Of a DNA stretch of 64,000 nt, positions 1 to 64,000 are shown piece after piece. The translations under genes and the position numbers were made by a program. Where the stretch lies: positions 62,001-126,000 of IMG/VR virus record IMGVR_UViG_3300030102_006934. One strand, written 5' to 3'. The notes below the pieces were generated by a model, which saw nothing but the letters and a program-made list of their open reading frames with translations, had not been told where the DNA came from and made no database searches. Every line of letters starts with the position of its first letter. Positions within the stretch are counted from its first letter, which is position 1.

Positions 1-255
1 TGGAGGAACAAGATATATTGGGCCCCATATAGTGATGAGCAGTTAAAATCTGTATACGTTTTATGTGAAAAATTATGTGGCGAATTTAATATACCACTTA
101 AAGCAATAAGTCATAATACTAATATAGATAAACCAAACAACTATTATGGCGTGCTTTATAAAAGTAACTTTAATAAAAACCAAACAGACGTAAACCCAAA
201 TTGGGATTGCAAATGGATAAAAAGTAAATTAGAAAATATTGATTATGAAAATTAA
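1..255 (+). CDS. C-terminal fragment of an N-acetylmuramoyl-L-alanine amidase-like protein (5' truncated)
   Basis: Open frame from base 1 (WRNKIYWAPYSDEQLKSV...SHNT...TDVNP) resembles the C-terminus of the amidase at 6945 (YWHSYTPEQIESL...THTN...D). Confidence 0.5.
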   Translation, partial: WRNKIYWAPYSDEQLKSVYVLCEKLCGEFNIPLKAISHNTNIDKPNNYYGVLYKSNFNKNQTDVNPNWDCKWIKSKLENIDYEN

Positions 256-688
256 TGAACACGACATGACAAAACAAATGCTTGGTAAAATCAGAAGTAA
301 ATCAAGCAATGTTAAAAACTTAATTAAAGAGGAAAACGAATCTGAAATGAGTGGTGATTTTGAATCATCTCTAGATGATGTTGAAAAAGACTATTTAGAT
401 AAAGATAAAAGCTCATTTATTGAAAAAGTTGACCCAGGGGCCAAAATTACTAATTATGCTGTAGATAAAGAAACTGAAAACGTAACCATGGGTGGAACCT
501 TAGCCAATACTATGGAGTGGTCCTATTCAAAAGGTAACGGAGTCGAACTAGGAACGCCTGTTGGTTCTAGATACGTTAATTTTACAAAAGATGATTTAAA
601 AGTACTTAACACATTAGTTAATTATTACGACCTGTGGAAGAATGAATGGTTTAAAAGATTCAATGAAGACACTATGTTAAAAAAATAA
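245..688 (+). CDS. hypothetical acidic protein (LIKEE motif, possible virion protein)
   Basis: ORF; ATG at 245 preferred over TTG at 239. Confidence 0.6.
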   Translation: MKINEHDMTKQMLGKIRSKSSNVKNLIKEENESEMSGDFESSLDDVEKDYLDKDKSSFIEKVDPGAKITNYAVDKETENVTMGGTLANTMEWSYSKGNGVELGTPVGSRYVNFTKDDLKVLNTLVNYYDLWKNEWFKRFNEDTMLKK

Positions 689-691
689 CTT

Positions 692-1075
692 ATGAGTAAA
701 AATAATATAAATATTAATATTGATATGAAAATTATTTTTATAATAATACTAGGTGGTCTACTTATTTTTCAGTTTATGTTTAAAGATGGTACTGTTATTG
801 AAAAATATGAAAAAGAAATTGAAGACTTAAGAGTTAAAAATAATGAATTAACGATAAGCAATAAAAAATTGTTAAGCGTTAATAAAGAGTTGATAAGGGA
901 AATTGATAGTTTGTACTACTCCATAGATAGTACAGTTGCTGAAATTATGGAGAAGGATAGAAAAATTGATAGTTTAGAATATGAAAAAGGTAAAGTTACT
1001 GGTTTTGTTAACAAGCTTAATGCTAATGGCGTTACAAGTGAAATCTCAAAATACCTTAACAGAAGAGACAAATAG
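692..1075 (+). CDS. N-terminal TM + coiled-coil protein, possible spanin-like lysis component
   Basis: Hydrophobic N-terminus, heptad pattern, overlaps next gene, follows amidase-like gene. Confidence 0.4.
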   Translation: MSKNNININIDMKIIFIIILGGLLIFQFMFKDGTVIEKYEKEIEDLRVKNNELTISNKKLLSVNKELIREIDSLYYSIDSTVAEIMEKDRKIDSLEYEKGKVTGFVNKLNANGVTSEISKYLNRRDK

Positions 1076-1457
1076 AGTCTTTACTTACGTTAATGATTTT
1101 GGGGACACAATGGTAAGCATGAATATTGAAGATGCTAAAACACTTTTAGAAGACGTTTTACATTATGAATATGCTGATAGTTTATTAAAAGTCTATATAG
1201 CTAAAGATAGCCTTAACAATGAGAGATTTGAAATGCAAAAAAGTACAATACTAAAGCTTAGTAAGGTTCAAAGTAATCAAGATGAAATCATTAATAACCT
1301 AGAAGAAATGGTTAAAAATAAAGATACCGAAAACAACCTTAAGGACGATATAATAGAACAACAGGATAAGGAAATTAAGAAACAAAAAATACTAAAAAAA
1401 TTAGGTTTTAGTGGTTCGGTTATATTACCCATAATTGTATTACTAATTTTAATTTAA
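981..1457 (+). CDS. signal peptide + coiled coil + C-terminal TM protein, possible spanin partner
   Basis: MKKVKLLVLL... signal, C-terminal hydrophobic tail, 95 bp overlap with upstream gene. Confidence 0.4.
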   Translation: MKKVKLLVLLTSLMLMALQVKSQNTLTEETNRVFTYVNDFGDTMVSMNIEDAKTLLEDVLHYEYADSLLKVYIAKDSLNNERFEMQKSTILKLSKVQSNQDEIINNLEEMVKNKDTENNLKDDIIEQQDKEIKKQKILKKLGFSGSVILPIIVLLILI

Positions 1458-1458
1458 T

Positions 1459-1617
1459 ATGAAACAAGTAATTCCAACACACGACCCACAAACTGGTGAG
1501 CTAAACCCTTACTACGAAGAACTAACTGGTGAAAAAAATCCATTAGAAATCCAAGACAAAACAGTTAAATTAACTAAGTTAGAAAAAATTATAGGTAAAA
1601 TAAAGAAAAGCTTATGA
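1459..1617 (+). CDS. small hypothetical protein (MKQVIPTHDPQTGELNPYYEELTG..., 52 aa)
   Basis: Read manually; fills the gap exactly, ATGA overlap with next gene. Confidence 0.6.
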   Translation: MKQVIPTHDPQTGELNPYYEELTGEKNPLEIQDKTVKLTKLEKIIGKIKKSL

Positions 1618-1988
1618 ATATGTTAGAAATCAATTGGTGGTATAAAAATCCTGTTGATTTTGAACATAAAAAATGGACATTAATGGCCTACTTAAAAAGT
1701 ATGGACGAGTCATTTCATAAGAAAAAATTTTCACCATGGTTATTACACTCTGAAGGCTTATTATTTGATATGCTAGACTCAAAACGAAGAATATTAAAAC
1801 TTACTGATGACTTAACCGAGAATGTTCTTATTTTTGAAAACAATTATATTTATAACGATATTAGAAAACCAAAAATGGGTGAACTAAGAACTTACTTAAA
1901 TATATTAAATTATTCAATACCCTTATTGAGTAATAAGATTGATTTTGGTTGGCAATTATGGAAAGATAACCCATCAATACTATTTTAA
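1614..1988 (+). CDS. hypothetical protein
   Basis: ORF in operon context. Confidence 0.6.
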   Translation: MNMLEINWWYKNPVDFEHKKWTLMAYLKSMDESFHKKKFSPWLLHSEGLLFDMLDSKRRILKLTDDLTENVLIFENNYIYNDIRKPKMGELRTYLNILNYSIPLLSNKIDFGWQLWKDNPSILF

Positions 1989-2032
1989 ATTAAAGGTAAG
2001 GTTTAAATATCTGTTTTTTTTAGTATTAAATT

Positions 2033-2040
2033 ATATTTAT
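2033..2040 (+). promoter_or_regulatory. putative phage late promoter ATATTTAT (type example; also at 3881, 6375, 9834, 11877, 21041, 21595, 31191, 31518, 33855, 39005, 46326, 54617, 61583, 63363 on + and 37202 on -)
   Basis: Same 8-mer a short distance upstream of start codons, mostly of structural or cargo-type genes. Confidence 0.65.
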
Positions 2041-2050
2041 TATAAAAGAA

Positions 2051-2308
2051 ATGATGAAAGATTTAATAAGACGTAAATTAAATGAAGATATGAAGAAGTC
2101 TGACGTTAAATCAGAGATAAAAAAATATATTGACTCTTCAGAGTTTAAAACTAAAATTGAGAAAATAGTCAAGGATAGAATTAAGAACGAAAAAGAGTTG
2201 GAGGATAAAGTCGTTGATATAACTAAGAACGTATTAACTCAACTATATAAGCAGTTGTGGGTTAAAAGAGCTTTCTGGAGAAACGGACTATCCAATAAAA
2301 GAACTTAA
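2051..2308 (+). CDS. hypothetical protein with KDLIRRKLNE leader
   Basis: ORF after ATATTTAT. Confidence 0.65.
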   Translation: MMKDLIRRKLNEDMKKSDVKSEIKKYIDSSEFKTKIEKIVKDRIKNEKELEDKVVDITKNVLTQLYKQLWVKRAFWRNGLSNKRT

Positions 2309-2309
2309 A

Positions 2310-3863
2310 ATGGCTAAGATTAAAATAACCGAAGAACAAGCTACCATGCTTAAGGAAATGGGTAAAACCAAAGTACTGAAGGTAACTAAAGAACAATATG
2401 ATAAAATTGTTGAAATGGAAGGCACTATATCTGAGAAAAGCCTATCCCATATGGGTAAAGAAATGGTTAAACAAGCCGAACCACAAGACAGACCAAATTT
2501 TAAAAGAGAATTAAAAAGTAACCTACCAGAGATGTACGAGAAATTCATTAATGAACTTTACGGTGTTTCTGAATCAACTGAAAAGGTTTATGAAAAACTA
2601 CACAAACTAATGGAGCTTAACGGATTAATATCCAACGGTAAATTAGTTAAAGAAAAATTTAACGGTGATAAAGAAAGAGTTAAGCAAGTTATTAGTTGTG
2701 GTCTTTACGAAATGTCCTGTGGTGGTAGTGTCTATAAAGCAATGGAAGCTATTGAGGAAGCATTAAAATTAAAAGACATTACTGGTGACTATTTTAAAAA
2801 ACAAATTGGCGAACCAAAGAAGTCTGGTAAATCTAGAGAAGAGTTAGTAGCAGCCATTAAAAGAAAACGAGAAGAATCTAAAAAGGAAACTGAAAGACAA
2901 GAAGCCCTAAAAGCACTAGCAAATAGAGAAGAAGAAGATAAAATAGAAGAAGATAGTGGATACCCAGCTGGGACAGCAAACGACCCATCGGCACCATGGA
3001 ATCAAGATGATTCGGACTACAGAAAGGGCGATAGAGTCGAAGGCGATTTTAAAGTAGTTGGATATAATCAAGAAGTAGCAATACTTTCAAATAAAAAGGG
3101 ACAATTATTTGCTCTTTATTATTACGATATTGATAATTCAGAATTAGAGCAGTATGCTGATATAGGTAGAACATATATAGGTAATGATGAAGATGGTATG
3201 CCAGACTTTGAATATTCTGACGAATTCGACATCGATGAAGATGTTATTTCTAGTTACGTTAATGATAATATTAAACAAATGAAAATAGGTAAAGGTCTTG
3301 ATGACTTCGAATCTGGAGTTGATTTAACTTTAATAGATGATGAATTAAGAAACGACCTAATATCAGTACATAAAGATTTAGAAAAATACTTAAACAAAGT
3401 CGGTGAAGCTACAACGGCTGGCTCTGCTGGCGCTTTCGTACCTGGATTATCTCTTGGGGGTGAACAAAAATATAAGCCACAAGTAAAAATAGTTCCAGAA
3501 GAAGAAATAGATGAAGCAACCACAATGGGTAGCGGTGCGATACCAACATTCGACATACCAATGGGTAGGGGTGATAAAGATAAATCATTTTGGCACCCAA
3601 AAGGTAGTCAAGGACCTAAAATGAAAGGTAATAAGGTAAATGAAGACTCACAAACTCAAACACAGTGGAAAGGCGGTTCTTTTGTTAAAATTAAAGACGA
3701 ATGTAATGAATTCCCTTATTGTGACCAAGGAGCTGGAGCAATAGAACTTAAAAAAACTAAAACTTCCGTAATATCAAATGACCACATAGTACAAGAGGTT
3801 GCTAAAAAAACGAATAGAACGGTAGAAGATGTTAAAAAGATTATTAATAATAAAAATATATAA
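2310..3863 (+). CDS. acidic putative head/prohead-core protein with many [ILV]xE sites
   Basis: 517 aa, E/K-rich; ITEE, IEED, VGEATT, IDEATT, VNED motifs. Confidence 0.5.
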   Translation: MAKIKITEEQATMLKEMGKTKVLKVTKEQYDKIVEMEGTISEKSLSHMGKEMVKQAEPQDRPNFKRELKSNLPEMYEKFINELYGVSESTEKVYEKLHKLMELNGLISNGKLVKEKFNGDKERVKQVISCGLYEMSCGGSVYKAMEAIEEALKLKDITGDYFKKQIGEPKKSGKSREELVAAIKRKREESKKETERQEALKALANREEEDKIEEDSGYPAGTANDPSAPWNQDDSDYRKGDRVEGDFKVVGYNQEVAILSNKKGQLFALYYYDIDNSELEQYADIGRTYIGNDEDGMPDFEYSDEFDIDEDVISSYVNDNIKQMKIGKGLDDFESGVDLTLIDDELRNDLISVHKDLEKYLNKVGEATTAGSAGAFVPGLSLGGEQKYKPQVKIVPEEEIDEATTMGSGAIPTFDIPMGRGDKDKSFWHPKGSQGPKMKGNKVNEDSQTQTQWKGGSFVKIKDECNEFPYCDQGAGAIELKKTKTSVISNDHIVQEVAKKTNRTVEDVKKIINNKNI

Positions 3864-3905
3864 TTTTAAGTAAAAACTTGATATTTATAATAAAAGACGA
3901 GAATT

Positions 3906-4844
3906 ATGAATAAGGATTTAATTAAAGAATACCTAAACACTACTTTCCTAGCTGAGGAAACTATTCCTAATGGTCTTAAAGATACAAAAGCCATTCAAAA
4001 GGATGATGCAGATATTAATAAAGAGGCTATGAAGGACGTTGAAGAAAAAATGGAAGAATATTTAGAAGGTATTACTGGTGAAAAAGAAAACGAAGAAGTC
4101 GTTAAAAAATACAACTTAAATGATGAGCAAAAAGACGCTCACGAGAAAGGTGAACTACCCAACGGAAGTATGGCAGTTCTTGATGTTAAAGGTGATACTG
4201 AAGAATGGAATGATAGACAAGAGAAAGCTATTAAGGGTGACTCAACAATGGGAAATGGAAAAACTGGTGACGAGGTTGCCAATGTAATACCTAGCGACCA
4301 AGCTGGATTCAAAGGACCAGAAGGTGACGAAGAAACTTATGATAATTCTATGAACTTTAAAGATGAATTCGAAAAAGCTAAACGAAAAGTTGATGCTAGA
4401 TTAGCAACATCTGTTGATAGTGATACTAAAGATACATACTTAGATGTTGACGAAGAAGATAAAAAATCTAAAAAAGTTAATGAGGGTATGAAAAGACTAG
4501 TATTCAAAAAAGAATTTAATGGTATTGAGAATGCACTCAAATTAATACCAGAATCATACAAAATTGATAACAAGACCTTCCAAATGACTGACGGAAATGA
4601 AAATTATGAAATCAGATGGGAAGGCAACATTAACGAAGGCAAAGCAATCGTTATTAAAGCCTCTGATAAAAATCTAATGAATGAGGATATGAATAAAATG
4701 AAACATCTTATGAACTTTAAATCTCAAGACACTTTAGGTACGCTTAAAGGTAATGATAGAATTAATGAAGACGAATCATTTAATAACATTTGGAATAAGA
4801 CAAAAGATTTGTTAAAAGAATCTGAAGAAAAAACACAAGAATAA
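3906..4844 (+). CDS. acidic putative virion protein; C-terminal domain duplicated in next gene
   Basis: ORF after late motif; MKRLVFKK...NALKLIPESYK domain. Confidence 0.55.
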   Translation: MNKDLIKEYLNTTFLAEETIPNGLKDTKAIQKDDADINKEAMKDVEEKMEEYLEGITGEKENEEVVKKYNLNDEQKDAHEKGELPNGSMAVLDVKGDTEEWNDRQEKAIKGDSTMGNGKTGDEVANVIPSDQAGFKGPEGDEETYDNSMNFKDEFEKAKRKVDARLATSVDSDTKDTYLDVDEEDKKSKKVNEGMKRLVFKKEFNGIENALKLIPESYKIDNKTFQMTDGNENYEIRWEGNINEGKAIVIKASDKNLMNEDMNKMKHLMNFKSQDTLGTLKGNDRINEDESFNNIWNKTKDLLKESEEKTQE

Positions 4845-4845
4845 A

Positions 4846-6312
4846 ATGAAAAGGTTAACATTTAAAAAACCATTCAACGGAATGGATAACGCTTTAAAAT
4901 TAATTCCAGAATCTTATAAGGTTGATGGACAAGAGTTTCAAATTACAGATGGAACCGAAACATATAATATAAGATGGGATATTAATGAGGCTACTGTACT
5001 AATAGCTGATAATAAAAATCTTATAAGTGAAGATGTAAAGAAAATGAAACATCTTATGAACTTTAAATCTCAAGATACTCTAGGAACACTTAAAGGTGAC
5101 GAAAGAATCAACGAGAACTCTTCATTTAACGATGTTTGGAGTAAGACAAAAGATTTATTAAATGAGTCTGAAGAAATAAATGAAATGACATCTGGTTCTG
5201 CGGGTGGATTAGGTTTCACTGGTGAAGGTAACTTAGAAGGTAATACACCAATTAAAGAGATGGAATCTGAAGAAAAAGAAGAAGAAAAAGAAGAAGAAAA
5301 AGAAACAGTTAAAATTTCTGACTCACAAATGGAAAAACTAAAAGATGAAGGCATATGTGATTGTGATGATAAATGCTTAATCAACACATCAGCAGATGTT
5401 GACTTTAAAGAAGTTTTAGAAAAAGCCGAAAAAATGGATAAAGAATGTATTATTGTCTCAAAAGAGAGAATGGACATGCTAGAAGAAAAAGGTGAATGTG
5501 GTTGTGGAAAAATTAAATTAAAATGTCACAAAGAAAGTGAAACCATTAACGAAATAACAAGAACAGAGTTTGAAAATAATGCTTCTCCTACCGATTTGAA
5601 AAGATATAAAAGGAATCCATATGAATTTGGACCTTTTGATGATGAAAAAAAGGATGAAAAAGCTATTGAAGAATTGACCCTACCAGATGCTGTTGATTTT
5701 GCAACTGGATTTCCAGTTGCCATGCTACCATTTATAGCTACCGCATTAGGTGTATCAGTTGCTGTGGCAAAACATCATTTAAAGAATGCTAAGTCAGGTA
5801 AAGAAGCTATGAAAGCCATATATGATATGAAAAATGATAAGGATGGTGATAATGACAATAATCCAAAAAATGAAGGTATTTACGAAGAAGCTCCTGGTGA
5901 AGAAGCTACAACACAAGTTAGTGTAGCTGATATAAGAAAAGACCTTAAAACTTTATTGTATAGCCTAAACAAAGCAGACTTTAAAGCAAAAGAGAGAAAA
6001 GTAGTCGACAGATTATTAGATATGATTAAACAACTTGGAGGAGAGGAAGATTCTTTCTCACCTAGATTATCATCTAAATTAGATTTAGTACAAAAAGCTA
6101 TTGATGATAAATCACAACCTAAAGATGCGACACCTGATTTAGCACAAGACGCTATGTCTGCTAATCAGAATGAAGAAAAAGATAGATTTGATGAAATCTT
6201 TGAAGATATGTATCAAGAAGAATTAAGTAAAAAACAATCTGAAGTTATGGATACCAACAATGATGGTAAAATTGACGCTGAGGATTTAGCTAACTTAAGA
6301 AATAAAAAATAA
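4846..6312 (+). CDS. acidic putative prohead core/scaffold protein with C-terminal EF-hand-like loop
   Basis: N-terminus paralogous to the end of the upstream gene; ends DTNNDGKIDAEDL. Confidence 0.5.
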   Translation: MKRLTFKKPFNGMDNALKLIPESYKVDGQEFQITDGTETYNIRWDINEATVLIADNKNLISEDVKKMKHLMNFKSQDTLGTLKGDERINENSSFNDVWSKTKDLLNESEEINEMTSGSAGGLGFTGEGNLEGNTPIKEMESEEKEEEKEEEKETVKISDSQMEKLKDEGICDCDDKCLINTSADVDFKEVLEKAEKMDKECIIVSKERMDMLEEKGECGCGKIKLKCHKESETINEITRTEFENNASPTDLKRYKRNPYEFGPFDDEKKDEKAIEELTLPDAVDFATGFPVAMLPFIATALGVSVAVAKHHLKNAKSGKEAMKAIYDMKNDKDGDNDNNPKNEGIYEEAPGEEATTQVSVADIRKDLKTLLYSLNKADFKAKERKVVDRLLDMIKQLGGEEDSFSPRLSSKLDLVQKAIDDKSQPKDATPDLAQDAMSANQNEEKDRFDEIFEDMYQEELSKKQSEVMDTNNDGKIDAEDLANLRNKK

Positions 6313-6336
6313 AATAGTTTAAAAGTTTATATAATA

Positions 6337-6364
6337 AAACCTCCGCATTAGTGGGGGTTTTTTT
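6337..6364 (+). terminator. intrinsic terminator
   Basis: AAACCTCCGC...GTGGGGGTTT hairpin + T run after a stop codon. Confidence 0.6.
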
Positions 6365-6399
6365 GTTTGGTATTATATTTATTAATAAAGAATACAGTT

Positions 6400-6933
6400 A
6401 TGGGTAAAGATATTAAAATATTAAATGAGGTTCATAAAATGAAGAACCTAATGAAATACATGGGAGGTGAGAAGTTATCCCCAAAGCAATTAAAAGAAAG
6501 TTATTACGAAGAATCGGAAATGCCACTAGAGGAAGGTGTTAGCGACAACTACTCAAGAGAAGTTAAACTAAGTGTTAGCACATACCAAGCAACTATTAAT
6601 GGTAATGAAATTGACTGGGTTGAAGCAAGTTCAGTAAAATTATCATACCTTATAGACATAGAAGCTAGAGAGTGGGGGATTAAAGGTATTAGTTTATACG
6701 CTATAGAAGGACCATCTGAGATTGAATTAGAGGTTTCTTATTACCCAGAAGGTAGTGATGACCCAGAACAAATGACAATAACAGTACCACTAAATTGGGA
6801 TAATGCCAATAAAGAAGAGGAAAGTGGTAATGAAGTTATAACAGTTGGTGAAGAAGTTGAACTACAACTATCTAATAATGATAAAGGTGAACTATTTGTT
6901 AGTGAAATAACAATTCCAGTTTATACCCTATAA
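6400..6933 (+). CDS. hypothetical putative virion protein (ILNEVHKMKNLM leader)
   Basis: ATG 6400 follows ATATTTAT at 6375. Confidence 0.55.
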   Translation: MGKDIKILNEVHKMKNLMKYMGGEKLSPKQLKESYYEESEMPLEEGVSDNYSREVKLSVSTYQATINGNEIDWVEASSVKLSYLIDIEAREWGIKGISLYAIEGPSEIELEVSYYPEGSDDPEQMTITVPLNWDNANKEEESGNEVITVGEEVELQLSNNDKGELFVSEITIPVYTL

Positions 6934-6944
6934 AAACTAAAATT

Positions 6945-7907
6945 ATGATATTAAAATTAGGCTCTAAGGGTGAAGAAGTAAAAGAACTGCAAGAAGCTTT
7001 GGGCATTTTATCAGATGGTATATTTGGCCCTGGAACAGAAAAATCCGTTAAAGAATTTCAGAAAAAAAATAATTTAATAGTTGATGGCATTGTAGGTAAA
7101 ATAACATTATCAAAAATACTTTTAGATATAGACACTGATATAACTGGTTTTGATGATTCTGGAGATAGAGACAATAAGTTAAATTATTTAGGTAAATACA
7201 CAACTAAAGAAGGCCTTGAAATCGATAGGGCATATTTAGATTCTGATGAGTACGTAAAAGATTATGGCAAATTAGAACCACTAAACTTTTTCATACATCA
7301 CACCGCTGGTTGGAACAACCCATATAATACAATAAATAATTGGAACAGAGATAAAAGAGGTAGAGTGGCAACGCAATACTGCATTGGTGGTACGAGTGTT
7401 AGAATAGGTAAATATGGAGATGATAAATATAATGGGAAGGTAGTTGAATGTTTCCCAAACAACTATATTGGTTGGCACCTAGGTAAGGTTGGAAACTTTA
7501 ATATGTCTAAATATTCCTCAGCAGTTGAAATAAATAATTTTGGTTACGTAACTAAGAAGGGCGATAAATACTATAACTATGTTAATGTGGAGGTCCCAGA
7601 AACTATGGTTTGTGACCTAGGTTATAAATTTAGGGGTTATCAGTATTGGCACTCATACACTCCAGAGCAAATAGAAAGTCTAAGGCTTTTAATTAAACAT
7701 GTGGAGACAACGTATCCAAAAATAAGTATAACATCTGGATTACCAAAACTATTAAAAGATGGTATGCATCCAAAAGATGCTTTTGAATTTAATAAAGACG
7801 CTTACTACGGTAAAGTGAAAGGGCTTTGGACACATACCAATGTTAGAAAAGATAAATTTGATTGTTTTCCACAACAAGAATTAGTAGATATGTTAATTTC
7901 ACTATAA
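6945..7907 (+). CDS. endolysin: peptidoglycan-binding domain + N-acetylmuramoyl-L-alanine amidase
   Basis: LKLGSKGEEVKELQ...DGIFGPGT...FQ...DGIVG PG-binding motif; IHHTAG and HTN..D zinc-amidase motifs. Confidence 0.85.
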   Translation: MILKLGSKGEEVKELQEALGILSDGIFGPGTEKSVKEFQKKNNLIVDGIVGKITLSKILLDIDTDITGFDDSGDRDNKLNYLGKYTTKEGLEIDRAYLDSDEYVKDYGKLEPLNFFIHHTAGWNNPYNTINNWNRDKRGRVATQYCIGGTSVRIGKYGDDKYNGKVVECFPNNYIGWHLGKVGNFNMSKYSSAVEINNFGYVTKKGDKYYNYVNVEVPETMVCDLGYKFRGYQYWHSYTPEQIESLRLLIKHVETTYPKISITSGLPKLLKDGMHPKDAFEFNKDAYYGKVKGLWTHTNVRKDKFDCFPQQELVDMLISL

Positions 7908-7943
7908 CATTTATTTTTCTATTATGATTATTATATTTAAATT

Positions 7944-8420
7944 ATGATAGAAAAAACTGATAAAAATATTAAATTTTTGAGTTATATAGGAACACCTTTG
8001 AGTGAAAATAGTATATCGGTTTTATATAGTGCCAACAATATAAATTTTGAGAGATGCGAATTATTTAGTGATTACGTTCAGTCATTACTATCTATTATAT
8101 TTGATACCTATCTGGGTGATGATATAACTGAAGATGATGATAAGATTAAACATTTTGAGTGGTGCTGGATAAAAAATATAGAAAATTTTGAAAAGGAAAA
8201 TATAAAATTTTCAATAAAAAGTGAAAGCTTTGACTACTTTAAAGAATTTATGATAGAAGTTTTCTATAATGTGGAATTAAAAGAAGAAAATAAAATCAAA
8301 CCTATAATAAAAAATCTTTGGAATTCTATATTTTCATATAATGGGACTAAGACCAGTTCAGATATGGACAACTTCATTGAAATATATAAAATTTTAGAAA
8401 ATTCACTAAAAAAAGGGTAA
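7944..8420 (+). CDS. hypothetical protein
   Basis: ORF. Confidence 0.6.
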   Translation: MIEKTDKNIKFLSYIGTPLSENSISVLYSANNINFERCELFSDYVQSLLSIIFDTYLGDDITEDDDKIKHFEWCWIKNIENFEKENIKFSIKSESFDYFKEFMIEVFYNVELKEENKIKPIIKNLWNSIFSYNGTKTSSDMDNFIEIYKILENSLKKG

Positions 8421-8457
8421 AAGAGCACATTAGGGTTTATTTTTATTTATAAATACC

Positions 8458-8465
8458 TATATTTG
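8458..8465 (+). promoter_or_regulatory. Bacteroidota sigma-A type -7 element TAnnTTTG (type example; also 12888, 13459, 20573, 22609, 24773, 34841 on +; 11847, 17087, 33016, 34297, 53710, 54585, 61543 on -)
   Basis: Matches the established Bacteroidota housekeeping promoter consensus, intergenic and upstream of genes or RNAs. Confidence 0.7.
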
Positions 8466-8469
8466 CGAC

Positions 8470-8697
8470 ATGAGAGTATTAGAAATAGTTTTAAGAGAGT
8501 TGGCTTCTGACGTTTTAAAAAATGAAGAGAAGCTACAAAGACTAATTAATAGTAATGACGGTGACTTAGATAAATCAATTGAAAAAATTAAGTCACTATT
8601 AAAAGAAATCACTCAACTAGAAGATATGATAGAAAAATGGAAATCATATATAGGACCTATTGGGGATGAAAACAATAATAATGAAAGTAAAAATTAA
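8470..8697 (+). CDS. hypothetical coiled-coil protein
   Basis: ORF. Confidence 0.6.
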   Translation: MRVLEIVLRELASDVLKNEEKLQRLINSNDGDLDKSIEKIKSLLKEITQLEDMIEKWKSYIGPIGDENNNNESKN

Positions 8698-8702
8698 TTA
8701 AA

Positions 8703-8894
8703 ATGGAAAAGTTTGAAAATTTAAAGACTTTAGTTGAAAGTTTAACAGAAGATATGGATAAATTCCATACAAAAGGTAATAATGCGGCTGCAACTAGAGT
8801 TAGACAAGGTCTACAACAGGTTAAAAAAGTTGCACAAGAAATCAGATTAGACATTTCTGAAATAAAGAAAGCCAAAGCAGCAGCTAAAGGTTAA
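8703..8894 (+). CDS. histone H1-like Hc1 family protein
   Basis: KF..KGNNAAATRVRQGLQQVK..AQEIR motif of the Hc1 family. Confidence 0.8.
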   Translation: MEKFENLKTLVESLTEDMDKFHTKGNNAAATRVRQGLQQVKKVAQEIRLDISEIKKAKAAAKG

Positions 8895-8905
8895 TAAGAC
8901 ATTAT

Positions 8906-9118
8906 ATGGTTTTGGATATACTTAATAAAATTTTATTTATTTTGTTACTAATGGCAACTCTAAACGTCATTAGACATAGTTATTATTTCATACAGGCATG
9001 GGTAAAATCTAGTAGTGAGACACCACAGAAATATATTTTAGGTGGTAAATCATTGTGGATATTAAGTATTTCCATATCATATATATTAAACGCCATAATC
9101 AATGGTGTTTATTTGTAA
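8906..9118 (+). CDS. small membrane protein
   Basis: Two hydrophobic segments. Confidence 0.6.
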   Translation: MVLDILNKILFILLLMATLNVIRHSYYFIQAWVKSSSETPQKYILGGKSLWILSISISYILNAIINGVYL

Positions 9119-9132
9119 AAAAACTAAAAAAA

Positions 9133-9768
9133 ATGTCAAAAATACAAGAAATGTTAGATTCCCTACAACCATATGTTGTAGGCATCAGATACTTAAACGG
9201 AATTCAAATAGTTGATGCGGTATTTAAGGAGGGTTGGACTGTCCCAGATTCTGATGTAATAAAGAGAGAGTTCGTTGATGAATCTCAAAACTACTTTATG
9301 TTTTACACAGAAAAAGAGGGCGTTACTATTGACGACCTTTTAGCATATGTAGAAGGTATTATTGGTGTTAACATTGAAAGAGAGAAAAAATATATATTAT
9401 TGAAGGCTAAAGTTGAAGAACTTAAAAGATTATTTAAAGAAAAATCACTAAGTGAGTTAGAAGAACTTAAATTTTCTTTTACTAAATCTGGGGTTATGCC
9501 ATCACTAGCCGATATGGATAATTTTGACTTAAAAGATGAGACTGAAATGCCTGAAGTTAATGAAACAACTAAACCAGAGCCAGAAAATCTAGAAGAGATT
9601 ACCAAGGCTAATGAAAAAGTTAAGGGAAATGGTAGTCTAACAAGTGTAAAGGGACAGAAAATAGAACTACCACCAAAAGACAAAAAGATTGTGGTGGAAG
9701 AATATGAAGAACCAAAGATAGTTTGTAAATGCGGACCAGGAGATGTGTGCCCAGCATGTGAAGAATAA
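9133..9768 (+). CDS. hypothetical protein with C-terminal CxC..CxxC zinc motif
   Basis: Ends CKCGPGDVCPACEE; ATG 9133 preferred. Confidence 0.6.
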   Translation: MSKIQEMLDSLQPYVVGIRYLNGIQIVDAVFKEGWTVPDSDVIKREFVDESQNYFMFYTEKEGVTIDDLLAYVEGIIGVNIEREKKYILLKAKVEELKRLFKEKSLSELEELKFSFTKSGVMPSLADMDNFDLKDETEMPEVNETTKPEPENLEEITKANEKVKGNGSLTSVKGQKIELPPKDKKIVVEEYEEPKIVCKCGPGDVCPACEE

Positions 9769-9797
9769 AAAAATTTAAAAAACTTACTTAAAAAATA

Positions 9798-9820
9798 AAG
9801 CCTCCAAATCGGAGGCTTTT
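9798..9820 (+). terminator. intrinsic terminator
   Basis: AAAGCCTCC-AAATC-GGAGGCTTT. Confidence 0.7.
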
Positions 9821-9858
9821 ATATTTCTAAAAGATATTTATAATAAAACAAAATTGTT

Positions 9859-10617
9859 ATGAGAAGATTTGATAAATCAAATAATATTAGAAAAGCTAAT
9901 TTATTAGTTGAAGAAAGATACCTCATTTCTAAGGGGTTCTTAAAAGAAGAAGAAGCTACACCATCAAAAAGAAAGATAGTTGTATTAGTTGGTCCACCAT
10001 CAGTTGGTAAATCTACTTGGACTAAAAGTAATTTTCCAAACGCTTATATTATTAATAGAGATGATATAGTTGATAAAGTTGCATCTAAGCATGGTTGGAC
10101 TTATGATGATATGTTTGCCAGCCCACCAGCAGACGCTAAAGTTGGTGAAGAGGATGAGAAGTATGGTAAAGTAGTCGAATCACCAGAATGGATGAGTTGG
10201 GCCGATACTGTGTTTGATAAAGTATTTAAAGCCAATGGCGAAGTTCAAAATATATTCGGACAAAGAGTTAAGGATGCACACCCAAGTGGTCAAGATATCG
10301 TTGTTGATATGACTAACATGAATCCTGGTTCTAGAAAAGGTGCGCTTAAAGCCATTGAAGGTAATGAAGGCGAATATACAACTGTTGCTGTTGATTTTAA
10401 ATTTGCTGGTGCAGAGGAAATCATTAAGAAGATGGCAGCCAAGAGAGCCGAGGCCGCAAAAAGAATGGGTAAATCTAAAACTATTCCACCACAAGCGTTT
10501 GATAGAATGTTTAAATCGTATCAAGCCCCTAGTAAAGCTGAAGGGTTTGATGAAATAATTAATGTTAATAATATTAATAATCTTAAAAAAGCTTTAGCTA
10601 AGGGTGATAAAATATGA
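9859..10617 (+). CDS. P-loop kinase (AAA_33/polynucleotide kinase-like) with MRRFDK leader
   Basis: VLVGPPSVGKST Walker A, INRDDI, IVVDMTN, P...EGFDEI. Confidence 0.75.
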   Translation: MRRFDKSNNIRKANLLVEERYLISKGFLKEEEATPSKRKIVVLVGPPSVGKSTWTKSNFPNAYIINRDDIVDKVASKHGWTYDDMFASPPADAKVGEEDEKYGKVVESPEWMSWADTVFDKVFKANGEVQNIFGQRVKDAHPSGQDIVVDMTNMNPGSRKGALKAIEGNEGEYTTVAVDFKFAGAEEIIKKMAAKRAEAAKRMGKSKTIPPQAFDRMFKSYQAPSKAEGFDEIINVNNINNLKKALAKGDKI

Positions 10618-11444
10618 GAAGATTCGATAAGAAATACAATATGCAAAAGGTTAACTTATTAGCCGAACAAAGATACTTACAATCAAAGAATGTAATTGGT
10701 GAATCATTAATTATTGAGAATTTTATTAACTCTTATAAGCTATTATTAGAATTAAAATTCCATGATAGTCCAGACGAAGATTTACCTGGTGGTAAAAGGA
10801 CTATTATTTTTAATAAGGAAGATGAATATCCTTCACCAGAAGGGAATACTCATGGTTTATTAAGCCACGCTATTAAACATTATTTAGAATTCGAACCAGA
10901 ACGTGTTAAAGGTTTATTAGATAAAGTAGCCAACGAGATTAGACAAGAAGCTGATGAACTATATATGGTTGATAAAAATGGTAATGTTGTATTAGATGGT
11001 GATAGAGCAAAAAAAGAAATTAACCATAATGTTATTTTAAATACATTAGACTCGATTCAAGATAAAGTTAAAAATGGTAAAAATTTACTTGATATTGAGA
11101 AAAGAATTCATAAATATACCGAAGAAATGGCTAAACAATATCAAGAACTAATAAAACAAAAAATGAATTCAGCTGTAGACATTGACACAGACCAAGAAGT
11201 TGCTGATGATGCTATAAGTAATAATAAAAATTTAAAGTTTAAAGGTAGTTATTCTGGTAAAGATTTTGACTATTACCTAGACCCAAAGGATAGTTCATTA
11301 GTAGCTTCAGATGGTGATTCAGTTTCCACCCTTTTTAGAATAGACAAAAAGGGAAATAGGTTAGATAAGATGTCTGGATATTTTAGTAGAGGTACTAAAA
11401 TCTACAATGACAAGTTAAGGTCAGCATTAAATTTATCGGAATAA
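10614..11444 (+). CDS. hypothetical protein with MRRFDK leader
   Basis: Shares ~25 aa N-terminal leader with the upstream kinase. Confidence 0.65.
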   Translation: MRRFDKKYNMQKVNLLAEQRYLQSKNVIGESLIIENFINSYKLLLELKFHDSPDEDLPGGKRTIIFNKEDEYPSPEGNTHGLLSHAIKHYLEFEPERVKGLLDKVANEIRQEADELYMVDKNGNVVLDGDRAKKEINHNVILNTLDSIQDKVKNGKNLLDIEKRIHKYTEEMAKQYQELIKQKMNSAVDIDTDQEVADDAISNNKNLKFKGSYSGKDFDYYLDPKDSSLVASDGDSVSTLFRIDKKGNRLDKMSGYFSRGTKIYNDKLRSALNLSE

Positions 11445-11506
11445 TTGATTTATAATAAAATAAATTTAAACAATAAAATCCCCCTATGTGAGGAGGGATT
11501 TTATTT

Positions 11507-11830
11507 CTAATCTTCAAAGTGTTCAACAATCACATTAAATGCGTAAACACCACCACTGGCTAGTACTCCATCTAAGAATACTATCAAGTATAAGTTTTCA
11601 AGACCATAAATGGTAAAGGGGGTATCCATACCTTGCATTTGTAATAAGTAAGATAACCCAAATCCAACCCAGGTTGGCATACACATCATACATGTAAACA
11701 ATTTGTATAAACTTTTATCACCAGTACCTAACTTAGATAATAAGTTTCTAAATGATTCAAATATAGAACCATATACTAAGATGTTACTAATCCCGTAACA
11801 TGCTATAATAAAAATAAATAATTTAATCAT
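11507..11830 (-). CDS. DUF1360-like membrane protein
   Basis: IFESFR...LFTCMMCMPTWVG motif and TM segments. Confidence 0.65.
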   Translation of the reverse strand: MIKLFIFIIACYGISNILVYGSIFESFRNLLSKLGTGDKSLYKLFTCMMCMPTWVGFGLSYLLQMQGMDTPFTIYGLENLYLIVFLDGVLASGGVYAFNVIVEHFED

Positions 11831-11889
11831 ATTGTTGTTTTTTATACAAAAATAGTATATAATGATGACATTGTCAATATTTATATTAT

Positions 11890-12330
11890 ATGAAATATTT
11901 CATAAGAAAGAGGTTATTAGAAGAGATTGGTCCAGGAGAACCAAGTAAGGCGGCTGGTGTATTAATTAAGTGTATTAAGACAAATAGAGTTTTACTATTA
12001 CTTAGAGCTGAAGGTACACATTCAAACAAGTGGGCTATGGTTAGTGGCGGTATAGATGAAGGTGAAGAAGTTTTAAGTGGCCTTAAAAGAGAGATAGGTG
12101 AAGAGATGCAAATAAACGCTGATAATCCAGACACTAAAATAGATTTTACTTTTAAGAAAAAAATTGTTAATACAATTAAAAATTCAGAGTTTTATTATTA
12201 CGAAGGATTTACTAATTCAGAATTTATACCTAAATTAGACCATGAGAACCATGATTACATTTGGTGTAGCAAAGAACAACTACCATCACCATTATATCCT
12301 GGCTTAAGCACTAAGATACAAAATATATGA
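11890..12330 (+). CDS. Nudix hydrolase with KYFIRKRLLEE leader
   Basis: Nudix box GGIDEGEEVLSGLKREIGEE. Confidence 0.85.
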   Translation: MKYFIRKRLLEEIGPGEPSKAAGVLIKCIKTNRVLLLLRAEGTHSNKWAMVSGGIDEGEEVLSGLKREIGEEMQINADNPDTKIDFTFKKKIVNTIKNSEFYYYEGFTNSEFIPKLDHENHDYIWCSKEQLPSPLYPGLSTKIQNI

Positions 12331-12644
12331 GTAAGAAAAATTTAGAAGGTAAGATATCGTTAGAAGAGGTTCTACACAAATTCAACAAACAAAACGAAAA
12401 GTTTAAGAAAAATTTAGAAAAAGAAGAAGCATACGAAGATAGTATAGAAACTATGGACTCTATATTTAACGATATTAAAGCTACCAAAGAAAATACAACT
12501 AGAAATAAACTTAAATTTATTGACGAAGTTAAATCTGGACTTGGTGATAAGGTTAAAAAAAACCCAAACAAAATAAAAGTAATAAAGAAAAATTGGTATC
12601 AAAAGATATCAGAAACTATAAAAAATATTTTTACTAAGTTTTAA
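12327..12644 (+). CDS. hypothetical protein
   Basis: ORF, ATGA overlap. Confidence 0.55.
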   Translation: MSKKNLEGKISLEEVLHKFNKQNEKFKKNLEKEEAYEDSIETMDSIFNDIKATKENTTRNKLKFIDEVKSGLGDKVKKNPNKIKVIKKNWYQKISETIKNIFTKF

Positions 12645-12645
12645 T

Positions 12646-12876
12646 ATGAATTACGAGGAGCTAATAGAAACTATTTCAGAAGTTATAAACAATAAAAAAA
12701 TATATAAAGAAGGTTTAACACTACTTTATGAACTAGATGAAGAAAATCACGCCAAAATGGATGAGCACCTATTCTATAAATCAAAACCAGAGGGTAATTT
12801 TGAACATAGAGATATAATTGAACTTGAAATAGATGGTGTTATTATTAAATTTATTAAAAAAAGTTTGGAATATTAA
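12646..12876 (+). CDS. hypothetical protein
   Basis: ORF. Confidence 0.55.
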   Translation: MNYEELIETISEVINNKKIYKEGLTLLYELDEENHAKMDEHLFYKSKPEGNFEHRDIIELEIDGVIIKFIKKSLEY

Positions 12877-12918
12877 AATCTTTTTTTTACATTTGTATCG
12901 AACGTTAAAAATAATCAC

Positions 12919-13428
12919 ATGAAAATTAATGTAAAAAGGGATATGAAATTAACAATACTAACCGCAATATTATTTAGTTTATTAGTAACTTCTTGTAAGA
13001 AAGAAGACTATATACCATATGAGCTTGTGGAAGAAAATAATCAAGATACAACACAATGGCAGAGTTCTTATTCTGACGGTGGGACAATAACCAATGGTAC
13101 ATATACTAATGACTTATTAGGTACTAAATGGGTTTTAACTAAATACGTCTCTGCTTTCGCTACAGAATACCCAAATGATACTATAGAATTTATTAGTGTT
13201 AACACATACGAATTAAATGGTTCTGGTGACAGGACGTATAATTTATCAAATATACCATCATCAACTAACTACGATTTAACATTAAATTATTTTTCACCCT
13301 TTGGTGGTAGTCACTACTCTGGAAATGTAGGTTATTACTTCGTTGACGATGGTGAGATAAATAACGTTGAGTTCACTAATATACAAAATACAAGCATGAC
13401 AATTAGAGCTTGGTTTGAAAAAATTTAA
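12919..13428 (+). CDS. lipoprotein (lipocalin-like Bacteroidota type)
   Basis: Lipobox LVTS-C followed by KKED; LLGTKW motif. Confidence 0.65.
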   Translation: MKINVKRDMKLTILTAILFSLLVTSCKKEDYIPYELVEENNQDTTQWQSSYSDGGTITNGTYTNDLLGTKWVLTKYVSAFATEYPNDTIEFISVNTYELNGSGDRTYNLSNIPSSTNYDLTLNYFSPFGGSHYSGNVGYYFVDDGEINNVEFTNIQNTSMTIRAWFEKI

Positions 13429-13493
13429 AAAAAAACTTGACAATTAAAATAATCGTATTATATTTGTTTCGAATTTAAACTATAACTATTATT

Positions 13494-14948
13494 ATGAGTA
13501 AATTAATTGATACTTTATTAACTAAAGATTCTCTAACAGAGAACGGTATGTCCACAAATTCTACAGCACTAAATTCATGCGTAGATTTATTTTTCAAAAT
13601 TGGTGCATTAAGAGGCGCTGAAAAAAACATAAAAATTAGTTCATTCACTAAAGCTTTTGGTGAAGACCCATTAACGGCCATGAAGATTCTTTTTTGGGCA
13701 AGAGACGTAAGGGGTGGTGCTGGAGAGCGAAAAACTTTTAGAGAGATATTAAGGTATTTAGTTAAAAACAAAACTGAAGTTGTTAAAAACAACATGGCTT
13801 TAATTCCTGAATACGGTAGATGGGACGACATGTTATATCTAATTGGAACTAAATTAGAGAAAGAAGCCCTAGGTGAAATCGCGTGTGCCTTAGAAGGTAA
13901 AAATGGTCTTTGCGCCAAGTGGATGCCTAGAGGCAACACTAAAAACAGGGAAAAGAAAAGATGGGCTTCGGTCATCAGAAAATATTTAGGATTAACTCCT
14001 AAATCTTACAGAAAATTATTATCTGAATTATCTAATACTGTTGAACAGTTAATGTGTTCTAAAAAATTCAAAGACATTAACTATTCTCACGTACCATCAA
14101 AGGCTATGTCTGATTATATGAGAGCTTTTGAAAGGAACGATAGTGAGGGTTTTAATAAATACTTAGATTCACTTAAAAATGGGGATACTAAAATTAACTC
14201 TGGGGCTATATACCCATATGATGTAACTAAGAACTTACAACATGGTTCTTCAGTAGGTGCAGTTGAGCAATGGAAATCATTACCAAACTATATGGAGGGT
14301 TCTAAAGAAAGAGTTTTACCAGTTGTTGATGTTTCTGGTTCTATGACTGTTCCAGCTGGTAATAACCCAAACCTATCTTGCTTAGATGTTTCGGTTTCTC
14401 TAGGTTTATATATTTCAGAAAGAAATGAAGGACCTTTTAAAGACGCCTTTTTTACTTTCTCAAATTCGCCACAGCTACAATATTTGAAGGGGGACCTTTC
14501 AGATAGGTTCACACAATTAAGTATGGCTGAATGGGGTGGGTCAACGAATATTGAAGCTACATTTAAAACTCTTTTAGATGTATCGGTAAATAACAATGTT
14601 AGTGCTGAAGAAATGCCTACAATGATATTAATACTCTCAGATATGGAATTCAATCAAGCCACCAGTATGGGTTGGAGCCAAGCTGAATCAGGCTGGAACC
14701 CAACGGTACAAGAAATGATTGAAAAAATGTATGATAATGCTGGTTACAAAATGCCAAAGATTGTATATTGGAACATTCAATCAAGACGGGACAATGTGCC
14801 AGTTAAATTTGATAAACAAGGTACCGCATTAGTTAGTGGGTTTAGCCCCGCATTACTAACCGCTTTATTATCTGGAAATGAAATCACACCATACAGTATT
14901 ATGAGTGATGTTATTAATTCAGAAAGATATGATAAAATAAAAATATAA
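13494..14948 (+). CDS. TROVE-like/vWA domain protein (DUF2828 family, Ro60-related)
   Basis: TENG, ARDVRGGAGER, YGRWDD, AKWMPR motifs; MIDAS DVSGS; ILSDMEF; YWN. Confidence 0.8.
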   Translation: MSKLIDTLLTKDSLTENGMSTNSTALNSCVDLFFKIGALRGAEKNIKISSFTKAFGEDPLTAMKILFWARDVRGGAGERKTFREILRYLVKNKTEVVKNNMALIPEYGRWDDMLYLIGTKLEKEALGEIACALEGKNGLCAKWMPRGNTKNREKKRWASVIRKYLGLTPKSYRKLLSELSNTVEQLMCSKKFKDINYSHVPSKAMSDYMRAFERNDSEGFNKYLDSLKNGDTKINSGAIYPYDVTKNLQHGSSVGAVEQWKSLPNYMEGSKERVLPVVDVSGSMTVPAGNNPNLSCLDVSVSLGLYISERNEGPFKDAFFTFSNSPQLQYLKGDLSDRFTQLSMAEWGGSTNIEATFKTLLDVSVNNNVSAEEMPTMILILSDMEFNQATSMGWSQAESGWNPTVQEMIEKMYDNAGYKMPKIVYWNIQSRRDNVPVKFDKQGTALVSGFSPALLTALLSGNEITPYSIMSDVINSERYDKIKI

Positions 14949-14950
14949 TT

Positions 14951-15088
14951 TAAAGAATGCATTCAGCAAACTCTTACTTAAACACAAATAGAGAAGAGAG
15001 GTTTAGTTGTTTCCTAGGTTTTTAAAACCACGATAAAAAAAATGACACCTTCACTACTGGGCTAGAAGTAAAAGCCCAAGCATTCTGA
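14951..15088 (+). ncRNA. putative structured RNA, TAAAGA-N4-TTCAGC family, copy 1
   Basis: AGAATGC (14954) pairs with GCATTCT (15080); internal hairpins; followed by terminator. Confidence 0.55.
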
Positions 15089-15094
15089 TTTATT

Positions 15095-15131
15095 AAGGGG
15101 ATTTGTAATTTTTTTTACAAATCCCTTTTTT
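15095..15131 (+). terminator. intrinsic terminator
   Basis: GGGATTTGTAA...TTACAAATCCC + T run. Confidence 0.75.
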
Positions 15132-15193
15132 AATATTTACACTTTCAGAAAAAATAAGTATCTTTAAAATATAAAAAAAAATAAACATTTGAT

Positions 15194-15427
15194 ATGAAAA
15201 TTTTAATAAAATATATTAAAGAAGACCACTCGGAGTCAATAGTTTATCTGGTTGACCACAACGACAACCCAATCAAGGCAGATATCGTAAATAAAGATGA
15301 ACAAAAGATATTAGTAAACGAATTACTATCCGAATATTTTACACCAGAAGATTGGGTAAATAATAAAAAAGATTTAACATCAAACGTGAGTGAGATAACT
15401 TATGATGAATATTTAAATCAAGAATGA
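15194..15427 (+). CDS. hypothetical protein
   Basis: ORF. Confidence 0.55.
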   Translation: MKILIKYIKEDHSESIVYLVDHNDNPIKADIVNKDEQKILVNELLSEYFTPEDWVNNKKDLTSNVSEITYDEYLNQE

Positions 15428-15813
15428 ACTTTATAACACAACACCCGATTAAAAAATCAGACTTAGGTTTTCATGGTAACCTATTTGGCGGTAAGTTACT
15501 AGCCTGGTTAGATGCAGCCGCAGCATCATTTGCTTGTGAGTTTTGTGACACACCAAGAATGGTTACTAAATCTATAGATAAATGCGTATTTAATAGACCA
15601 GCCAGAGAAGGCCAACTATTAAAAATATATGGTAAAGTTGAAAAGATAGGTACAACTAGTGTAGATTTAAAACTTGAAGCTAGAAGTCATAATGTTTACA
15701 ATGGTAAACAAAACATTATATTAGGGACAAATATAACTTTTGTTAGGGTTGATGAACAGGGAGATGCAATACCTATATCAGAAAGAGTTAAGAATAAAAT
15801 TAAAAAAAAGTAA
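15424..15813 (+). CDS. acyl-CoA thioesterase (hotdog fold, YciA-like)
   Basis: DLGFHGNLFGGKLLAWLD...VGTTS-like segment...ITFVRVD. Confidence 0.85.
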   Translation: MNFITQHPIKKSDLGFHGNLFGGKLLAWLDAAAASFACEFCDTPRMVTKSIDKCVFNRPAREGQLLKIYGKVEKIGTTSVDLKLEARSHNVYNGKQNIILGTNITFVRVDEQGDAIPISERVKNKIKKK

Positions 15814-15816
15814 ATT

Positions 15817-16137
15817 ATGGAAAAAGGATACCCACTATTAATTGTTTTTTATTTGGATAGAGAAATGATGACTAATCCAGATATTGTACAACCGTTTGCC
15901 AATTCGGTTAATGACGCATTAGCTCAAAGGGAAGCAAATGCAATGGCTTTCTTTCTACCAACTGATGGTGAGGAAAGAATTGAATGTATAAACCCAATAC
16001 AGGTTACTAAAACAAATATGAAGAAAATAAATAAATTAGTTGAAGACCTCACAAATAACTTTGACATCGGAAAGGGTGCGGACAAAGGCAAGAGCGACCC
16101 ATCTAATGATATTGAAATTAAAAATGATGGAAAGTAA
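15817..16137 (+). CDS. hypothetical protein
   Basis: ORF. Confidence 0.55.
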   Translation: MEKGYPLLIVFYLDREMMTNPDIVQPFANSVNDALAQREANAMAFFLPTDGEERIECINPIQVTKTNMKKINKLVEDLTNNFDIGKGADKGKSDPSNDIEIKNDGK

Positions 16138-16294
16138 TAGTAGAGAGTGCGAATTACTATCGTTACTGTATAGGTCTGAAGAACTGTTATTGGAAATAAT
16201 GGACGGATGTAAAGACAATCAGGATTATATGTACCTATCTATAATAATAAAAAATTTGGAAGACAAAATAAGTCAGCAACAAGATTTGATATGA
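16124..16294 (+). CDS. small hypothetical protein
   Basis: Downstream ATG of ORF 16040..16294. Confidence 0.4.
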   Translation: MMESNSRECELLSLLYRSEELLLEIMDGCKDNQDYMYLSIIIKNLEDKISQQQDLI

Positions 16295-16400
16295 TAAATA
16301 AAAATAAATTAACAACACAGTTTTCAAAGAAAGATACGGTTAAAAGGCTTATCAAACAACGTAGATTAAGTTTTAATAAATTAAAATTAAGGGGTTAATA

Positions 16401-17069
16401 TTAAGGTCTAGTGGATGTTCTTCTAATTTTAAGTATGTCCCAGCCAGTATTCTCTTTTATTATATCATACATTTTACCAGTCATAACTTTACTAGCTGTA
16501 CCCATAAAAACCAAGCCATTTATTTTAGCTTTGGTTACTGATTTATTCAATTCATGATGTAATCTTTGAGCATCTTTTTTACACTTACAAATAACCATAT
16601 CAAACTGTTTTTCATTATAAATAATTAATTTATTATGAACTACAATTATCTGTTTTGAATGATTAATTTCGGTTATATTTTTAAATAAACTATTTATTAT
16701 TTCATGTATTGTTACTCTATCGTTTTTGGGGTCCCTACCATATAACCAAAACGTTTCTTCTAATTCATAATGCTGGTCATCTATTACAGTCCATATACCA
16801 AAAAGAGGTTTTTCGCTATAAGTCCTACCCATAGAATCCCTTCTAGTTCTAAATTTATCCCCATCTTCAGTATCTTTAACTATGTATAGTCTATACTTAA
16901 CTGGCTTTATACCATCATAATTTATAAATTTCTTGGGGAACATAACAGATTTATTATCATCAATAATTTTGTGATAATTAATGAAAGAAGCTTCAATAGT
17001 TTTACATCTGTGTAGGGTCATTTTATAATCCCCGTTTTTTGTAAGTATTACCCTGTACATATTCAACAA
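16401..17069 (-). CDS. hypothetical protein
   Basis: 222 aa ORF with TAnnTTTG upstream. Confidence 0.65.
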   Translation of the reverse strand: MLNMYRVILTKNGDYKMTLHRCKTIEASFINYHKIIDDNKSVMFPKKFINYDGIKPVKYRLYIVKDTEDGDKFRTRRDSMGRTYSEKPLFGIWTVIDDQHYELEETFWLYGRDPKNDRVTIHEIINSLFKNITEINHSKQIIVVHNKLIIYNEKQFDMVICKCKKDAQRLHHELNKSVTKAKINGLVFMGTASKVMTGKMYDIIKENTGWDILKIRRTSTRP

Positions 17070-17099
17070 ATTTACTTATATTAATACAAAAATAAATAG

Positions 17100-18155
17100 A
17101 TGCCCAAAAAAGATTACTATAAAATACTAGGTGTTAACAGAGATTCTGATGCCAAAACAATTAAAAAGGCATATAGAAAGTTATCTAAAAAATACCATCC
17201 AGATGTAAATCCAGATAACAAAGAAGCTGAGGAAAAATTTAAAGACGTTGCTTCAGCATATGAGGTCCTTTCTGATAAAACTAAAAAGAGTAATTATGAT
17301 ACCTTTGGTGATGAGAATGGGCGACCCAATAACTCATTTAATGATACAAACATGTCTGATATATTTAGTCAGTTTGGTTTTGGTGGGAGAGCAAATCCAT
17401 TTACAAGACAAAGACAAACTAGGGGTAATGATTTGGCTTTAAATATAAAAATAAGTCTTGAGGATGTTCATAACGGACTGACTAAAAAATTCAAATATAG
17501 GAGGAACGCAAAGTGTGAACCATGTGACGGTGAAGGTGGAACAGAAAAATCAACTTGTCCAAATTGTAATGGTACTGGGTATCAAACATTCCAACAAAAA
17601 ACCCCAATGGGTATTATGAGACAAATGGTTGATTGTAGTACGTGCGAATCAACTGGTGAGGTAAATAAAAAAATGTGTAACTCATGTTCTGGAAATGGAG
17701 TTAAAAATAAAGAAGAATATATAGAGGTTAAAATACCAAAAGGTGTTACAGATAATGATATTATATCATATAATGGTATGGGTCATTCTATAAAGGGTGG
17801 TTCTTCGGGTAGACTAATAGTTAAATTATTAATCACAAAAAATGAGCACTTTACTAGAAATGGTGATGATTTAAAATATAATTTAAAATTAAAATACCCA
17901 CAATTGGTTTTAGGTGATAAGGTAGAAATACCAACAATAGACGGAACTAAAATAAGAGTTAAAATACCAAAGTTAAGTAATATTGGTGATAACTTAAGAA
18001 TCGTTGGTAAAGGATTAAATAGCAAAAAGGGTGATAATGTAGTTGGTGACATGTTAATAAATTTAGATATTGAAATGCCTAAAAAACTAGAAGAAGGTGA
18101 AGAAGAACTAATAGATAAATTAAAAATAATTAATGAAAGAGTTGCTAAAGAATAA
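17100..18155 (+). CDS. dnaJ: molecular chaperone DnaJ
   Basis: J domain with HPD, G/F region, four CxxCxGxG-type repeats, C-terminal domain. Confidence 0.95.
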
Positions 18156-18189
18156 AATGAATGATATATTTGATGGAAATATTAACTAT

Positions 18190-18402
18190 ATGAGTGAAAA
18201 TTCAGGTAAAGGTGGGGGATTAGGTTTAAGCACTATGGTGTTTATAGTATTCCTAATACTTAAATTATGTAAAGTAGGTATGGTTGCCAACTGGTCATGG
18301 TTGTGGGTAACATCCCCATTATGGATACCAATAATTGTTATGTTTGGTATAATAGTTATGGTACTGATACTTAGCTTTATAGTTAAAATTTTTGATTATT
18401 AA
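18190..18402 (+). CDS. small membrane protein (LKL...WSWxWVTSPLWI family)
   Basis: Paralog of 30933..31145. Confidence 0.65.
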   Translation: MSENSGKGGGLGLSTMVFIVFLILKLCKVGMVANWSWLWVTSPLWIPIIVMFGIIVMVLILSFIVKIFDY

Positions 18403-18433
18403 ATAATATTATATTAACAATTAAATTAAATTT

Positions 18434-18853
18434 ATGGCAAAGTACGAAGAACCATTTAAAGACACACAAGAAATTTTTGATGAAGTGATTAGAAATTCAG
18501 GCTTGGACAGGTATATCAACATTAAATTATTGGTAGATAATAAGCAAAAGAAAAAAGTTGCAAAACCATATAAGTCACCAAACTTATTAAAACATGAAAC
18601 AAAAAATGATGTTTACATTATAATAAATGAATTGATTTTTGAACAACTAGAAACCTGGCAAAAATTAATGGTCGCTGAGGAAGCTATAGCTGGAATTAGT
18701 TTTGATACGGAAAAGGATAAACTAGAAATAAAAACTGGTGACATCTCAACTTTTTCAGGGCTATTAAAGAAGTATGGCTATGAAAGGTACGAAGTAGTTG
18801 AAGAGTCTGTCAAGACACTATATAATGTCGAAAGAGAAACAGCAGAGGTGTAA
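18434..18853 (+). CDS. hypothetical protein (possibly degenerate phage metallopeptidase-like)
   Basis: ORF; no intact HExxH. Confidence 0.45.
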   Translation: MAKYEEPFKDTQEIFDEVIRNSGLDRYINIKLLVDNKQKKKVAKPYKSPNLLKHETKNDVYIIINELIFEQLETWQKLMVAEEAIAGISFDTEKDKLEIKTGDISTFSGLLKKYGYERYEVVEESVKTLYNVERETAEV

Positions 18854-19107
18854 TGACTAGAGAAGAAATTGCAGAATATAATGAAGAGGCGCTAATATGT
18901 GATGGCTTTGATGAAGCCATCATTGGTGTCGCTGAGAGAATAAATTTAGGTCCAGTAGCCGCATATAGCGTTGAAAAAATAATAGAAATACTAATGGAAA
19001 GAGACGGTATGACATATGAAGATGCTCACGAGCACTTTTCTTATAATATTATTGGGTCATGGATGGGCGAATACACACCCGTCTTTATTTACACAAATGA
19101 AGAATAA
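18853..19107 (+). CDS. conserved phage hypothetical protein
   Basis: DGFDEAIIG...YS..KII..LM..DGMT.E.A.E.F.YNI.G.WMGE.TP motif common in phages. Confidence 0.7.
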   Translation: MTREEIAEYNEEALICDGFDEAIIGVAERINLGPVAAYSVEKIIEILMERDGMTYEDAHEHFSYNIIGSWMGEYTPVFIYTNEE

Positions 19108-19109
19108 AT

Positions 19110-19331
19110 ATGAAAGAACAATTGTACAAATTATTAAGTAGTAAGGCATTATCAGAAAAAGAAGAAGCCTTAACCACATTGAAATTATTATCAGAATATC
19201 CAGCTGGTATTGGTGACCACTCTACTGGTGACTTTTATAATAATGCTGAAGAGGCTCTACAAAAATTAGTTGATGCTGATGATAAGTTAGAAACACTAGA
19301 TAAATATAAAGATATTTTATTTAAAATTTAA
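19110..19331 (+). CDS. conserved phage hypothetical protein
   Basis: PAGIGDHS motif. Confidence 0.6.
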   Translation: MKEQLYKLLSSKALSEKEEALTTLKLLSEYPAGIGDHSTGDFYNNAEEALQKLVDADDKLETLDKYKDILFKI

Positions 19332-19335
19332 GATT

Positions 19336-20034
19336 ATGTTAGACTTTTATAGTGAATTTAAAAAATATGCTAAATTACATATGGGTGTTGATGAAATGAA
19401 ATTTCGTGACTGGGAGAACCTACAATCAAATATGTATAATAATGTTCAAGTGGGTGGGTCATTAACACCTTACATATTGGAAGAAAGGGAAATGAGAGTA
19501 ACTCAGATGGACATCTTTTCAAGACTAATGATGGATAGAATATTATGGGTGGCTGGCCCAGTAAACGACCAAATGAGCACTGTACTTCAAGCTCAATTAA
19601 TGTTTTTAGATAACGTTGAGGAAAGAGACATTACGATGCATGTCGACTCACCAGGGGGGTCAGTTAAATCTGGATTAAGCATGGTAGATGTTATGAATTA
19701 TGTTAAATCAGATATTGTAACCATAAATACTGGTATGGCGGCCTCCATGGGCTCAATATTGCTTGGTAACGGAACTAAAGGTAAAAGATTTTCACTGCCA
19801 AACTCAAAAGTTATGCTACACCAAGTTTCCGCTGGGGCACAAGGCCATGTTGAAGACATGAAAATTAGTATTGCGGAGGCTGACAAATATAATGATAAAC
19901 TATTTGGCATGTTAGCTAGTTTTTGTGGTAAAACAAAGAAAAGAGTATTAGCTGATTGCAATAGAGATAATTGGCTTGATGCGAAAGAAGCTTTAGACTA
20001 TGGCATCATTGATGGTATAGTTGAAAATAAATAA
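19336..20034 (+). CDS. clpP: ATP-dependent Clp protease proteolytic subunit
   Basis: DIFSRLMMDRI, DSPGGSV, GMAASMG (catalytic Ser), MLHQ, RDNW. Confidence 0.95.
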   Translation: MLDFYSEFKKYAKLHMGVDEMKFRDWENLQSNMYNNVQVGGSLTPYILEEREMRVTQMDIFSRLMMDRILWVAGPVNDQMSTVLQAQLMFLDNVEERDITMHVDSPGGSVKSGLSMVDVMNYVKSDIVTINTGMAASMGSILLGNGTKGKRFSLPNSKVMLHQVSAGAQGHVEDMKISIAEADKYNDKLFGMLASFCGKTKKRVLADCNRDNWLDAKEALDYGIIDGIVENK

Positions 20035-20036
20035 AG

Positions 20037-20507
20037 TAAAATCGGGTTGTTACTAATAACAAATGAATATAAAATTAAATTAATATGGAAACAATAATTT
20101 TAGTAACAGTCTTATCAACACTAGGTGTAGTTGCAATGCTTACGGCAATTGTGGTTATGGCTTTTAAGTTGAGAAATAAGGTTGATGTTAATAGTTTCGA
20201 AGAAGAAGTAAAAACTATTTATAATGAATCAAATATAAGATTCTCTGAATTAGAATCAAGACTCGATGATGAAATTCAACACATACATCGAGAACTTAAT
20301 AATAATGTTGAAGAAGCGCATAGGCGTATAAATAATGAAAGTGAAGAAATTAGGAGACTAATTGATTCAAGGCTTGATAAATTAGACTCTAAATTTGTTG
20401 GCGGTATTAACCAATTACAGAATGAGTTAAACTTTAATCTAGCTAAAAATAAAATGGGTGAGGATATACTCACACCTATAGACTAATAAAACAACAACCC
20501 GATTTTA
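20037..20507. repeat. perfect 15-bp inverted repeat bracketing one gene
   Basis: TAAAATCGGGTTGTT (20037-20051) / AACAACCCGATTTTA (20493-20507). Confidence 0.85.
20085..20486 (+). CDS. TM-anchored coiled-coil protein
   Basis: N-terminal TM; IDSRLDKL motif. Confidence 0.65.
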   Translation: METIILVTVLSTLGVVAMLTAIVVMAFKLRNKVDVNSFEEEVKTIYNESNIRFSELESRLDDEIQHIHRELNNNVEEAHRRINNESEEIRRLIDSRLDKLDSKFVGGINQLQNELNFNLAKNKMGEDILTPID

Positions 20508-20618
20508 AATGAGGACCTCGAAAGATTTCCTCATTTTTTTTTTAACCACTTGACTTTAAGATAAAAGTTTATTATATTTGTGAATATTTAAAAACAAAAG
20601 ATACGTTCTTTAACATAT

Positions 20619-20990
20619 GGGGCAAAATGGTTATTGATTATTTATAGTCGTGATTAGTAAGCATGCAGTGTTAGATTGGAAACACTTTAATTACCTATCA
20701 TTTTTCTTAGATGGAAACGAGTTTGACATCGATGAAAACTTCCTAGATACCGCTTCAGTAGAAGTTGGTACGGGAGAGGTTGCATTCGCCTAAGAGTAAT
20801 GATGATGGTGGTAATCCACCAACCCTCTTTGATAGTAGAGTTTAAAAAATTATCCAGAAGATTAGTTATCAGTAAAACGAACTGTAATAAGGGAACTGTT
20901 AAACTTTGCTGGGATTAGAAACCAGATAAGCATGTAGAAAACTCTTTATGAGTAAGTAAGACTAGAGTTCGAATCTCTATTGCTCCACTA
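20619..20990 (+). ncRNA. ssrA: tmRNA; probable tag (A)GNEFDIDENFLDTASVEVGTGEVAFA
   Basis: Acceptor stem GGGGCAA/TTGCTCC-A with G3.U wobble; T-arm TAGAG-TTCGAAT-CTCTA; internal frame 20713-20793 ending AFA-stop; TATATTTG promoter at 20573; CCA not encoded. Confidence 0.88.
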
Positions 20991-21080
20991 ATACTCCTTT
21001 ATTTTTATATCAAGGGGTTTACTAAAAAAATATATTACTTATATTTATAAAAGAATAAAAAAAATAAAAAAAATTTTATT

Positions 21081-21530
21081 ATGTCAGTTATTACAGAAAA
21101 CAGTACAGTGATGGTCCATTACACTGGTAAATTAAACGATGGATTTGTGTTTGATTCATCAAAAGCCGTTGAAGGTGATGATAGGTTTGTAGATAGAGAA
21201 CCATTAAAAGTTGAGTTGGGTAAAGGGTTAGTTATACCTGGATTTGAAAAGGGTTTAATCGGAATGAAAGCTGGTGAAACTAAAACCGTTGCCATACCAA
21301 CAAAAGAAGCTTACGGTGAAAAAAGAGAAGACATGCTTCAAGAAATACCTAAAGAAAACGCCCCAAAAGATGTTAAAGTGGGTGCTGGATTACAAGCGGA
21401 TGGCCCAAACGGAAAAATGGTTGTTGTTGTATCTGAGGTTAAAGAAAAAACAGTTGTTATTGATGCAAATCACCCACTAGCTGGAAAAGATTTGAATTTT
21501 GAATTAGAGGTAGTTTCTATCGAGAAATAG
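21081..21530 (+). CDS. FKBP-type peptidyl-prolyl isomerase (SlyD/SlpA-like)
   Basis: HYTGKL.DG.VFDSS, IPGFEKGL.GM, EAYG, DANHPLAGKDLNF. Confidence 0.92.
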   Translation: MSVITENSTVMVHYTGKLNDGFVFDSSKAVEGDDRFVDREPLKVELGKGLVIPGFEKGLIGMKAGETKTVAIPTKEAYGEKREDMLQEIPKENAPKDVKVGAGLQADGPNGKMVVVVSEVKEKTVVIDANHPLAGKDLNFELEVVSIEK

Positions 21531-21556
21531 ATATATTAAATAACATTTAAGACATT

Positions 21557-21583
21557 AAAAAGCCCACAGTTGTGGGCTTTTTT
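21557..21583 (+). terminator. intrinsic terminator
   Basis: AAAAGCCCAC-AGTT-GTGGGCTTTT. Confidence 0.75.
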
Positions 21584-21618
21584 ATTATAAATATATATTT
21601 ATTATAAAAATAAACACT

Positions 21619-21846
21619 ATGAAAGAATTTATAAAAGATATATTTACCGAAGACAAAAATGAAGGTAAATATTCATCAAAAAAAACAGTTGGAATAATTG
21701 CTGCTATTTTAGGTTTTATTGGATTTATTGTTGACGGGTTTCACTTTTACGAAATTAGCGAAACTATGTTTGATTCAATATTAATTTTTTCGGGTACTAT
21801 GTTAGGTGCCTCACTTGTTAAAAGTTTTAGTAAAAGCAGTAAATAA
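21619..21846 (+). CDS. two-TM small membrane protein, holin candidate
   Basis: SSKK motif then two TM helices, basic tail, late motif upstream. Confidence 0.45.
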   Translation: MKEFIKDIFTEDKNEGKYSSKKTVGIIAAILGFIGFIVDGFHFYEISETMFDSILIFSGTMLGASLVKSFSKSSK

Positions 21847-22102
21847 AAAACGAATGGGGCTCAATAAGCCCCATAGTTTTATTTATTAACGTTATTATTA
21901 TTATTATTATTATTGGTATTATTAGCGTTGTTACTATTTGTTGGCTTAGGTCTATTAGCTTTGTTTTTTTTACATCCACATCCCATGATAATATAAATTT
22001 ATATCTATTGTTATACATTAATAAATATAAGATTAAGATAAAAAAAATAAAGGTAAAATGTTTATTTATGTTATTTTTTTTATATATTAGTTTAAAACAA
22101 TC

Positions 22103-22345
22103 ATGCTTTTTAAGAAATACGTAATAACAATAATTGACGAGAAATGGAATATTGTCAAAACAAAATTTAAGGTAAAGGTTATACCAAGAATTCACGAGCT
22201 ATTTTATTTGGAAGAAAACGGTAAATACTATAGAGTTGTCAATGTAATACACAATATAAAAAAAACACATGAGCTATGCGTTGTTATAGAGGAGTATATT
22301 GATGATTATAAACTAAAAGATAATAAAGAAATTATTAAAAGTTAA
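22103..22345 (+). CDS. hypothetical protein
   Basis: ORF. Confidence 0.55.
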   Translation: MLFKKYVITIIDEKWNIVKTKFKVKVIPRIHELFYLEENGKYYRVVNVIHNIKKTHELCVVIEEYIDDYKLKDNKEIIKS

Positions 22346-22348
22346 TTT

Positions 22349-22585
22349 ATGAAAAAATTATTGATTAAATTTTGTCAGTTTTTAACTAAAAACATGTTAA
22401 TTCGCATTTTTATTTTATCAATTATAACACTTATTTCAGCAATAATTGCTAATTTTTATGAACCAGCCGAAAAGATTATGTTGGTGTGCATACTATTACT
22501 AACAATAATAGCTATAATTTTTATAATTTACGCCTGGATTATAAACCCGATAAGAAGACTAATCGATAAAAAAAATAAAAAATAA
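22349..22585 (+). CDS. small membrane protein
   Basis: Two TM segments. Confidence 0.55.
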   Translation: MKKLLIKFCQFLTKNMLIRIFILSIITLISAIIANFYEPAEKIMLVCILLLTIIAIIFIIYAWIINPIRRLIDKKNKK

Positions 22586-22643
22586 TTGCTTTAGACTACA
22601 AAAATAATTATATTTGTATATATTTGTATAAATAAACGGTAGT

Positions 22644-22703
22644 TAAAGATTAGTTTCAGCCAGTTTTAAGACAAGTTATAGTTATAGTTAAAAACTAATC
22701 TGA
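22644..22703 (+). ncRNA. putative structured RNA, TAAAGA-N4-TTCAGC family, copy 2
   Basis: AGATTAGTTT pairs with AAACTAATCT-GA; TATATTTG promoter just upstream. Confidence 0.5.
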
Positions 22704-22708
22704 CGTTA

Positions 22709-22769
22709 TAAAGAAAGGTTTCAGCAAATAAGCTTTAAATATATGATTAATTTAAAAACGCCTTTCTGA
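22709..22769 (+). ncRNA. putative structured RNA, TAAAGA-N4-TTCAGC family, copy 3
   Basis: AGAAAGG pairs with CCTTTCT-GA. Confidence 0.5.
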
Positions 22770-22947
22770 TAAAACAACTACAATTTTTCATAGTTTTAAG
22801 AACCAAAGTAGTGTTTTAAGTTGGTTCACAATTTTATCGTTATTTTTAAATTAAGTCCTTACCAACCAGGTGAGGATTTTTTTTATTCTTTATTCTTGTA
22901 TTATATTTTATATTTTTATATATTTGTTATCAAATAATTGATTTATT

Positions 22948-23472
22948 ATGATTAAAACTCCATCAAAACTACCAAAACTACTTATAATTGGAAACGCGAG
23001 ACACGGAAAAGACACCCTGGCAGAAATACTTAGGGATGAGTTTGACCTAACATTCGAATCATCATCAAAATCAGCTTCAGACATATTCATATATGATTTA
23101 TTTAAAGAAAAGTATAGTTATAAAACACCCGAAGACTGCTACCAAGACAGAATTAATAGAAGACAAGAGTGGTATGAAGCAATATGTGAATATAACAAAT
23201 ATGATAAAGCCAGACTAGCTAAAGGAATATTATCTAGAACTGGTTGTTATGTTGGAATGAGAGACAGAGAAGAGATAAAAGAATGTATCAACCAAGGACT
23301 GTTCGATTTAATTATCTGGGTTGACGCCAGTGATAGATTACCCGAAGAACCAGCAACATCATTTAATATAGATAAAGGGTGCGCTGATATTATAATTGAA
23401 AATAATGAAACTTATGAAGACTTTCACACCAAGGTCTTAAGGTTAGGTAAAACTTTAATAAATGAAAAATAA
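22948..23472 (+). CDS. P-loop kinase, deoxynucleoside monophosphate kinase-like
   Basis: IIGNARHGKDT, YVGMR..EE, ADIIIENN. Confidence 0.65.
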   Translation: MIKTPSKLPKLLIIGNARHGKDTLAEILRDEFDLTFESSSKSASDIFIYDLFKEKYSYKTPEDCYQDRINRRQEWYEAICEYNKYDKARLAKGILSRTGCYVGMRDREEIKECINQGLFDLIIWVDASDRLPEEPATSFNIDKGCADIIIENNETYEDFHTKVLRLGKTLINEK

Positions 23473-23731
23473 AATAAACATAACAAAATTATATATTATA
23501 TTAAGTATTTTTCTATTATTATTCTTGATGATAAAAATTGTGAATATTAATAACGATAATATAAAATTAAAAGAAATAAATAAAAGGAATATTATTACAC
23601 ACACCAAAATAATCGATGATTATTTAAATATAAAGGAAGAAAACGACTTAATGTTAGATGAAATCATAAGACTTGAAGAAGAAAATAAAATACTGGGTAG
23701 TTATATTGCAAATGATGAATTAGAAAAATGA
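23462..23731 (+). CDS. TM + coiled-coil protein
   Basis: ORF. Confidence 0.5.
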   Translation: MKNKINITKLYIILSIFLLLFLMIKIVNINNDNIKLKEINKRNIITHTKIIDDYLNIKEENDLMLDEIIRLEEENKILGSYIANDELEK

Positions 23732-24054
23732 CTGAAGAAGAAAAAATAGAAGAAAAAATTACTGATGTTTTAAGAACCATAGCCGACCCAGAGTTACCAG
23801 TGAATATATATGAACTGGGGTTAATATATTCTATAAAACTATCTAAAGTAAATAATAACACTTATGATTTGGATATAGTTATGACCGTTACAGCACCAAA
23901 CTGCCCAGCAATAGAATCAATGCCAAAAGAGATTAAAGAAAAAACTGAGAGTTTAGATGATATCAAAAATTGTAATGTTAAAATTACATTTGACCCACCA
24001 TGGGATATGAGAATGATGAGTGAGGCCGCAATGCTAGAATTAGGTATGTTATAA
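23728..24054 (+). CDS. DUF59/SufT-like Fe-S cluster assembly protein
   Basis: DPELPVNIYELGLIY, MTVTAPNCP, FDPPW...MSEAA.LELG. Confidence 0.9.
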   Translation: MTEEEKIEEKITDVLRTIADPELPVNIYELGLIYSIKLSKVNNNTYDLDIVMTVTAPNCPAIESMPKEIKEKTESLDDIKNCNVKITFDPPWDMRMMSEAAMLELGML

Positions 24055-24169
24055 ATAAACAAAAATGGGATTAAAAGAAGATTACAACTGGGATTTTATA
24101 TTTTTATTACTTGGATTAATATTTTTTTGGTTTTTAATATATTTTTTAGTTAAAATCTGTTAAAAATAT

Positions 24170-24742
24170 ATGGGAGGTAAATTTTACATTAATTGGGGCA
24201 AGGATAAGTTAATTAACTCCCACTATATTCATACGGTAAATTATATTAAGGAAATTGAACCTAACTCTACAGTATTGGATGTGGGGGGATTTGGATGTGG
24301 GGGGCTAAATACAACGGTATATCTAAAACAAAAAGGGTGTAGTATCGATGTTCTAAATATTGACGATTCTGTAAAAGGGTGGTGTAATGATTTTGATGTT
24401 CACTTTATTCATGCAGACATATTCAACTATAGTTATAAAGAAAAAAAATATGATGTAATTATACTAGAACTTGTTATAGAAACTCAAATTAATATGTATA
24501 AAGAAAATCTCATTGATAAGCTAAAAAATATATTAAAACCCAATGGATATATATTAACATTTTATGTAGATGATATAAGTAAAGTACCCACTAAAAGATT
24601 AAAAGAAACAAAACACCTCATAGAAGAATTTAAAAAAGATTATCTAAATAATATACCTATAGAAGAAATATATAAAGAAGAATTTATCGGTATAGATAAT
24701 AATAGGAAATATATGAAATGGTTTAAATTTAAAAAAAAATAA
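24170..24742 (+). CDS. class I SAM-dependent methyltransferase
   Basis: VLDVGG.G.GG, YDVII, LKPNG. Confidence 0.75.
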   Translation: MGGKFYINWGKDKLINSHYIHTVNYIKEIEPNSTVLDVGGFGCGGLNTTVYLKQKGCSIDVLNIDDSVKGWCNDFDVHFIHADIFNYSYKEKKYDVIILELVIETQINMYKENLIDKLKNILKPNGYILTFYVDDISKVPTKRLKETKHLIEEFKKDYLNNIPIEEIYKEEFIGIDNNRKYMKWFKFKKK

Positions 24743-24838
24743 AAAAAAATTGTTTTTTTAAAATATTTTTATTATGTTTGTTACCAATCAATCTTTAATG
24801 TAAATTCCTACACACATTAAAGTTCAAAAATAAATAAA

Positions 24839-25045
24839 ATGAGTGGTAAAGTTTTTCATATAATTGAAGCTAGAGATTTAGATACTAATCAAGTAGAAGA
24901 GCGAAGATTATACACTACAGAAGAACAGTATAAAATTAGAGGTCCAAAACAAATTTCTAAATTCGTTAAAAAATATAAAGTTAAGGTAACTAAATATGTG
25001 TGTAACGAATCGGTTGAAATATTAAATCAAAAACCAGTATGTTAA
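24839..25045 (+). CDS. hypothetical protein
   Basis: ORF after TATGTTTG. Confidence 0.5.
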   Translation: MSGKVFHIIEARDLDTNQVEERRLYTTEEQYKIRGPKQISKFVKKYKVKVTKYVCNESVEILNQKPVC

Positions 25046-25500
25046 AATACAGAATGTATGGACTAGTACCATACAACATCAGTCCAATACAGCAAGGAAT
25101 TCAATTTGGACATGCAGTAGTAGAATATGGTATATCTAATACGTTAGAACATAACTACATACAATGGGCACACAATGATAAGACATTCATCATTTTAAAT
25201 GGTGGAACTACAAATACAAACCCTTTATCATTGGGGACTTTGAATCAATCTAGAAATGATTTAAAAGAAATGAAAGTTGAATATGCATCATTCTATGAAC
25301 CAGATTTAGGAGACCAATTAACTGCCGTAGTCTTTTTAGTGGATGAACGGGTTTGGGACAAAGATAAATATCCTGAATATGATGAATTATTACATGGAAG
25401 TTATACAGATAAACCAAATCATGACTTTGATTTATTCGGTGATGATGCAGATAAGATATTAGAAATGAGAGAATTCCTTTCTAATTATAGATTGGCATAA
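25039..25500 (+). CDS. peptidyl-tRNA hydrolase PTH2-like protein
   Basis: QQGIQFGHA, W...DKT.IIL, FYEPDLGDQLTAV. Confidence 0.65.
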   Translation: MLKYRMYGLVPYNISPIQQGIQFGHAVVEYGISNTLEHNYIQWAHNDKTFIILNGGTTNTNPLSLGTLNQSRNDLKEMKVEYASFYEPDLGDQLTAVVFLVDERVWDKDKYPEYDELLHGSYTDKPNHDFDLFGDDADKILEMREFLSNYRLA

Positions 25501-25527
25501 ATAAGGTTAATTCACCTACCTGTTTAA

Positions 25528-25743
25528 ATGGTGAGTAAAATAAAAATTAGTATGAAAAAAGAAACATTACTTAAAATCTTGGGGTATATCTCCATTGGGT
25601 TGGTAATACTTATTACACTTAAATATATTAAGATGTTACCAGCATTTCTAAAAGTATTGGCCCTGGCGACCAATGTATTAACAGGTTATTTCGCCTATAA
25701 TAATTTAATTAATAATAAAAAAACAAAAAAAAATGACAATTAA
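25528..25743 (+). CDS. small membrane protein
   Basis: Two hydrophobic segments. Confidence 0.5.
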   Translation: MVSKIKISMKKETLLKILGYISIGLVILITLKYIKMLPAFLKVLALATNVLTGYFAYNNLINNKKTKKNDN

Positions 25744-26557
25744 AAGTATTTTTAAAACAGCAGCGTTGAGTTTTATTGGTATCACAATATTAGGTGTGAT
25801 ATTCTCAGCATGGGTTGATGTAGACCCAGGACAAGAAGGGTTTTCTTACCGACCTTATAACGGTGGTGTAGATATGAAAGCGAGTTATACTGAAGGAACG
25901 TATTTTATCGCTCCGTGGAATGATGTAATTACATATAATATTCTACAACAATCCAAATCATATGAGTCCACGGTAATGGATGTCAATGGAACGGATATTT
26001 CTGTAGAGGTAGCGGTTAACTTCTCAGTTAAAAAGGGACATGCCGCAAAACTACACCTTAAACACGGTAAAGGATATATTCAATTTATTGATGATAAGGT
26101 AAAAGGTGCAATTAAAGATGTTGTGGGTAGATACACATATCAAGAAGTATATTCTACAAAGAGAGAAGCCTTGGAAGGTGAGATAGAAGAAATATTGATT
26201 GAGGACTTTAAGGGTAACTATATTGTATTTCATTATGTAGAGATTGCAGACGTAAACCTACCTAAAAACATTGCAACTGAGATTACCAATAAGGAGACTC
26301 AGAAGCAGAAAAACCTTACCGCACAACAGAAACAACAAGAACAGATATATCTAGCAGCGGCAAAAATGGAAACTGCTAAAGGTGATAGTGCAAAAGTAGT
26401 AATTAGAGCTAACGCAGAAGCACAATCTATTAAGATTAAGCAAAAACAACTTCGCCAATCTCCACAGTATATTGAATACTTAAAAGCTAAGCAGTGGAAT
26501 GGTCAGATGCCCAAAGTAGTTGGTTCAAGCGGTGGTTTAATTATAGACCTAAAATAA
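25733..26557 (+). CDS. SPFH/prohibitin (Band 7) family protein
   Basis: N-terminal TM, V.PG..G, EG.YF..PW, AEA coiled coil, WNGQMP. Confidence 0.88.
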   Translation: MTIKSIFKTAALSFIGITILGVIFSAWVDVDPGQEGFSYRPYNGGVDMKASYTEGTYFIAPWNDVITYNILQQSKSYESTVMDVNGTDISVEVAVNFSVKKGHAAKLHLKHGKGYIQFIDDKVKGAIKDVVGRYTYQEVYSTKREALEGEIEEILIEDFKGNYIVFHYVEIADVNLPKNIATEITNKETQKQKNLTAQQKQQEQIYLAAAKMETAKGDSAKVVIRANAEAQSIKIKQKQLRQSPQYIEYLKAKQWNGQMPKVVGSSGGLIIDLK

Positions 26558-26562
26558 TAGAT

Positions 26563-26766
26563 ATGTTAGAACTATTTATAATTTTATATATTATTAGAGT
26601 TATATTATGTACGCTAATAACCCTAATATTTGATAAATTAGAGCTAAAAGAAACCTTTATGGTTAATAGCGCCATTCAAGCCTTAATATTCATATTAATG
26701 CCATTCTATATACCGTATCTCTTTTGGAGGATAATAGAAAATAAATTTAAACAAGAAGGGGTCTAA
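26563..26766 (+). CDS. small membrane protein
   Basis: Hydrophobic; ATG 26563 preferred. Confidence 0.5.
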   Translation: MLELFIILYIIRVILCTLITLIFDKLELKETFMVNSAIQALIFILMPFYIPYLFWRIIENKFKQEGV

Positions 26767-26790
26767 GACCCCTTTTTAAAACAAAAAAAA

Positions 26791-27270
26791 ATGAAAAAAA
26801 TATTATTATTAATTTTACTTTCACCTTTAGTATTACATTCACAAAATAAATTGTTTTATGTGGAAGCTAATGGAGGTGTAAGCACGACAGTAAATTACGA
26901 AGATGAAGTCATAGACATTGTGGATATGAGTGTAACTTACAAAAACAATGATAGATTTATGGGTTCAATATCTATAGGGTCTAATATACCAATGGGTGAT
27001 TACAGTTTAATAGATATACAAGTTGGTGTAGTTTACCCATATATTATAACGGGCAAAGTAGGAGTTGGCTCTTATTACGGTAAAAATGAACAAATATCTA
27101 TTGTATTGGGTGTTAGGCCATATCCTTTAACTGGGTATATGCAATTAAATATTAGACCTAACACTGGATTACACTTTACAATATGTGGAGAAATAGGTAC
27201 TGGTTCGGACATATCTTTAGGTGTTAGAAGTATCTTTAATGTAGGAATGAGATTACCAATTTTTAAATAA
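26791..27270 (+). CDS. secreted/outer-membrane beta-strand protein, copy 1
   Basis: Signal peptide, alternating hydrophobic strands; paralog at 57452..57940. Confidence 0.65.
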   Translation: MKKILLLILLSPLVLHSQNKLFYVEANGGVSTTVNYEDEVIDIVDMSVTYKNNDRFMGSISIGSNIPMGDYSLIDIQVGVVYPYIITGKVGVGSYYGKNEQISIVLGVRPYPLTGYMQLNIRPNTGLHFTICGEIGTGSDISLGVRSIFNVGMRLPIFK

Positions 27271-27276
27271 AAAATT

Positions 27277-27546
27277 ATGACAAATTCATTACTTTTAGGT
27301 TTAGTGGTGTGTGTGTTTTTAATTATAACACAAAACGTAGTATTAAAAATATACAAAAGATTTCCAGAACACGGTATAGGACTCATGTATGGAAGTTTAG
27401 GTGTTAAACTGATATTTGTGTGTGGTATAACTATTGCCTTAAGAAGTGAAATAGAAAACTCTATTTTATATGCAATAATCATTTTAATGGGTGTGTTATA
27501 CAGTAATGTGAGAACCATATTAGAATTATATGTAAAAACTAATTAA
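27277..27546 (+). CDS. small three-TM membrane protein
   Basis: Hydrophobic segments. Confidence 0.55.
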   Translation: MTNSLLLGLVVCVFLIITQNVVLKIYKRFPEHGIGLMYGSLGVKLIFVCGITIALRSEIENSILYAIIILMGVLYSNVRTILELYVKTN

Positions 27547-27556
27547 AAAAACAAAA

Positions 27557-27775
27557 ATGATTAAAGAAGAAAAACATACAATAGATTTAGAATATTTTAA
27601 AAAATATGTTGAAACTTATGATTATAGTGAATTTGAATATAATGAAACATTTATAAAAGATATGATTTATGGTATTGGTTTAGCCGTTAACGGTGATAAG
27701 TTCAAAATGGCTGATGGGTATAAAAGATTTGAAGATTTCTTATTAAATGAAATTATAAAACAAAAACAAAGATGA
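27557..27775 (+). CDS. cassette ORF, hypothetical (ends KQKQR in junction repeat)
   Basis: ORF ends in repeat TGA. Confidence 0.65.
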   Translation: MIKEEKHTIDLEYFKKYVETYDYSEFEYNETFIKDMIYGIGLAVNGDKFKMADGYKRFEDFLLNEIIKQKQR

Positions 27776-27924
27776 AAATATTTTTAAGTTTAATGATAAT
27801 GCTTTGTATGGGAATGACCTTATACCATTTCATCTCTCAACCAGAAGAGACAAACGAACTTATATTATGGTCAATGTTAACCCTATTTAATAGTCAATCT
27901 TTAATTAATATAAACCAAAACTGA
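27772..27924 (+). CDS. cassette ORF, 50 aa hydrophobic peptide
   Basis: MKIFLSLMIMLCMG...ININQN; runs repeat to repeat. Confidence 0.55.
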   Translation: MKIFLSLMIMLCMGMTLYHFISQPEETNELILWSMLTLFNSQSLININQN

Positions 27925-27925
27925 G

Positions 27926-28108
27926 ATGAGTAAAGAAAGAATAAAACAACTAACAGAAGAATATCCAGGTTGGATATCTTCTCTACTAGAAAGAGGTCTT
28001 ATGGAGCATCAGACAAGTTATGGTGACATGATACCTGTACCCAATGAAGTAGTAGTTTTTATTAAAGAATTTTATGAATACGAACAAAACAAAGATGAAG
28101 AAAACTGA
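27926..28108 (+). CDS. cassette ORF, hypothetical
   Basis: Starts at repeat ATG. Confidence 0.6.
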   Translation: MSKERIKQLTEEYPGWISSLLERGLMEHQTSYGDMIPVPNEVVVFIKEFYEYEQNKDEEN

Positions 28109-28397
28109 TTATAAACCACTAATTCCAATATGTTCAGATGAAGAACTAAAAGACATCGCAGAACAATGGTGTGATTTAGTTGGTACAGAACCTACTAACA
28201 CTACGTTAAACGCATTTATGATGGGAGCAAAAATAGCTATATCTAATATCGGTTGGGTAGTAAACCAAAACGAAGATGATATGAGAATTGAATGTTTAAT
28301 CGGTGAAACATATCAAGTTACTGATGGTTCTACTGTATGGCTTCAAGGTAGTTTATCAGATTGTGAGTCATACTTAAACCAAAAAAAAGATGAGTAA
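28095..28397 (+). CDS. cassette ORF, apparent fusion of two cassettes across a mutated repeat at 28261
   Basis: Starts at repeat ATG (MKKTDY); internal VNQNEDDM; ends LNQKKDE. Confidence 0.6.
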   Translation: MKKTDYKPLIPICSDEELKDIAEQWCDLVGTEPTNTTLNAFMMGAKIAISNIGWVVNQNEDDMRIECLIGETYQVTDGSTVWLQGSLSDCESYLNQKKDE

Positions 28398-28647
28398 AGA
28401 GATTAACATACAGGTAGAAACCATTGAGGTTAAGGGTGAGGTGATACCATTACAACATGAATGGAAAGTTTGTGAAAATAATAAAGAATGGTACGGTAGA
28501 TTACCCAGAAAGAAGAAGAAACAATTAAAGAAACGAATGGGTGAAGAATCTTTTGTTAGTTGGTGGAATGGACTTGATGTATATTATCATCCTGATATTG
28601 AAGAAGAATTAACAAAGTTACTTATAAATAAACCAAAACAAAGATGA
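28390..28647 (+). CDS. cassette ORF, hypothetical (RLPRKKKK motif; ends KPKQR)
   Basis: Repeat to repeat. Confidence 0.65.
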   Translation: MSKEINIQVETIEVKGEVIPLQHEWKVCENNKEWYGRLPRKKKKQLKKRMGEESFVSWWNGLDVYYHPDIEEELTKLLINKPKQR

Positions 28648-28702
28648 GTTATGAAACAAGAAAATAGAATAATTAGAATGATAATGGATTCCGATACTGT
28701 TT

Positions 28703-28712
28703 NNNNNNNNNN
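28703..28712. other. assembly gap (10 N)
   Basis: N run inside the cassette array. Confidence 1.
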
Positions 28713-28816
28713 AACTACTTTATTACATCTTTTAATAGAGACAGTAAGAAAGGTAAACGATATTTGGAACTACGTAGTGAATATGTTTTATAAACACAAT
28801 ATAAACCAAAACAAAA

Positions 28817-29113
28817 ATGACTAAACAATATAATGTAAAGTATGAAGTAGGACAAGATGTCTATGTATTAAGAGATAAAAAGATAAGTAAAAATAGGGTA
28901 TACAAGATTAGAGTTACCGAACAACAACCTTATACTAAGGGTAATTCAGATGGAACTCTTACTGAAATGTCGGGTATTGAAATAGATTATCTTATAGAAA
29001 CAAAAAGAGATTTCATACATCCACATACAAAAAGCACCCAAAGTTCATACGATTGGTACAATGAAGAAGATGTCTTTACTAATAAGGATGAATTGATTGC
29101 ACAAATTGTATAA
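28817..29113 (+). CDS. cassette ORF, SH3-like beta protein
   Basis: KYEVGQDVY...EEDVFTNKDEL; repeat to repeat. Confidence 0.65.
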   Translation: MTKQYNVKYEVGQDVYVLRDKKISKNRVYKIRVTEQQPYTKGNSDGTLTEMSGIEIDYLIETKRDFIHPHTKSTQSSYDWYNEEDVFTNKDELIAQIV

Positions 29114-29125
29114 ACCAAAACAAAG

Positions 29126-29254
29126 ATGAGAAGAATTGATATTGGATTAATACTTAAATTGGTTTTTCTTATTACCATTATATGGTTCTTGTTTTACATT
29201 GGAAAAGACAAAAATGTGAATTACAAAGGCAAAGGTTATTATGAAACTAGATAA
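29126..29254 (+). CDS. cassette ORF, 42 aa single-TM peptide
   Basis: MRRIDIGLILKLVFLITIIWFLFY...; repeat to repeat. Confidence 0.55.
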   Translation: MRRIDIGLILKLVFLITIIWFLFYIGKDKNVNYKGKGYYETR

Positions 29255-29266
29255 ACCAAAACAAAG

Positions 29267-29509
29267 ATGAGTAACAAAACAATAGCAATTATATACTTCA
29301 ATCAATATGATGGTAAGTATAATACTAAGTCTTATATGTATTTTGAAACTAAACTACATGCTGAAAGATACTTGATGGTAAACGGTTATCAGCCCGATGA
29401 TATTTTTGAATGGAAAAAGGATTACCTTTATTCAGCTAAAATCCATATGGAAACATTACATCTAGGTGATGGTGAGCATATTATTGATACTAAACAAAAA
29501 CAAAGATGA
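29267..29509 (+). CDS. cassette ORF, hypothetical (ends KQKQR)
   Basis: Repeat to repeat. Confidence 0.65.
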   Translation: MSNKTIAIIYFNQYDGKYNTKSYMYFETKLHAERYLMVNGYQPDDIFEWKKDYLYSAKIHMETLHLGDGEHIIDTKQKQR

Positions 29510-30003
29510 GTAAAAAGAAATTCATAGAAAGAAGACCAAATTATTTTTCAGGGTTTGAAGATAGTGAGTATGAGGTAGACAACTTCAATCAAGTTTTAGA
29601 AATACCCTTCGTAAAAAAGTTTTCAGAAGCCCCAAAATTTCATTCTTATGCGGTCTCTGTCAATATTAATGATGACTTACCTAGAGATGATGAGAATTAC
29701 TATAAGATGGAATTAATGGCTATGTATGATTGGGACGATGAATATAATGGTTGTAAACAATGGTGGGTAATAGGCCATCTTCCAGGATTTATTATGTATG
29801 AAACCAAATTAAAAGGATGGGAAGATATTAAAGCATCACACAAACCCAACTGTTGGAGTAGAAAATACAGCGGATGTAAAGACCTATTAGGTGTGGATAG
29901 AGATAAAGAAACCAAAATGAAAGTATTAAAGGAACTTGGTTGGGAACGAGATGATATGGTAGGTATTGTCGGTCATTGTGATTGTGGATGGAAAAATAAT
30001 TAA
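29506..30003 (+). CDS. cassette ORF, hypothetical with Cys/His motifs
   Basis: H..NC and CDCG; repeat to repeat. Confidence 0.65.
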   Translation: MSKKKFIERRPNYFSGFEDSEYEVDNFNQVLEIPFVKKFSEAPKFHSYAVSVNINDDLPRDDENYYKMELMAMYDWDDEYNGCKQWWVIGHLPGFIMYETKLKGWEDIKASHKPNCWSRKYSGCKDLLGVDRDKETKMKVLKELGWERDDMVGIVGHCDCGWKNN

Positions 30004-30015
30004 ACCAAAACAAAG

Positions 30016-30168
30016 ATGAGAGAAGTAAATTACAAATGGGTTCCTAAAAAGGGATGGGTGGTTGAATCTGAAGATGAAACACTAAAAATGGTGGTGGAAG
30101 AAACACTAAAAGAAGTTGATAGAACAATAAATTTTCAAGAATACTTAAACCAAAACAAAAATGAGTAA
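30016..30168 (+). CDS. cassette ORF, 50 aa (ends LNQNKNE)
   Basis: Read manually; repeat to repeat. Confidence 0.55.
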   Translation: MREVNYKWVPKKGWVVESEDETLKMVVEETLKEVDRTINFQEYLNQNKNE

Positions 30169-30331
30169 AGAAGAAAAAAGATTTGAGTTATGGGTTAATA
30201 AATTCAGAAATGAATTAGCAGAAGGTCAAATAGAAGTTTTACAAGATAGTTTATCTAATTTTGAATGGCCTGATGAATATAAAGAAATACTTCAGGATAG
30301 GATAAAGGAACTTAAACCAAAACAAAGATGA
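30161..30331 (+). CDS. cassette ORF, 56 aa (ends KPKQR)
   Basis: Read manually; repeat to repeat. Confidence 0.55.
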   Translation: MSKEEKRFELWVNKFRNELAEGQIEVLQDSLSNFEWPDEYKEILQDRIKELKPKQR

Positions 30332-30687
30332 GTAAGAAAAAGAAAGAAAATAAAAAGATTAGGGATAAGAATACTACGACTCTAAAAGAAATGGAAGAAA
30401 ATGGTATTGTCCCAGAGAACTTTCATTTATACGATAGTGTTGACATGAAAGAATATAATAACCAATTTGACGGTTATAAGGAATGGGAAGAAAAACAAAA
30501 CCGAAAAACAAAGATAAGTAAAAAAGAATTAGATAAAGCATACGATAAGATAGTAGAAGACCTAAGAGGTAATCTAACATCAGAAGAATATAAAGAACTA
30601 ATCACCCTTGAGCTTGCCCTAAGTCAAGGGTATGATGTTAATGGCGATGAAGAAAGATATAAAGAATTAAGTAATAAACGAAATTAA
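30328..30687 (+). CDS. cassette ORF, hypothetical
   Basis: Repeat to partial repeat. Confidence 0.65.
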   Translation: MSKKKKENKKIRDKNTTTLKEMEENGIVPENFHLYDSVDMKEYNNQFDGYKEWEEKQNRKTKISKKELDKAYDKIVEDLRGNLTSEEYKELITLELALSQGYDVNGDEERYKELSNKRN

Positions 30688-30754
30688 ACCAAAATAAATT
30701 TGGCCAACCAAAATAAAAGCTGTATGTTTATATTAACTATTTAAAACAGTAAAG

Positions 30755-30931
30755 ATGAATAAAGAAGAACATAAAAAAATTTTAGTTGAGACTATCATTG
30801 ATTTTATTGAAAAAGGCACTCAAAACTTAACAGAGACTTTTGGTATGGTTGAAGATGAGTATGAAAAAGAAGATATTTTAAATGTCTTAAATGAAGTAAA
30901 TCAATCTTTTAAAAATTCAACCAGAACATAA
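30755..30931 (+). CDS. small hypothetical protein (58 aa)
   Basis: Read manually, follows the duplicated promoter block. Confidence 0.5.
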   Translation: MNKEEHKKILVETIIDFIEKGTQNLTETFGMVEDEYEKEDILNVLNEVNQSFKNSTRT

Positions 30932-30932
30932 A

Positions 30933-31145
30933 ATGGCTGAAAGCAATTCAAAATCAGGTGGAATCGGACTAGGAGGAGGAATATTCCTAGTATTTTTATT
31001 TTTAAAATTAGCTGGAATAGGCCAAGTAGCAAACTGGTCTTGGTGGTGGGTAACAAGTCCACTATGGATAACTCTTCTTCTTGCATTAACAGTGCTTGCT
31101 GTAGCAGGAATTATAGCAATAATCGTATTATACAGGGACAGATAG
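30933..31145 (+). CDS. small membrane protein, paralog of 18190..18402
   Basis: LKL..IG.VANWSWWWVTSPLWI. Confidence 0.65.
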   Translation: MAESNSKSGGIGLGGGIFLVFLFLKLAGIGQVANWSWWWVTSPLWITLLLALTVLAVAGIIAIIVLYRDR

Positions 31146-31202
31146 AATAAATAACTTATAGAGATATAGGGGGTTTTTTATGCCAAGATAATATTTATTA
31201 GT

Positions 31203-31472
31203 GTGGAAAATCTTATTAGAAAAATCATAAGGGAAGAAATGGATGGCTTTGATTGGGCTAGAGATATAGCCAAACCATTTATTATTACTACAACTGATAC
31301 AAACAATAGATATTGGGTGTCTAAAGGAAGACCAATAAAGGTTGGAGATTTTGTTGTTTATAAAACCGCTTCAGGTATATGGAGAGAATATGGTATAATG
31401 AATCCAGAGAAAGTAGATGATGCTAATAATTATGAGGGTTATTATAGTGTTATAGATAAAATATTAGATTAA
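31203..31472 (+). CDS. leader + FDW single-module protein
   Basis: MENLIRKIIREEMDGFDWARD. Confidence 0.7.
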   Translation: MENLIRKIIREEMDGFDWARDIAKPFIITTTDTNNRYWVSKGRPIKVGDFVVYKTASGIWREYGIMNPEKVDDANNYEGYYSVIDKILD

Positions 31473-31530
31473 TAACCACTTCGTTAACCAATATTACCCC
31501 ATAGAGATATAAGGACCATATTTATAATAT

Positions 31531-31923
31531 ATGAATATCAGAAAAATCATAAGAGAAGAAATAGTTTTATTAAAAGAAGATTTAGAAACTTATAGTCTAA
31601 TGGGATATAAGAAATTACCCAATGAAGAAAAAAAGATAATAGACCAAATAGTAGATAAACTAATAAGTAAAACTAAATTATATAAAAGAAAGGGAGAGAT
31701 TAAATTCCCTTTTTATAGTGAACCTATGAGATGGGATTTGAACTATTGGAAGAGATATGGCTTTGGTCAGTCATTCTTTAATTTTATAGACAGTTATCTG
31801 GAAGATAATAATATAGAATTTAAAAGTCCTATATTAAATAACATGGTGAATTTAAACTTTATGGGCCCAAGACAATTAACACCCCATGAGATGGTAAAGT
31901 ATATATATCTAAACAAAATATAA
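31531..31923 (+). CDS. leader-bearing hypothetical protein
   Basis: MNIRKIIREE...LLKED. Confidence 0.7.
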   Translation: MNIRKIIREEIVLLKEDLETYSLMGYKKLPNEEKKIIDQIVDKLISKTKLYKRKGEIKFPFYSEPMRWDLNYWKRYGFGQSFFNFIDSYLEDNNIEFKSPILNNMVNLNFMGPRQLTPHEMVKYIYLNKI

Positions 31924-32310
31924 TATTTAAATCCCTTATAGAAATATAAGGTTTTTTTATGCCTTCTATAAGAAGAATAGAACGTCTCTCCGGACATATA
32001 AACCCATAGGGTATACAAGTATATATAAATTAATTTAAATGTCCTTATAACCCCCGAAAAACGCCTACCTTAATTTAACGTTTATGTGGATGTTGTGTCT
32101 GGGGGTAGTAAAGAAAAGCATTGCCTAAGTGTATTATTGTGGGAAAGAGTGGTAAAAGGTGGTCATTTTACGCTAACATTTTATTTAGGAGTCAGAGCTC
32201 TCCGTTTAGTCCTCTCAAAAAATCCTTAAAATTTGTTAAAAAATACCACTTTCAGAATTCACAGAGTTAATTTACCACTGTTAGAAAGCCGTACCATAAT
32301 TATACCACTG

Positions 32311-32769
32311 TTAGATGGGCCTCAAAGTATTTTTCAACCACTTCGAAGGCATCTTTTTAGGTGGGGGTTTTTTATAACCATACCTATCAAAATAATAGCC
32401 TTTAGGTGGACTCCTTCTGAGTGGGGGTTTTCTATAATCACCACTAGATTTAAAATTAGATGCCACCAGTTTAGGCCTAACCTCATCAAATTTAAATTCT
32501 TTAATTTTCATCTTAGGTTTAATATCACCAACAAGAACTATCTCCAATACTTTTGTGAACACCTCTACTGAGGGGTACTTATGATTTAAGGTATCATGAT
32601 ATCTAGATATAGTATATAAGTCTGCCTCTCTAAATTTTTCATTAAGAAAATGAAGTTTACGCCATGAGGGTCTATCGAATTTAATCTGAAGAGATTGATT
32701 ACTAGAACTAGACTCACCATAACATGTTACATGCCTAGCTATCTCAAGAAGTTTATGTCCTCTATACAT
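32311..32769 (-). CDS. hypothetical basic protein
   Basis: ORF in a minus-strand run. Confidence 0.5.
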   Translation of the reverse strand: MYRGHKLLEIARHVTCYGESSSSNQSLQIKFDRPSWRKLHFLNEKFREADLYTISRYHDTLNHKYPSVEVFTKVLEIVLVGDIKPKMKIKEFKFDEVRPKLVASNFKSSGDYRKPPLRRSPPKGYYFDRYGYKKPPPKKMPSKWLKNTLRPI

Positions 32770-32771
32770 AA

Positions 32772-33011
32772 TTAAACAAATTTAAAACTACCCTTATTAT
32801 ACTTTTTAACTAGACTAACAGTTGGTTCTTCACAAACCTCATCAATCATGTCCTTACAAATATCATCCAAAATCTGTTCATAATATTCATAATCATAATC
32901 ATCATTAGACCAAAACCTTTTGATTGCTCCGTATGATGAATTCAGTGCATTCGCTAATACATTACTTTGTAACGCCAACCTTAATCTTCTTTCTTCTGCC
33001 GTTTCCCCCAT
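32772..33011 (-). CDS. hypothetical protein
   Basis: ORF after TATATTTG. Confidence 0.55.
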   Translation of the reverse strand: MGETAEERRLRLALQSNVLANALNSSYGAIKRFWSNDDYDYEYYEQILDDICKDMIDEVCEEPTVSLVKKYNKGSFKFV

Positions 33012-33120
33012 ATAACAAATATAAGAATAATACTTTAGATAAACAAATTATTGAGCATAAAAAAACCTCCCTAAGATTAATCCTAGAGAGGTCTTATTTA
33101 AAACAGTCGTAAGTTAATAC

Positions 33121-33303
33121 TTACGCTTTTTCACCCAACCATTTCACTACTGAGTTCAATCCATAAATCTCTTGGATTTTTTGGACAAATCTTTTAGGGT
33201 TTTTTCTAATGTACGTCAAACTCTGAGTTGGTACGTTGGTTGATGCTGGTCCGAACAAAGACTTAAGCTCTTGTTCTCTTGTTGATTTTACACTTTGTGC
33301 CAT
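33121..33303 (-). CDS. small hypothetical protein
   Basis: ORF followed by hairpin at 33062-33095. Confidence 0.55.
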   Translation of the reverse strand: MAQSVKSTREQELKSLFGPASTNVPTQSLTYIRKNPKRFVQKIQEIYGLNSVVKWLGEKA

Positions 33304-33380
33304 TTTACTAAATTTTTAAAACTTTATTATTTCATTAACATTATAAGTATAGGTATTATATTCTTAGCAGACAAGCCTTT

Positions 33381-33665
33381 TTAAAAAGTTTTTGGCGGTT
33401 TTGTTTTAAAGTGTGGGCTGGGATTTAATTGGTCGTGTAGTTTATACTTCTCACAGATGGTTCCCCAATACTCGGTCCCTTCTTTTGTAATAGCCCAATC
33501 AAAAGAAGATTCAATAAAGTCACAGAAGTTATGATACTTAATAGCAAACAAAATACTAGCAGGAATGTGCAATCCCAGCTGCTGGGAATGTTTAATAACA
33601 TTACGCATCCATCGCCGTTGTTCTAGTTCAGACATTGCTTTATAACATTCTTCTCCACTTATCAT
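33381..33665 (-). CDS. hypothetical protein
   Basis: SFDW..T.EG..YW motif. Confidence 0.6.
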   Translation of the reverse strand: MISGEECYKAMSELEQRRWMRNVIKHSQQLGLHIPASILFAIKYHNFCDFIESSFDWAITKEGTEYWGTICEKYKLHDQLNPSPHFKTKPPKTF

Positions 33666-33868
33666 AGCCTTAAATATAATAAAGAAAAATGAAAAATAAC
33701 TTGTTTATATGAAAAAAATTTTTTATCTTTATAGGGTCATTAGCTAAGACGCACAGGTATAGACTCCAGCATACCACCTGCCTTATAAAAAAAATAAAGC
33801 AACAGACTAGAGCATCAACACTAAGATACTAATAATATTTTATATGGCAATAGGATATTTATAAAAAG

Positions 33869-34249
33869 ATGCGTAAATTAATAAAAAAGATATTAAAAGA
33901 GAATGAATGGGACTGGGTTAAAAAAACGAAAATCTCAATTCCCTTTGACTATGTTGAAATAGGCACTGCGTATACAATAGATTTTATGGATCCCATGAGA
34001 TTTATTAAGGAGACAGAAAAATGTGGTGTTGCTAATGCAGAAGATATAGCATATAAGACTTATTATGCAATACCTAGGGAAAGAGCTTATCTTGAATCTG
34101 GAGCCCTGTACTGTGGAGATGGTAATACAGAACATTTTAAAGGCAGTAAAACTTCTTTGTCACTAAGCTTTTATGACAATCAAAATAAATTAATACATTC
34201 ATACTACTGGATAGCCGAAGAAGAAGGGGTAGAACTAAGACCTTATTAA
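33869..34249 (+). CDS. leader + WDW single-module protein
   Basis: MRKLIKKILKENEWDWVKK; module resembles third module of 46340. Confidence 0.7.
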   Translation: MRKLIKKILKENEWDWVKKTKISIPFDYVEIGTAYTIDFMDPMRFIKETEKCGVANAEDIAYKTYYAIPRERAYLESGALYCGDGNTEHFKGSKTSLSLSFYDNQNKLIHSYYWIAEEEGVELRPY

Positions 34250-34385
34250 AAAAAAAGCAGGAGCAATGCTTCGGTCCTTCCATCCAATCTATAATACAAA
34301 GATACGAATAATTTTTGACATGGCCAAATAATTCTTAAACTTTTTACCTGTTGTCTCTGTAAAATAAATTTACTATAGTTATTGT

Positions 34386-34808
34386 ATGAATGAATTAGAA
34401 TTAATGTTAGTCTGCAGTATAATAGTAGGTGCCTTTTACTTGGGAGTATACTTAAGCCATAAACGGTCTATAAAGAGAATTAAAGAAAAGTTATCCCAAC
34501 CAACAATTGATTTGGACGAGGGACTTACAGGAGACACAATTCCTGTAATCTCCGTTGTTGTAAATGCAAGACCATTCCAAATACCCATAGAGAAAAAGGA
34601 AGACTTTATTCCCAAGAAAAGAATGAGAGCACATAAACTAGAGAAAATGGGCCCATTAACTAAGTCTGGTAGACCTGATATGAGGTATAGTGTTAACAGA
34701 GGTGATAGAGGCAACATAGCAGATGGTTTCATGGAAGATGAAGAATATGTCGGTGCTCCTTTCTGTAATGATTGTTATGACACCACTGATTATGAATTCC
34801 CATTTTAA
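34386..34808 (+). CDS. TM-anchored hypothetical protein
   Basis: N-terminal TM; LTKSGRPDMRY motif; CxxC. Confidence 0.55.
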   Translation: MNELELMLVCSIIVGAFYLGVYLSHKRSIKRIKEKLSQPTIDLDEGLTGDTIPVISVVVNARPFQIPIEKKEDFIPKKRMRAHKLEKMGPLTKSGRPDMRYSVNRGDRGNIADGFMEDEEYVGAPFCNDCYDTTDYEFPF

Positions 34809-34875
34809 GCATTTTATTTGGCCATCTATAATAAAATCCGTATATTTGTATTAACTATTTAAAACAGTATTATAC

Positions 34876-35406
34876 ATGGCAGGATTTAAAGATATCGATG
34901 AGGTTGAAGCATACGCGAAGGAACTATTACATAGAGAATATAGAATAGAGGCTAATGGAAAGGTTCACTGGTTAACACCTAGTAAAATAGGCTATCGTTT
35001 TAAGTTTGATAATGCTAAGAGACGTTTTGGCCAATGTTCTTATAGAGATAAAAGAATAAGTCTATCAAAGCCACTGTGTGAGTATAACCTAAATAACTTT
35101 TTTCAGATTAATGATACCATACTACATGAGATAGCACACGCACTGTCTTATAAGATACATGGTAGAAGGGGGATGGGCCATTGTAAGAGATGGGTTCATG
35201 TGGCCAAATCTATTGGATGTAATGGTATTAGATGCTATGATAGTACTCAGGTTAATAATATAGAACATAAGTATACTTTGGTCTGTGATACATGTGGTGG
35301 TGAGAATCCAAGACATAGAAGACCTAGACAAGATTATTCATGTGCTAAGTGTGAACCTAAGAAGTTTGATGAGAGATACCTATTAAGAGTAGTACAAAAT
35401 TTTTAA
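34876..35406 (+). CDS. SprT-like zinc metalloprotease
   Basis: AKRRFGQC, ISLS, TILHEIAH, GH..RW..IG, two CxxC. Confidence 0.88.
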   Translation: MAGFKDIDEVEAYAKELLHREYRIEANGKVHWLTPSKIGYRFKFDNAKRRFGQCSYRDKRISLSKPLCEYNLNNFFQINDTILHEIAHALSYKIHGRRGMGHCKRWVHVAKSIGCNGIRCYDSTQVNNIEHKYTLVCDTCGGENPRHRRPRQDYSCAKCEPKKFDERYLLRVVQNF

Positions 35407-35407
35407 G

Positions 35408-35665
35408 ATGGGTTTTATAGAGGTTTCAGTAATAACATTTGTGGCAATACTAATCTTTTTTATCATTTCTATTGTAATATCACAAAGGAAATTTACAAGA
35501 GAACTAAAGGCACAGATGGAAGAGATAGATAGAAGGCAGATGGAGAGGATGAGAGTATATAGGGAGAATTTAATTATTGGTAGGGGTTATACTAGAACCG
35601 CCAATCTTGATGACGAAAGAAGCCTTAAACCAGCCAAACATATAAAACGCCATAGTATAAGATGA
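35408..35665 (+). CDS. TM-anchored hypothetical protein
   Basis: N-terminal TM. Confidence 0.55.
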   Translation: MGFIEVSVITFVAILIFFIISIVISQRKFTRELKAQMEEIDRRQMERMRVYRENLIIGRGYTRTANLDDERSLKPAKHIKRHSIR

Positions 35666-35726
35666 GTGATACAGTAATAGAGATAATGATAGTGGTGGGG
35701 GTGGTACTAATACCTGTATTGTTCTC

Positions 35727-36003
35727 TGGGGGCCTAGACGATTAAGGGCTGGGGAGTTGGTTAGTACTAGCTGGAGAGCCTACAGAACTTAGACTGGGGA
35801 CCCACAGAAGAAGGGGTGTAGAGCCCCCTATTTAGCCTAGGCGGGGAGCCAAGGGGGTAGGCTGGGGAGAGCCCCCTGGGGTAGGCGTATCCCCCCTCCC
35901 TGATCTACGGGTAGGCCGTACCAGGGGGTCGGTTCCGTTTATATTGTAAAACCCTAAAAGGTCCAGAAAATATGATCAAAAATTTTTTCTGAAAAAAAGG
36001 TCT
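35727..36003. other. GC-rich mostly non-coding island; candidate replication origin or packaging/terminus site
   Basis: Many G4-5 and C5-6 tracts, GGGTAGGC x3, AGAGCC x3, then AAAAATTTTTT tract. Confidence 0.45.
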
Positions 36004-36011
36004 TAGTATAT

Positions 36012-36248
36012 ATGAAAGAAGATATAAATAAAGAATTAATTAAGTGGTATCAAAGTAGATACCTAAACCCAAATTGTTATAGTCTTAAGGATGACCCCAA
36101 GATAATGAGAACATCTGGTATCTATTTTATTTTAGAAAGGACTAGAAATCGTAAACCAATGGAACCTAAAAGAGTAATGAATAAAGTCCGTATATGGGAT
36201 GGAACTCCGACTCAAAAGTTTTTCGGTAAGAAAAAAGTAGAAAGTTAA
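36012..36248 (+). CDS. hypothetical protein
   Basis: ORF. Confidence 0.45.
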   Translation: MKEDINKELIKWYQSRYLNPNCYSLKDDPKIMRTSGIYFILERTRNRKPMEPKRVMNKVRIWDGTPTQKFFGKKKVES

Positions 36249-36288
36249 AAAATTTTTGGGCAGTATTTTTTTCCGAAAAAAGGTCTGA

Positions 36289-37197
36289 CTAACTTAGTAA
36301 GTCTGTACGACCATCTATATAAGTTATATGTCCGTAATTACCACTCATTAGAATATCCTTGTACTCACCCCAATCTTTTGTTGTTCTATATAGGGTTGCG
36401 TTTCTTACAATATAACCCTTATTAGTAAAAGTACTACAGTAATGTTTCCATACTTCACCATGACCCTCTTTCCAATCAATACCCATGTCTATTAATGTTT
36501 GTTGTACCTCACACGCTTCATCATCATCCAACTGACTTATATCAATATAATATTCACCATTGTAAAAATCATAGTTAGGTATTTCATCAACCCAACCGAA
36601 GTCATTTTTAGACTCGTTGATATCGGTTAGTTTTGGTTGTAAAACATATACACCTCTGTTAAATTTTCCAGCAACTGTAGAACTAAATTGTGGAGCACAA
36701 TCTTTAGCGTAGAAATCTTTTTTACTATGTTGGTGTGTGCAAACCTTAACTTCAGCTGAATTAATCCCAGGTTCTAACCAATATATTGTAGGTATTCCTT
36801 GAGAGGAAACCCATTTACTTTTTTCAAGGGGACTATACCAATAAAATGGTTTGTTGTATAAAATATCAATAGTTTCTTCATCTACCTTAGAATCAATATC
36901 CTTAATCCAATCAAAGTCATTAGATTCTTTAATTGATTTAGGGTTAACTTTTTCGGCTGAATGCCACCATCCTTGATGTTTCTCTGACCATCTATATCCT
37001 AGACTTGTCGCTAGATTAAATAGTAAGTCTTCATCTATATCGTCTACATCGTCTACAAAGTTCTTTATAATATAACGCATTTTATCATCGTCTCTAAAAG
37101 ATATATAAGGTGAAATTGTTAATTCATCAGCTTCTATATCCTTAATCCATTGAAGGTCATTATTAATTTCTTCTCTGATAACTTTTTTCAGACTCAT
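36289..37197 (-). CDS. leader + three-module FDW polyprotein
   Basis: MSLKKVIREEINNDLQWIKD; IKESNDFDWIKD; INESKNDFGWVDE. Confidence 0.75.
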   Translation of the reverse strand: MSLKKVIREEINNDLQWIKDIEADELTISPYISFRDDDKMRYIIKNFVDDVDDIDEDLLFNLATSLGYRWSEKHQGWWHSAEKVNPKSIKESNDFDWIKDIDSKVDEETIDILYNKPFYWYSPLEKSKWVSSQGIPTIYWLEPGINSAEVKVCTHQHSKKDFYAKDCAPQFSSTVAGKFNRGVYVLQPKLTDINESKNDFGWVDEIPNYDFYNGEYYIDISQLDDDEACEVQQTLIDMGIDWKEGHGEVWKHYCSTFTNKGYIVRNATLYRTTKDWGEYKDILMSGNYGHITYIDGRTDLLS

Positions 37198-37248
37198 ACT
37201 AATAAATATTCTCTTTATTAATTAAATTAAATTTACTATACTTTAACC

Positions 37249-37536
37249 ATGGATAATTTAGAACAAAGCAAAGATTGGTGTCATTATTCTGGTATGCCTT
37301 CGCCTAGTGCGTATGTTGAATCAGATAAAAGGTTAGAATTATATAATGTATGGAAGCATCGTGATGTAGAAGATGGTATTAGTTTTTATGGGTGGTTACG
37401 TGTAATACTATGCAATGCCTCTGTATGGTCAGAAGTTTCTGTTGAGGGCCAATTTCGTAGGTCTGATGCTCTAGATATAATGTTAGACCATGCCTCAGGT
37501 AAGATAAATTGTAATAGTCCTTATCCTTGGGAATAA
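37249..37536 (+). CDS. hypothetical protein
   Basis: WCHYSGMPSPSAY motif. Confidence 0.55.
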   Translation: MDNLEQSKDWCHYSGMPSPSAYVESDKRLELYNVWKHRDVEDGISFYGWLRVILCNASVWSEVSVEGQFRRSDALDIMLDHASGKINCNSPYPWE

Positions 37537-37623
37537 GTGTGGAAAAGAAAAAAATTGGCGGCTTAAGTCGAATCCCCCCTTACCCCCCTTTATTTTTTAA
37601 ATTATTATTATTATACTTTTTAT

Positions 37624-37926
37624 ATGAATTATTATAATGTAGGTGATATTTTTACACGTCACTCATTTAAGGATATGGTTGGGGGAGAAAAGGATTTGTT
37701 ATGTGTAATAGATAGTATTGAAACTACACCTAATTATTTTTTGGATACTAATGGACCCATGTATAATATTAGATTTAAAGTTTACAAATTTGTTGATGGT
37801 GTTAGTTGTTATATCGGCAATTCTAATTATAATGTTAGAAGTTTAGATTATAGGCAAGATGATTTATATATTAAAGGTGATTGGGCTTTTAAAAATAAAA
37901 AATTAAAAAAACTTTCTTTTGTATAA
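37624..37926 (+). CDS. hypothetical protein
   Basis: ORF. Confidence 0.55.
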   Translation: MNYYNVGDIFTRHSFKDMVGGEKDLLCVIDSIETTPNYFLDTNGPMYNIRFKVYKFVDGVSCYIGNSNYNVRSLDYRQDDLYIKGDWAFKNKKLKKLSFV

Positions 37927-38159
37927 TGGATGGTATGTATTATCTTGATGATAGCGACCACATGGTTAAAGTGGTAAGATATAGGTCTTTGCTGGGTATA
38001 AACAATTTATATCAGATTATATGGGAACCACACTTTTACAATGTGGTTGAGGATAAAACATTTTACTTTGGGTGGGAACTTGAAAACAAGATAAACCTTG
38101 GTTTACTTAGGCCTGTAAGTTTTATTAAACATAACATGACTAAACATTCTTTTTCTTAA
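37926..38159 (+). CDS. hypothetical protein
   Basis: ORF, TAATG overlap. Confidence 0.5.
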   Translation: MDGMYYLDDSDHMVKVVRYRSLLGINNLYQIIWEPHFYNVVEDKTFYFGWELENKINLGLLRPVSFIKHNMTKHSFS

Positions 38160-38251
38160 TATATGAACCGAGATTTGGCCTCGGCATAAGTTTGTAAATG
38201 TGGATAAGTAAAAAATTGGCGGCTAAACACAAACCCCCCTACCCCCCTTTT

Positions 38252-38440
38252 TTATTTTTGGTTCCACTTGTTAATGAATAGAGTGTTATATTTCTTTATC
38301 CATGATAATTTTTCCCCTCCGTATGTTGTATTGATTTTCTCTGTGATTTCTGCCTTTAGTTCAATATTCCTATTTAAAGTTTTTCTTATTTGTTCTAAGA
38401 ATATGCTTCTTGGTGTTAAATGATTTATTATCATATACAA
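38252..38440 (-). CDS. small hypothetical protein
   Basis: ORF. Confidence 0.4.
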   Translation of the reverse strand: MYMIINHLTPRSIFLEQIRKTLNRNIELKAEITEKINTTYGGEKLSWIKKYNTLFINKWNQK

Positions 38441-38502
38441 TATGTTGGTGTGGAATAGAAAAATTTTGACCTAAAGTTTTGACCCTTGGACTATTCTTAA
38501 TT

Positions 38503-38946
38503 TTATTCTTTTGGTTTGACGGTGCTTAGTTCAGTATCCCTATGATTGTCAAAATAGTCTCTACAACGTTCTATTACCTCGTCTTTATCCTCTTGGGATT
38601 CTGGATACCAAGCCATCATCGATACAATTATAGATTTTTTATTATAGGCAGTTCCAGGTGGGTAAATATCAAAATAAAGTGAGTTAGGATATCCACTATC
38701 ATCTTTTATCCCATCACGAATACTATATACTGAACTACTAGTGTGTAAATCATCATTACTCTCTATTACACCAATTATATGATCTAATATCATTAATTGT
38801 TGTTCTTTTGGTATATTACCTAACCATACCTTATAATCACCTGGTGGGTATTTATCGATATTTAATATTTCATTTGGGATGAGTTTGATTTCTTTTACCC
38901 AATCAAAATCATTAATTTCTTCTCTTATAATATTCCTAAGACTCAT
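38503..38946 (-). CDS. leader + FDW single-module protein
   Basis: MSLRNIIREEINDFDWVKE. Confidence 0.7.
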   Translation of the reverse strand: MSLRNIIREEINDFDWVKEIKLIPNEILNIDKYPPGDYKVWLGNIPKEQQLMILDHIIGVIESNDDLHTSSSVYSIRDGIKDDSGYPNSLYFDIYPPGTAYNKKSIIVSMMAWYPESQEDKDEVIERCRDYFDNHRDTELSTVKPKE

Positions 38947-39027
38947 ATTTATTAAATATCTGGTTAAAAGTATTAAATCAGGACACTGTTACTAAAATTA
39001 AGATATATTTATTAAATAAAAAAAGGT

Positions 39028-39267
39028 ATGACCAACCAAAAACATACGTCCCCAGGTGTTTATACATCTGAGAAAGACTTAAGCTTTAGAAAAAATGGTA
39101 GTGGTAACAATATATTAGAAGTAGCTGGTGGGGGTGGTACCAACAATAACCCAATACCAGTAGTAAAACCTATTTTTTGGATACTGCGTTGTGGTATTTG
39201 GGAAGATGAGGGTACTTGGTTAAGTTACGCTAAATGGGAAGATAGTCCAATTTGGCCTTGTAAATAA
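39028..39267 (+). CDS. small tail-associated protein with sheath-like N-terminal arm and Trp-rich tail
   Basis: SPGVYTSEKDLS; W.L..G.WEDEG.W...AKW.D. Confidence 0.5.
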   Translation: MTNQKHTSPGVYTSEKDLSFRKNGSGNNILEVAGGGGTNNNPIPVVKPIFWILRCGIWEDEGTWLSYAKWEDSPIWPCK

Positions 39268-39276
39268 TTTAATAAA

Positions 39277-39678
39277 ATGGCGATAGGTAATATTAATAAT
39301 AAAGAAAGTGGGGCTTCGGTTAGGAATAAACTTAACCAGCTCATAAATGAGGTTAATACGTTAGCTTCTCAAATAAACTCAGGTGGCACTACTGGTGCGA
39401 CTTTAGAAAATAATATTATTTCTTTTGATACAACATTACAACAAGATGCTTATAGTGTTGATATAAGTGGAGCAGGTCCTTTTACTAGTATTTCTGATTA
39501 TGGATTTACAGTAATATCACCATCCGCAACAACAGCAACAACAATAAATACAAACATAACACTAAGTTATCCTAGCGGAACAACGGTAACCTATCCCAGC
39601 CCTTTAATTATTGGTGAGGATGGTGGTATTGTAGTACCTGATGGGGTAACTTTAATAATAACAAGTGGAACAACTTAA
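39277..39678 (+). CDS. short tail-fibre-associated protein
   Basis: N-terminal INN.ESGASVRNKLN shared with 41380. Confidence 0.6.
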   Translation: MAIGNINNKESGASVRNKLNQLINEVNTLASQINSGGTTGATLENNIISFDTTLQQDAYSVDISGAGPFTSISDYGFTVISPSATTATTINTNITLSYPSGTTVTYPSPLIIGEDGGIVVPDGVTLIITSGTT

Positions 39679-39704
39679 ATAATAATAAAATAAAAAAATA
39701 AATT

Positions 39705-41360
39705 ATGTCTTATATTAACGTAAATAATATTTTTTCATATACAAACCCTTATGGTGGTGCTCCAGGGCCAAATCCTCCATTCCCAGGTAAAATTAAAATC
39801 CTTTACTCCCCATTACTCCATGGTTTCATGTGTGATGCTATACATGGTGGTTCTCACGCAGAAGGAGAAAGGTCTAAAGCTTATGGTAGTCCTTCTCACG
39901 CGGAAGGTTATAAAACTGAAGCTTTTGGTGCTTATTCTCATTCTGAGGGTTATGAAACACAAGCTCACGCTGAGGGTTCTCACGCTGAGGGTTATAGAAC
40001 CGAGGTTGTGAGTGGTACTTCCGTTACTGGACATTATGCTCATGCTGAAGGTGGTTACACCAATGCTCATGGGCAATATTCACACGCTGAAGGTAGTAGT
40101 ACAAATGCTATTGGTAATACCTCACATGCTGAAGGAAAACATACAACATCTACTGGTATTAACTCACACGCTGAGGGTTTATTTTCTGAATCTATTGGTA
40201 ATGCTTCGCACGCAGAAGGACAAGGTACAATTGCTAGTGGTGATTTTTCCCATTCAGAAGGTTTTTTCACCCAATCTAATGGGGAGGGTTCTCACGCTGA
40301 GGGTTATAGGACAACGGCGAATGGTGATTATTCTCATTCTCAGGGGTATTGGACTACTACAGACGCTAACTACCAAACCGTAGTGGGTAAATATAATTCT
40401 CCGAGTGGTACTCAAGGGGCTTTTATTGTCGGTAATGGTGTCGCTAATAACGTACTAAACAATTTATTGGTTGCTGCTGGTAACGAAGTAGAAGTATTTG
40501 GTAACACAAAAACTGAGACTATACAAGTAACGGATGGAGCGACAGCAGGATATGTATTAACTTCTGACGCTTCAGGTAATGGTACTTGGCAATCAGTCGC
40601 TGGATTAACAGACACATTTGTAACAGGAGCTTCTTTAGCTGGTACTGATTTAGAAATAAATAGAAATAATGGTGAACCACAAATAGTTGTTGATTTATCA
40701 CCACTTAGTGGTGTTGATATCTTTACAACAGGTGCTACATACGATAATGGGACATCAACTGCCACATTTAATAGAAATGATGGTAATTCATATACTTTAG
40801 ATTTGTCCACTATGGATGTTAATGACACATTTGTTACAAGTTCCTCTTTAAGTGGTACAACCTTATTAATAGATAGAAACCAAGGAGAACCACAAATTAG
40901 TGTAGATTTAAGTTCATTGGCAGACGACACTATTGTAAATGGTTTTACTTATTCAAATAATAACTTAACAATTAGTCAAAATGGTCAATCTGATTTAACA
41001 ACTAACATAAGTGTTATGACAGGGGTAACTGTTAATGGTGTCGCTGACTTTACTGATGAGATTTTAATTAATTCTACAACCTTATTTGGACAAACTACAT
41101 GGAACCCAGCGGGTGTAAGTAGAGCAACCCATAGAATAGATGGTATAGTCACACCAACATTAGCAGATGGTACTGATGGGCAGTTATTACACATCTTCGT
41201 AGCAGATGTTTTAAGTGTTGGTAGCTCAACTGTAACAGTTACTACTAGTTTAGGTTTCAATACGATAGCCTTTAACGCACTTGGTGATTCCGTGACTTTA
41301 ATGTTTAATCAACCTTTTGGTTGGACAATCGTTGGTAGTTATAATGTGGTAATTAGTTAA
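39705..41360 (+). CDS. tail fibre/adhesin with YadA-head-like SHAEG repeats
   Basis: About 12 SHAEG/SHSEG 14-aa repeats, FIVGNG, GYVLTSDASGNGTW, DTFVTG repeats. Confidence 0.75.
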   Translation: MSYINVNNIFSYTNPYGGAPGPNPPFPGKIKILYSPLLHGFMCDAIHGGSHAEGERSKAYGSPSHAEGYKTEAFGAYSHSEGYETQAHAEGSHAEGYRTEVVSGTSVTGHYAHAEGGYTNAHGQYSHAEGSSTNAIGNTSHAEGKHTTSTGINSHAEGLFSESIGNASHAEGQGTIASGDFSHSEGFFTQSNGEGSHAEGYRTTANGDYSHSQGYWTTTDANYQTVVGKYNSPSGTQGAFIVGNGVANNVLNNLLVAAGNEVEVFGNTKTETIQVTDGATAGYVLTSDASGNGTWQSVAGLTDTFVTGASLAGTDLEINRNNGEPQIVVDLSPLSGVDIFTTGATYDNGTSTATFNRNDGNSYTLDLSTMDVNDTFVTSSSLSGTTLLIDRNQGEPQISVDLSSLADDTIVNGFTYSNNNLTISQNGQSDLTTNISVMTGVTVNGVADFTDEILINSTTLFGQTTWNPAGVSRATHRIDGIVTPTLADGTDGQLLHIFVADVLSVGSSTVTVTTSLGFNTIAFNALGDSVTLMFNQPFGWTIVGSYNVVIS

Positions 41361-41379
41361 TATAAAAAAATAAAAAAAA

Positions 41380-44300
41380 ATGACAATAGGTAATATTAAT
41401 AATAAAGAAAGTGGGGCTTCGGTTAGGAATAAACTTAACCAGCTCATAAATGAGGTTAATACGTTAGCTTCTCAAATAAGTTCGGGTGATACCAATACTT
41501 TTGTTACTGGTGCGACTTTGGTTAGTACTATTTTAGATATTGAAAGAAACGATGGTGTAGATATTAGTGTAGACCTATCTTCAATTAATAGTAATGTTTT
41601 TGTTGATAGTGGTAATGCGAACCCTATTACACAACAACTAACTTTTACAAACACTAGTGGTGGTACTTTTAATGTTACCAACGCTGCAGCCCTATTTAGT
41701 GGTAACGATGTGAATGTTACGGGTGGAACATATAACCCAACCAATGGTTGTGTTACATTTAGTACAAATAGTGCATCAACTTTCGATGTCTGTGGATTTT
41801 TAACTGGGCTAACTGATACTTTTATTAGTGGGACCACATTAGTGGGGACAAGTTTTACTTTAAATAGAACAGATGGTGTTAATTTAACAACTGATTTTAG
41901 TAGTATTGTTGATGACAAATTAGATATAACCACTTTTGATTCTTATACCGCTAATACCACTGATAATGTGGTGACTGGAGCAACTTTAGTAGGAACGACT
42001 TTAGAATTAGAAAGAAATAATGGATTATCTGATGTAACAGTAGATTTAAGTCCCCTGAGTGGTTCAAGTGTAGACACTTTTGTTACAGGTAGTACTCTAA
42101 TAGGTACATCCTTTACTTTAAAAAGAAATGATGGGGTAGACATAACAACCGACTTGAATCCCATAGTAAATAATAAATTAGATATAACCACCTTTGATTC
42201 TTATACCGCAAACACTACAGATAATGTGGTGACTGGAGCAACTTTAGTTGGACCTATATTAGAATTAGAAAGAAATAATGGATTATCTGATGTAACAGTA
42301 GATTTAAGTTCATTAACTGGGTCGGTAGATACAAATACGTTTGTCACAGGTAGTACTCTAGTGGGTACAACTTTGAATTTGGAAAGGAACGATGGTGTTA
42401 CTGTTAGTGTTAATTTAAACTCACTGACTGGTTCTACTGATACAAATACTTTTGTAACAGGGACAACATTAAATGGTAATGATTTGATAATTGAGAGGAA
42501 TGATGGTGTTGAAATAACCACTAATTTAAACCCTATTTTAAGTGGTAAGTTAGATACCACCTTATTTAATTCTTATACCGCTAATACCACTGATAATGTG
42601 GTGACTGGAGCAACTTTAGTAGGAACGACTTTAGAGTTAGGGAGAAATAATGGATTAAGTGATGTAACCGTAGATTTAAGTTCCATAGATAATAATGTTT
42701 TCGTTAATAGTGGTAAAGCAAATGCTGCGACTCAAAGATTATCATTTACCAACACAACTGGGGGTACTTTTACCGTCACAGATTCAGCAGCACTATTTAG
42801 TGATAACGATGTAAACGTAACTGGCGGAACATATAACCCAACCAATGGTTGTGTTACATTTAACACAAATAGTGGAACTACTTTTGATGTTTGTGGTTTT
42901 GTAACTGGATTGACTGATACATTTATCACAGGTACCACTTTAGTTGGTACAAATTTTACTTTAAATAGAACAGATGGTGTTAATTTAACGACAGACTTTA
43001 ACCCTATCCTTAGTGGTAAATTAGATATAACCACTTTTGATTCTTATACCGCAAACACTACAGATAATTTTGTTACAGGTGCTACCTTAGTGGGTAGTAC
43101 TTATACTATAAAAAGAAATGATGGGGTAAATATATCTACTAATTTAAACCCTATTTTAAGTGGTACGGTGGATACCACATTATTTAATTCTTATACCGCT
43201 AATACACAAACTGAAATTAATAATAAGTTAAACATCACCACTTTTGATTCTTATACCGCAAACACTACAGATAATGTAGTGACTGGAGCGACTTTAGTGG
43301 ACACATCATTAGGGTTAGAAAGAAATAATGGATTATCTGATGTAACAGTAGATTTATCACCATTAAGTGATATAAATACTGGTAATATTTTATGGGTAGA
43401 CTCAATTTTTGGTGACGACTCAACTGCGGTTACTAATAGACAAGACAAACCTTATTTAACCATAGAACAGGCGTTAAGTGCTTCAACAGTTGGGGATACA
43501 TTAGTTGTAAGACCAGGTATCTATGATGAGGAAGGATTAGTTGTCTCAAAAGGAGTTTCTTTAGTTAGTGAAGGTGGTTGGGAAGTAACTACTATTGGTA
43601 AATCTTCCGCAACTGCATCTAGAGATATATTGGAATTAAATGAAAATTCATTTATAGATGGATTTAGTGTAAATGTACCAGAAGGAAACTTTAATGGTAT
43701 AATAGCTTCAAATAGTGGTGGAACATCTACCGCAAATAATATTACATTCTACGGTAATGGAGGAACAGGAAGTACTGGTACTGGTTTATTTAAAACAGGT
43801 GGTGGTAAATTAATCGGTTTCTCAATTAGAGTAGAAGGTGGTGGTATGGGTAACTGCTTGAAGGTTGATTCGGGTACTTTAGCATTAGAGGGTGTACATG
43901 TACCACAATCAAATGGTGAGATTAAAAATGTATTATTGGTAACTACTTCGGGTGGTACTAACGCGGGTATAGCACAAATGGTAGGGTTTAATTCTGGAAA
44001 CAGTAATGTATCTAACGCTATTAGAACCCAAGGTGGTAGTTCGGGTGTTATACCAGTGGTCAAAATATTTACACCTAACATATTTGGTTCGACTAACGCA
44101 TTAAGTGCCTCGGGAGATTATGAAGATATTAATTTATTGGGGGGTTCACTAGAGAATGTAACTTATTCAGTAAAAGTGGATTTAACTGGTACTGGTGTAG
44201 GTGCCTCTTATAGAATAACCTCTAACCACCAACCAAATTATATTTACCCACCAGCAGTAGCCTATACAGCAGACTTTGGTTTAGATTTTACACAAGAATC

Positions 44301-46137
44301 TACTGATGAATTTAAGTCAAGTAAAAATTTGTTCGGTTTATCTCAAATGAGTTTAGGTTTCGCAGAGAAAGGAACGGAATTAAACGCTGGTAGGGGAGCA
44401 CCCTCTACTGTGGGTATGAAAGTATTTACTACAGATAATACCGCGTCTAGTGTTAGTGATGGTGGAAATATAACTGATGTTACAGATGAAGCAAAATCTA
44501 AGGCAGGTAGTACGGTTACTTTCCAAACGGGAGGTACTAATACCACAATATTATTTACCACACAAAGAGTTTCTCCAGATTTTTCCACACCATTAAAATA
44601 TTATGGGTTGGATTTAAATGTCTTACAGAAAAAAGTGGGTGGTGATTATACCTTTGAATATTGGGACGGTTCGGAATGGGTTGAGGATTTGGTTCATATT
44701 CATTCTGCTGATTTAGGTTATAGTTATGGTAATGAATTGTTTTTGAGAAGTCAAAGTGATGAAAATTTAATTTTTGATTTAAGTAAAGATTCTTGGTCAG
44801 TTAAAACTATAAATGGTGTAGATGGTTATTGGATGAGGTGTAGAATGACCAGTACTGGTACGACTCAACCTACAATAGAACAATCTAAAATAATTTATGA
44901 TAGTAGTACCATAAGTAAAGATGGTGTACTTTCTTTTAATGGTAAATCTCTTTATAAGGAGGTAACAAATTTATATAATGGAACATGGGGTTATCCAGTC
45001 TCTACCTTATCTGATTATAACGTTACTGTGGGGTCAGGTACAGGCTCAGAAACTTGGACACATGAATTTTTAGATTCTCAGTTTGCCAATAATGAAGCAG
45101 CAACTTTTGTACTAAAAATACCACAAGGTGCTAGTACATCACAAAAAGTTAATGTTAACGCTACTTACACATTAAACGGTACAGCAGCAGACACAACGGC
45201 AGCTCAATTAGAGTTTTCCTTTTTACCAGTGGAAGTCGCAAACATTAGAGTCGCTGATGGAGAAGGTAGTAAAGAACCAATCCCTAGAATTGTTTCCGCA
45301 ACAACAGAATTTAACGTAGATGCGGCTCAAACAACAAAACCTTTAACTGAAATAGGGGAAAATAAAATATTTCAATCTCCTTTAGGTAGTTTCGACATCT
45401 CAAATTATTATGAAGGTGATATAGTACTTATGAGGTTAGAAAAAGAGAGTGGTACTAACGTTAATTTTAATTTAATATCTTTAGACTTCGAAGTTTCTAA
45501 ATGGAGTTTAGGTAAACAGTCAGAAGGGTTAAAAATAGCCACTGAAACAATATTTAGTGAGGATTGGTCTGACTTTGGTGTTAGTAATGGTTGGCAATAT
45601 GAACAAGATTCTGGGGAGGACAACTTATGGGTAGTTAGTAGTGGTACCTCTAGAACGGGAGACAACTCAGCATATATAACTAATGATAGTGGAGGTACTA
45701 ATGTATATGAATATAATGTTAGTAATACTAATAACGGAACACATTTATATGTCGATTTCTCAATTCCAGCAAAAGCAAGTAGTTTAACTGTTAATTTCTA
45801 TTGGACAGCGAAAGGTGAAAACGGTGGAGGATCGACCTCTTGGGATTACGGTAGGGTTGGTTTATTACCAACTAGTACAACACCAAGTGCTGGTAGTGAA
45901 TTTTCTAGTACTTTTAGAATAGGAGCAGATTCTAACTCAAATAAATTTAATTTAGGGTATAACGGAGGTGCTTTCGAAGATGATTGGCAATTAGAAACAA
46001 TACCAATTTCAAATAGTTTATGGACTGCTGGTGAAGATAGAAGACTATGTTTAACTTGGAAAAACGATTTCGGTGCGGGTACACAACCACCATTCGCGGT
46101 AACAGATATAACAATTGATATACAGTATTTAGAATAG
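41380..46137 (+). CDS. long tail fibre/spike: tandem DTFVTGATL..RNDG repeats + beta-helix (pectin-lyase-like) domain
   Basis: ~640 aa repeat stalk; WVDSIFGDDS...PYLTIEQAL...GDTLVVRPGIY beta-helix cap. Confidence 0.75.
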   Translation: MTIGNINNKESGASVRNKLNQLINEVNTLASQISSGDTNTFVTGATLVSTILDIERNDGVDISVDLSSINSNVFVDSGNANPITQQLTFTNTSGGTFNVTNAAALFSGNDVNVTGGTYNPTNGCVTFSTNSASTFDVCGFLTGLTDTFISGTTLVGTSFTLNRTDGVNLTTDFSSIVDDKLDITTFDSYTANTTDNVVTGATLVGTTLELERNNGLSDVTVDLSPLSGSSVDTFVTGSTLIGTSFTLKRNDGVDITTDLNPIVNNKLDITTFDSYTANTTDNVVTGATLVGPILELERNNGLSDVTVDLSSLTGSVDTNTFVTGSTLVGTTLNLERNDGVTVSVNLNSLTGSTDTNTFVTGTTLNGNDLIIERNDGVEITTNLNPILSGKLDTTLFNSYTANTTDNVVTGATLVGTTLELGRNNGLSDVTVDLSSIDNNVFVNSGKANAATQRLSFTNTTGGTFTVTDSAALFSDNDVNVTGGTYNPTNGCVTFNTNSGTTFDVCGFVTGLTDTFITGTTLVGTNFTLNRTDGVNLTTDFNPILSGKLDITTFDSYTANTTDNFVTGATLVGSTYTIKRNDGVNISTNLNPILSGTVDTTLFNSYTANTQTEINNKLNITTFDSYTANTTDNVVTGATLVDTSLGLERNNGLSDVTVDLSPLSDINTGNILWVDSIFGDDSTAVTNRQDKPYLTIEQALSASTVGDTLVVRPGIYDEEGLVVSKGVSLVSEGGWEVTTIGKSSATASRDILELNENSFIDGFSVNVPEGNFNGIIASNSGGTSTANNITFYGNGGTGSTGTGLFKTGGGKLIGFSIRVEGGGMGNCLKVDSGTLALEGVHVPQSNGEIKNVLLVTTSGGTNAGIAQMVGFNSGNSNVSNAIRTQGGSSGVIPVVKIFTPNIFGSTNALSASGDYEDINLLGGSLENVTYSVKVDLTGTGVGASYRITSNHQPNYIYPPAVAYTADFGLDFTQESTDEFKSSKNLFGLSQMSLGFAEKGTELNAGRGAPSTVGMKVFTTDNTASSVSDGGNITDVTDEAKSKAGSTVTFQTGGTNTTILFTTQRVSPDFSTPLKYYGLDLNVLQKKVGGDYTFEYWDGSEWVEDLVHIHSADLGYSYGNELFLRSQSDENLIFDLSKDSWSVKTINGVDGYWMRCRMTSTGTTQPTIEQSKIIYDSSTISKDGVLSFNGKSLYKEVTNLYNGTWGYPVSTLSDYNVTVGSGTGSETWTHEFLDSQFANNEAATFVLKIPQGASTSQKVNVNATYTLNGTAADTTAAQLEFSFLPVEVANIRVADGEGSKEPIPRIVSATTEFNVDAAQTTKPLTEIGENKIFQSPLGSFDISNYYEGDIVLMRLEKESGTNVNFNLISLDFEVSKWSLGKQSEGLKIATETIFSEDWSDFGVSNGWQYEQDSGEDNLWVVSSGTSRTGDNSAYITNDSGGTNVYEYNVSNTNNGTHLYVDFSIPAKASSLTVNFYWTAKGENGGGSTSWDYGRVGLLPTSTTPSAGSEFSSTFRIGADSNSNKFNLGYNGGAFEDDWQLETIPISNSLWTAGEDRRLCLTWKNDFGAGTQPPFAVTDITIDIQYLE

Positions 46138-46180
46138 GTAGTGAAGTTTATTTAGGACGTTAGACAACTTTTGAATTAGA

Positions 46181-46255
46181 TTAATCTCTTTTTCTTAATA
46201 TTATCACTAGTAGTACCACCAAGAAGCAGAAAACGAATCTTTCAAATTCTTCCAT
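46181..46255 (-). CDS. 24-aa hydrophobic peptide MEEFERFVFCFLVVLLVIILRKRD
   Basis: Read manually; start codon enclosed in a 10-bp stem. Confidence 0.4.
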   Translation of the reverse strand: MEEFERFVFCFLVVLLVIILRKRD

Positions 46256-46339
46256 GTCTTTTAGATTCGTTTATAAATATAGTAACATGTATCAAAGTAT
46301 AGTATTTATTTTTAACCTTTAATCGATATTTATTAATAT

Positions 46340-47809
46340 ATGAGTATCAAAAAATACATAAAAGAAGAGATGGATAGTTTTGACTGGATTAAGGACGTAA
46401 AAACTAATGATACTATCGCTAAAGAAATTTATGATACTCTAAAATGGCATAAGGTTCCCAATGTAACAACAGATTTTGTGAAAGTACCGTGGGTTGACAT
46501 TGTTTTTGCGGTAAGAAAAAGAAACTTAAGTGACTCCAAAATACCTTTAATCACCCCAAGTACATTTTACAAAGGTTTTACAAAATACGTAAAAGAATAT
46601 TACAATATTTTTGATCCTCAAACTGGTGTGTTAGAAATTTACAATAAAGTTAGGGCATTAATGGGGGATAAAATTCATGGAACTATTACTGAGTCTAATG
46701 ACTTTGGTTGGACAAATAGTTCTAAACTCATATACCCTCAAGACTTAGTCGGTTATTATTTTACTTACACTGAAAAAGAATATACAATAACTAAGGTGGA
46801 TGAAATGTATTTAAGTGATGATCCAGAAGATGAAAAACTCACCGTTTATTATAAGTATCGAGCTTATGAGGGGTTACGTAAAAACAAAATGGATGTGGAT
46901 ACTTTGATTTATAGAATCAAAGGTGGTGACTACGGTCTATATGACTTGGAGGGTAATCCTGTTAATCCAGATGATTTGGTATATAGTGATGGTAAGTTGG
47001 AAGATGTTGATTCTGTTAATGAAAATTCTGATTTTGATTGGGTGAGTGATGTTACCCCTTATATTGATAAGGTTACTGACCTACAAATTGGTGAGTATTA
47101 TGAAATAAAGGACATAGACACAAAACTTTTCACCATGTTGGTTGATTGTGGGTGGCACTATGAGTCTGAATTAATTAGAGATTTATATGATAAAGGTGAA
47201 ATACTTACCGTTAAAATTAGTGAAACGGTACCAAACGCTATATTAAATTACTATGTTTATTGTGATGGGCGTACAACATCATGGAAACCTAATAATACCG
47301 TTTCAAAGAGGGGTCCTGTAGCGGGAATAGAACTTTATAGTGAAATGGATACCTCACATCACCCAAGACATGATTGGATACCTTTCCACTCTTTTTATAT
47401 TACAGATGGTATGATAACATTTTACAGAGATAATAAGGATTTGAATGAGTCCGCAGAATTTGGTTGGATAGAAGATGTAAAACCAAATGTGTTGAAGGCT
47501 TTGGCTGATGCGAGTACGGGTGATGAGAGAATTAATTTTATTTATAGTGATGAAAATAAATATTTCACCTCCATTGAGGATGAAAAAGGTTTTAACTACT
47601 TTACTAGAGTATCTCTTATTTCATACTTAAGAAAAGTTAGGCAGGATTGGGATACCATGCCTGAGGTAATACTTAATAGTATGACCGTTGATGAGATGTT
47701 GGGTTTTATAGAAAAATTTTTAAAAGATAACTTCCCTGACCAACAACCAGTTGCTATATATGAGGACTATTTATATTTATATGAATTTATTAAACGTGGA
47801 TTAAAATAA
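46340..47809 (+). CDS. leader + four-module FDW polyprotein
   Basis: IKEEMDSFDWIKD; ITESNDFGW; VNENSDFDWVSD; LNESAEFGWIED. Confidence 0.8.
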   Translation: MSIKKYIKEEMDSFDWIKDVKTNDTIAKEIYDTLKWHKVPNVTTDFVKVPWVDIVFAVRKRNLSDSKIPLITPSTFYKGFTKYVKEYYNIFDPQTGVLEIYNKVRALMGDKIHGTITESNDFGWTNSSKLIYPQDLVGYYFTYTEKEYTITKVDEMYLSDDPEDEKLTVYYKYRAYEGLRKNKMDVDTLIYRIKGGDYGLYDLEGNPVNPDDLVYSDGKLEDVDSVNENSDFDWVSDVTPYIDKVTDLQIGEYYEIKDIDTKLFTMLVDCGWHYESELIRDLYDKGEILTVKISETVPNAILNYYVYCDGRTTSWKPNNTVSKRGPVAGIELYSEMDTSHHPRHDWIPFHSFYITDGMITFYRDNKDLNESAEFGWIEDVKPNVLKALADASTGDERINFIYSDENKYFTSIEDEKGFNYFTRVSLISYLRKVRQDWDTMPEVILNSMTVDEMLGFIEKFLKDNFPDQQPVAIYEDYLYLYEFIKRGLK

Positions 47810-47810
47810 A

Positions 47811-50800
47811 ATGGGGGATAAAAAGGAAGAATTTAATTGGGTTAATGATATCTCAAGTGATTACTGGGACTACCATAACGTTTTAGTGTTTAATGATGCC
47901 ATTAGTTATGAAGAGTTCGATGATTTAATCTCTCACGCTTTATATTCCAAGTCACCTAAAAATTCACACCAATGGGGAGACGATGGGAAAAAAGAGGCTT
48001 GGAATTATTTAACCCACCTTGTAAAAAGTTATAGTGTGGGTTATCTTATTTGGGATAAACCATATTTATCCGTTTCAGCTCAACACAAGCTGAAACAAGG
48101 AGACCCAAAATTAGTAAATTATAAGGATATAGTTAATCAAAAACCAAAGTTAGATGAGTCTGATGAATTTAGTTGGGTTAGAGATGAGGTTGATAGTCCG
48201 ATTAGGTTTAGTGTAGGTGATAAAATAAGGGTTATTAATGTGGGTGATGTACAAACTTTCATCGATTTTTTGGGTACTGCTGGTGTATATTATCGTAAAG
48301 GTCTACTTGGAACTAATATTGAGGGTGAGATTATAGATGGTGGTAATGAATATTTATTCCCCTTAAGGGAGAAAAATAGGGGTAAAATAATTTTTTTACC
48401 ATGGTTAGACATGGTAGATTATTGGGCTGACTCCTACCCTGATTTGGATGTTAGGTATGAATTTATAGATGATGACTTAAACGAATCTAGTGATTTAGAT
48501 TGGATTAGAGATGTTGAACCGCCTAATTTAGATTTTAGTTTTGATGGTAAGGAACATTGGGTTGACGTTTCACAAATAGATAGAGAAGGTAGGAAAAAAA
48601 TTGTAAATTATATTAAAAAAACTGTTCCAAATTACGAAGAATTTGAAAGTGATCTGTTCGGTCATATATCTAGAGGTAATTATAAAGGAATTATTATTCA
48701 TTGTGGTTCTGATAGGACCTATTATGAACCTGAAGAAGGTTTATTATGTAGTGCAAATAGTAGTTACGAAGATGATTATAAAATAGACAACCCATACTCA
48801 GATATGCTAAAATCTGTTTATCTTGATGGCCAAGAAATATTAGATTATATTACTGTGACTGATGATGTTGATGAAGAATTAGATGAATCTTTGGAGTGGT
48901 CAGACAAGGACGCACCTTTTGATGAAAAAGATAAAAGTTTTGAATCAGACCCTAGTTGGAAGAATGATGAAGATTGGTCATTAAACCCCGAAAGGTCTTA
49001 TTGGAAACAAGGGGATACTGGGGGTTCTGGTGGTGGTGACGTGAATGAGTCCAATGAGTTAGAATGGATTTATGATATAAGACCCACATTAAAAGACGTT
49101 TTTGATGAAAATTTGATTGGGGTTGGGGATATTTTAACACTTTATGGGACATTGGAAGATGAAAATGGTTTGGAAGAACAACAGGTAGATGATTTTAAAG
49201 TAAAGATAGAGACTGTCTCAAATTCAGAAAGACCTCGATTAGTCTCTACTTACTTCAAACCATTACAAAAAAAATATTGGGGTTTCTTGGGTTATGATGG
49301 TACGGGAGATATAAGGTTCACTAAAAAAGATGGTAACTTACAGTTGGTGGATAGAATTAGTGGTAAAGGTTTGGTAGAAGGGTCTAATGACTGGGATTGG
49401 GTGGAAGATATACCAGGAACAAAAGAATTTGACCAAAAATATAGATATTTTGAAATTTTGGCTTGTTATGGTGTTGATTATGAATCTGAAGAGTGTGATG
49501 ATGAATATTCACATTATGTTAGAATACCCAAATATGAGGCTGATGAAATATGGGACCATTCGGTTGATTATTTCGCTGGAATTGCTGATGGTGATTCTTA
49601 TGATGTTATTATGTACGCAATACAAAATAGACTAATATCACACTTTGAAATCAACGAAATTGTTATGTTTGAGGGTGTTAGAGAGTTGGATAAAAATACT
49701 TATGATAAACTAACAGATTATAGAGATGACTTGCTTACAAATGAATCATATTTTATCAATGAAAAAAGTGATGACTTTGACTGGGTTAAGGATATAAAAC
49801 CCAATTGGGGTACTTATTATGGTGGTATAATAATGAAGGACATTGAGGGTCTACCTAAAAAATTAGAAGATGTAACAAGTGAAATGTTACTACCTATTTG
49901 GATGAAAATAGAAACTATTAATAGACAAATATTAACTAGAAAAAACAGAGATGATAAACATGGTGTGAGTGAGACGTTAATTGATTCTATGGATCAAATC
50001 GAGTGGCTGTTTGGTAGAATAATGGCTTTGGTTGATGGTGAAACCGATAGTTTAGTATCTTCCAGAATGGAACCACAGGAGTATTACAATTCAAGAAAAC
50101 TAACTATAATTAGTTACATAAAAGGCATGGCTCAACAATTAGAACTACTCGGTGAATCTAATGACTTTGGTTGGGTAGAAGATGTAACACCAAGGATGGA
50201 CGCTACCCTATTAAAACCTGGACAAAAATTCTATGACAAATGGGGTGGCGTTATAAGAGTGTTAGAGTACTTGGGTAGGGATGATTCTGAAGGTGAAGTT
50301 TGTTATGAACCCCCTTGTAGTTTATTAAGATTTAGGAAAATAAAAGACCCAAGTGGTTACATACCAATTCCTGGATTACCAGCTGATGACCCACAAAACA
50401 CAGATATGGTAATGAACCCAAACGATTTCGATAGTTACATTGAATCTGGTAAATTAAAGTTAGTTAGTAAACGTACAATGTATGAATCAAAAGATTTTGA
50501 TTGGGTTAGGGATGTTGAAACCGATAGAACTGACTCTAAGTATTATATAATAGATAGAAGAAGTTTCTCTGGGGTTCCTGAAAAACAAAAAGATGAGTGG
50601 TTTATGATAGAAATATTAGAAAATGACAAGTATGGCATTCATTGGAGACCTTACGCATGGAATTTGGTGAATGTTCATACTTGGAATCCAACCCATCGAG
50701 TTGGAAAAATGTCAAACGATGAATTTAAAAATTTATTAGGTTTAGGTTCAAAGGATAAACCTTACTGGTACCCTCATGATGGGGATTTGACTGACCTACC

Positions 50801-51575
50801 CAAAAATTACGACCATGGGTTGTTGTCTCAACTAAATACCCCCAAAAATCTTAGGGAGTCTGATGATGTTAGCCATTTTAATTGGGTTAAAAAGATCTCA
50901 AGTGACGACTATGAACCCCGTACTGGTGACCACATTGAAATTGTTAATCAAGGAAAACCACATTTATTTAAAAATTGGTTATCCCCCACTATTTGGATGG
51001 ATTATAACATGGGTAAAATAACTAACACAGATGGTAATATAGAGGGTGTAGTACAAAATGATTACCCAACTCAAAACGCTCAAGATAATTTTGTCGTCAA
51101 AATAAAAGGTACCAAAAATGAATATATTTTTCTACCTAAGAGATATAAAATAAAACAAATTAAAGAAAAAACTAGGGACCCTGAATGGCACGGTTTAGAC
51201 ATTATATATAGACCTATTGAATTAAGATCAGAATTAAAAGAGGATTCTAGTGACACCTCTGATTGGGACTGGGCTAAAAAGATTGAACCAAAATATACAA
51301 AAATAGCACCAAATATATATCAATATGGTAGTGGGAGTTTACCAAGGATAAAGGTTGTATTTAAAAGGGTAGTGGATGGTGAAATAAAAACCACCGCAAT
51401 AGAGTTTGACGATTATGAGTTTTTAGATAGTGAAGAATACATGAATAGGCATTTCATTTTAATGGGTGTTGATGATGAGGATAATGATTGGATAGTTGAT
51501 GGTATAGCTTATCTTATTGGTGGGGGTGAGTATGAGTGGGATGTTAATTGGGATTCTATAGAAAATAATGGTTAG
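47811..51575 (+). CDS. ~10-11 module FDW polyprotein
   Basis: Motif recurs about every 110-130 aa across 1254 aa. Confidence 0.8.
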   Translation: MGDKKEEFNWVNDISSDYWDYHNVLVFNDAISYEEFDDLISHALYSKSPKNSHQWGDDGKKEAWNYLTHLVKSYSVGYLIWDKPYLSVSAQHKLKQGDPKLVNYKDIVNQKPKLDESDEFSWVRDEVDSPIRFSVGDKIRVINVGDVQTFIDFLGTAGVYYRKGLLGTNIEGEIIDGGNEYLFPLREKNRGKIIFLPWLDMVDYWADSYPDLDVRYEFIDDDLNESSDLDWIRDVEPPNLDFSFDGKEHWVDVSQIDREGRKKIVNYIKKTVPNYEEFESDLFGHISRGNYKGIIIHCGSDRTYYEPEEGLLCSANSSYEDDYKIDNPYSDMLKSVYLDGQEILDYITVTDDVDEELDESLEWSDKDAPFDEKDKSFESDPSWKNDEDWSLNPERSYWKQGDTGGSGGGDVNESNELEWIYDIRPTLKDVFDENLIGVGDILTLYGTLEDENGLEEQQVDDFKVKIETVSNSERPRLVSTYFKPLQKKYWGFLGYDGTGDIRFTKKDGNLQLVDRISGKGLVEGSNDWDWVEDIPGTKEFDQKYRYFEILACYGVDYESEECDDEYSHYVRIPKYEADEIWDHSVDYFAGIADGDSYDVIMYAIQNRLISHFEINEIVMFEGVRELDKNTYDKLTDYRDDLLTNESYFINEKSDDFDWVKDIKPNWGTYYGGIIMKDIEGLPKKLEDVTSEMLLPIWMKIETINRQILTRKNRDDKHGVSETLIDSMDQIEWLFGRIMALVDGETDSLVSSRMEPQEYYNSRKLTIISYIKGMAQQLELLGESNDFGWVEDVTPRMDATLLKPGQKFYDKWGGVIRVLEYLGRDDSEGEVCYEPPCSLLRFRKIKDPSGYIPIPGLPADDPQNTDMVMNPNDFDSYIESGKLKLVSKRTMYESKDFDWVRDVETDRTDSKYYIIDRRSFSGVPEKQKDEWFMIEILENDKYGIHWRPYAWNLVNVHTWNPTHRVGKMSNDEFKNLLGLGSKDKPYWYPHDGDLTDLPKNYDHGLLSQLNTPKNLRESDDVSHFNWVKKISSDDYEPRTGDHIEIVNQGKPHLFKNWLSPTIWMDYNMGKITNTDGNIEGVVQNDYPTQNAQDNFVVKIKGTKNEYIFLPKRYKIKQIKEKTRDPEWHGLDIIYRPIELRSELKEDSSDTSDWDWAKKIEPKYTKIAPNIYQYGSGSLPRIKVVFKRVVDGEIKTTAIEFDDYEFLDSEEYMNRHFILMGVDDEDNDWIVDGIAYLIGGGEYEWDVNWDSIENNG

Positions 51576-51577
51576 TT

Positions 51578-52792
51578 ATGGAGATAAGAAAAATAATAAG
51601 GGAAGAATTAAATGATTTCGATTGGGTTAGGGATGTTGAACCTGAATTAACGCCAGAAACATTAGAATTAATCTATAATAAGCCATTTCACTTTCACCGT
51701 ACAGAAGATAGTGGACCAAATATGAAGAATGGTAAACCAACAGTCTACTGGGTGGATAGGAGGTTGAGTGAGTTAAAAAATACTAATAAGTCTTCTAAGA
51801 ACCCTATTGCGGATGATAGAGAGTTTTTTTTATGTTATAAAGAACCCCAAGGACCACACACACTTCACCAATGTAGTGAAATGTATGCTAAAACAATAAT
51901 CAGTTATATCAAAAGAAAACAACTTGTTCAACAGAAAGAATTATCAGATATTAAAGAATCTGAAATTTATTTAAATAAAATACTTAATAGGTTATCCTTA
52001 ATTAAAGAAGATGGTAAAAAACCAGACATGGAGTGGGATTTTACTAAGACTAATTTAGATAAATCTAAAAAATGGGTTAAAACAAAAGAAGATGTTAAAA
52101 AATATCTTTCACTCTTATTTGATAAATTAAAAAATTTACCTAGAAAAACTAAAATTAAAATAATTAAGTATGTTTTAACTTCTTTTATTGGTTTATTAAC
52201 AATAAGCCAATTACAAGATATTGTGGATGAGACCTCACCAGAGAAGATAGAAATTAAGAAACCAATAAAACAAGAACTTCCAACAGACAAGGATTCAACC
52301 AAAGTTATGAACACTCAAATAAATAAAATTAGAAAACCTAGTGAAGAGTTAACTACTTTTCTAAAAAAAGAAGAGGGGTACGTTGATAAAGGTTATAAGA
52401 TTGGTGATGGTAAAATAACGATTGGTTGGGGTCATGCTGAGGATATTGATGGTTCTAAATATACATTGGGTCAACAGATTGACACAACAGAAGCCGAAAC
52501 ATTATTAAGACAAGATATTAAAGAATCTTCAGATGCTTTAAACAGAATTTTAGATGATTGGGAAAGTAAGGGTATCAAGGTTGATATTACACAAGATATG
52601 TATAATGTGATGACATCTATGGTTTTTAATATGGGTATCGGTAACTTTAGAAATTCTGATTTTATCCAATTAGTTAAGGGTAATGAGTTGAGTAGAGCTA
52701 AGGAAAAAATAAAAACAACAAGTTCACACTTATTTGGTAAATTTCCAGGTCTTAAAAAAAGAAGAAAATTAGAATCAGATTTATTTAATTAA
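51578..52792 (+). CDS. leader + FDW module + C-terminal phage lysozyme (GH24-like) domain
   Basis: MEIRKIIREELNDFDW; KKEEG...YKIGDGKITIGWGH, SMVFNMG.GNF, PGL..RR..E..LF. Confidence 0.8.
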   Translation: MEIRKIIREELNDFDWVRDVEPELTPETLELIYNKPFHFHRTEDSGPNMKNGKPTVYWVDRRLSELKNTNKSSKNPIADDREFFLCYKEPQGPHTLHQCSEMYAKTIISYIKRKQLVQQKELSDIKESEIYLNKILNRLSLIKEDGKKPDMEWDFTKTNLDKSKKWVKTKEDVKKYLSLLFDKLKNLPRKTKIKIIKYVLTSFIGLLTISQLQDIVDETSPEKIEIKKPIKQELPTDKDSTKVMNTQINKIRKPSEELTTFLKKEEGYVDKGYKIGDGKITIGWGHAEDIDGSKYTLGQQIDTTEAETLLRQDIKESSDALNRILDDWESKGIKVDITQDMYNVMTSMVFNMGIGNFRNSDFIQLVKGNELSRAKEKIKTTSSHLFGKFPGLKKRRKLESDLFN

Positions 52793-53010
52793 AAATCGAA
52801 AGGTTTTATAAATTTTGGTGGGTTTATGTTACCAGCAAAGCTATTGAATTTGATATTACCTGCCGCTATACCACTTATTAATTTAGATTTTTTAATAATG
52901 AACCTACTACCATCAGATAAATCTAAGTCAATATCATCATTATTTATATCTGTTATAATAGCGTGATAACCATTATTATAACCTAAAACGTCACCTATTT
53001 TGAAAATCAT
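52789..53010 (-). CDS. small SH3-like hypothetical protein
   Basis: FKIGDVL. Confidence 0.5.
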   Translation of the reverse strand: MIFKIGDVLGYNNGYHAIITDINNDDIDLDLSDGSRFIIKKSKLISGIAAGNIKFNSFAGNINPPKFIKPFDF

Positions 53011-53013
53011 GAT

Positions 53014-53220
53014 TTATTTTAATATGTGTTTATCTAAAGAAAAAACTACTTTATCATCTAAATAAACCTTGTAACCATCCTTCACTAGGTCCCAACCAAA
53101 TTCCATCATCAAATATTTTACTTGTCTATCTAATTCTTTAGAAGCTTCAACCTCTTTTTCAAAAAAAGAAACATAGTTAGGACATTCACCAGTTTTATCC
53201 AATAAACAATATATATCCAT
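53014..53220 (-). CDS. small hypothetical protein
   Basis: ATG 53220 preferred. Confidence 0.45.
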   Translation of the reverse strand: MDIYCLLDKTGECPNYVSFFEKEVEASKELDRQVKYLMMEFGWDLVKDGYKVYLDDKVVFSLDKHILK

Positions 53221-53224
53221 TACT

Positions 53225-53686
53225 TTATTCGTTGAAAAAAAATGATATCGCTGGGAAATTACTCTCCTCATCGTTATTTAAACCACTCTGAGATATTGTT
53301 TCTGTTGCGTAGTATGTTTGACTAGACGTGACTACCTCTCTAGTAGATACTAATACATCGTCAACGTATACCTCCATAATAAACCAATAGTAGAGTTGCG
53401 GGTTAACAATAAACTTAACCTCATCACCACTTTTTAGTTGCCAAAATTCGTAATCCCACTCATAACCAGGTGTTATGTAGTCTTTGTAAATTCTAGGTGG
53501 ATCATTGTCGTAGTTAGGTGAACAACTAACCTCAATAAAATCTGAAGACCCTACTGGTGGAACTTCCATAAATGTTAGATGAAATCTAACTCTGTGAAAA
53601 TTATTGTCGTGTTTATCACAAGAAGAAGTGATTAAACTTAAGATTAATAATAGAAAGAGAAATAATTTGTTAAATAAAGTTTTCAT
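53225..53686 (-). CDS. lipoprotein
   Basis: Signal peptide with ITSS-C lipobox; TTTG..TATATTTG promoter. Confidence 0.65.
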   Translation of the reverse strand: MKTLFNKLFLFLLLILSLITSSCDKHDNNFHRVRFHLTFMEVPPVGSSDFIEVSCSPNYDNDPPRIYKDYITPGYEWDYEFWQLKSGDEVKFIVNPQLYYWFIMEVYVDDVLVSTREVVTSSQTYYATETISQSGLNNDEESNFPAISFFFNE

Positions 53687-53747
53687 TGTTTTTTGTTTTT
53701 TTCTATATACAAATATAGTGAATTATCATTAAGCCACCAAATCTAAA

Positions 53748-53951
53748 TTAAATATTTTTATCATGATAACCTTCGAATACTTCATTTATTTTTTCAGTGG
53801 ATATACCCCCATCTGTTATAGGTGTATCTAAAAGAATTTTCATAGTCTGAAAAGCCATTCCGAATTTACCCTCTTTCAACATATCACCCATCACTTTAAG
53901 TTTAAAATCTTCTGGTAAACCTAAAAACCATTGTTTTTCTTTAAATGTCAT
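53748..53951 (-). CDS. small hypothetical protein
   Basis: ORF. Confidence 0.5.
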   Translation of the reverse strand: MTFKEKQWFLGLPEDFKLKVMGDMLKEGKFGMAFQTMKILLDTPITDGGISTEKINEVFEGYHDKNI

Positions 53952-53977
53952 ATCCTATATTTTTATATAAATATAAA

Positions 53978-54018
53978 TAAAAAAACTCATTCTCCAAAAG
54001 AAAATGAGTTTTTTTTTT
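53978..54018. terminator. bidirectional terminator hairpin
   Basis: A-run-CTCATT...AATGAG-T-run. Confidence 0.65.
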
Positions 54019-54019
54019 A

Positions 54020-54153
54020 CTTGGGGGAGGGTATCTAACCCTCCACAGCTTCTCTTCGTGATTAATACTTCTAAAAAGATCTTCAATATTAACCCTTATT
54101 ACCCGAAACCAACCTACTCGTCAGTAGGTCGCATATACTTTTCGCCACCCAAG
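54020..54153 (-). ncRNA. tRNA-like RNA with ~65-nt extended variable arm
   Basis: CTTGGG/CCCAAG acceptor-like stem, TGGCGAAAAGTATATGC D-arm-like, GACCTAC/GTAGGTT stem, GGAGGG-TTAGATA-CCCTCC T-arm-like; TTGACT..TATTAT upstream and terminator downstream. Confidence 0.55.
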
Positions 54154-54196
54154 ATTACTTAATAATAATAATAATAATAAAACTATTAGTCAACAC

Positions 54197-54580
54197 TTAC
54201 TCACTAAAATTAAATTTCTTTAGACATTTACCATTTAAAGATAATCCTATCATTTGGTTCTTTAAATTTTCCGTCTCTTCTAAGACAGCCTTTTTTGTCC
54301 ATACTTCACGTGTATCCATTAAATGACGAGTATCGAAACCAATTACCCACCCCCCTTTTAACTCTTCATTAGTAAAGTTACCTTCATTTATGTTGGGTCT
54401 CAAATCGAAAAATATCTCGTAAGTTCTACTAAAGGTTAATCCACCATGGACGTAAACTGGTATTTCATCGTATTCCACACCCCACATTGGATGGTCTTTA
54501 AAAATGATTACGTACCCATTACCCCATCCTTGTTTATTCCAATCGTTTTCTAAGACAAATGATAAAATTTTAATTTTCAT
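54197..54580 (-). CDS. conserved phage hypothetical protein
   Basis: GWGNGYV...HP..G...VHGGLTF...W.IGFDT.H motif. Confidence 0.7.
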   Translation of the reverse strand: MKIKILSFVLENDWNKQGWGNGYVIIFKDHPMWGVEYDEIPVYVHGGLTFSRTYEIFFDLRPNINEGNFTNEELKGGWVIGFDTRHLMDTREVWTKKAVLEETENLKNQMIGLSLNGKCLKKFNFSE

Positions 54581-54642
54581 AATACAAATATACTACAATT
54601 TTTTATGTAAAACAAGATATTTATGAATATATAAAACATGGG

Positions 54643-57348
54643 ATGTTAAAAAAAGTTACTTTACCTAAAAATATTAATTTTTTAAAGGAGTCGGAATTTG
54701 ATTTTGTTGACGATAAAACCAACAACCCTTTAGATGGTGTTAAGTTTACTATGAATAAATCACCAATAAAAGGTGACGAGAAAAACATTTACTATATAAT
54801 AGATGACGGTGGCTTATTTGTTAAAATAAAATGGTACGGTGGTGGTTATTTAAAAAGAACCTTTAAGAGAGATAGGGTAATGGATTTATTTAAAAGAGGG
54901 GTTTGGGAACCTTATTTTGAACCTACTAAGAACATTAATGAATCAGAAAATGGTGACTTTGATTGGATAAAAGATACTACCCCAAAAGAGATAGACAACT
55001 ATTATAAAGTTGTTTTGGATTTTTTTGATTGGAGTAGGAAATATAAAGGTTACAGTTATAGTGCAAATGATGTAGGTGTTGTAGAGTGGTACATACCAAT
55101 AGTTGATTTTCCATATCCGTTTCATGACTATTATTTTTACGCAACCCCTTATTGGGAGGGTAATGGTGTTATGAATGTTACCGCTGTGGATGAACAAGGC
55201 CACGAAATAGAGTTACACACAATACCATTACCTAAATTTAAATACGAAGAACAACTAAAAGAATGGTTAACGTCAGAGTACCCAAAAATAGTTTACGAAG
55301 AAATAAAACATTTTGAAGACACTCGGCAATATAGTGGTGATACTTTAACCGAAACCAAAGATTTACAGTGGATAAAAGATGTGGGTACCAATAGAATCGA
55401 TTTGGTTAAAAAAATAAAAGAGACGTTATCTAATCATGGTGTTGAGGTAGAATGGGAAAGGGACCACTTGGCTTATAACCAAGAAGACACAGATGGTACT
55501 AGGGGTGAGGTTTTTGCTAAATTTTTCTATGATGCTGGTGATAGACAGTTTTTTATTGAACTTATAGAATCGGAAAATGATTTATATGGTTTTTATGTTT
55601 ATGAATATAATGAACAATATGACACTTATTATGTAAACGCTAATTATAATTCCCTTGGTATACCTAGGGAATCAGATGAAACTTGGCGTCATGTGTGTTG
55701 GACGGTTCTAAATCAAATGGATGCTTTTCCAAAAAAAGATAAGGTTGGTGATTTAGCAGATTATTTAAAAGAATCTGATGATTTCGAATGGGTTAGAGAT
55801 TACAAAGATGTTTTTGATAAAAACAAAAACTACGCTCTATACGTGGGTAAAATTAATATTGATGACATGACTTTACCGCCAAGGGAAAATCCGAATAACA
55901 AATCAATATACATTCATAAATTAAATAAACAGGTGAAGTTTATTCTTAGTTTAATACATCAGTTTGAAGATATGGGTTATGATATAAGGGAGTTAGATAG
56001 AGAGATTGCCATCCCCTCAAACCAAAGAGTTTCTTGGATATACATAAACGGTAAAGAAAGTAAATCTGGAAAACCAATGTCGTTAGAGTTTGATGACATA
56101 CCCCCTGGAGACCCAACCTATGATGGTCAATATGAGATTATTGATAATTTTAAAGACTTTTATTTTTTAATTACTAATGAAGTTATTAAAGAGTCCGATA
56201 ATTTGGATTGGATTAGGGATATTAAATCACAAGGTTTTGAAAAAAGTAAAAGTTATGTTGTTGATGTTAGTAACTTAATGGTAGATACACCAATGTCTGT
56301 TTCCCCTACTTCTGAGGAATACACTAAATTAACAAGAGCAGATGTTCTAGACAAATTTAAAGCGTTAGGTTATAATGTTGATGATATTTCTGTTGCTGAC
56401 GCTGATTATCTATATATTGAACCTAACGATGAAGCTGGTTATTGGGATGATACTGTTTGGGTTAAGCAAACTCATTGGGTAGACTATGATATGGAACACA
56501 ACACACCCGACCCAACTTATAATGGCAAGTACGAAATGATAGATGTTAATGACCTTATGTTTTTACTTGATAATAAATTTATTAGTGAATCTAAATCAAT
56601 AACTGAAGTAGCGGGTATTTCATTTGAATCAAGGGAATGGGCTAAAATAATAAATGACAAAATATTAAAAAACCCAAATGAAAAAGAGAGGTTGATTATT
56701 GATGGTTACGATTATCCAGAAGCCTTTAAGAGTTTCCCAATAGACTATATTGTGATTGATTTTTACGATAAGTTAACTGGTTATGCTCAAGAACACTCTG
56801 GTTATGATAAAGATGGTAACTATGTTGTACTATTATATATACAACCTAAAGTAATTAGTGGTACTGGTGGGTTTAACCTAAGAACAGTACTTAATCATGA
56901 AATGAAACACGCATGGGACGATTATAACAGGCTTTCTAAAGGCCAACCTAGTATTGATAAGAATAAGGAAAACAGGGAGTTGTATAACAAAGATTTTATA
57001 TTAATGTTATCAGATAAAAATGTTCGTGGACCCATAAAAGAAATCTTAAAATATTATTATTATTTATCTGAACTAGAGAAGACGGCTTACCTAGAAAATG
57101 TTTATGATGGTAATTTAAATTACGAAAAAATAATAAGGGATATATCTAGTAAAGACTTCGAACCTTTTAAAGAAAGATTTGATTTGGATATTAATTGGCA
57201 TTTAATGAATACGGCTTACGATATACCATTCTTGAAGAAATTTAAATCCCCAATAGAATTTATTGATTATAGTTCTGAGGAATTAAGGTCAAAAGCGGTT
57301 GATATGATTAAGAAAATCAACAAAATGAAATATATTCATAATAAATAA
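54643..57348 (+). CDS. five-module FDW polyprotein with C-terminal HExxH metallopeptidase-like domain
   Basis: LKESEFDF; INESENGDFDWIKD; LTETKDLQWIKD; LKESDDFEWVRD; IKESDNLDWIRD; LNHEMKHAWD...E..AY. Confidence 0.78.
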   Translation: MLKKVTLPKNINFLKESEFDFVDDKTNNPLDGVKFTMNKSPIKGDEKNIYYIIDDGGLFVKIKWYGGGYLKRTFKRDRVMDLFKRGVWEPYFEPTKNINESENGDFDWIKDTTPKEIDNYYKVVLDFFDWSRKYKGYSYSANDVGVVEWYIPIVDFPYPFHDYYFYATPYWEGNGVMNVTAVDEQGHEIELHTIPLPKFKYEEQLKEWLTSEYPKIVYEEIKHFEDTRQYSGDTLTETKDLQWIKDVGTNRIDLVKKIKETLSNHGVEVEWERDHLAYNQEDTDGTRGEVFAKFFYDAGDRQFFIELIESENDLYGFYVYEYNEQYDTYYVNANYNSLGIPRESDETWRHVCWTVLNQMDAFPKKDKVGDLADYLKESDDFEWVRDYKDVFDKNKNYALYVGKINIDDMTLPPRENPNNKSIYIHKLNKQVKFILSLIHQFEDMGYDIRELDREIAIPSNQRVSWIYINGKESKSGKPMSLEFDDIPPGDPTYDGQYEIIDNFKDFYFLITNEVIKESDNLDWIRDIKSQGFEKSKSYVVDVSNLMVDTPMSVSPTSEEYTKLTRADVLDKFKALGYNVDDISVADADYLYIEPNDEAGYWDDTVWVKQTHWVDYDMEHNTPDPTYNGKYEMIDVNDLMFLLDNKFISESKSITEVAGISFESREWAKIINDKILKNPNEKERLIIDGYDYPEAFKSFPIDYIVIDFYDKLTGYAQEHSGYDKDGNYVVLLYIQPKVISGTGGFNLRTVLNHEMKHAWDDYNRLSKGQPSIDKNKENRELYNKDFILMLSDKNVRGPIKEILKYYYYLSELEKTAYLENVYDGNLNYEKIIRDISSKDFEPFKERFDLDINWHLMNTAYDIPFLKKFKSPIEFIDYSSEELRSKAVDMIKKINKMKYIHNK

Positions 57349-57359
57349 AATAACCCCAC

Positions 57360-57449
57360 TTATTTTACTATAAAATGTAGTGTAGCAGCTACAGATAAAG
57401 CTATTAAACAAAATAGTAGGGTTCTTAATATTTCTTTAACAATTTCCAT
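57360..57449 (-). CDS. 29-aa single-TM peptide
   Basis: MEIVKEILRTLLFCLIALSVAATLHFIVK, read manually. Confidence 0.4.
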   Translation of the reverse strand: MEIVKEILRTLLFCLIALSVAATLHFIVK

Positions 57450-57451
57450 AG

Positions 57452-57940
57452 TTACATACCACCCTTGATTGGGTATCTAAGACCGAAATTAAACATACTC
57501 CTAGTACCTAAAGAAATATCTCCCCCCGTACCTATTTCACCACAAACTACAAAGTGTAAACCAGTGTTAGGTCTAATATTTAATTGAGCGTATCCCATTA
57601 ATGGATAAGGTCTAACACCTAATACAATAGCTATTTGTTCCCTTTTACCATAATAAGAACCCACACCCACCTTACCAGTTAATATATATGGGTAAGATAA
57701 ACCAATTTGTATATCTATCAAACTATAATCCCCCATAGGTATGTTAGTACCTATCGATAATGAACCCATAAATCTATCGTTATTTTCATAGGTTACACTC
57801 ATGTCTACAATATCTACAACTTCATCTTCGTAATTTACTGTGGTACTTACACCAGCATTGGCTTCTACATAAAATAACTTGTTCTGTGAGTATAATAACT
57901 TAGGTATTAATAAAATTAGTAATAGTATTTTTTTCATCAT
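57452..57940 (-). CDS. secreted/outer-membrane beta-strand protein, copy 2
   Basis: ~83% aa identity to 26791..27270 by manual count. Confidence 0.65.
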   Translation of the reverse strand: MMKKILLLILLIPKLLYSQNKLFYVEANAGVSTTVNYEDEVVDIVDMSVTYENNDRFMGSLSIGTNIPMGDYSLIDIQIGLSYPYILTGKVGVGSYYGKREQIAIVLGVRPYPLMGYAQLNIRPNTGLHFVVCGEIGTGGDISLGTRSMFNFGLRYPIKGGM

Positions 57941-57994
57941 TTTTTTTTTAATTCAAATCTAATCAAAAATTATAAAATCGTAAATAGAAAACAA

Positions 57995-58735
57995 TTATTT
58001 AGTTGTAGCCTTTAAATACTCTCTATTCATCCTAGCAATATTTTCTAATGAAATACCCTTTGGGCATTCTACCTCACATGCACCCGTATTAGTACAATTA
58101 CCAAACCCTTCTTTATCCATCTGATTAACCATGTTGATAACCCTTTCTTTGGACTCAACCTTACCTTGAGGTAACAGTGAAAACTGAGACACCTTAGCCC
58201 CAACAAATAACATAGCCGAACTATTCTTACAACTAGCAACACAAGCTCCACAACCTATACAAGTTGCTGCCTCAAAAGCCTTATCCGCATCTTCCTTTCT
58301 AATGGGTATTGTATTAGCATCTATTAAACTACCCGTGTTTATTGATACGTAACCACCAGATTGTTGAATTCTATCGAAAGCACTTCTATCTACCATTAAA
58401 TCTTTGATTATTGGGAAAGCTTTTGCCCTAAATGGCTCAACGTAGATGGTATCACCGTCATTGAAACTTCTCATGTGTAGTTGGCAAGTTGTAACGCCTT
58501 TATCTGGACCGTGAGGTTCACCGTTTATATACATTGAACACATACCACATATACCTTCTCTACAATCATGGTCGAAAGCTACTGGTTCTAACCCCTCACT
58601 GACTAGGTTACCATTTAAAACATCCATCATTTCTAGAAAAGACATATCACCAGAAATATTATTTATTTCATAGGTAACTATCTTTCCTTTAGATTTATAG
58701 TTTTTTTGACGCCAAACTTTTAAAATTAAATTCAC
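57995..58735 (-). CDS. sdhB: succinate dehydrogenase/fumarate reductase iron-sulfur subunit
   Basis: [41 protein letters not shown]. Confidence 0.93.
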
Positions 58736-58787
58736 TACTATTTGGTTAACTCTTTTAAGGTAAATATAAATATGTTTTCAGATTGAT

Positions 58788-59018
58788 TTATTTTTGATTT
58801 TTAGATTTAAATCTAGTACTTAAACTGTTTGTTTTGTGTTTAGTTTTTCTACTCTTAACTCTTTTTCTCCACATTATAAAAGAACTTTTCTTCATATACT
58901 TTCTCATCAGCTTTCTAACATCATTTTCTTTTATCCCAAACTGATATTCTATGGCTTCGAAAGGAGTTCTGTCCTCCCATGCCATCTCTATGATTCTATC
59001 TATGTCTTCTTTTGTCAA
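58788..59018 (-). CDS. TIGR03643/DUF2805 family protein
   Basis: RIIEMAWEDRTPFEAI..QFG..E...WRKRV..RKTKH. Confidence 0.8.
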   Translation of the reverse strand: MTKEDIDRIIEMAWEDRTPFEAIEYQFGIKENDVRKLMRKYMKKSSFIMWRKRVKSRKTKHKTNSLSTRFKSKNQK

Positions 59019-60076
59019 TTGGATATAGGTGCTTTAATTGGGGTGTCCGATTGATAATCAACTAATTCAAAATCAGTTATATCATACCCATCCAATACAC
59101 CATTATTAATTAATACCTTCGGTAATCTTTTAGGTTCTCTGGTTAGTTGTTCTTTCGCCTGTTCAATGTGATTCTTATACAAATGAACATCACCTAAATT
59201 ACCAACCAATTCATCAGGAACCATATTAACTTCTTTAGCGATGATTTCAAGTAGTAAACCATATGATGCTATGTTGAATGGTAAACCTAAGAATGTATCT
59301 ACTGAACGTTGATTCCACATTAGAGAGATTGCTCGTTTAGGTATTCCTGCTTTATCATATTGTTCTTCTCTAGACCATTGATTCATTCTAAATTCATAAC
59401 CCTTTTCCTCAAAGATTTTATATCTTTCATCCTCACTCAACTCTCTTGTGTAAACCTGAAATCCATAATGACAAGGTGGAAGTGTCATTTGGTCTAACTC
59501 ACCTACATTCCAAGCGTTAACCATTAATCTTCTAGAATCTGGATTTGTTTTGAGTTGTTCTATTAGGTTTGAGATTTGGTCATCTCTATTGAGTACTTTG
59601 TAAATAGGTATAGCATCTTCACCCTCTCCTACCCACTCACTCACATTGTTATCATAAATTATTTTCCAACTTCTCCATTGTTTACCATAGATGGGACCTA
59701 ATTCACCCCACTTCTTTGCGAACTCATCATCTGTTTTGATTAGACGAATAAATTCTTCTTTTGTGTAATAGGGTCCAAAGTATTGTGAGTCCCTGTTTTT
59801 GAGATATGATTGGTAAGCGTCCCCATCCCAAATATGACAATCATTATCAACAAGGTATTTGATGTTTGTGTCACCACGTAAGAACCATAACAATTCTGTT
59901 ACAATTCCTTTCCAATACATTTTCTTTGTTGTTAGTAGAGGGAACCCTTGATTCATTTTGTGTCTGATTTGTCTACCAAACACAGAGATTGTACCCGTAC
60001 CAGTACGGTCTTGTTTTTCTTTTCCGTTGTTTAAAATATCTTTTAATAATCTTAGGTAATCGTGTTCTATATTCAT
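59015..60076 (-). CDS. thyA: thymidylate synthase
   Basis: DRTGTGT, FPLLTTKK, ELLWFL.G, GPIYG.QWR, LPPCH, QRSVD.FLGLPFNIASY. Confidence 0.97.
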   Translation of the reverse strand: MNIEHDYLRLLKDILNNGKEKQDRTGTGTISVFGRQIRHKMNQGFPLLTTKKMYWKGIVTELLWFLRGDTNIKYLVDNDCHIWDGDAYQSYLKNRDSQYFGPYYTKEEFIRLIKTDDEFAKKWGELGPIYGKQWRSWKIIYDNNVSEWVGEGEDAIPIYKVLNRDDQISNLIEQLKTNPDSRRLMVNAWNVGELDQMTLPPCHYGFQVYTRELSEDERYKIFEEKGYEFRMNQWSREEQYDKAGIPKRAISLMWNQRSVDTFLGLPFNIASYGLLLEIIAKEVNMVPDELVGNLGDVHLYKNHIEQAKEQLTREPKRLPKVLINNGVLDGYDITDFELVDYQSDTPIKAPISN

Positions 60077-60079
60077 TAA

Positions 60080-60352
60080 TTATTTTTTACCCCTCCTATT
60101 ATTTCTCTTTTTTAACTCATTTTTAAGTTTCCAATAATTACTTCTTATAAATTCTTGGTTTTTTTCATTTTCTTCTTTAACCATAACTCTAGTTAATGAG
60201 ATTAAAAAAGAACATGTAATAACCATAATAATACTGTCGTATCTAACTTCCTGACTTGTTAAGTAAGATAACAAGGTATACATGATTATAAAAATAGTGA
60301 ATACAATTAAAAATTGTTTTGTTAAGTTTTTTAGTTTTTCAAAATATATCAT
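60080..60352 (-). CDS. small membrane protein
   Basis: Two TM segments. Confidence 0.55.
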   Translation of the reverse strand: MIYFEKLKNLTKQFLIVFTIFIIMYTLLSYLTSQEVRYDSIIMVITCSFLISLTRVMVKEENEKNQEFIRSNYWKLKNELKKRNNRRGKK

Positions 60353-60370
60353 AATTACTTTTTATTTTTT

Positions 60371-60601
60371 TTATTCTTTATCCCCCCAACCGTTATTAAG
60401 TTCCATCTTTTTACCCAGTATCGCATTGGATAGTACGTCTAAAAAGTTTTCTTCTTGCCCATACTTTTGTTTGAACAATTCTACATAACTTTCAGCTATC
60501 TTCAGTTGTTCTAAGTTATTACAACTCTCAATTACTCTAATAACCTTGTCATAATCACCCGCTAAATCGGTTATAGGTGATTCAGGATTAAATTCTTCCA
60601 T
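60371..60601 (-). CDS. hypothetical protein
   Basis: VIESC...QL..A..Y.ELF motif. Confidence 0.55.
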   Translation of the reverse strand: MEEFNPESPITDLAGDYDKVIRVIESCNNLEQLKIAESYVELFKQKYGQEENFLDVLSNAILGKKMELNNGWGDKE

Positions 60602-60632
60602 ACTTTTTTATTTTAAATAAAGTTAAATAAAA

Positions 60633-61538
60633 CTAACTTATCAATAGCCCACCATATTTTTTATTATACTCCAAAACGGATAACTCTTTGGCTTTAGCTT
60701 CCATCATGATATCTATGTTGTGTCCATAATTGTTAACTCTACTTCTAACATAGTCGTGATGAGCTCTGAACATTTTTTCATCTCTTGGTTCTGATACATG
60801 TACGGCTGGTACAATATTTTTAGGCCAAGTAGAGATAGCTATTTCTAAAGCTTCTTGGTGTGTCATACCACCATTGTGACAAGTATGGTGATGGTAATCA
60901 AATACTATTGGGATTCCAGTGTTCTCATGAATAAACATAAGGTCACGTACTGTGTACGCTGATTGTTTATCATCGTTTTCAATGGTTAAACGAGACTTTG
61001 TACCTTCATCTAGTGACTTGAAGTTATCTACCCATCTTTGTAAGGCTGAAGTTTTATCACCATATACACCACCAACATGTATGTTTATTTTATTGTAGGG
61101 TGTTCTAGATAGACCCATTAGGTCCATTATCTGTGAGTGTTTATTCAATTCTACTATTGTTTTTTTAACAACATTATCACTGGGGGATGCTAAAACATTA
61201 AATGGTCCTGGATGAAAACTCAAACGTTGGCCGTACTTGTTAGCCAAATTACCAATACCTGATAATAACACACTTATTTTTTTATAATCTGGTAAATCAA
61301 CAAATTCATATTCTGACATCCATGGAAACATATCCGAAGACATACGATAAAAGTTGATACCGTTTTTTTCATTCCATTTAATCACCTCGATTAAGTCTCT
61401 AATGTTTTGTAAAGCTAATTCTGATACATAAGAAATACCTTTCTCATCAAAAGTTTTACGAATCATTCCTCTGTTAGTGGTTATTTTGGGTTTTTGTGAC
61501 CCCAAAGTCATGTTAATACAAGCATATCCAATATTCAT
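60633..61538 (-). CDS. uvsE: UV DNA damage endonuclease
   Basis: IGYACIN, YRMSS, RLSFHPG, INIHVGG.YG, LTIENDD, FDYHHH, MMEAKAKE. Confidence 0.93.
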   Translation of the reverse strand: MNIGYACINMTLGSQKPKITTNRGMIRKTFDEKGISYVSELALQNIRDLIEVIKWNEKNGINFYRMSSDMFPWMSEYEFVDLPDYKKISVLLSGIGNLANKYGQRLSFHPGPFNVLASPSDNVVKKTIVELNKHSQIMDLMGLSRTPYNKINIHVGGVYGDKTSALQRWVDNFKSLDEGTKSRLTIENDDKQSAYTVRDLMFIHENTGIPIVFDYHHHTCHNGGMTHQEALEIAISTWPKNIVPAVHVSEPRDEKMFRAHHDYVRSRVNNYGHNIDIMMEAKAKELSVLEYNKKYGGLLIS

Positions 61539-61604
61539 ACTACAAATATAATAAATTTTTTACAACTAAACAAGTGTGTTAGATATTTATTTAAAAAAGA
61601 TATT

Positions 61605-61847
61605 TTGGAAGATCCTAGTAAAATTTATTTAATACTTGACTCATTGAAGGAGTCTAGGTATGACTATATAGCTGTTGTTAATCCTAAAAATGGGGAAAAA
61701 TTAATGAGTTTGAAGGTTAAGTTAAATAGTGAACGCTTTATGGACCTTTTAGACACTTTTTTCGATTCTGGTTTTAAAGTTGTTAAGATTAGTAAGGAAG
61801 AATTTAACTCTTTAGAAACAGAGGACGTTTTAAGATTTAAAATTTAA
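61605..61847 (+). CDS. hypothetical protein
   Basis: ORF after ATATTTAT. Confidence 0.55.
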   Translation: MEDPSKIYLILDSLKESRYDYIAVVNPKNGEKLMSLKVKLNSERFMDLLDTFFDSGFKVVKISKEEFNSLETEDVLRFKI

Positions 61848-61851
61848 TTGA

Positions 61852-62211
61852 GTGATGAGTAGAATGAATAAAAAAATAAACAAAGAACCTTTACTATCTG
61901 AGAAAAAAATAGATAAAATTATAAAGAAGTATCTATTAGAGAGGGAAGAAGTAAATGATGACTATAGTGAAGAGTTAGAAGATTTTAGTGAAGATACTAA
62001 AGAAGTTTTTAGTGGTATGATAGAAGGTTTGGGAGAAGTTTTGGTAGATTTAGACTTTATAAAAAATAAAGAAGGTGATGTAAAAATCTATAAAAAATAT
62101 AATAAACATCTATATGCCGATAATCATTTAAATACTTTAATTAACAAATTAGAAGATGTTATCAATGAATTAAGTTTCTTAGTAGAGGGTGAAGATACTG
62201 AAGATGTTTAA
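61852..62211 (+). CDS. acidic hypothetical protein with IDKIIKKYLLE motif
   Basis: ORF. Confidence 0.55.
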   Translation: MMSRMNKKINKEPLLSEKKIDKIIKKYLLEREEVNDDYSEELEDFSEDTKEVFSGMIEGLGEVLVDLDFIKNKEGDVKIYKKYNKHLYADNHLNTLINKLEDVINELSFLVEGEDTEDV

Positions 62212-62222
62212 CATTACTTATA

Positions 62223-63344
62223 TTGAGTAAAATACATAAATTAAATAAAAATAATAACCAAGAACTACTATTGTGGTTAAACTCTTTGTGCGAACCCAAC
62301 GATAGTGTTTTTTGTAAACCAAATAAGGGTTTAATATTCTTATCTGAAAACTTACCCAGAAACTACCCACTAAATAATTTTATAAAAGACATAAAAATCA
62401 TATACAAAGAACTTAAACCATATGGTAATAACAATATGGTTATTTTTAGGGGTTTAATAGAGAATATAATAAACCTAGATACACCAATAAACACCATAAA
62501 AATAATATCTGAATACGTTAAAAGAGCTGACAATAGTGAAGATATAAAATCAAAGTTAAGGAAATTTAAAGAAGGTGATTGGTCACCCACTAGTTTGGAT
62601 GATTTTATTAAAAGAACAAAACACCAAACCTACAATGAGTATGAAAATTCTTTTAATGGTGATAATTTTGAATCACATAGAACTAGATTAATTTTAAATT
62701 TCAAAAAAGAGGAAGGAATTAACAACGTAGAGACTATTAAAAAAATATTAAAAGAAGATAAAAATAATACACCTAAAATAGCGAAAGACTTATATAAAAA
62801 TATTATAGATAATTTTGTGGGTGATTTAGTAAAGTCTGACCTTAAATGTGTTAAAAATATTTTAGACACTGAAGGTAACCTTGTGATAGAAAAGGGTGAC
62901 TTAGTCGAGGTTAAGAAAATAGATTATGAAGCCGATAGTTATTTGTCAGAATTTTTTAGTGTTTATAAGAGTAGTGTGGATAAATTGCCAAGTTACGCGA
63001 AAAAAAGAGGTTTTAAGGATAATTATAATGATTTAATTGATAGTGTCTATAATTTACTTTTAAAAAACGATGGTGGTATAATAAATTCGGTGAAAGATAG
63101 TTTCGTGGGTATTATTTACGATGAAAATATCTTTATAAAAAAAGAAAATTTAGAGTTATACTGGAGTAACAAAGGCAGGTCTAGTTGTGAGTCAGACCAC
63201 AGATTATCTATTAGGTATAGGGTTGTTAAAAAAGGTAATAAACCAATATATGGTTATGTCTACAAAGAAGGTGAACCATTACAGAAAGTAAAGTTAAATA
63301 TTCCCAACATAAACAAACAAAAAGTTTATTGTAAATGTAATTAA
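62223..63344 (+). CDS. hypothetical protein
   Basis: 373 aa ORF. Confidence 0.6.
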   Translation: MSKIHKLNKNNNQELLLWLNSLCEPNDSVFCKPNKGLIFLSENLPRNYPLNNFIKDIKIIYKELKPYGNNNMVIFRGLIENIINLDTPINTIKIISEYVKRADNSEDIKSKLRKFKEGDWSPTSLDDFIKRTKHQTYNEYENSFNGDNFESHRTRLILNFKKEEGINNVETIKKILKEDKNNTPKIAKDLYKNIIDNFVGDLVKSDLKCVKNILDTEGNLVIEKGDLVEVKKIDYEADSYLSEFFSVYKSSVDKLPSYAKKRGFKDNYNDLIDSVYNLLLKNDGGIINSVKDSFVGIIYDENIFIKKENLELYWSNKGRSSCESDHRLSIRYRVVKKGNKPIYGYVYKEGEPLQKVKLNIPNINKQKVYCKCN

Positions 63345-63379
63345 ATTATATGTAATTTATAGATATTTATTTATAAGTT

Positions 63380-64000
63380 ATGAAAAATATAATAAAAGAA
63401 GAGTTATTAGTTAAAGTCTTATTAGAGGGTAGATTAGAAGACGTTGTTAACAAATATGCCGATAATCAAGATGATGTTGATGACATACTCTATTTTTCAA
63501 AAAACGATCCATCTGGTAATAATAAATATTTAAAATGGATGGCGAACCAATGGTTAAAACCAGTACCAACTGGTGGAGCCAATAATAAAGGGGATATAGT
63601 TTTAGTTGTTAAATCTTTCCACGAAAATCTACAAAGAATAAATAATAAAGATATTAATAGTTACAAAACTTTTGGTGAATTAAAAAAAGTAACCGATGAG
63701 GCTGAAGAAAAGAAAAAAGAGGCTGAAGAAAAGAAAGCGGTTAAAAATCAAAAAGTTGTAATTTATAATGACGATGATTGGTTGGTCGTGTCCCCATTAT
63801 CGTGGGAAGCTTCTTGTTACTACGGTGCTGGAACAAAGTGGTGTGTGGCCTCAAAACAAACTGACACCCATTGGAAAGGTTACAATAAAAGATCTACCTT
63901 TTTTTATGTGATAGATAAAAATAAAAATCAAAAAGACCCACTTTATAAAGTCGCTTACAGAATGTTAAAGGATAATAGAAGGGAGTTTTGGGATGCTGAG
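63380..64000 (+). CDS. leader-bearing protein (MKNIIKEE...LLEG), 3' truncated
   Basis: Open frame to window end; DPSGNNKYL.W and ASCYYGAGTKWC motifs. Confidence 0.7.
   Translation, partial: MKNIIKEELLVKVLLEGRLEDVVNKYADNQDDVDDILYFSKNDPSGNNKYLKWMANQWLKPVPTGGANNKGDIVLVVKSFHENLQRINNKDINSYKTFGELKKVTDEAEEKKKEAEEKKAVKNQKVVIYNDDDWLVVSPLSWEASCYYGAGTKWCVASKQTDTHWKGYNKRSTFFYVIDKNKNQKDPLYKVAYRMLKDNRREFWDAE

What the first reader, a model, noticed from the sequence alone, without database searches (positions are those of the whole stretch)
11890..63420. Shared N-terminal leader M-x-[IL][RK]K[IV]I[RK]EE on enzymes and unknown proteins
Seen: MENLIRKIIREE, MNIRKIIREE, MSLKKVIREE, MSLRNIIREE, MSIKKYIKEE, MEIRKIIREE, MRKLIKKILKE, MKYFIRKRLLEE (Nudix), MKNIIKEE, and MMKDLIRRKLNE at 2051. 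Each is a short basic amphipathic peptide ending in a [IL]xE site, on genes behind the late-type motif. Inference: a capsid-targeting sequence analogous to the T4 CTS, implying a Nudix hydrolase and a lysozyme are packaged and delivered at infection.
Basis: partly seen in the sequence, partly recalled or inferred. Interest (0 to 1): 0.65.

Follow-up and report, generated by a model that had tools for sequence, protein, structure and literature searches.

The report
Shared leader and junction motif, jumbo phage
A 380-kb T4-like marine phage puts the same short N-terminal peptide, and a related "DFDW" junction between about 110-residue modules, on dozens of otherwise unrelated late proteins. This looks most like an expanded form of phage T4's capsid-targeting and protease-cleavage signal, but nobody has shown that these proteins are packaged.

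Summary
The leader has two parts. Part A is M-x-x-[IL]-[KR]-[KR]-[IV]-[IL]-[KR]-E-E. It starts 23 genes of this genome, against about 0.5 expected.

Part B is h-x-E-[S/E]-x-D-F-D-W-[VI]-x-D-[VI]. It follows A at many N-termini. It also recurs inside long proteins about every 110 residues, giving 38 strict hits against 0.3 in shuffles. B-bearing genes make up 8.4% of the genome.

The genome is a complete T4-like virus with a gp21-type prohead protease and a gp23 capsid protein. Part A copies the pattern of T4's 10-residue capsid-targeting peptides, h-x-x-h-h-x-E. The phage's own scaffold N-terminus has the same pattern, and four leader-type ORFs lie in the head-gene cluster. Of 412 internal junctions in metagenomic relatives, 88% carry h-x-E, against 15% at control positions.

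Family genes sit behind the motif ATATTTAT, which also precedes five virion or packaging genes. Both structure models leave the leader and junctions disordered.

The modules are acidic orphans without Pfam or PHROG families. At least 836 protein clusters in metagenomes share the motif.

Packaging and cleavage are inferred, not shown. The lysozyme is a solid member; the Nudix is a weak one.

The parts
31203..31472 (+). 89-aa ORF with a GTG start, carrying leader A+B
   Evidence: profile E = 1e-12. ATATTTAT lies just upstream.
31531..31923 (+). 130-aa ORF with leader A only, no DFDW
   Evidence: top matrix score of 24.1, and this ORF was not in the training set. ATATTTAT lies 5 nt before the ATG.
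33869..34249 (+). 126-aa single-module protein with the short form of A+B (…ILKENEWDW…)
36289..37197 (-). 302-aa protein: leader A+B plus two internal junctions (DFDW-type motifs at about aa 14, 94 and 199), giving three modules
   Evidence: Homologues have 2-5 modules with the junctions kept. In the AF2 model only module 3 (aa 208-302) is confident, and the leader and junctions have pLDDT below 50.
38503..38946 (-). 147-aa single-module protein with leader A+B
   Evidence: There are 17 orthologues in marine metagenomes that keep the leader. In one of them the same module is internal, behind Y-E-S-N-D-F-D-W. In the AF2 model, residues 1-27 have pLDDT below 50 and residues 28-147 form an alpha/beta domain with no PDB match.
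46326..46333 (+). ATATTTAT late-type promoter-like motif ahead of the 46340-52792 three-gene block
46340..47809 (+). 489-aa protein: leader A+B plus internal junctions (aromatic residue at aa 232 and 374, with a weaker one near 122)
47811..51575 (+). 1254-aa array of about 10-11 modules. B-type motif at aa 8, 120, 229, 417, 528, 656, 786, 896, 1023 and 1152. No part A.
   Evidence: The modules differ from one another beyond the motif. No Pfam or PHROG family.
51578..52792 (+). 404-aa protein: leader A+B, an unknown middle part, and a C-terminal T4-type lysozyme domain (aa 263-399)
   Evidence: PF00959, E = 3.5e-20. A separate endolysin of the usual kind lies at 6945-7907.
54643..57348 (+). 901-aa protein with a degenerate junction-like N-terminus and four internal junctions (about aa 106, 241, 381 and 521)
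   Evidence: ATATTTAT lies upstream.
11890..12330 (+). 146-aa Nudix hydrolase with a weak part-A-like N-terminus and no DFDW
   Evidence: PF00293 over aa 21-136. Matrix score 12.0, E about 0.4. ATATTTAT lies 5 nt upstream.
2051..2308 (+). 85-aa ORF with a weak part-A-like N-terminus
   Evidence: score 12.1. ATATTTAT lies upstream.
63380..64000 (+). Start of a 514-aa ORF with a weak part-A-like N-terminus. The ORF runs beyond the window.
   Evidence: score 14.2, E about 0.27. ATATTTAT lies upstream.

Best explanation
The motif is a two-part signal for late proteins that are built into the prohead of a T4-like jumbo phage.

Part A is a 9-10-residue amphipathic N-terminal peptide ending in [IL]-x-E. 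It is the counterpart of the T4 capsid-targeting propeptide: it brings the protein to the scaffolding core, and the gp21-type prohead protease then cuts it off after the glutamate.

The same [IL]-x-E-S site, followed by the acidic-aromatic stretch D-F-D-W-V-x-D-V, joins successive modules of about 110 residues in long proteins. These long proteins would therefore be polyproteins, cut inside the head into many small acidic proteins. They would correspond to T4's internal proteins and enter the host with the DNA. The lysozyme fusion would be a virion-carried wall-degrading enzyme.

The DFDW stretch stays on each module. It probably acts as a docking peptide, either for the core or shell or as an extended recognition site for the protease.

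What is shown: the motif, its statistics, the T4-like head genes, the likely late timing, and the disordered state of the motif in the models. What is inferred: targeting, cleavage, packaging and ejection.
For: 1. The phage has the required machinery.
- Peptidase_S77 protease at genome 151747-152478, 99 bits. It is 36% identical to T4 gp21, and the ELNHP and SSRG motifs align identically. That these hold the catalytic His and Ser is my recollection of T4 gp21, not a test made here.
- gp23 capsid protein.
- An acidic, gp22-like scaffold gene between the two.
- The T4 gp23 cut L-T-E|A aligns with I-S-E|T here, so [IL]-x-E specificity is probably kept.

2. The pattern matches T4. Read from NC_000866, T4 ipII/ipIII, gp24 and gp22 begin with 9-10 residues of the form h-x-x-h-h-x-E followed by a small residue. 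Part A has the same form. So does this phage's scaffold N-terminus (…S-I-I-D-E|A).

3. Four ORFs with leader-type sequence lie inside the head-gene cluster (genome 152592, 152917, 153796 minus strand, 158543). Two start with part A. The other two carry a variant with the A-like stretch at about residues 17-27.

4. The junctions carry the cleavage signature. In 412 internal junctions of metagenomic relatives, position -6 is hydrophobic in 69% (neighbouring positions 19-28%), -4 is E in 72% and -3 is S in 59%. h-x-E is present in 88%, against 15% at control positions.

5. The leader and junctions lie outside the folded domains in both AF2 models.

6. Modules behave as independent units.
- They mostly lack detectable similarity to one another.
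- The same module occurs alone with a leader in one place and fused internally in another.
- Close relatives differ in module number, from 2 to 5.

7. Timing is probably late. ATATTTAT precedes the homologues of gp17, gp19, gp20, gp21 and gp25, and 17 of 33 family genes. Most of the other family genes lie 7 nt or less behind another gene.

8. Selection acts on the peptide, not the DNA. Synonymous codons at junctions match at 0.615, against 0.574 expected from genome codon usage.

9. [quoted passage not shown]
Against: - There are no virion protein data for this phage or any relative, and there is no cultured relative. The nearest gp23 in the phage collection is 46% identical, in an uncultured 484-kb phage that lacks the motif.
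- The best-conserved part (DFDW) lies after the proposed cut and would stay on the product. T4 has nothing like it, and cleavage alone does not need it.
- The modules are strongly acidic (median pI 4.6), whereas T4's internal proteins are basic (my recollection, not checked here).
- Most family genes lie away from the head genes. The window cluster sits beside fibre-like genes (39277-46137).
- h-x-E is a short pattern and also occurs in 15% of control stretches.
- The AF2 alignments were shallow (17 and 20 rows), so 'disordered' is weak evidence.
- The protease-leader complex prediction gave no verdict.
Confidence: 0.45

Rival explanations
1. The motif is a flexible linker and docking peptide of a lineage-specific, fast-shuffling multi-domain family that works in the infected cell, not in the capsid. 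DFDW would bind some common partner, for example a phage or host chaperone, one of the two phage ClpP proteases, or a host target. The modules would stay joined like beads on a string.
For: - DFDW is the most conserved element, has the character of an acidic-aromatic linear motif, and is disordered in the models.
- The phage encodes ClpP and DnaJ.
- The modules are acidic orphans with no virion-protein signature.
- The gene clusters lie away from the head module.
Against: - It does not explain why part A copies the T4 propeptide pattern and the scaffold's own N-terminus.
- It does not explain why leader ORFs sit in the head cluster.
- It does not explain why h-x-E-S is conserved just before DFDW.
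- The upstream motif, which also precedes five virion or packaging genes, fits virion proteins better.
Confidence: 0.28
2. The proteins are external virion parts, such as decoration proteins, whiskers or side fibres. The shared N-terminus would be a short anchor that plugs different distal modules into one site on the particle, as in phages that carry several receptor-binding proteins with a common N-terminal adaptor.
For: - The window cluster (46340-57348) follows fibre-like genes (39277-46137). These genes themselves share an N-terminus of about 35 residues.
- The upstream motif is the one that precedes virion genes.
- Module number varies between close relatives, as is common for host-contact proteins.
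Against: - The leader is about 20 residues long and disordered, not a folded anchor domain.
- It is also found on small single-domain proteins and on enzymes (PAP2, a SprT-like zincin, Nudix).
- The two modules that were modelled are alpha/beta. They are not beta-helix, collagen-like or Ig-like.
- An anchor does not need to be repeated at every module boundary.
Confidence: 0.12
3. The shared N-termini are only inherited similarity in one large paralogous family. Alternatively, they are a coding-level aid to translation start on near-leaderless, A-rich mRNAs. Either way there would be no targeting role.
For: - The family expanded by duplication and shuffling.
- ATATTTAT ends only 3-8 nt before many start codons, so the first codons may matter for initiation.
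Against: - The motif is kept while the rest of the proteins diverges beyond recognition.
- Synonymous sites vary freely.
- The same motif is conserved at internal junctions, where translation start plays no part.
Confidence: 0.1

Closest known systems
T4 capsid-targeting sequence (CTS) and propeptides of IPI, IPII, IPIII, Alt, gp24 and gp22 (Mullaney & Black 1996, cited in PMC5694885 and PMC3012670)
   Same: - A short N-terminal peptide shared by otherwise unrelated late proteins.
- The h-x-x-h-h-x-E layout and 9-10-residue length.
- A phage with a gp21-family protease and a gp22-like scaffold.
- Diverse small cargo proteins.
   Different: - No sequence homology, only the same pattern.
- A second, better-conserved DFDW element follows the cut site.
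- The signal is repeated inside proteins of up to 1577 residues.
- The cargo is acidic rather than basic.
- There are dozens of members per genome, against about five in T4.
- Function has not been tested.
Propeptide-directed head proteins of giant phages phiKZ, 201phi2-1 and SPN3US (PMC5694885)
   Same: - Many head and ejection proteins are processed after Glu by a gp21-related protease.
- Paralogous families have conserved N-termini.
- Jumbo genomes.
   Different: - Those propeptides are mostly more than 100 residues long.
- Their cleavage motif is A/S/G-x-E.
- No repeated junction motif or polyprotein arrays are described for them.
Polyvalent proteins of phages and conjugative elements (PMC5512222)
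   Same: - Many unrelated small domains strung in one polypeptide.
- Variable architectures.
   Different: - The domains here match no known family.
- There is a uniform junction motif.
- No peptidase domain is embedded in the arrays.
Encapsulin cargo-loading peptides (from my own knowledge, not searched here)
   Same: - A short conserved linear peptide on diverse cargo that docks to the inside of an HK97-fold shell.
   Different: - They are usually C-terminal, are not cleaved and are not repeated.
- They belong to a different biological system.

Membership tests
T4-type capsid-targeting sequence / prohead propeptide | N-terminal peptide of about 10-20 residues shared by unrelated proteins | tested here: met
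   23 N-termini found against 0.5 expected. The bodies of the proteins mostly lack detectable similarity to one another.
T4-type capsid-targeting sequence / prohead propeptide | Ends in a gp21-type site: hydrophobic-x-Glu followed by a small or polar residue | tested here: met
   The leader ends I-[KR]-E|E. Junctions read [IL]-x-E|S in 88% of 412 cases, against 15% of controls. The T4 sites were read from NC_000866.
T4-type capsid-targeting sequence / prohead propeptide | The phage encodes a gp21-family prohead protease and a scaffolding core | tested here: met
   PF03420 at 99 bits. 36% identity to T4 gp21, with the ELNHP and SSRG motifs aligned identically. An acidic 412-aa protein lies between the protease and gp23.
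T4-type capsid-targeting sequence / prohead propeptide | Sequence homology to the T4 CTS (MKTYQEF…) | tested here: not met
   Only the hydrophobic spacing and the final Glu are shared. No residue identity beyond that.
T4-type capsid-targeting sequence / prohead propeptide | The peptide is sufficient to carry a foreign protein into the prohead | not testable with these tools
   This needs a genetic system or an in-vitro assembly system, and no cultured relative exists.
T4-type capsid-targeting sequence / prohead propeptide | The peptide is removed from the mature virion protein | not testable with these tools
   This needs virion mass spectrometry. The protease-leader complex prediction gave no verdict.
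Polyprotein processed by a viral protease | Regularly spaced, conserved, unstructured sites that match the protease's specificity, lying between independently folding units | tested here: inconclusive
   Median spacing is 107 residues. The junctions have pLDDT below 50. The same modules are found both alone and fused. No cleavage has been observed.
Pfam / PHROG families | A significant match of the modules to a described family | tested here: not met
   No family was found for any module of the window proteins. Among 133 metagenomic members only lysozyme (2), photolyase FAD domain (1), MIB_HERC2 (2) and ZW10_C2 (1) matched.

The most novel reading that the evidence does not exclude
Marine T4-like jumbo phages package polyprotein 'cartridges'. 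Each would be an array of up to about a dozen different acidic modules of about 110 residues. A two-part signal (a T4-like N-terminal propeptide plus a DFDW docking peptide at every junction) would load the array into the prohead, and the prohead protease would cut it at each [IL]-x-E-S. The virion would then inject a cocktail of dozens of small effectors, perhaps against host defences. Unequal exchange at the junctions would shuffle the set between strains.
Probability: 0.25. Interest if true: 0.85.

Novelty: new variant of a known kind. Interest (0 to 1): 0.68.

Why it matters
If the reading is right, a simple sequence rule would identify the packaged and injected protein set of a whole group of uncultured ocean phages. 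That set is about 8% of this genome, and at least 836 protein clusters in metagenomes share the motif.

It would extend the T4 capsid-targeting principle from a handful of internal proteins to polyprotein arrays. It would also point to a large pool of unknown small acidic proteins as candidate host-takeover or anti-defence factors.

The short signal could serve as a tool for loading foreign proteins into capsids, as the T4 sequence already does.

Even if packaging is wrong, the family is a large, undescribed, motif-delimited modular protein system with no Pfam or PHROG entry.

Tried and rejected
- **DNA-level repeat or recombination signal: rejected.** Codon choice at identical residues of the junctions matches genome expectation (0.615 against 0.574). 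Mean nucleotide identity between junctions is 60%.
- **One repeated domain whose first strand is DFDWV: not supported.** With the motif removed, only 10 small groups of modules are similar by BLASTP. AF2 leaves the motif outside the fold.
- **Fold of the 147-aa module: no match.** Foldseek against the PDB found nothing at E <= 0.001, and VIA-align wide gave a best Z of 3.7. The protein atlas gave no usable hit.
- **AF2 of the 302-aa protein: poor.** Mean pLDDT was 46.7, so it says nothing about whether the junctions contact the modules.
- **Complex prediction, protease plus leader: no verdict.** The score was 0.15 against a mark of 0.32. This is evidence neither for nor against binding.
- **Degenerate DNA patterns in IMG/VR:** found only about six related contigs. 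The other matches look unrelated, apart from four GC-36% contigs of one small-protein family that may be a distant relative.
- **Literature search for the motif:** nothing relevant.
- **Cluster look-up for names:** none given.
- **Sequencing runs.** The stretch is held in marine metagenome runs from 10 studies, and no RNA run holds it. The four DNA runs laid on it gave only short contigs and no joints, so there is no direct view of module gain or loss.
- **The nearest uncultured huge phages** (LR756502, LR756508) lack the motif. The same search finds 56 matches in this genome.
- **PHROG scan of the head-cluster leader ORFs:** no informative names.


Full report
**What the window is**

The window is bases 62001-126000 of a single 380,343-bp contig with 31% G+C. 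It is an IMG/VR virus record that CheckV rates as complete.

The genome is T4-like:
- A Peptidase_S77 (gp21) prohead protease lies at genome 151747-152478.
- A gp23 capsid protein lies at 155604-157406.
- BLASTP with T4 proteins finds homologues of gp17, gp19, gp20, gp21, gp23, gp25 and gp41.

No cultured phage is close. The best gp23 matches among isolates are about 29% identical. The best overall is an uncultured 484-kb phage at 46%. The stretch is held by marine metagenome runs from ten studies.

**The assembly gap**

The ten N at 28703-28712 lie in a small ORF (28651-28824). A paralogous copy near the contig end matches both flanks, at 100% and 96%, but has 80 nt between them. The true gap length and the reading frame across it are therefore unknown. 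The nearest leader gene starts at 31203, so the gap does not bear on the finding.

**The observation**

The signal is stronger and longer than described, and it has two parts.

Part A is M-x-x-[IL]-[KR]-[KR]-[IV]-[IL]-[KR]-E-E.
- Its core lies in the first 14 residues of 23 of 458 called genes, against about 0.5 expected from its internal rate.
- A matrix trained on 13 members recovers further N-termini that were not used in training. These include 31531, a PAP2 phosphatase at genome 368426, and a 173-aa ORF at 152917.
- An unbiased clustering of all N-termini makes this by far the largest group.

Part B is h-x-E-[S/E]-x-D-F-D-W-[VI]-x-D-[VI].
- It follows A directly in about 18 proteins.
- It also recurs inside long proteins. 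There are ten copies in the 1254-aa protein (47811-51575), four in the 901-aa protein, three to four in the 489-aa protein and three in the 302-aa protein.
- A strict form occurs 38 times in 22 genes, against 0.32 in shuffled proteins. These genes are 8.4% of the genome.

The internal junction is the same motif as the second half of the leader. Fused proteins even keep whole A+B leaders internally (genome 369954 and 372571; P0034).

**What lies between the motifs**

- The pieces are typically 105-130 residues long. The median spacing is 107 in 145 metagenomic proteins.
- They are acidic: median pI is 4.6, against 5.8 for all genes.
- With the motif removed, they mostly lack detectable similarity to one another. 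Only ten small groups are found by BLASTP, and some groups link different proteins.
- None has a Pfam or PHROG family. The exceptions are the T4-type lysozyme domain of the 404-aa protein, a PAP2 domain, and weak nucleotidyltransferase and SprT-like hits.
- AF2 models of the 147-aa and 302-aa proteins leave the leader and the junctions at pLDDT below 50. They fold the 147-aa module (aa 28-147) and the last module of the 302-aa protein (aa 208-302) as compact alpha/beta domains. The first of these has no PDB match. The alignments were shallow, so this is moderate evidence that the motif is a linear peptide outside the domains.

**Selection acts on the peptide**

Where junctions share an amino acid, they share the codon in 61.5% of cases, against 57.4% expected from genome codon usage. 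This rules out a DNA repeat as the cause.

Orthologues in marine metagenomes keep the leader while the bodies diverge. Homologues of the 302-aa protein have two to five modules with near-invariant junctions. The same module is found alone with a leader in one genome and internal behind Y-E-S-N-D-F-D-W in another.

A profile of the leader finds 836 representatives (clusters at 50% identity) at E <= 0.001 among 1.84 billion proteins. Each has 2-13 matched stretches, and the best stretch mostly starts at residue 1-2. Of 133 of these scanned against Pfam, six have any domain.

In IMG/VR only about six contigs of similar G+C carry the motif. A related huge phage has none, against 56 matches in this genome.

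**Timing**

ATATTTAT is the most enriched upstream 8-mer: 76 genes, 21-fold. It precedes the homologues of gp17, gp19, gp20, gp21 and gp25, but not that of the replicative helicase gp41.

It precedes 17 of 33 family genes, against 59 of 425 other genes (odds ratio 6.6, p = 1.4e-6). Ten of the remaining 16 family genes lie within 7 nt of an upstream gene on the same strand.

That is an inference from five virion or packaging genes and one early gene.

**How it most likely works**

The T4 comparison can be made from sequence.
- In NC_000866, ipII and ipIII begin M-K-T-Y-Q-E-F-I-A-E|A, gp24 begins M-A-K-I-N-E-L-L-R-E|S, and gp22 begins M-L-K-E-Q-L-I-A-E|A. All have two adjacent hydrophobic residues, any residue, then Glu at position 9-10. 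Three of them (ipII, ipIII, gp24) have a further hydrophobic residue three positions before that pair.
- Part A has exactly this form (I-x-x-I-I-x-E at residues 3-9).
- This phage's scaffold-like protein begins …R-K-S-I-I-D-E|A.
- The T4 gp23 maturation cut, after Glu65 (established knowledge), aligns with I-S-E|T here.
- The protease is 36% identical to T4 gp21, and the ELNHP and SSRG motifs align identically.
- Two ORFs that start with part A (152917 and 153796 minus strand) and two with a variant that has the A-like stretch further in (152592 and 158543) lie within the head-gene cluster.
- At 412 internal junctions, position -6 is hydrophobic in 69%, -4 is Glu in 72% and -3 is Ser in 59%. 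A hydrophobic-x-Glu is present in 88%, against 15% of control stretches.

My best explanation is that part A is a T4-type targeting propeptide, that the junctions are protease sites, and that the long proteins are polyproteins cut in the head into small acidic proteins that leave with the DNA. I give this 0.45.

The review literature describes the T-even internal proteins as diverse defence proteins that share only a conserved CTS (PMC3012670). It also describes conserved N-termini on processed head paralogues of giant phages (PMC5694885).

A separate endolysin of the usual kind (PG-binding plus amidase, 6945-7907) fits the idea that the leader-lysozyme has another job, such as entry. That step is an inference.

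**What does not fit**

- DFDW lies after the proposed cut and is better conserved than the cut site. Cleavage does not need it, and T4 has no counterpart. I suggest it is a docking peptide, which is a guess.
- The modules are acidic, unlike T4's basic internal proteins (recalled, not checked).
- Most family genes lie far from the head genes. The window cluster follows fibre-like genes.
- No proteomic, RNA or binding evidence exists. The complex prediction gave no verdict, and laying contigs showed no joints.

The rivals therefore keep weight:
- a cytoplasmic beads-on-a-string family with a docking linker (0.28);
- external virion parts with a common anchor (0.12);
- mere paralogy or a translation-start effect (0.10).

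The lysozyme protein is a full A+B member. The Nudix has only a weak part-A match and no B, although it sits 5 nt behind ATATTTAT. Calling it packaged is not justified. For comparison, T4's neighbouring e and nudE genes carry no CTS.

**Novelty**

The motif, the family and the junction architecture have no Pfam or PHROG entry, and no paper in the held library mentions them. The principle (propeptide-directed head proteins cut after Glu) is known from T4 and the giant phages. I therefore rate this a new variant of a known kind.

Noticed in passing
window 9859-10617 and 10614-11444; genome 158962, 159791 and 160255: A second shared N-terminus, M-R-R-[FQY]-D-K-…-A-N-…-L-E-…-Y, begins five otherwise different proteins. 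Two of them have weak kinase/ATPase-like PHROG hits. Three lie just after gp23.
   Followed up: partly
window 39028-39267, 39277-39678 and 41380-46137: The 133-aa and 1585-aa ORFs share an almost identical N-terminus over at least their first 24-36 residues. A 79-aa ORF just upstream begins like the 938-aa ORF at genome 211332. I took that ORF for the tail sheath from its N-terminal sequence only. The region looks like a patchwork of duplicated N-terminal pieces beside fibre-like genes.
   Followed up: no
window 27545-29617 against genome 374680-380343: Patches of 95-100% identity link this region, which includes the N gap, to the last 6 kb of the contig. The final 127 nt of the contig match genome 91491-91617. 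This could be a real duplication or an assembly problem.
   Followed up: partly
whole genome, upstream regions: Two upstream motif classes were found. TATATTTG (26 genes) matches, from memory, the TAnnTTTG -7 box of Bacteroidota promoters, which hints at a Bacteroidota host. ATATTTAT (76 genes) often ends only 3-8 nt before the start codon, so many of these mRNAs may be nearly leaderless.
   Followed up: partly
genome 152592-152915, 158543-158950 and 338678 (164 aa); L014 150-1010: A variant leader, M-K-K-…-[VI]-K-[LI]-N-E-S-[DQ]-L-E-…-L-V-K-K-[IV]-I-[KR]-E-E-E, carries two or three h-x-E sites in a row. This recalls the multiply cut N-terminus of T4 gp68. Two of these ORFs flank the scaffold and capsid genes.
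   Followed up: no
genome 153796-154200 (minus strand): A 134-aa ORF inside the head cluster combines a part-A leader with an H-E-x-x-H zincin motif. It has a SprT-like hit just under the Pfam cut-off. A second SprT-like gene lies at window 34876-35406.
   Followed up: partly
window 19336-20034; genome 220174-220848 (minus strand): The window ORF is a ClpP-type protease (PF00574, E = 4.5e-58). The second ORF was not scanned. Its N-terminus clusters with the first, and its counterpart in related contig L014 reads as ClpP by eye. So there may be two ClpP genes besides the gp21-type protease.
   Followed up: partly
window 13494-14948, 17100-18155 and 59015-60076 (minus strand): Other window genes: a protein assigned to a PHROG family labelled 'RNA-binding protein' (phrog_850; Pfam DUF7788/DUF2828), a full-length DnaJ, and a thymidylate synthase.
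   Followed up: no
L018, L019, L024 and L030 (IMG/VR contigs, G+C about 36%): A small protein family in other viral contigs carries …H-G-[LI]-[EN]-E-D-F-D-W-V-x-D-V… about 15 residues from its start. It may be a distant relative of the junction motif or a chance likeness.
   Followed up: no

What the first reader, a model, noticed from the sequence alone, without database searches (positions are those of the whole stretch)
13494..22769. TROVE/Ro60-like gene plus a family of covarying small RNAs (candidate Y-RNA analogues)
Seen: three elements share TAAAGA-N4-W-TTCAGC(A/C)A at the 5' end and N4'-TCTGA at the 3' end, with compensatory N4/N4' pairs ATGC/GCAT (14951-15088), TTAG/CTAA (22644-22703) and AAGG/CCTT (22709-22769). 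Interiors differ. Copy 1 starts 3 bp after the stop of the DUF2828-like gene and precedes a terminator; copies 2 and 3 are tandem behind their own TATATTTG promoter. Established: Ro60/Rsr TROVE-vWA proteins bind Y RNAs at a stem made by the RNA's 5' and 3' ends, and their genes are often adjacent. Inference: a phage-encoded Ro-like ribonucleoprotein with its own RNA partners.
Basis: partly seen in the sequence, partly recalled or inferred. Interest (0 to 1): 0.8.

Follow-up and report, generated by a model that had tools for sequence, protein, structure and literature searches.

The report
Phage Ro60-like protein with Y-like RNAs
A marine jumbo phage encodes a ring-shaped Ro60-like protein and three small structured RNAs that belong to a large RNA family, not found in Rfam or the searchable literature, that sits beside this protein's gene in hundreds of phages and is probably its RNA partner.

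Summary
The gene at 13494-14948 is a Pfam DUF2828+DUF7788 protein. Its AlphaFold model matches Ro60/TROVE structures over its whole length. The three elements (14951-15088, 22644-22703, 22709-22769) are the only significant hits in the window to a covariance model, on either strand.

All three share a 7-bp closing stem (P1), three variable bases, a near-invariant CAGCAA, a variable insert, an A-rich strand, the returning P1 strand and an invariant G.

The same RNA lies next to DUF2828 genes, always on the gene's strand:
- 100 of 100 hits in 78 viral loci.
- 132 of 132 hits in 80 independent bacterial and archaeal loci, 59 of which carry at least one.
- Cultured phages: Listeria P100, Campylobacter NCTC12673, Bacillus Tsamsa and E. 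coli Bas63.

P1 covaries strongly (99.7% paired, 186 double changes against 40 expected). Many long copies carry a permuted tRNA-like module, as in bacterial YrlA Y RNAs. The window's long copy carries a pseudoknot instead. Metatranscriptome contigs cover the RNAs but not the gene body.

Neither Rfam nor the searchable literature describes this RNA. Protein binding is untested. My verdict is a new variant of the Ro60/Y-RNA ribonucleoprotein.

The parts
13459..13466 (+). TATATTTG promoter-like box 28 nt upstream of the Ro60-like gene
   Evidence: the motif occurs 21 times against 10.5 expected. It also sits upstream of the tmRNA (20573), the tandem RNAs (22609, 22619) and the gene at 22948. Reading it as a Bacteroidota-type -7 box is my inference.
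13494..14948 (+). Ro60-like protein gene (484 aa; Pfam DUF2828 + DUF7788; phrog_850 'RNA-binding protein')
   Evidence: Pfam hits. PHROG hit, E 2.9e-149. AF2 model with pLDDT 89.2 and pTM 0.88. Foldseek top 10 are all Ro60/TROVE over the full length. MIDAS residues D279, S281, S283, T351 and D383 are invariant in 35 homologues. The protein is 40% identical to Bas63 gp130.
14951..15088 (+). Long Y-like RNA (copy 1). P1 pairs 14954-14960 with 15080-15086; CAGCAA is at 14964-14969; an H-type pseudoknot spans 15049-15077 (CUUC/GAAG and GGGC/GCCC); the invariant G is at 15087
   Evidence: R2 scores 34.0 bits, E 6.6e-5. Orthologs after the gene in L002-L012 and L074 carry compensatory P1 changes. 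Pseudoknot count: 94% of cells paired and 4 pairs changed on both sides. RNA-library contigs cover 14945-15116 and 14824-15098.
15095..15128 (+). Intrinsic terminator-like hairpin followed by a T run, ending the gene + copy 1 transcription unit
   Evidence: 14-bp stem; 1 site found against 0.1 expected.
22609..22626 (+). Two TATATTTG promoter-like boxes upstream of the tandem RNAs
22644..22703 (+). Short Y-like RNA (copy 2). P1 pairs 22647-22653 with 22695-22701; the motif reads CAGCCA at 22657-22662
   Evidence: R1 scores 44.7 bits; R2 scores 36.9 bits. Four RNA runs hold 40-80% of the sampled words of 22590-22900.
22709..22769 (+). Short Y-like RNA (copy 3). P1 pairs 22712-22718 with 22761-22767; CAGCAA is at 22722-22727
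   Evidence: R1 scores 42.5 bits; R2 scores 41.4 bits; RNA-run evidence as for copy 2.
22853..22879 (+). Terminator-like hairpin ending the tandem RNA unit
   Evidence: 11-bp stem; 1 site found against 0.0 expected.

Best explanation
The phage makes a Ro60-type ribonucleoprotein. The DUF2828/DUF7788 protein is predicted to be a HEAT-repeat ring fused to a vWA/MIDAS domain, like Ro60. I propose that it binds a shared module present in all three RNAs. That module is the 7-bp helix formed by the RNA's two ends (P1), the adjacent single-stranded CAGCAA, the A-rich opposite strand and the G that follows P1.

The insert enclosed by this module varies. It is a small hairpin in copies 2 and 3, hairpins plus an H-type pseudoknot in copy 1, and a permuted tRNA-like body in many relatives. 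This part would be the effector end. By analogy with Rsr/YrlA/PNPase and with phiLo Ro60/Yrl/PNPase, it would recruit or gate host RNA-handling enzymes, or mimic tRNA. The RNP would then reshape RNA decay or quality control, or blunt a host defence, during infection.

Copy 1 is transcribed with the gene and accumulates as a stable 3' piece. Copies 2 and 3 have their own promoter and terminator.

Shown here: the protein fold, the RNA structure and its covariation, the gene-RNA linkage, and the presence of the RNAs in RNA libraries. Inferred: binding and the downstream function.
For: Protein:
- The AF2 model (pLDDT 89.2) matches Ro60/TROVE chains over the full length, with TM 0.53-0.61 and E from 5e-9 to 1e-5. 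The matches include a phage Ro60 (9L5Y/9KOP) and Xenopus and human Ro60. All lower hits match only the vWA domain, at E about 0.01.
- A profile search of PDB sequences also ranks TROVE/Ro60 first, aligned at the DxSxS motif.

RNA:
- P1 is 98.8% paired in 46 viral copies and 99.7% paired in 85 copies from 48 genome-contig loci that played no part in building R2 and from four cultured-phage loci (found with R1, absent from R2's alignment). There are 118 and 186 double-change cells against 31.5 and 39.7 in shuffles. Slid controls pair at 32-48%.
- CAGCAA is 96-100% conserved, and the G after P1 is conserved in 85 of 85 copies.

Linkage:
- All 100 R1 hits in 78 viral loci lie on the gene's strand.
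- All 132 R2 hits in 80 genome loci lie on the gene's strand, and 59 of those loci have at least one hit.
- A strict descriptor finds 314 copies on the gene strand against 29 on the other.
- The window has no tRNA genes yet keeps the RNAs.
- L037, whose protein is 55% identical, keeps the same pattern of one long and two short RNAs.

Architecture:
- Long relatives fold as P1 enclosing a T arm, an acceptor-like hairpin and a D arm. They give sub-threshold matches to Rfam YrlA.

Expression:
- An RNA-library contig covers 14945-15116 at depth 14, with nothing over 13494-14823.
- Four RNA runs hold 40-80% of the tandem locus.

Precedent:
- phiLo Ro60 binds two adjacent Yrl RNAs and host PNPase (PMC12135203).
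- YrlA genes lie next to rsr on the same strand (PMC4201824).
Against: - There is no binding evidence of any kind.
- Bas63 gp130, a family member, counters the Ppl defence when expressed alone from a plasmid or from T7 (PMC11482910). The phage RNAs are therefore not needed for at least that phenotype.
- 21 of 80 genome loci and Vibrio phage nt-1 show no copy within 2.5 kb.
- The conserved motif CAGCAA differs from every known Ro-binding motif (GGUCCGA, GNCGAA, CGAA).
- Copies 2 and 3 lie 7.7 kb from the gene.
- The RNA-library evidence consists of unstranded assembled contigs.
- Fold similarity is moderate (RMSD 6.5-8 A).
Confidence: 0.7

Rival explanations
1. The RNAs are free-standing tRNA-array companions that the DUF2828 protein does not bind. 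They could be tRNA mimics or decoys for host anticodon nucleases, or RNase processing elements. Under this reading the linkage reflects shared timing of expression in an 'RNA island'.
For: In Felixounaviruses the copies sit in gaps of the tRNA array. In Bacillus phage Tsamsa one hit lies in a gap of the tRNA array upstream of the gene and two lie between that array and the gene. Many long forms carry T and D arms. gp130 works without them against Ppl.
Against: The window has the RNAs but no tRNA gene in 64 kb. The conserved module (P1 + CAGCAA + G) is not tRNA-like and is the only part shared by all copies. Hits track the DUF2828 gene and its strand in loci with no tRNAs, such as L052, L056 and many genome loci.
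Confidence: 0.13
2. The elements are cis-acting regulatory structures, that is leader or 3'-UTR operators through which the protein or another factor controls expression of the DUF2828 gene.
For: In most bacterial and distant viral loci the copies lie directly upstream of the gene on the same strand. Copy 1 lies in the gene's 3' UTR.
Against: Up to about ten different copies occur per locus. Copies 2 and 3 are 7.7 kb away and have their own promoter-like boxes and terminator. Some copies sit inside tRNA arrays downstream of the gene. Some carry tRNA-like modules. RNA contigs cover the element but not the coding region.
Confidence: 0.08
3. The elements are DNA-level repeats (recombination or mobile-element ends), or a type III toxin-antitoxin style RNA repeat array.
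For: Tandem arrays lie upstream of a protein gene, sometimes with a terminator between, which resembles the ToxIN layout.
Against: The copies are not sequence repeats. The stems differ through compensatory changes while an unpaired hexamer stays invariant. G-U pairs and the complete strand bias point to RNA. The protein has a Ro60 fold, not that of an endoribonuclease toxin.
Confidence: 0.03

Closest known systems
Bacterial Rsr (Ro60) with YrlA/YrlB Y RNAs (Rfam RF02553; Chen et al. 2014, PMC4201824)
   Same: The RNA genes lie within a few kb of the ring-protein gene and on the same strand. A stem formed by the 5' and 3' ends closes a large loop that holds a short conserved motif. At least one copy in many genomes carries a T arm, an acceptor-like hairpin and a D arm in permuted order. 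There are usually several copies per locus.
   Different: The protein is DUF2828/DUF7788 rather than Pfam TROVE. The motif is CAGCAA three nucleotides after a 7-bp helix, rather than GNCGAAN0-1G in a bulged helix. Rfam YrlA scores are only 24-34 bits against a gathering score of 69 in relatives, and there is no hit at all on the window copies. Most copies are 50-70 nt minimal forms, and the window's long form has a pseudoknot instead of a tRNA-like body.
Thermus phage phiLo Ro60 with Yrl1/Yrl2 (PMC12135203; PDB 9KOP, 9L5Y)
   Same: It is a phage-encoded Ro60-fold protein with two small RNAs encoded beside it, each a 5'-3' stem around a loop that carries a short motif. These are the best structural matches to the window protein.
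   Different: phiLo Ro60 is a TROVE-family protein and its RNAs carry CGAA. In that system, binding and assembly with host PNPase were shown experimentally. Nothing of the kind has been shown here.
Bas63 gp130 (E. coli Felixounavirus; PhageMaP preprint PMC11482910)
   Same: It belongs to the same protein family (40% identity, DUF2828+DUF7788). It is reported as Ro60-like by structure and as a counter to the Ppl defence. Its authors guessed that some of the neighbouring tRNA genes might be Y RNAs.
   Different: No RNA partner was identified. Here four unannotated copies of the CAGCAA RNA are found in the gaps of that tRNA array (L165 27070-27141, 27237-27299, 27692-27764, 27779-27909).
Metazoan Ro60 with Y RNAs (RF00019)
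   Same: A ring protein with a vWA domain is paired with small RNAs whose terminal stem carries the binding site.
   Different: There is no sequence or model similarity. Metazoan Y RNAs have a bulged GGUCCGA helix and are made by RNA polymerase III.

Membership tests
Ro60 / TROVE protein family | Significant match to Pfam TROVE (PF05731) | tested here: not met
   Only DUF7788, DUF2828 and weak VWA_CoxE hits appear, even at E <= 10. NCBIfam gives nothing.
Ro60 / TROVE protein family | HEAT-repeat ring followed by a vWA domain (the Ro60 fold) | tested here: met
   AF2 model with pLDDT 89.2. The Foldseek top 10 are all Ro60/TROVE, aligned over 518-575 columns with TM 0.53-0.61. A profile search of PDB sequences ranks TROVE/Ro60 first at E 0.016-0.08.
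Ro60 / TROVE protein family | MIDAS motif (DxSxS...T...D) in the vWA domain | tested here: met
   D279, S281, S283, T351 and D383 are invariant in 35 homologues. They align to the DVSGSM motif of TROVE chains.
Ro60 / TROVE protein family | [quoted passage not shown] | not testable with these tools
   Needs EMSA, RIP or a solved structure.
YrlA / bacterial Y RNA (Rfam RF02553) | Reaches the Rfam gathering score (69 bits) | tested here: not met
   The window copies give no hit at E <= 10. Relatives score 24-34 bits.
YrlA / bacterial Y RNA (Rfam RF02553) | Conserved GNCGAAN0-1G motif near the 5' end | tested here: not met
   The motif here is CAGCAA, 96-100% conserved. The YrlA definition is taken from PMC4201824.
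YrlA / bacterial Y RNA (Rfam RF02553) | Encoded within about 4 kb of the Ro60-type gene, on the same strand | tested here: met
   All 232 model hits lie on the gene's strand and next to the gene. In the window, copy 1 starts 3 nt after the stop codon. Copies 2 and 3 are 7.7 kb away on the same strand.
YrlA / bacterial Y RNA (Rfam RF02553) | tRNA-like domain (T arm, acceptor-like stem, D arm) | tested here: not met
   It is absent from the three window copies. It is present in relatives: 39 of 92 long copies, in 30 loci, have a T-loop motif, and the folds are.
Y RNA in the broad sense (small RNA partner of a Ro60-fold protein) | A terminal stem formed by the 5' and 3' ends, closing a large loop | tested here: met
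   P1 covariation.
Y RNA in the broad sense (small RNA partner of a Ro60-fold protein) | Physically associated with the protein | not testable with these tools
   Inferred only from the genomic linkage.

The most novel reading that the evidence does not exclude
DUF2828/DUF7788 proteins and the CAGCAA RNAs form a second, previously unrecognised lineage of Ro/Y-type ribonucleoproteins. The protein family occurs in at least 711 phage records and at least 487 bacterial and archaeal assemblies, and the RNA was found beside it in most of the 165 loci examined. It would have its own RNA recognition code (P1 + CAGCAA + G) and exchangeable effector modules: a hairpin, a pseudoknot, a tRNA mimic, and even a circularly permuted form inside a tRNA scaffold. 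These RNAs would be the missing cofactors of an experimentally validated anti-defence protein, Bas63 gp130.
Probability: 0.6. Interest if true: 0.85.

Novelty: new variant of a known kind. Interest (0 to 1): 0.74.

Why it matters
Ro60/Y-RNA particles are known from animals, from some bacteria and from a few phages that carry a TROVE-annotated gene. This result would add a much larger set. The protein family is annotated only as a DUF or as 'RNA-binding protein', and it occurs in well-studied phages: Felix O1-like phages, Listeria P100, Campylobacter Fletcherviruses, Bacillus Tsamsa and cluster L mycobacteriophages. The result also supplies that family's candidate RNA partners, with a precise and mutable recognition module. 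Because of this, the function of a validated counter-defence protein (gp130 against Ppl) can be tested at the RNA level in E. coli. It also gives annotators a covariance model for hundreds of unannotated phage RNA genes, some of which are currently overlaid by spurious small ORFs.

Tried and rejected
- Rfam at gathering thresholds over the window and at E <= 10 over both RNA loci found nothing relevant except the tmRNA.
- ARAGORN found no tRNA in the window.
- BLASTN against GenBank phages found no close relative of either locus.
- phmmer against PDB sequences found nothing, and NCBIfam found nothing.
- A loose 6-bp descriptor gave mostly chance hits and missed copy 2. I replaced it with 7-bp descriptors and then with covariance models.
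- MAFFT split the 3' stem in alignments A3 and A6. I used A4 and A7 instead.
- Model R1 with default filters missed copy 1 because of its 110-nt insert. R2 with filters off found it.
- I considered that the 3' CUGA was a C/D-box or k-turn D box, or a hammerhead core. I rejected this because there is no C box or GAAA partner, and at family level only the G after P1 is conserved.
- I considered an alternative UCAG/CUGA pairing. I rejected it because it competes with P1, which covaries, and because its 3' half is not conserved across the family.
- I tested whether copies within one genome share the outer half of P1, as a hint of a genome-specific recognition code. Sharing is 27% within genomes against 7% between them, but the inner half shows a similar excess (21% against 9%). 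Recent duplication explains this equally well, so it is not diagnostic.
- Literature searches for DUF2828, PF11443, DUF7788, Ro-like plus Y RNA, and YrlA plus phage found no description of this RNA. One review, PMC10870794, was not held.

Full report
OBSERVATION

Each has a 7-bp helix made from the two ends of the element:
- AGAAUGC/GCAUUCU at 14954-14960 with 15080-15086.
- AGAUUAG/CUAAUCU at 22647-22653 with 22695-22701.
- AGAAAGG/CCUUUCU at 22712-22718 with 22761-22767.

The helix is followed on the 5' side by three nucleotides and then CAGCAA (CAGCCA in copy 2). On the 3' side it is followed by GA.

The 5' motif alone occurs exactly three times in the window, far more than chance gives. 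Copy 1 starts 3 nt after the stop codon of the gene at 13494-14948 and is followed by a terminator-like hairpin at 15095-15128. Copies 2 and 3 lie behind two TATATTTG boxes and ahead of a terminator at 22853-22879. The same box precedes the Ro60-like gene (13459), the tmRNA (20573) and the next gene (22919). It is probably this phage's promoter element; calling it a Bacteroidota-type -7 box is my inference.

THE PROTEIN

The 484-aa product matches Pfam DUF2828 and DUF7788 and PHROG 850 ('RNA-binding protein'). It does not match Pfam TROVE even at E <= 10.

An AlphaFold2 model built on 35 homologues is confident (pLDDT 89.2, pTM 0.88). Its ten best PDB matches are all Ro60/TROVE chains aligned over the whole length. 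They include Thermus phage phiLo Ro60 (9KOP/9L5Y), Xenopus Ro60 (1YVP, 1YVR, 2I91) and human Ro60 (9NEP and related entries), with E from 5e-9 to 1e-5 and TM 0.53-0.61. Everything ranked lower matches only the vWA domain, at E about 0.01. A sequence profile also ranks TROVE/Ro60 first, weakly, aligned at the MIDAS DxSxS motif. The MIDAS residues are invariant in the family.

The protein therefore has a Ro60 fold but belongs to a separate sequence family. That family occurs in 711 GenBank phage records. In mycobacteriophages it is annotated 'Ro-like RNA binding protein', in RefSeq 'RNA-binding protein', and elsewhere 'hypothetical'. At least 487 bacterial or archaeal assemblies also carry it.

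THE RNA FAMILY

The window comes from a 380-kb IMG/VR contig. Reading the flanks of 78 related viral loci showed the same design next to the gene. It lies downstream in close relatives and upstream in distant ones, with very different stem sequences.

I built covariance model R1 from 13 short copies, with only the 7-bp helix as structure. It found 100 hits at E <= 1 in 531 kb searched on both strands. All 100 were on the gene's strand and almost all lay close to the gene, mostly within about 0.5 kb downstream or 2 kb upstream.

I built a second model, R2, from 46 of those hits and ran it on 80 bacterial and archaeal loci that had played no part in building it. It found 132 hits at E <= 0.1, again all on the gene's strand. 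Most form arrays upstream of the gene, and 59 of the 80 loci have at least one hit. A strict descriptor gives 314 copies on the gene strand against 29 on the other, in 130 of 164 loci.

Covariation in P1 is very strong:
- In the 46 viral copies, 98.8% of cells are paired. 118 cells have changes on both sides, against 31.5 in shuffles.
- In 85 copies from 48 of those genome loci and four cultured-phage loci, 99.7% are paired. 186 cells have changes on both sides, against 39.7 in shuffles.
- When the partner columns are slid by 1-3 positions, pairing falls to 32-48%.

These alignments are fitted to the model, which favours the structure. The size of the effect and the strand bias do not depend on that.

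The unpaired positions are what mark this as a protein-recognition module. CAGCAA is 96-100% conserved. The nucleotide before it is A in 87% of copies. An A-rich run precedes the 3' strand. The nucleotide after P1 is G in 85 of 85 copies.

VARIABLE INSERTS

Most copies are 50-70 nt and hold one small hairpin. Among the 92 copies of 90 nt or more, 39 (in 30 loci) contain a T-loop motif.

Examples such as L055 2576-2693 and Bas63 27779-27909 fold as P1 enclosing a T arm, a 7-bp acceptor-like hairpin and a D arm. This is the permuted tRNA-like layout that defines bacterial YrlA. Rfam YrlA matches these copies below its threshold, at 24-34 bits against 69.

The window's long copy and its close orthologs instead end in an H-type pseudoknot (15049-15077: CUUC/GAAG interleaved with GGGC/GCCC). 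In six orthologs, 94% of cells pair and four of the nine pairs change on both sides. Slid controls pair at 29-52%. By eye, L012 and L018 add further compensatory variants.

L037, whose protein is only 55% identical, keeps the same set of one long and two short RNAs. There all three lie directly after the gene.

CULTURED PHAGES

The RNA is present, unannotated, next to the gene in several cultured phages:
- Listeria phage P100: three copies upstream of gp165.
- Campylobacter phage NCTC12673: two copies.
- Bacillus phage Tsamsa: three copies.
- E. coli Felixounavirus REP10: two copies with R1 and a third with R2, in gaps of the tRNA array.
- Mycobacteriophage LeBron: weak hits only.
- Vibrio phage nt-1: none.

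Bas63 gp130 is 40% identical to the window protein. A preprint reports that gp130 is Ro60-like, that it counters the Ppl defence, and that some of the neighbouring tRNA genes might be Y RNAs (PMC11482910). R2 finds four copies in the unannotated gaps of that tRNA array, one of them a tRNA-like long form.

EXPRESSION

Marine metatranscriptome runs hold these loci. One run has a 172-nt contig covering 14945-15116 at depth 14. Another has a 278-nt contig covering 14824-15098. No run has anything over 13494-14823.

Four RNA runs hold 40-80% of the sampled words of 22590-22900. One of them holds none of the gene region.

The contigs are unstranded, and RNA libraries can contain DNA. Even so, coverage confined to the RNA elements argues for stable small transcripts. 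Copy 1 looks like a stable 3' product of the gene's own transcript.

MECHANISM

The best-supported reading is a Ro60-type RNP. The ring protein would recognise P1 + CAGCAA + G, and the variable insert would act as the effector end.

This rests on fold, linkage, architecture and precedent. The precedents are Rsr/YrlA/PNPase (PMC4201824) and phiLo Ro60/Yrl/PNPase (PMC12135203). Binding itself is inferred.

The function is less certain. In this window the neighbouring genes are DnaJ, ClpP, a tmRNA and FKBP. Elsewhere they are tRNA arrays and, in P100, an RtcB-type ligase. This points to RNA and translation quality control or to counter-defence.

One result limits the claim. gp130 alone rescues T7 on Ppl hosts, so the RNAs are not essential for every activity of the protein.

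COMPARISON AND NOVELTY

The system works like Ro60/Y RNA, but neither partner meets the family definitions by sequence. The protein has no TROVE hit. The RNA has no GNCGAA or CGAA motif and falls below the Rfam thresholds.

Rfam 15 has no family for this RNA. Six literature searches found no description of an RNA partner for DUF2828 proteins. That library is incomplete, so prior description cannot be excluded.

I classify the finding as a new variant of a known kind. The evidence that the family is real is strong, and the route to an experimental test in E. coli phage Bas63 is direct.

Noticed in passing
window 17100-21530: A cluster of protein- and translation-quality-control genes in the jumbo phage: full-length DnaJ (17100-18155), a phage metallopeptidase (18434-18853), ClpP (19336-20034), a tmRNA (20619-20990, tag ending ...GEVAFA, with a TATATTTG box at 20573) and an FKBP-type isomerase (21081-21530). 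A phage carrying both a tmRNA and the protease that degrades tagged proteins is notable.
   Followed up: partly
L055 2699-2792: A tRNA-like gene (Rfam tRNA 24.9 bits) has an unusual insert where the anticodon arm should be: GGUCUU-gcuu-AAGACC, then UGAA-CGGCAA and an A run. This reads as a circular permutation of the P1 + CNGCAA module placed inside a tRNA scaffold. It suggests that the two modules are exchangeable units.
   Followed up: partly
L165 (Bas63, MZ501086) 27692-27909: Two small annotated minus-strand CDSs, bas63_0137 and bas63_0138, overlap two predicted plus-strand RNA copies inside the tRNA array. They are probably mis-annotations.
   Followed up: no
L080 (Listeria phage P100) 5280-6506: An RtcB-type 'tRNA splicing ligase' (gp160) lies 1.3 kb downstream of the DUF2828 gene gp165. 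This echoes the rsr-yrlBA-rtcBA linkage known in Salmonella.
   Followed up: no
window 22770-22852: Between copy 3 and the terminator there is another hairpin (GAACCAA...UUGGUUC, about 22800-22828). It has no CAGCAA motif and could be a further small RNA domain on the same transcript.
   Followed up: no
L110, L161 (genome contigs): Contigs binned to Promethearchaeota (Asgard) and Woesearchaeota MAGs also carry the gene with RNA copies upstream. The pair therefore reaches archaea, their viruses, or mis-binned phage contigs.
   Followed up: no
window 11890-12330 and 15424-15813: A NUDIX hydrolase lies about 1.2 kb upstream of the Ro60-like gene and a 4HBT-type thioesterase about 0.5 kb downstream of it. 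No link to the RNP is evident.
   Followed up: no

What the first reader, a model, noticed from the sequence alone, without database searches (positions are those of the whole stretch)
19336..20990. Phage tmRNA with an unusually long acidic tag next to a phage ClpP
Seen: the probable tag frame encodes 26 residues (GNEFDIDENFLDTASVEVGTGEVAFA), and clpP lies ~580 bp upstream of the tmRNA. Established: typical ssrA tags are ~10 aa and end in Ala-rich ClpX degrons. Inference: the phage may run its own tagging and degradation channel with altered adaptor specificity. The resume codon is my estimate.
Basis: partly seen in the sequence, partly recalled or inferred. Interest (0 to 1): 0.6.

Follow-up and report, generated by a model that had tools for sequence, protein, structure and literature searches.

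The report
Phage tmRNA with long conserved tag
A 380-kb marine phage carries a real ribosome-rescue RNA (tmRNA), present in RNA libraries, whose unusually long 26-residue acidic tag is conserved across about a hundred related phage contigs and always lies just behind the phage's own ClpP protease gene; this suggests, but does not prove, a phage-run tag-and-degrade route.

Summary
ARAGORN and Rfam both call a tmRNA at 20619-20990 with a 26-codon tag, and clpP ends 584 nt upstream.

The long tag is not a mis-set resume codon:
- 32 distinct relatives keep an open 25-26 codon frame from the same aligned codon.
- Indels in the tag are multiples of three.
- Third codon positions vary most.
- The frame-setting A at -4 is invariant.

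Conservation is two-part: an N-terminal block with an invariant ENFL, a variable spacer, and a C-terminal GE-x-A-x-A.

A scan using tag DNA alone found 70 viral contigs. All 62 with enough upstream DNA have clpP upstream on the same strand. One relative has clpP-smpB-ssrA back to back.

The phage also encodes a ClpC-type unfoldase with the VGF ClpP-docking loop. It has no SmpB, ClpX, Lon, ClpS, SspB or MecA.

The likely host phylum is Bacteroidota. All 54 tmRNAs sampled there have 8-10 residue tags ending LAA or MAA.

Marine metatranscriptome contigs lie on the tmRNA.

The same genome holds a second tmRNA with a 21-residue tag.

A phage-specific degron fed to phage ClpCP is plausible but untested. 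I rate this a new variant of a known kind.

The parts
17100..18155 (+). DnaJ (J domain, zinc-finger centre, C-terminal domain). It is the first gene of the conserved proteostasis block.
   Evidence: Pfam DnaJ, DnaJ_CXXCXGXG and DnaJ_C. NCBIfam DnaJ_bact E 4.5e-103. Upstream of clpP in 35 related loci. No Hsp70 in the genome.
18434..18853 (+). 139-aa protein with a minigluzincin-like (PF18894) fold but no HExxH motif. Conserved upstream of clpP. Role unknown.
   Evidence: PF18894 E 1.3e-6. AlphaFold pLDDT 85.7. Foldseek best matches are selecase and jannalysin, TM 0.5-0.63, E 1.7e-3. 0 of 43 homologues have H[ED]xxH. Syntenic in 43 loci.
18853..19107 (+). 84-aa conserved protein directly upstream of clpP. 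Function unknown.
   Evidence: phrog_13182, unknown function, E 5.3e-25. Present in 37 related loci at up to 89% identity. No fold match.
19336..20034 (+). ClpP, a cellular-type serine protease subunit with the Bacteroidota-type N-terminal extension.
   Evidence: PF00574 196.6 bits. Best NCBIfam match is PRK14514 ClpP at 229.6 bits, against 71.5 bits for the head-maturation model, which is below that model's cut-off of 120. S137, H162 and D211 are invariant in 12 phage homologues. The nearest cellular relatives found are all Bacteroidota, at 41-47% identity.
20085..20486 (+). 133-aa membrane-anchored coiled-coil protein between clpP and the tmRNA. It is not SmpB and is present only in the closer relatives.
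   Evidence: No significant family. Found in 12 loci. In L031/L032 (record G004) this slot holds smpB instead.
20550..20580 (+). The tmRNA's own promoter-like site: TTGACT, 17 nt, TATATT, overlapping a Bacteroidota -7 box TATATTTG at 20573-20580.
   Evidence: Promoter scan. TAnnTTTG lies within 90 nt upstream of 29 of 32 homologous tmRNAs, against 10% of random windows. The -7 box consensus is from PMC7641319.
20619..20990 (+). tmRNA (ssrA), one-piece. Acceptor stem with G3:U; discriminator A at 20987; CCA not encoded (the genome reads CTA).
   Evidence: ARAGORN. Rfam 59.7 bits. G:U pair kept in 25 of 25, with compensatory changes in the acceptor stem, T arm, helix 2 and PK1. Metatranscriptome contigs lie at 20619-20817, 20678-20988, 20666-20934 and 20561-21016.
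20713..20793 (+). Tag reading frame: resume codon GGA at 20713, 26 codons, TAA stop at 20791-20793. Net charge is -7.
   Evidence: Open 25-26 codon frame in 32 of 32 distinct homologues. A at -4 in 32 of 32. Codon-position entropy 0.75, 0.60 and 1.05; synonymous to non-synonymous differing codons 1863:5072 in frame, against 888:6493 and 552:6966 out of frame.
21081..21530 (+). FKBP-type (SlyD-like) peptidyl-prolyl isomerase, the downstream member of the block in the closer relatives.
   Evidence: PF00254 E 3.1e-20. NCBIfam PRK15095. Syntenic in 12 loci.

Best explanation
This is a functional phage tmRNA, which I call type A. It belongs to a conserved gene block, dnaJ ... clpP, then ssrA, found in a clade of large marine and aquatic phages that most likely infect Bacteroidota.

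Shown:
- The RNA has all the structural hallmarks of tmRNA.
- Contigs from RNA libraries lie on it.
- It encodes a 25-26 residue acidic tag that is under selection as a peptide.
- It is essentially always linked to clpP.

Inferred mechanism:
- Host AlaRS charges the RNA, and host SmpB and EF-Tu deliver it to stalled ribosomes. Such ribosomes should be abundant once phage nucleases cut host mRNA.
- The nascent chain then receives a two-part tag: an N-terminal block around the invariant ENFL, a variable spacer of about nine residues, and a C-terminal GE(V/L)A(V/L/F)A.
- The apolar Ala-x-Ala end acts as the degron for a ClpP-based protease. That protease is built from phage ClpP with the phage ClpC-type unfoldase, and possibly also host ClpX.
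- The ENFL block is a second recognition site, for the unfoldase N-domain or for an adaptor not yet recognised.
- The outcome is freed ribosomes and amino acids recycled from truncated proteins, by a route that does not depend on, or compete with, the host's short LAA-type tags.

The confidence figure is for the whole statement. The shown part alone I would put near 0.9. The step 'degraded by phage ClpCP' I would put near 0.4.
For: Identity and structure of the RNA.

Resume codon:
- The Rfam register gives the usual 12-nt spacing after PK1.
- A at -4 is invariant in 32 of 32. Its E. coli counterpart, A86, acts as a ruler that sets the frame four nucleotides downstream (PMC2481249).
- The frame is open in 32 of 32, and indels are in frame.
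- The coding signature reaches codons 1-11.

Selection on the peptide: near-zero entropy at ENFL and at G21, E22, A24 and A26, with a variable middle. The pattern scan gave 38 distinct tags, all 25-26 residues.

Linkage to clpP:
- 40 of the 46 closest clpP loci carry the tmRNA downstream.
- 62 of 62 testable contigs found by tag DNA alone have clpP upstream.
- The order is clpP-smpB-ssrA in L031/L032 (record G004).

Protease partner:
- An 821-aa ClpC-type protein aligns end to end with B. subtilis ClpC (799 bits), with its VGF on the ClpC VGF loop.
- It is present in every related genome at least 86% complete that I searched.
- Its Clp_N domain is present in 6 of 6 type-A genomes and in 0 of 8 others.

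The tag is unlike the host's: 54 of 54 tags sampled in the phylum are 8-10 residues ending (L/M)AA.

Presence in RNA libraries: RNA-library contigs lie on the tmRNA, while 18800-19800 of the same stretch has none in any of the four runs.
Against: - No experiment or computation here links the tag to any protease.
- The complex prediction for ClpP with the ClpC D2 fragment gave no verdict.
- clpC lies about 52 kb away from clpP-ssrA, not in the block.
- The genome has no SmpB and no known adaptor, so the route would be a host-phage hybrid at best.
- The correlation between the Clp_N domain and the tag type rests on only two clades.
- An Ala-x-Ala apolar end could equally be read by host ClpXP, Lon, FtsH or Tsp.
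- The host is inferred, not known.
- The reads tool warns that contigs prove neither transcript ends nor levels.
Confidence: 0.5

Rival explanations
1. The tmRNA is real, but its tag delivers proteins to host proteases (ClpXP, Lon, FtsH or Tsp). clpP and ssrA sit together only because both belong to a general phage proteostasis and translation-support block.
For: - The phage has no ClpX, Lon or known adaptor and no SmpB, so it already depends on host parts.
- The phage DnaJ has no phage Hsp70 partner either, showing that this block works through host partners.
- The tag end is apolar and Ala-rich, like ordinary degrons.
- Long AFA-ended tags in Mollicutes are read by Lon, not by a Clp protease (PMC9382460).
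Against: - Linkage to clpP in 62 of 62 testable contigs, often with only about 125 nt between the genes, is tighter than for any other block member.
- A tag tuned to host proteases would be expected to resemble host tags, and none of the 54 sampled does.
- ClpP and a ClpC with a docking loop are both phage-encoded.
Confidence: 0.25
2. The tag is not a degradation signal. It marks or neutralises truncated proteins in another way: as a very acidic solubility tail, as a decoy that occupies host ClpX or adaptors, or as a sensor of host translation state.
For: - The net charge of -3 to -8 with almost no basic residues is unusual for a degron.
- The ENFL block is conserved more strictly than the extreme C-terminus.
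- The same genome carries a second tmRNA with a different 21-residue tag, which hints at more than one fate.
- The literature notes that some phages use tmRNA to sense host state (PMC7162821).
Against: - The last six residues keep the Ala-x-Ala apolar end that is the common feature of ssrA degrons.
- The obligate clpP neighbour is most simply explained by proteolysis.
Confidence: 0.1
3. Only ribosome rescue is under selection. The tag peptide is a neutral passenger, and its apparent conservation reflects RNA structure in the mRNA-like region.
For: - In E. coli the tag template can be altered with little effect on rescue (PMC2481249).
- Part of the 3' tag region forms a hairpin in some relatives.
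Against: - Third-position variation with fixed first and second positions, a two- to three-fold excess of synonymous differences over the other frames, and strictly in-frame indels all indicate selection on the peptide.
- ENFL is invariant although its codons vary.
Confidence: 0.04
4. The ClpP is the prohead (head-maturation) protease of the phage and has nothing to do with the tmRNA.
For: PHROGs places it nearest to 'head maturation protease' families: phrog_94, E 8.5e-38.
Against: - It matches the full length of cellular ClpP, including the Bacteroidota N-terminal extension, at 229.6 bits. It scores 71.5 bits on the head-maturation model, whose cut-off is 120.
- Its neighbours are DnaJ, FKBP and the tmRNA, not portal or capsid genes.
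- A ClpC with a ClpP-docking loop co-occurs in the complete genomes.
Confidence: 0.04

Closest known systems
Bacterial tmRNA-SmpB trans-translation with the ClpXP-directed ssrA tag (E. coli AANDENYALAA; Bacteroidota GENNYALAA type)
   Same: - One-piece tmRNA with a G3:U acceptor stem, a T arm and PK1.
- A resume codon four nucleotides after a conserved A, and a tag frame closed by a stop.
- An apolar, Ala-rich tag end.
- A two-part logic, with an N-terminal block plus a C-terminal degron, recalls the SspB and ClpX sites of the E. coli tag (PMC9382460).
   Different: - The tag is 25-26 residues against the 8-10 seen in 54 of 54 genomes sampled from the host phylum.
- It ends A-(F/L/V)-A rather than (L/M)AA.
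- It is strongly acidic.
- A variable spacer of about nine residues separates the two conserved blocks.
- It is encoded by a virus, next to clpP, and this genome has no smpB.
Mollicute ssrA tags (for example the Mesoplasma florum mf-ssrA), read by Lon
   Same: Both are longer-than-usual tags ending in AFA. The mollicute case is a documented example of tag length and sequence changing together with the protease that reads the tag (PMC9382460).
   Different: - No Lon is encoded here, and the linked protease gene is clpP.
- There is no sequence relationship beyond the last three residues.
- In most relatives the penultimate residue is V or L rather than F.
Previously reported phage tmRNAs (mycobacteriophage Bxz1 group, Bacillus phage G, pelagiphage and OM43 phage two-piece tmRNAs, huge phages)
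   Same: - Phage-borne ssrA is known: about 2.3% of phage genomes (PMC9004378), a list in PMC4131195, and huge phages with tmRNA and SmpB (PMC7162821).
- Phage G also carries clpP and clpX, and a tmRNA with a 13-residue tag (PMC12484599).
   Different: - None of the papers I read describes a conserved clpP-ssrA or clpP-smpB-ssrA gene cluster, a conserved 25-26 residue acidic tag, or two tmRNAs with different long tags in one phage.
- In phage G the tmRNA is placed between genes described as of unknown function; the passages read report no link to clpP or clpX.
ClpCP protease (B. subtilis ClpC/MecA-ClpP)
   Same: The phage unfoldase has Clp_N, D1, a short UVR-like middle domain, D2 and the VGF loop, aligned end to end with ClpC. 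The phage ClpP has the Ser-His-Asp triad.
   Different: - No MecA, ClpS or other known adaptor is encoded.
- Whether ClpC reads this tag is unknown.
- The sister clade's homologue lacks the N-domain.

Membership tests
tmRNA (Rfam RF00023) | Covariance-model score at or above the curated gathering score | tested here: met
   59.7 bits against 47, over the full model length 1-374. The bacterial tmRNAs sampled from the same phylum score 105-198 bits, so this one is divergent.
tmRNA (Rfam RF00023) | tRNA-like domain: acceptor stem with the G3:U pair needed for alanine charging, and a T arm | tested here: met
   The G:U pair is kept in 25 of 25. Acceptor positions 5-7 show compensatory changes in 9-14 sequences, and T-arm pairs in up to 12. 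Ends are listed.
tmRNA (Rfam RF00023) | An internal open frame starting at a resume codon set by a conserved A four nucleotides upstream, downstream of pseudoknot 1, and closed by a stop | tested here: met
   A at -4 in 32 of 32. The rule comes from PMC2481249. The PK1 stem has compensatory changes in 9 sequences. The frame is open and ends at a stop in 32 of 32.
tmRNA (Rfam RF00023) | Made as a stable RNA | tested here: inconclusive
   Contigs from four marine metatranscriptome runs (two studies) lie on 20561-21016. Some break at 20619 and 20988. No contig lies on 18800-19800. The tool states that contigs cannot prove ends, strand or level.
tmRNA (Rfam RF00023) | SmpB partner available | tested here: not met
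   No PF01668 match in this CheckV-complete genome. Relatives G001 and G004 encode SmpB. Here the partner would have to be the host's, which cannot be tested with these tools.
Canonical ClpX-type ssrA tag | About 8-14 residues ending in (L/M/V)AA | tested here: not met
   The tag has 26 residues and ends AFA. Relatives end A(V/L/F/Y)A. The host-phylum sample is 8-10 residues ending (L/M)AA in 54 of 54.
ClpP (peptidase S14, PF00574) | Full-length family match and an intact Ser-His-Asp triad | tested here: met
   196.6 bits over profile positions 5-181 of 182. S137, H162 and D211 are invariant. The NCBIfam ClpP models match but fall below their equivalog cut-offs.
ClpP (peptidase S14, PF00574) | Works with an AAA+ partner that docks through an (I/L/V)GF loop | not testable with these tools
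   A candidate partner with a VGF loop exists. The complex prediction returned no verdict.
ClpC-type Hsp100 (class I) | Clp_N domain, two AAA modules, a short middle domain and a ClpP-docking tripeptide | tested here: met
   Pfam finds Clp_N, AAA, AAA_lid_9, AAA_2 and ClpB_D2-small. It aligns in a single stretch with B. subtilis ClpC (799 bits), while ClpB aligns in two stretches. Its VGF lies opposite the ClpC VGF.
Phage head-maturation protease (ClpP-related) | A match above the family cut-off and a position among the head genes | tested here: not met
   NCBIfam Clp_rel_HeadMat scores 71.5 bits against a cut-off of 120. The neighbours are chaperone genes and the tmRNA.

The most novel reading that the evidence does not exclude
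These phages run an orthogonal degron system. The ENFL block of the long tag is read by the N-domain of the phage ClpC, or by a phage adaptor that has not been recognised; candidates are the conserved catalytically dead minigluzincin-like protein and the 84-aa protein upstream of clpP. Products of stalled ribosomes are thereby sent to phage ClpCP and kept away from host ClpXP. This genome, with two tmRNAs carrying different long tags, would sort rescued chains into two different fates or two infection stages.
Probability: 0.2. Interest if true: 0.8.

Novelty: new variant of a known kind. Interest (0 to 1): 0.6.

Why it matters
Phage tmRNAs are usually listed as auxiliary translation genes and left at that. 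In this case the tag peptide is clearly under selection, differs from the host's tag, has a two-part layout and is tied to a phage protease gene. That turns the question 'why do phages carry tmRNA?' into a concrete, testable one: do large phages re-route the products of stalled ribosomes into their own ClpP machine?

If so, this would be a natural example of a virus installing a private degradation signal. It would bear on how large phages take over host proteostasis and recycle amino acids in nutrient-poor seawater. It would also supply new orthogonal degron-protease pairs of the kind already exploited from Mesoplasma.

The finding also shows that ARAGORN's tag calls on such RNAs are unreliable. 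It gave truncated tags for several relatives and missed this genome's second tmRNA. Tag surveys of viral tmRNAs therefore need alignment-based checks.

Tried and rejected
- Complex prediction of two ClpP copies with ClpC residues 540-740: score 0.01, no verdict. This is not evidence either way.
- Fold search of the 84-aa protein upstream of clpP: nothing below E = 1.
- Fold search of the 139-aa PF18894-like protein: only weak minigluzincin matches and no adaptor-like fold. It has no HExxH motif in 43 of 43 homologues, so it is unlikely to be an active peptidase.
- Family searches of the whole genome for SmpB, ClpS, SspB, MecA, Lon_C and Hsp70 were all negative. The AAA_2 search found only the ClpC-type gene, so there is no ClpX.
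- ARAGORN missed the second tmRNA. On several relatives it called shorter tags of 9-21 residues. I rejected those calls because the upstream frame is open, coding-like and preceded by the invariant A at -4 only for the long frame.
- blastn of either tmRNA against the curated phage collection gave nothing for the tmRNA itself.
- The nearest curated phage by ClpP, LR745206 (635 kb), has no tmRNA at E <= 1e-10.
- I considered a prophage attachment-site remnant of ssrA and rejected it. The gene is full length, has its own promoter-like site, is conserved in non-integrated large phage genomes, and RNA-library contigs lie on it.
- I considered an alternative genetic code and found no sign of one. 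All genes discussed are open under table 11.
- None of the operators' special cases arose.
- The large protein searches were not used, because the family scans settled the proteins.
Full report
**What is there**

Rfam's tmRNA model matches 20619-20990 over its whole length at 59.7 bits (gathering score 47). It places the resume codon on the same GGA, 12 nt after the first pseudoknot.

Read from the sequence, the tag runs 20713-20790 and the TAA stop is 20791-20793. The acceptor stem carries the G3:U pair. The discriminator A is at 20987. The next three bases are CTA, so CCA has to be added after transcription.

The ORF at 19336-20034 is a full-length ClpP (PF00574, E 4.5e-58) and ends 584 nt before the tmRNA. 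The window is bases 62001-126000 of a 380,343-bp virus record with 31% G+C that CheckV rates complete.

**Is the long tag real?**

I collected relatives of the ClpP from viral contigs; 178 were found and 80 kept. I searched them with the tmRNA sequence, and 40 loci carry a homologous tmRNA downstream of clpP, 32 of them distinct.

- From the aligned resume codon, every one of the 32 has an open frame of 25 or 26 codons ending at the aligned stop.
- The two length differences inside the tag are 3-nt indels.
- Column entropy is 0.75, 0.60 and 1.05 for codon positions 1, 2 and 3.
- Among differing codon pairs, the synonymous to non-synonymous counts are 1863:5072 in the tag frame, against 888:6493 and 552:6966 in the other two frames.
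- This pattern covers the first eleven codons. Codon 4, for example, has entropy 0, 0 and 1.32.
- The base four nucleotides before the proposed resume codon is A in 32 of 32. In E. coli the equivalent A86 is the main determinant of frame choice and acts as a ruler four nucleotides upstream of the resume codon (PMC2481249).

ARAGORN's shorter calls on some relatives are therefore heuristic errors.

RNAalifold on 25 sequences recovers the acceptor stem, T arm, helix 2, the long-range GCAUG helix and the PK1 stem. It finds compensatory changes in 30 of 45 pairs.

**Shape of the tag**

The consensus is (G/D)N(D/E)F(I/D)(V/I)(S/D)ENFL(D/N)(E/T)A, then about six variable residues, then GE(V/L)A(V/L/F)A.

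ENFL, G21, E22, A24 and A26 have almost no variation, while residues 12-20 vary freely. Net charge is -3 to -8, with very few basic residues. So there are two conserved blocks separated by a spacer.

**Linkage to clpP**

In the loci found through ClpP, the order DnaJ, PF18894-like protein, 84-aa protein, ClpP, tmRNA recurs in about 40 loci. The closer relatives also share the FKBP gene downstream.

As an independent test I scanned the viral collection with a DNA pattern taken from the tag alone. It matched 70 contigs.

- All 70 give 25-26 residue tags, 38 of them distinct.
- 62 have clpP upstream on the same strand, with the end of clpP 188-2087 nt before tag codon 8.
- In the other eight, no more than about 715 nt lie between the contig edge and the tag, so none of them is a counter-example.

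In L031/L032 (record G004) an smpB gene (PF01668, E 2.4e-53) sits exactly between clpP and the tmRNA. Record G001 also encodes SmpB, elsewhere in its genome. This genome has no SmpB.

**The rest of the proteolytic kit**

The genome has one Clp/Hsp100 ATPase, at G000:C1:134359-136824 on the minus strand, outside the window.

- It has Clp_N, two AAA modules and the D2-small domain.
- It aligns in one stretch with B. subtilis ClpC (799 bits), whereas ClpB aligns in two pieces.
- It has VGF opposite the ClpC VGF ClpP-docking loop.
- Homologues occur in every related genome at least 86% complete that I searched.
- The six type-A genomes keep the N-domain. The eight genomes of the sister group, whose ClpP is about 60% identical, lack it. 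That is only two clades, so this is weak evidence.

ClpP has an invariant Ser-His-Asp triad. It scores far better on cellular ClpP models than on the head-maturation model.

ClpX, Lon, ClpS, SspB, MecA and Hsp70 were not found. The phage therefore supplies the tmRNA, ClpP, ClpC, DnaJ and an FKBP. It must borrow SmpB, AlaRS, EF-Tu and DnaK from the host.

**Host and host tags**

- The closest cellular ClpPs found are all Bacteroidota, at 41-47% identity over residues 7-232, which includes the N-terminal extension.
- The best NCBIfam model is PRK14514.
- The closest curated phages are a 635-kb uncultured phage and the Prevotella Lak megaphages.
- The tmRNA is preceded by TTGACT, 17 nt, TATATT, overlapping TATATTTG.
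- The Bacteroidota -7 box TAnnTTTG (PMC7641319) occurs within 90 nt upstream of 29 of 32 homologues, against 10% of random windows.

In 54 genomes sampled from that phylum as GTDB defines it, every tag is 8-10 residues ending LAA or MAA. The phage tag is thus clearly different from the tags of its probable hosts. The host remains inferred.

**Presence in RNA libraries**

The stretch occurs in marine metagenomes and in eight marine metatranscriptome runs. I laid four RNA runs, held as contigs, on 18800-21800.

- Contigs lie on the tmRNA at 20619-20817, 20678-20988, 20666-20934 and 20561-21016.
- Separate contigs lie on the neighbouring ORFs.
- No contig lies on 18800-19800 in any run.
- Two contig ends coincide with the predicted mature ends.

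The tool warns that contigs prove neither ends nor levels, and that DNA can be present in RNA libraries. The empty upstream kilobase argues against plain DNA carry-over. I treat expression as likely but not proven.

**A second tmRNA and other long tags**

Rfam finds a second tmRNA at G000:C1:327939-328335 at 106.7 bits; ARAGORN missed it. Read in the Rfam register, it has G3:U, an A at -4 and a 21-residue tag.

The seven other type-A records searched, three of them rated complete, have only the clpP-linked tmRNA.

The sister group carries tmRNAs elsewhere in the genome, with tags of 21 or 24 residues. In three of those genomes the tmRNA lies 3-5 kb downstream of the clpC-like gene. Two records have a host-like 9-residue tag.

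Long tags are therefore a recurring feature of this phage group, and this genome combines two kinds.

**Interpretation**

It is established that this is a genuine tmRNA with a conserved long acidic tag and a near-obligate clpP neighbour; contigs from RNA libraries lie on it. It is inferred that the tag is a degron for a ClpP-based protease and that phage ClpC is the unfoldase.

The two-block layout resembles the adaptor site plus protease site of the E. coli tag. It also recalls the precedent of Mollicutes, where a longer AFA-ended tag goes with a switch of protease (PMC9382460). No adaptor was identified. The complex prediction gave no verdict, and the two conserved small neighbours have no adaptor-like fold.

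The main rival is that host proteases read the tag and the gene block is simply a proteostasis island. A tag with no selected function is contradicted by the coding-type conservation.

**Novelty**

Phage tmRNAs, and SmpB in huge phages, are known (PMC7162821, PMC9004378, PMC4131195, PMC12484599). Among the papers I searched and read, I found no description of a conserved clpP-ssrA or clpP-smpB-ssrA cluster, of a conserved 25-26 residue acidic phage tag, or of two differently tagged tmRNAs in one phage. That is a limited literature check, not proof of absence. I rate it a new variant of a known kind, with interest 0.6.

Noticed in passing
G000:C1:327939-328335 (outside the window; L001:1501-1897): A second tmRNA in the same phage genome: Rfam 106.7 bits, missed by ARAGORN, with a 21-residue tag of the type seen in relatives G132, G134 and G135. 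It is preceded by the same TTATTATATTTGTG box as the first tmRNA. The other type-A genomes searched have only one tmRNA.
   Followed up: partly
window 20605-20613, and the equivalent place in L008-L052: The motif GTTCTTTAA lies a few bases before the mature 5' end of the tmRNA in most of the 32 homologues. The 25-residue-tag subgroup (for example L025, L046 and L050) also has a leader hairpin, ATATGTGGG...CCCACATAT, with compensatory changes. These may be processing or regulatory elements of the precursor.
   Followed up: no
window 18434-18853: A conserved 139-aa protein matches 'putative phage metallopeptidase' PF18894 and models as a minigluzincin-like fold. It lacks the HExxH motif in all 43 homologues, so it is probably not catalytic. 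Its role is unknown, and it always lies two genes upstream of clpP.
   Followed up: partly
G147:C1:234278-239560 (relative, 362 kb): The clpC-type gene is interrupted at the D2 P-loop by about 2.8 kb. The open frame runs on into the second piece, which looks like an intein or another in-frame mobile insertion.
   Followed up: no
G132, G134 and G135 (relatives, 270-317 kb): In the sister clade the tmRNA (21-residue tags) lies 3-5 kb downstream of the N-domain-less clpC-like gene rather than next to clpP. This is a second, looser association of ssrA with a Clp gene.
   Followed up: partly
L049:7492-7563; L037, L039, L047 and L048 between two tRNA-Met genes: One relative encodes a tRNA with a CUA anticodon, a possible amber suppressor. 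Several relatives have tRNA-like genes with irregular anticodon loops, which ARAGORN labels 'tRNA-???'.
   Followed up: no
L099-L107 and L114 (genome contigs): Contigs of this phage clade (ClpP 60-72% identical) are filed inside a Prochlorococcus single-cell assembly and inside metagenome-assembled genomes labelled Methanobacterium, Gammaproteobacteria, Magasanikbacteria, Saprospirales and Flavobacteriaceae. Most are probably binning carry-over. The Bacteroidota ones fit the inferred host.
   Followed up: no
window 39705-57348: A run of very large ORFs (551, 1585, 489, 1254, 404 and 901 aa) has no Pfam match apart from a C-terminal phage lysozyme domain in 51578-52792. This is probably a tail or baseplate block.
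   Followed up: no
window 13494-14948: A 484-aa protein with DUF2828 and DUF7788 domains, of unknown role in a phage.
   Followed up: no
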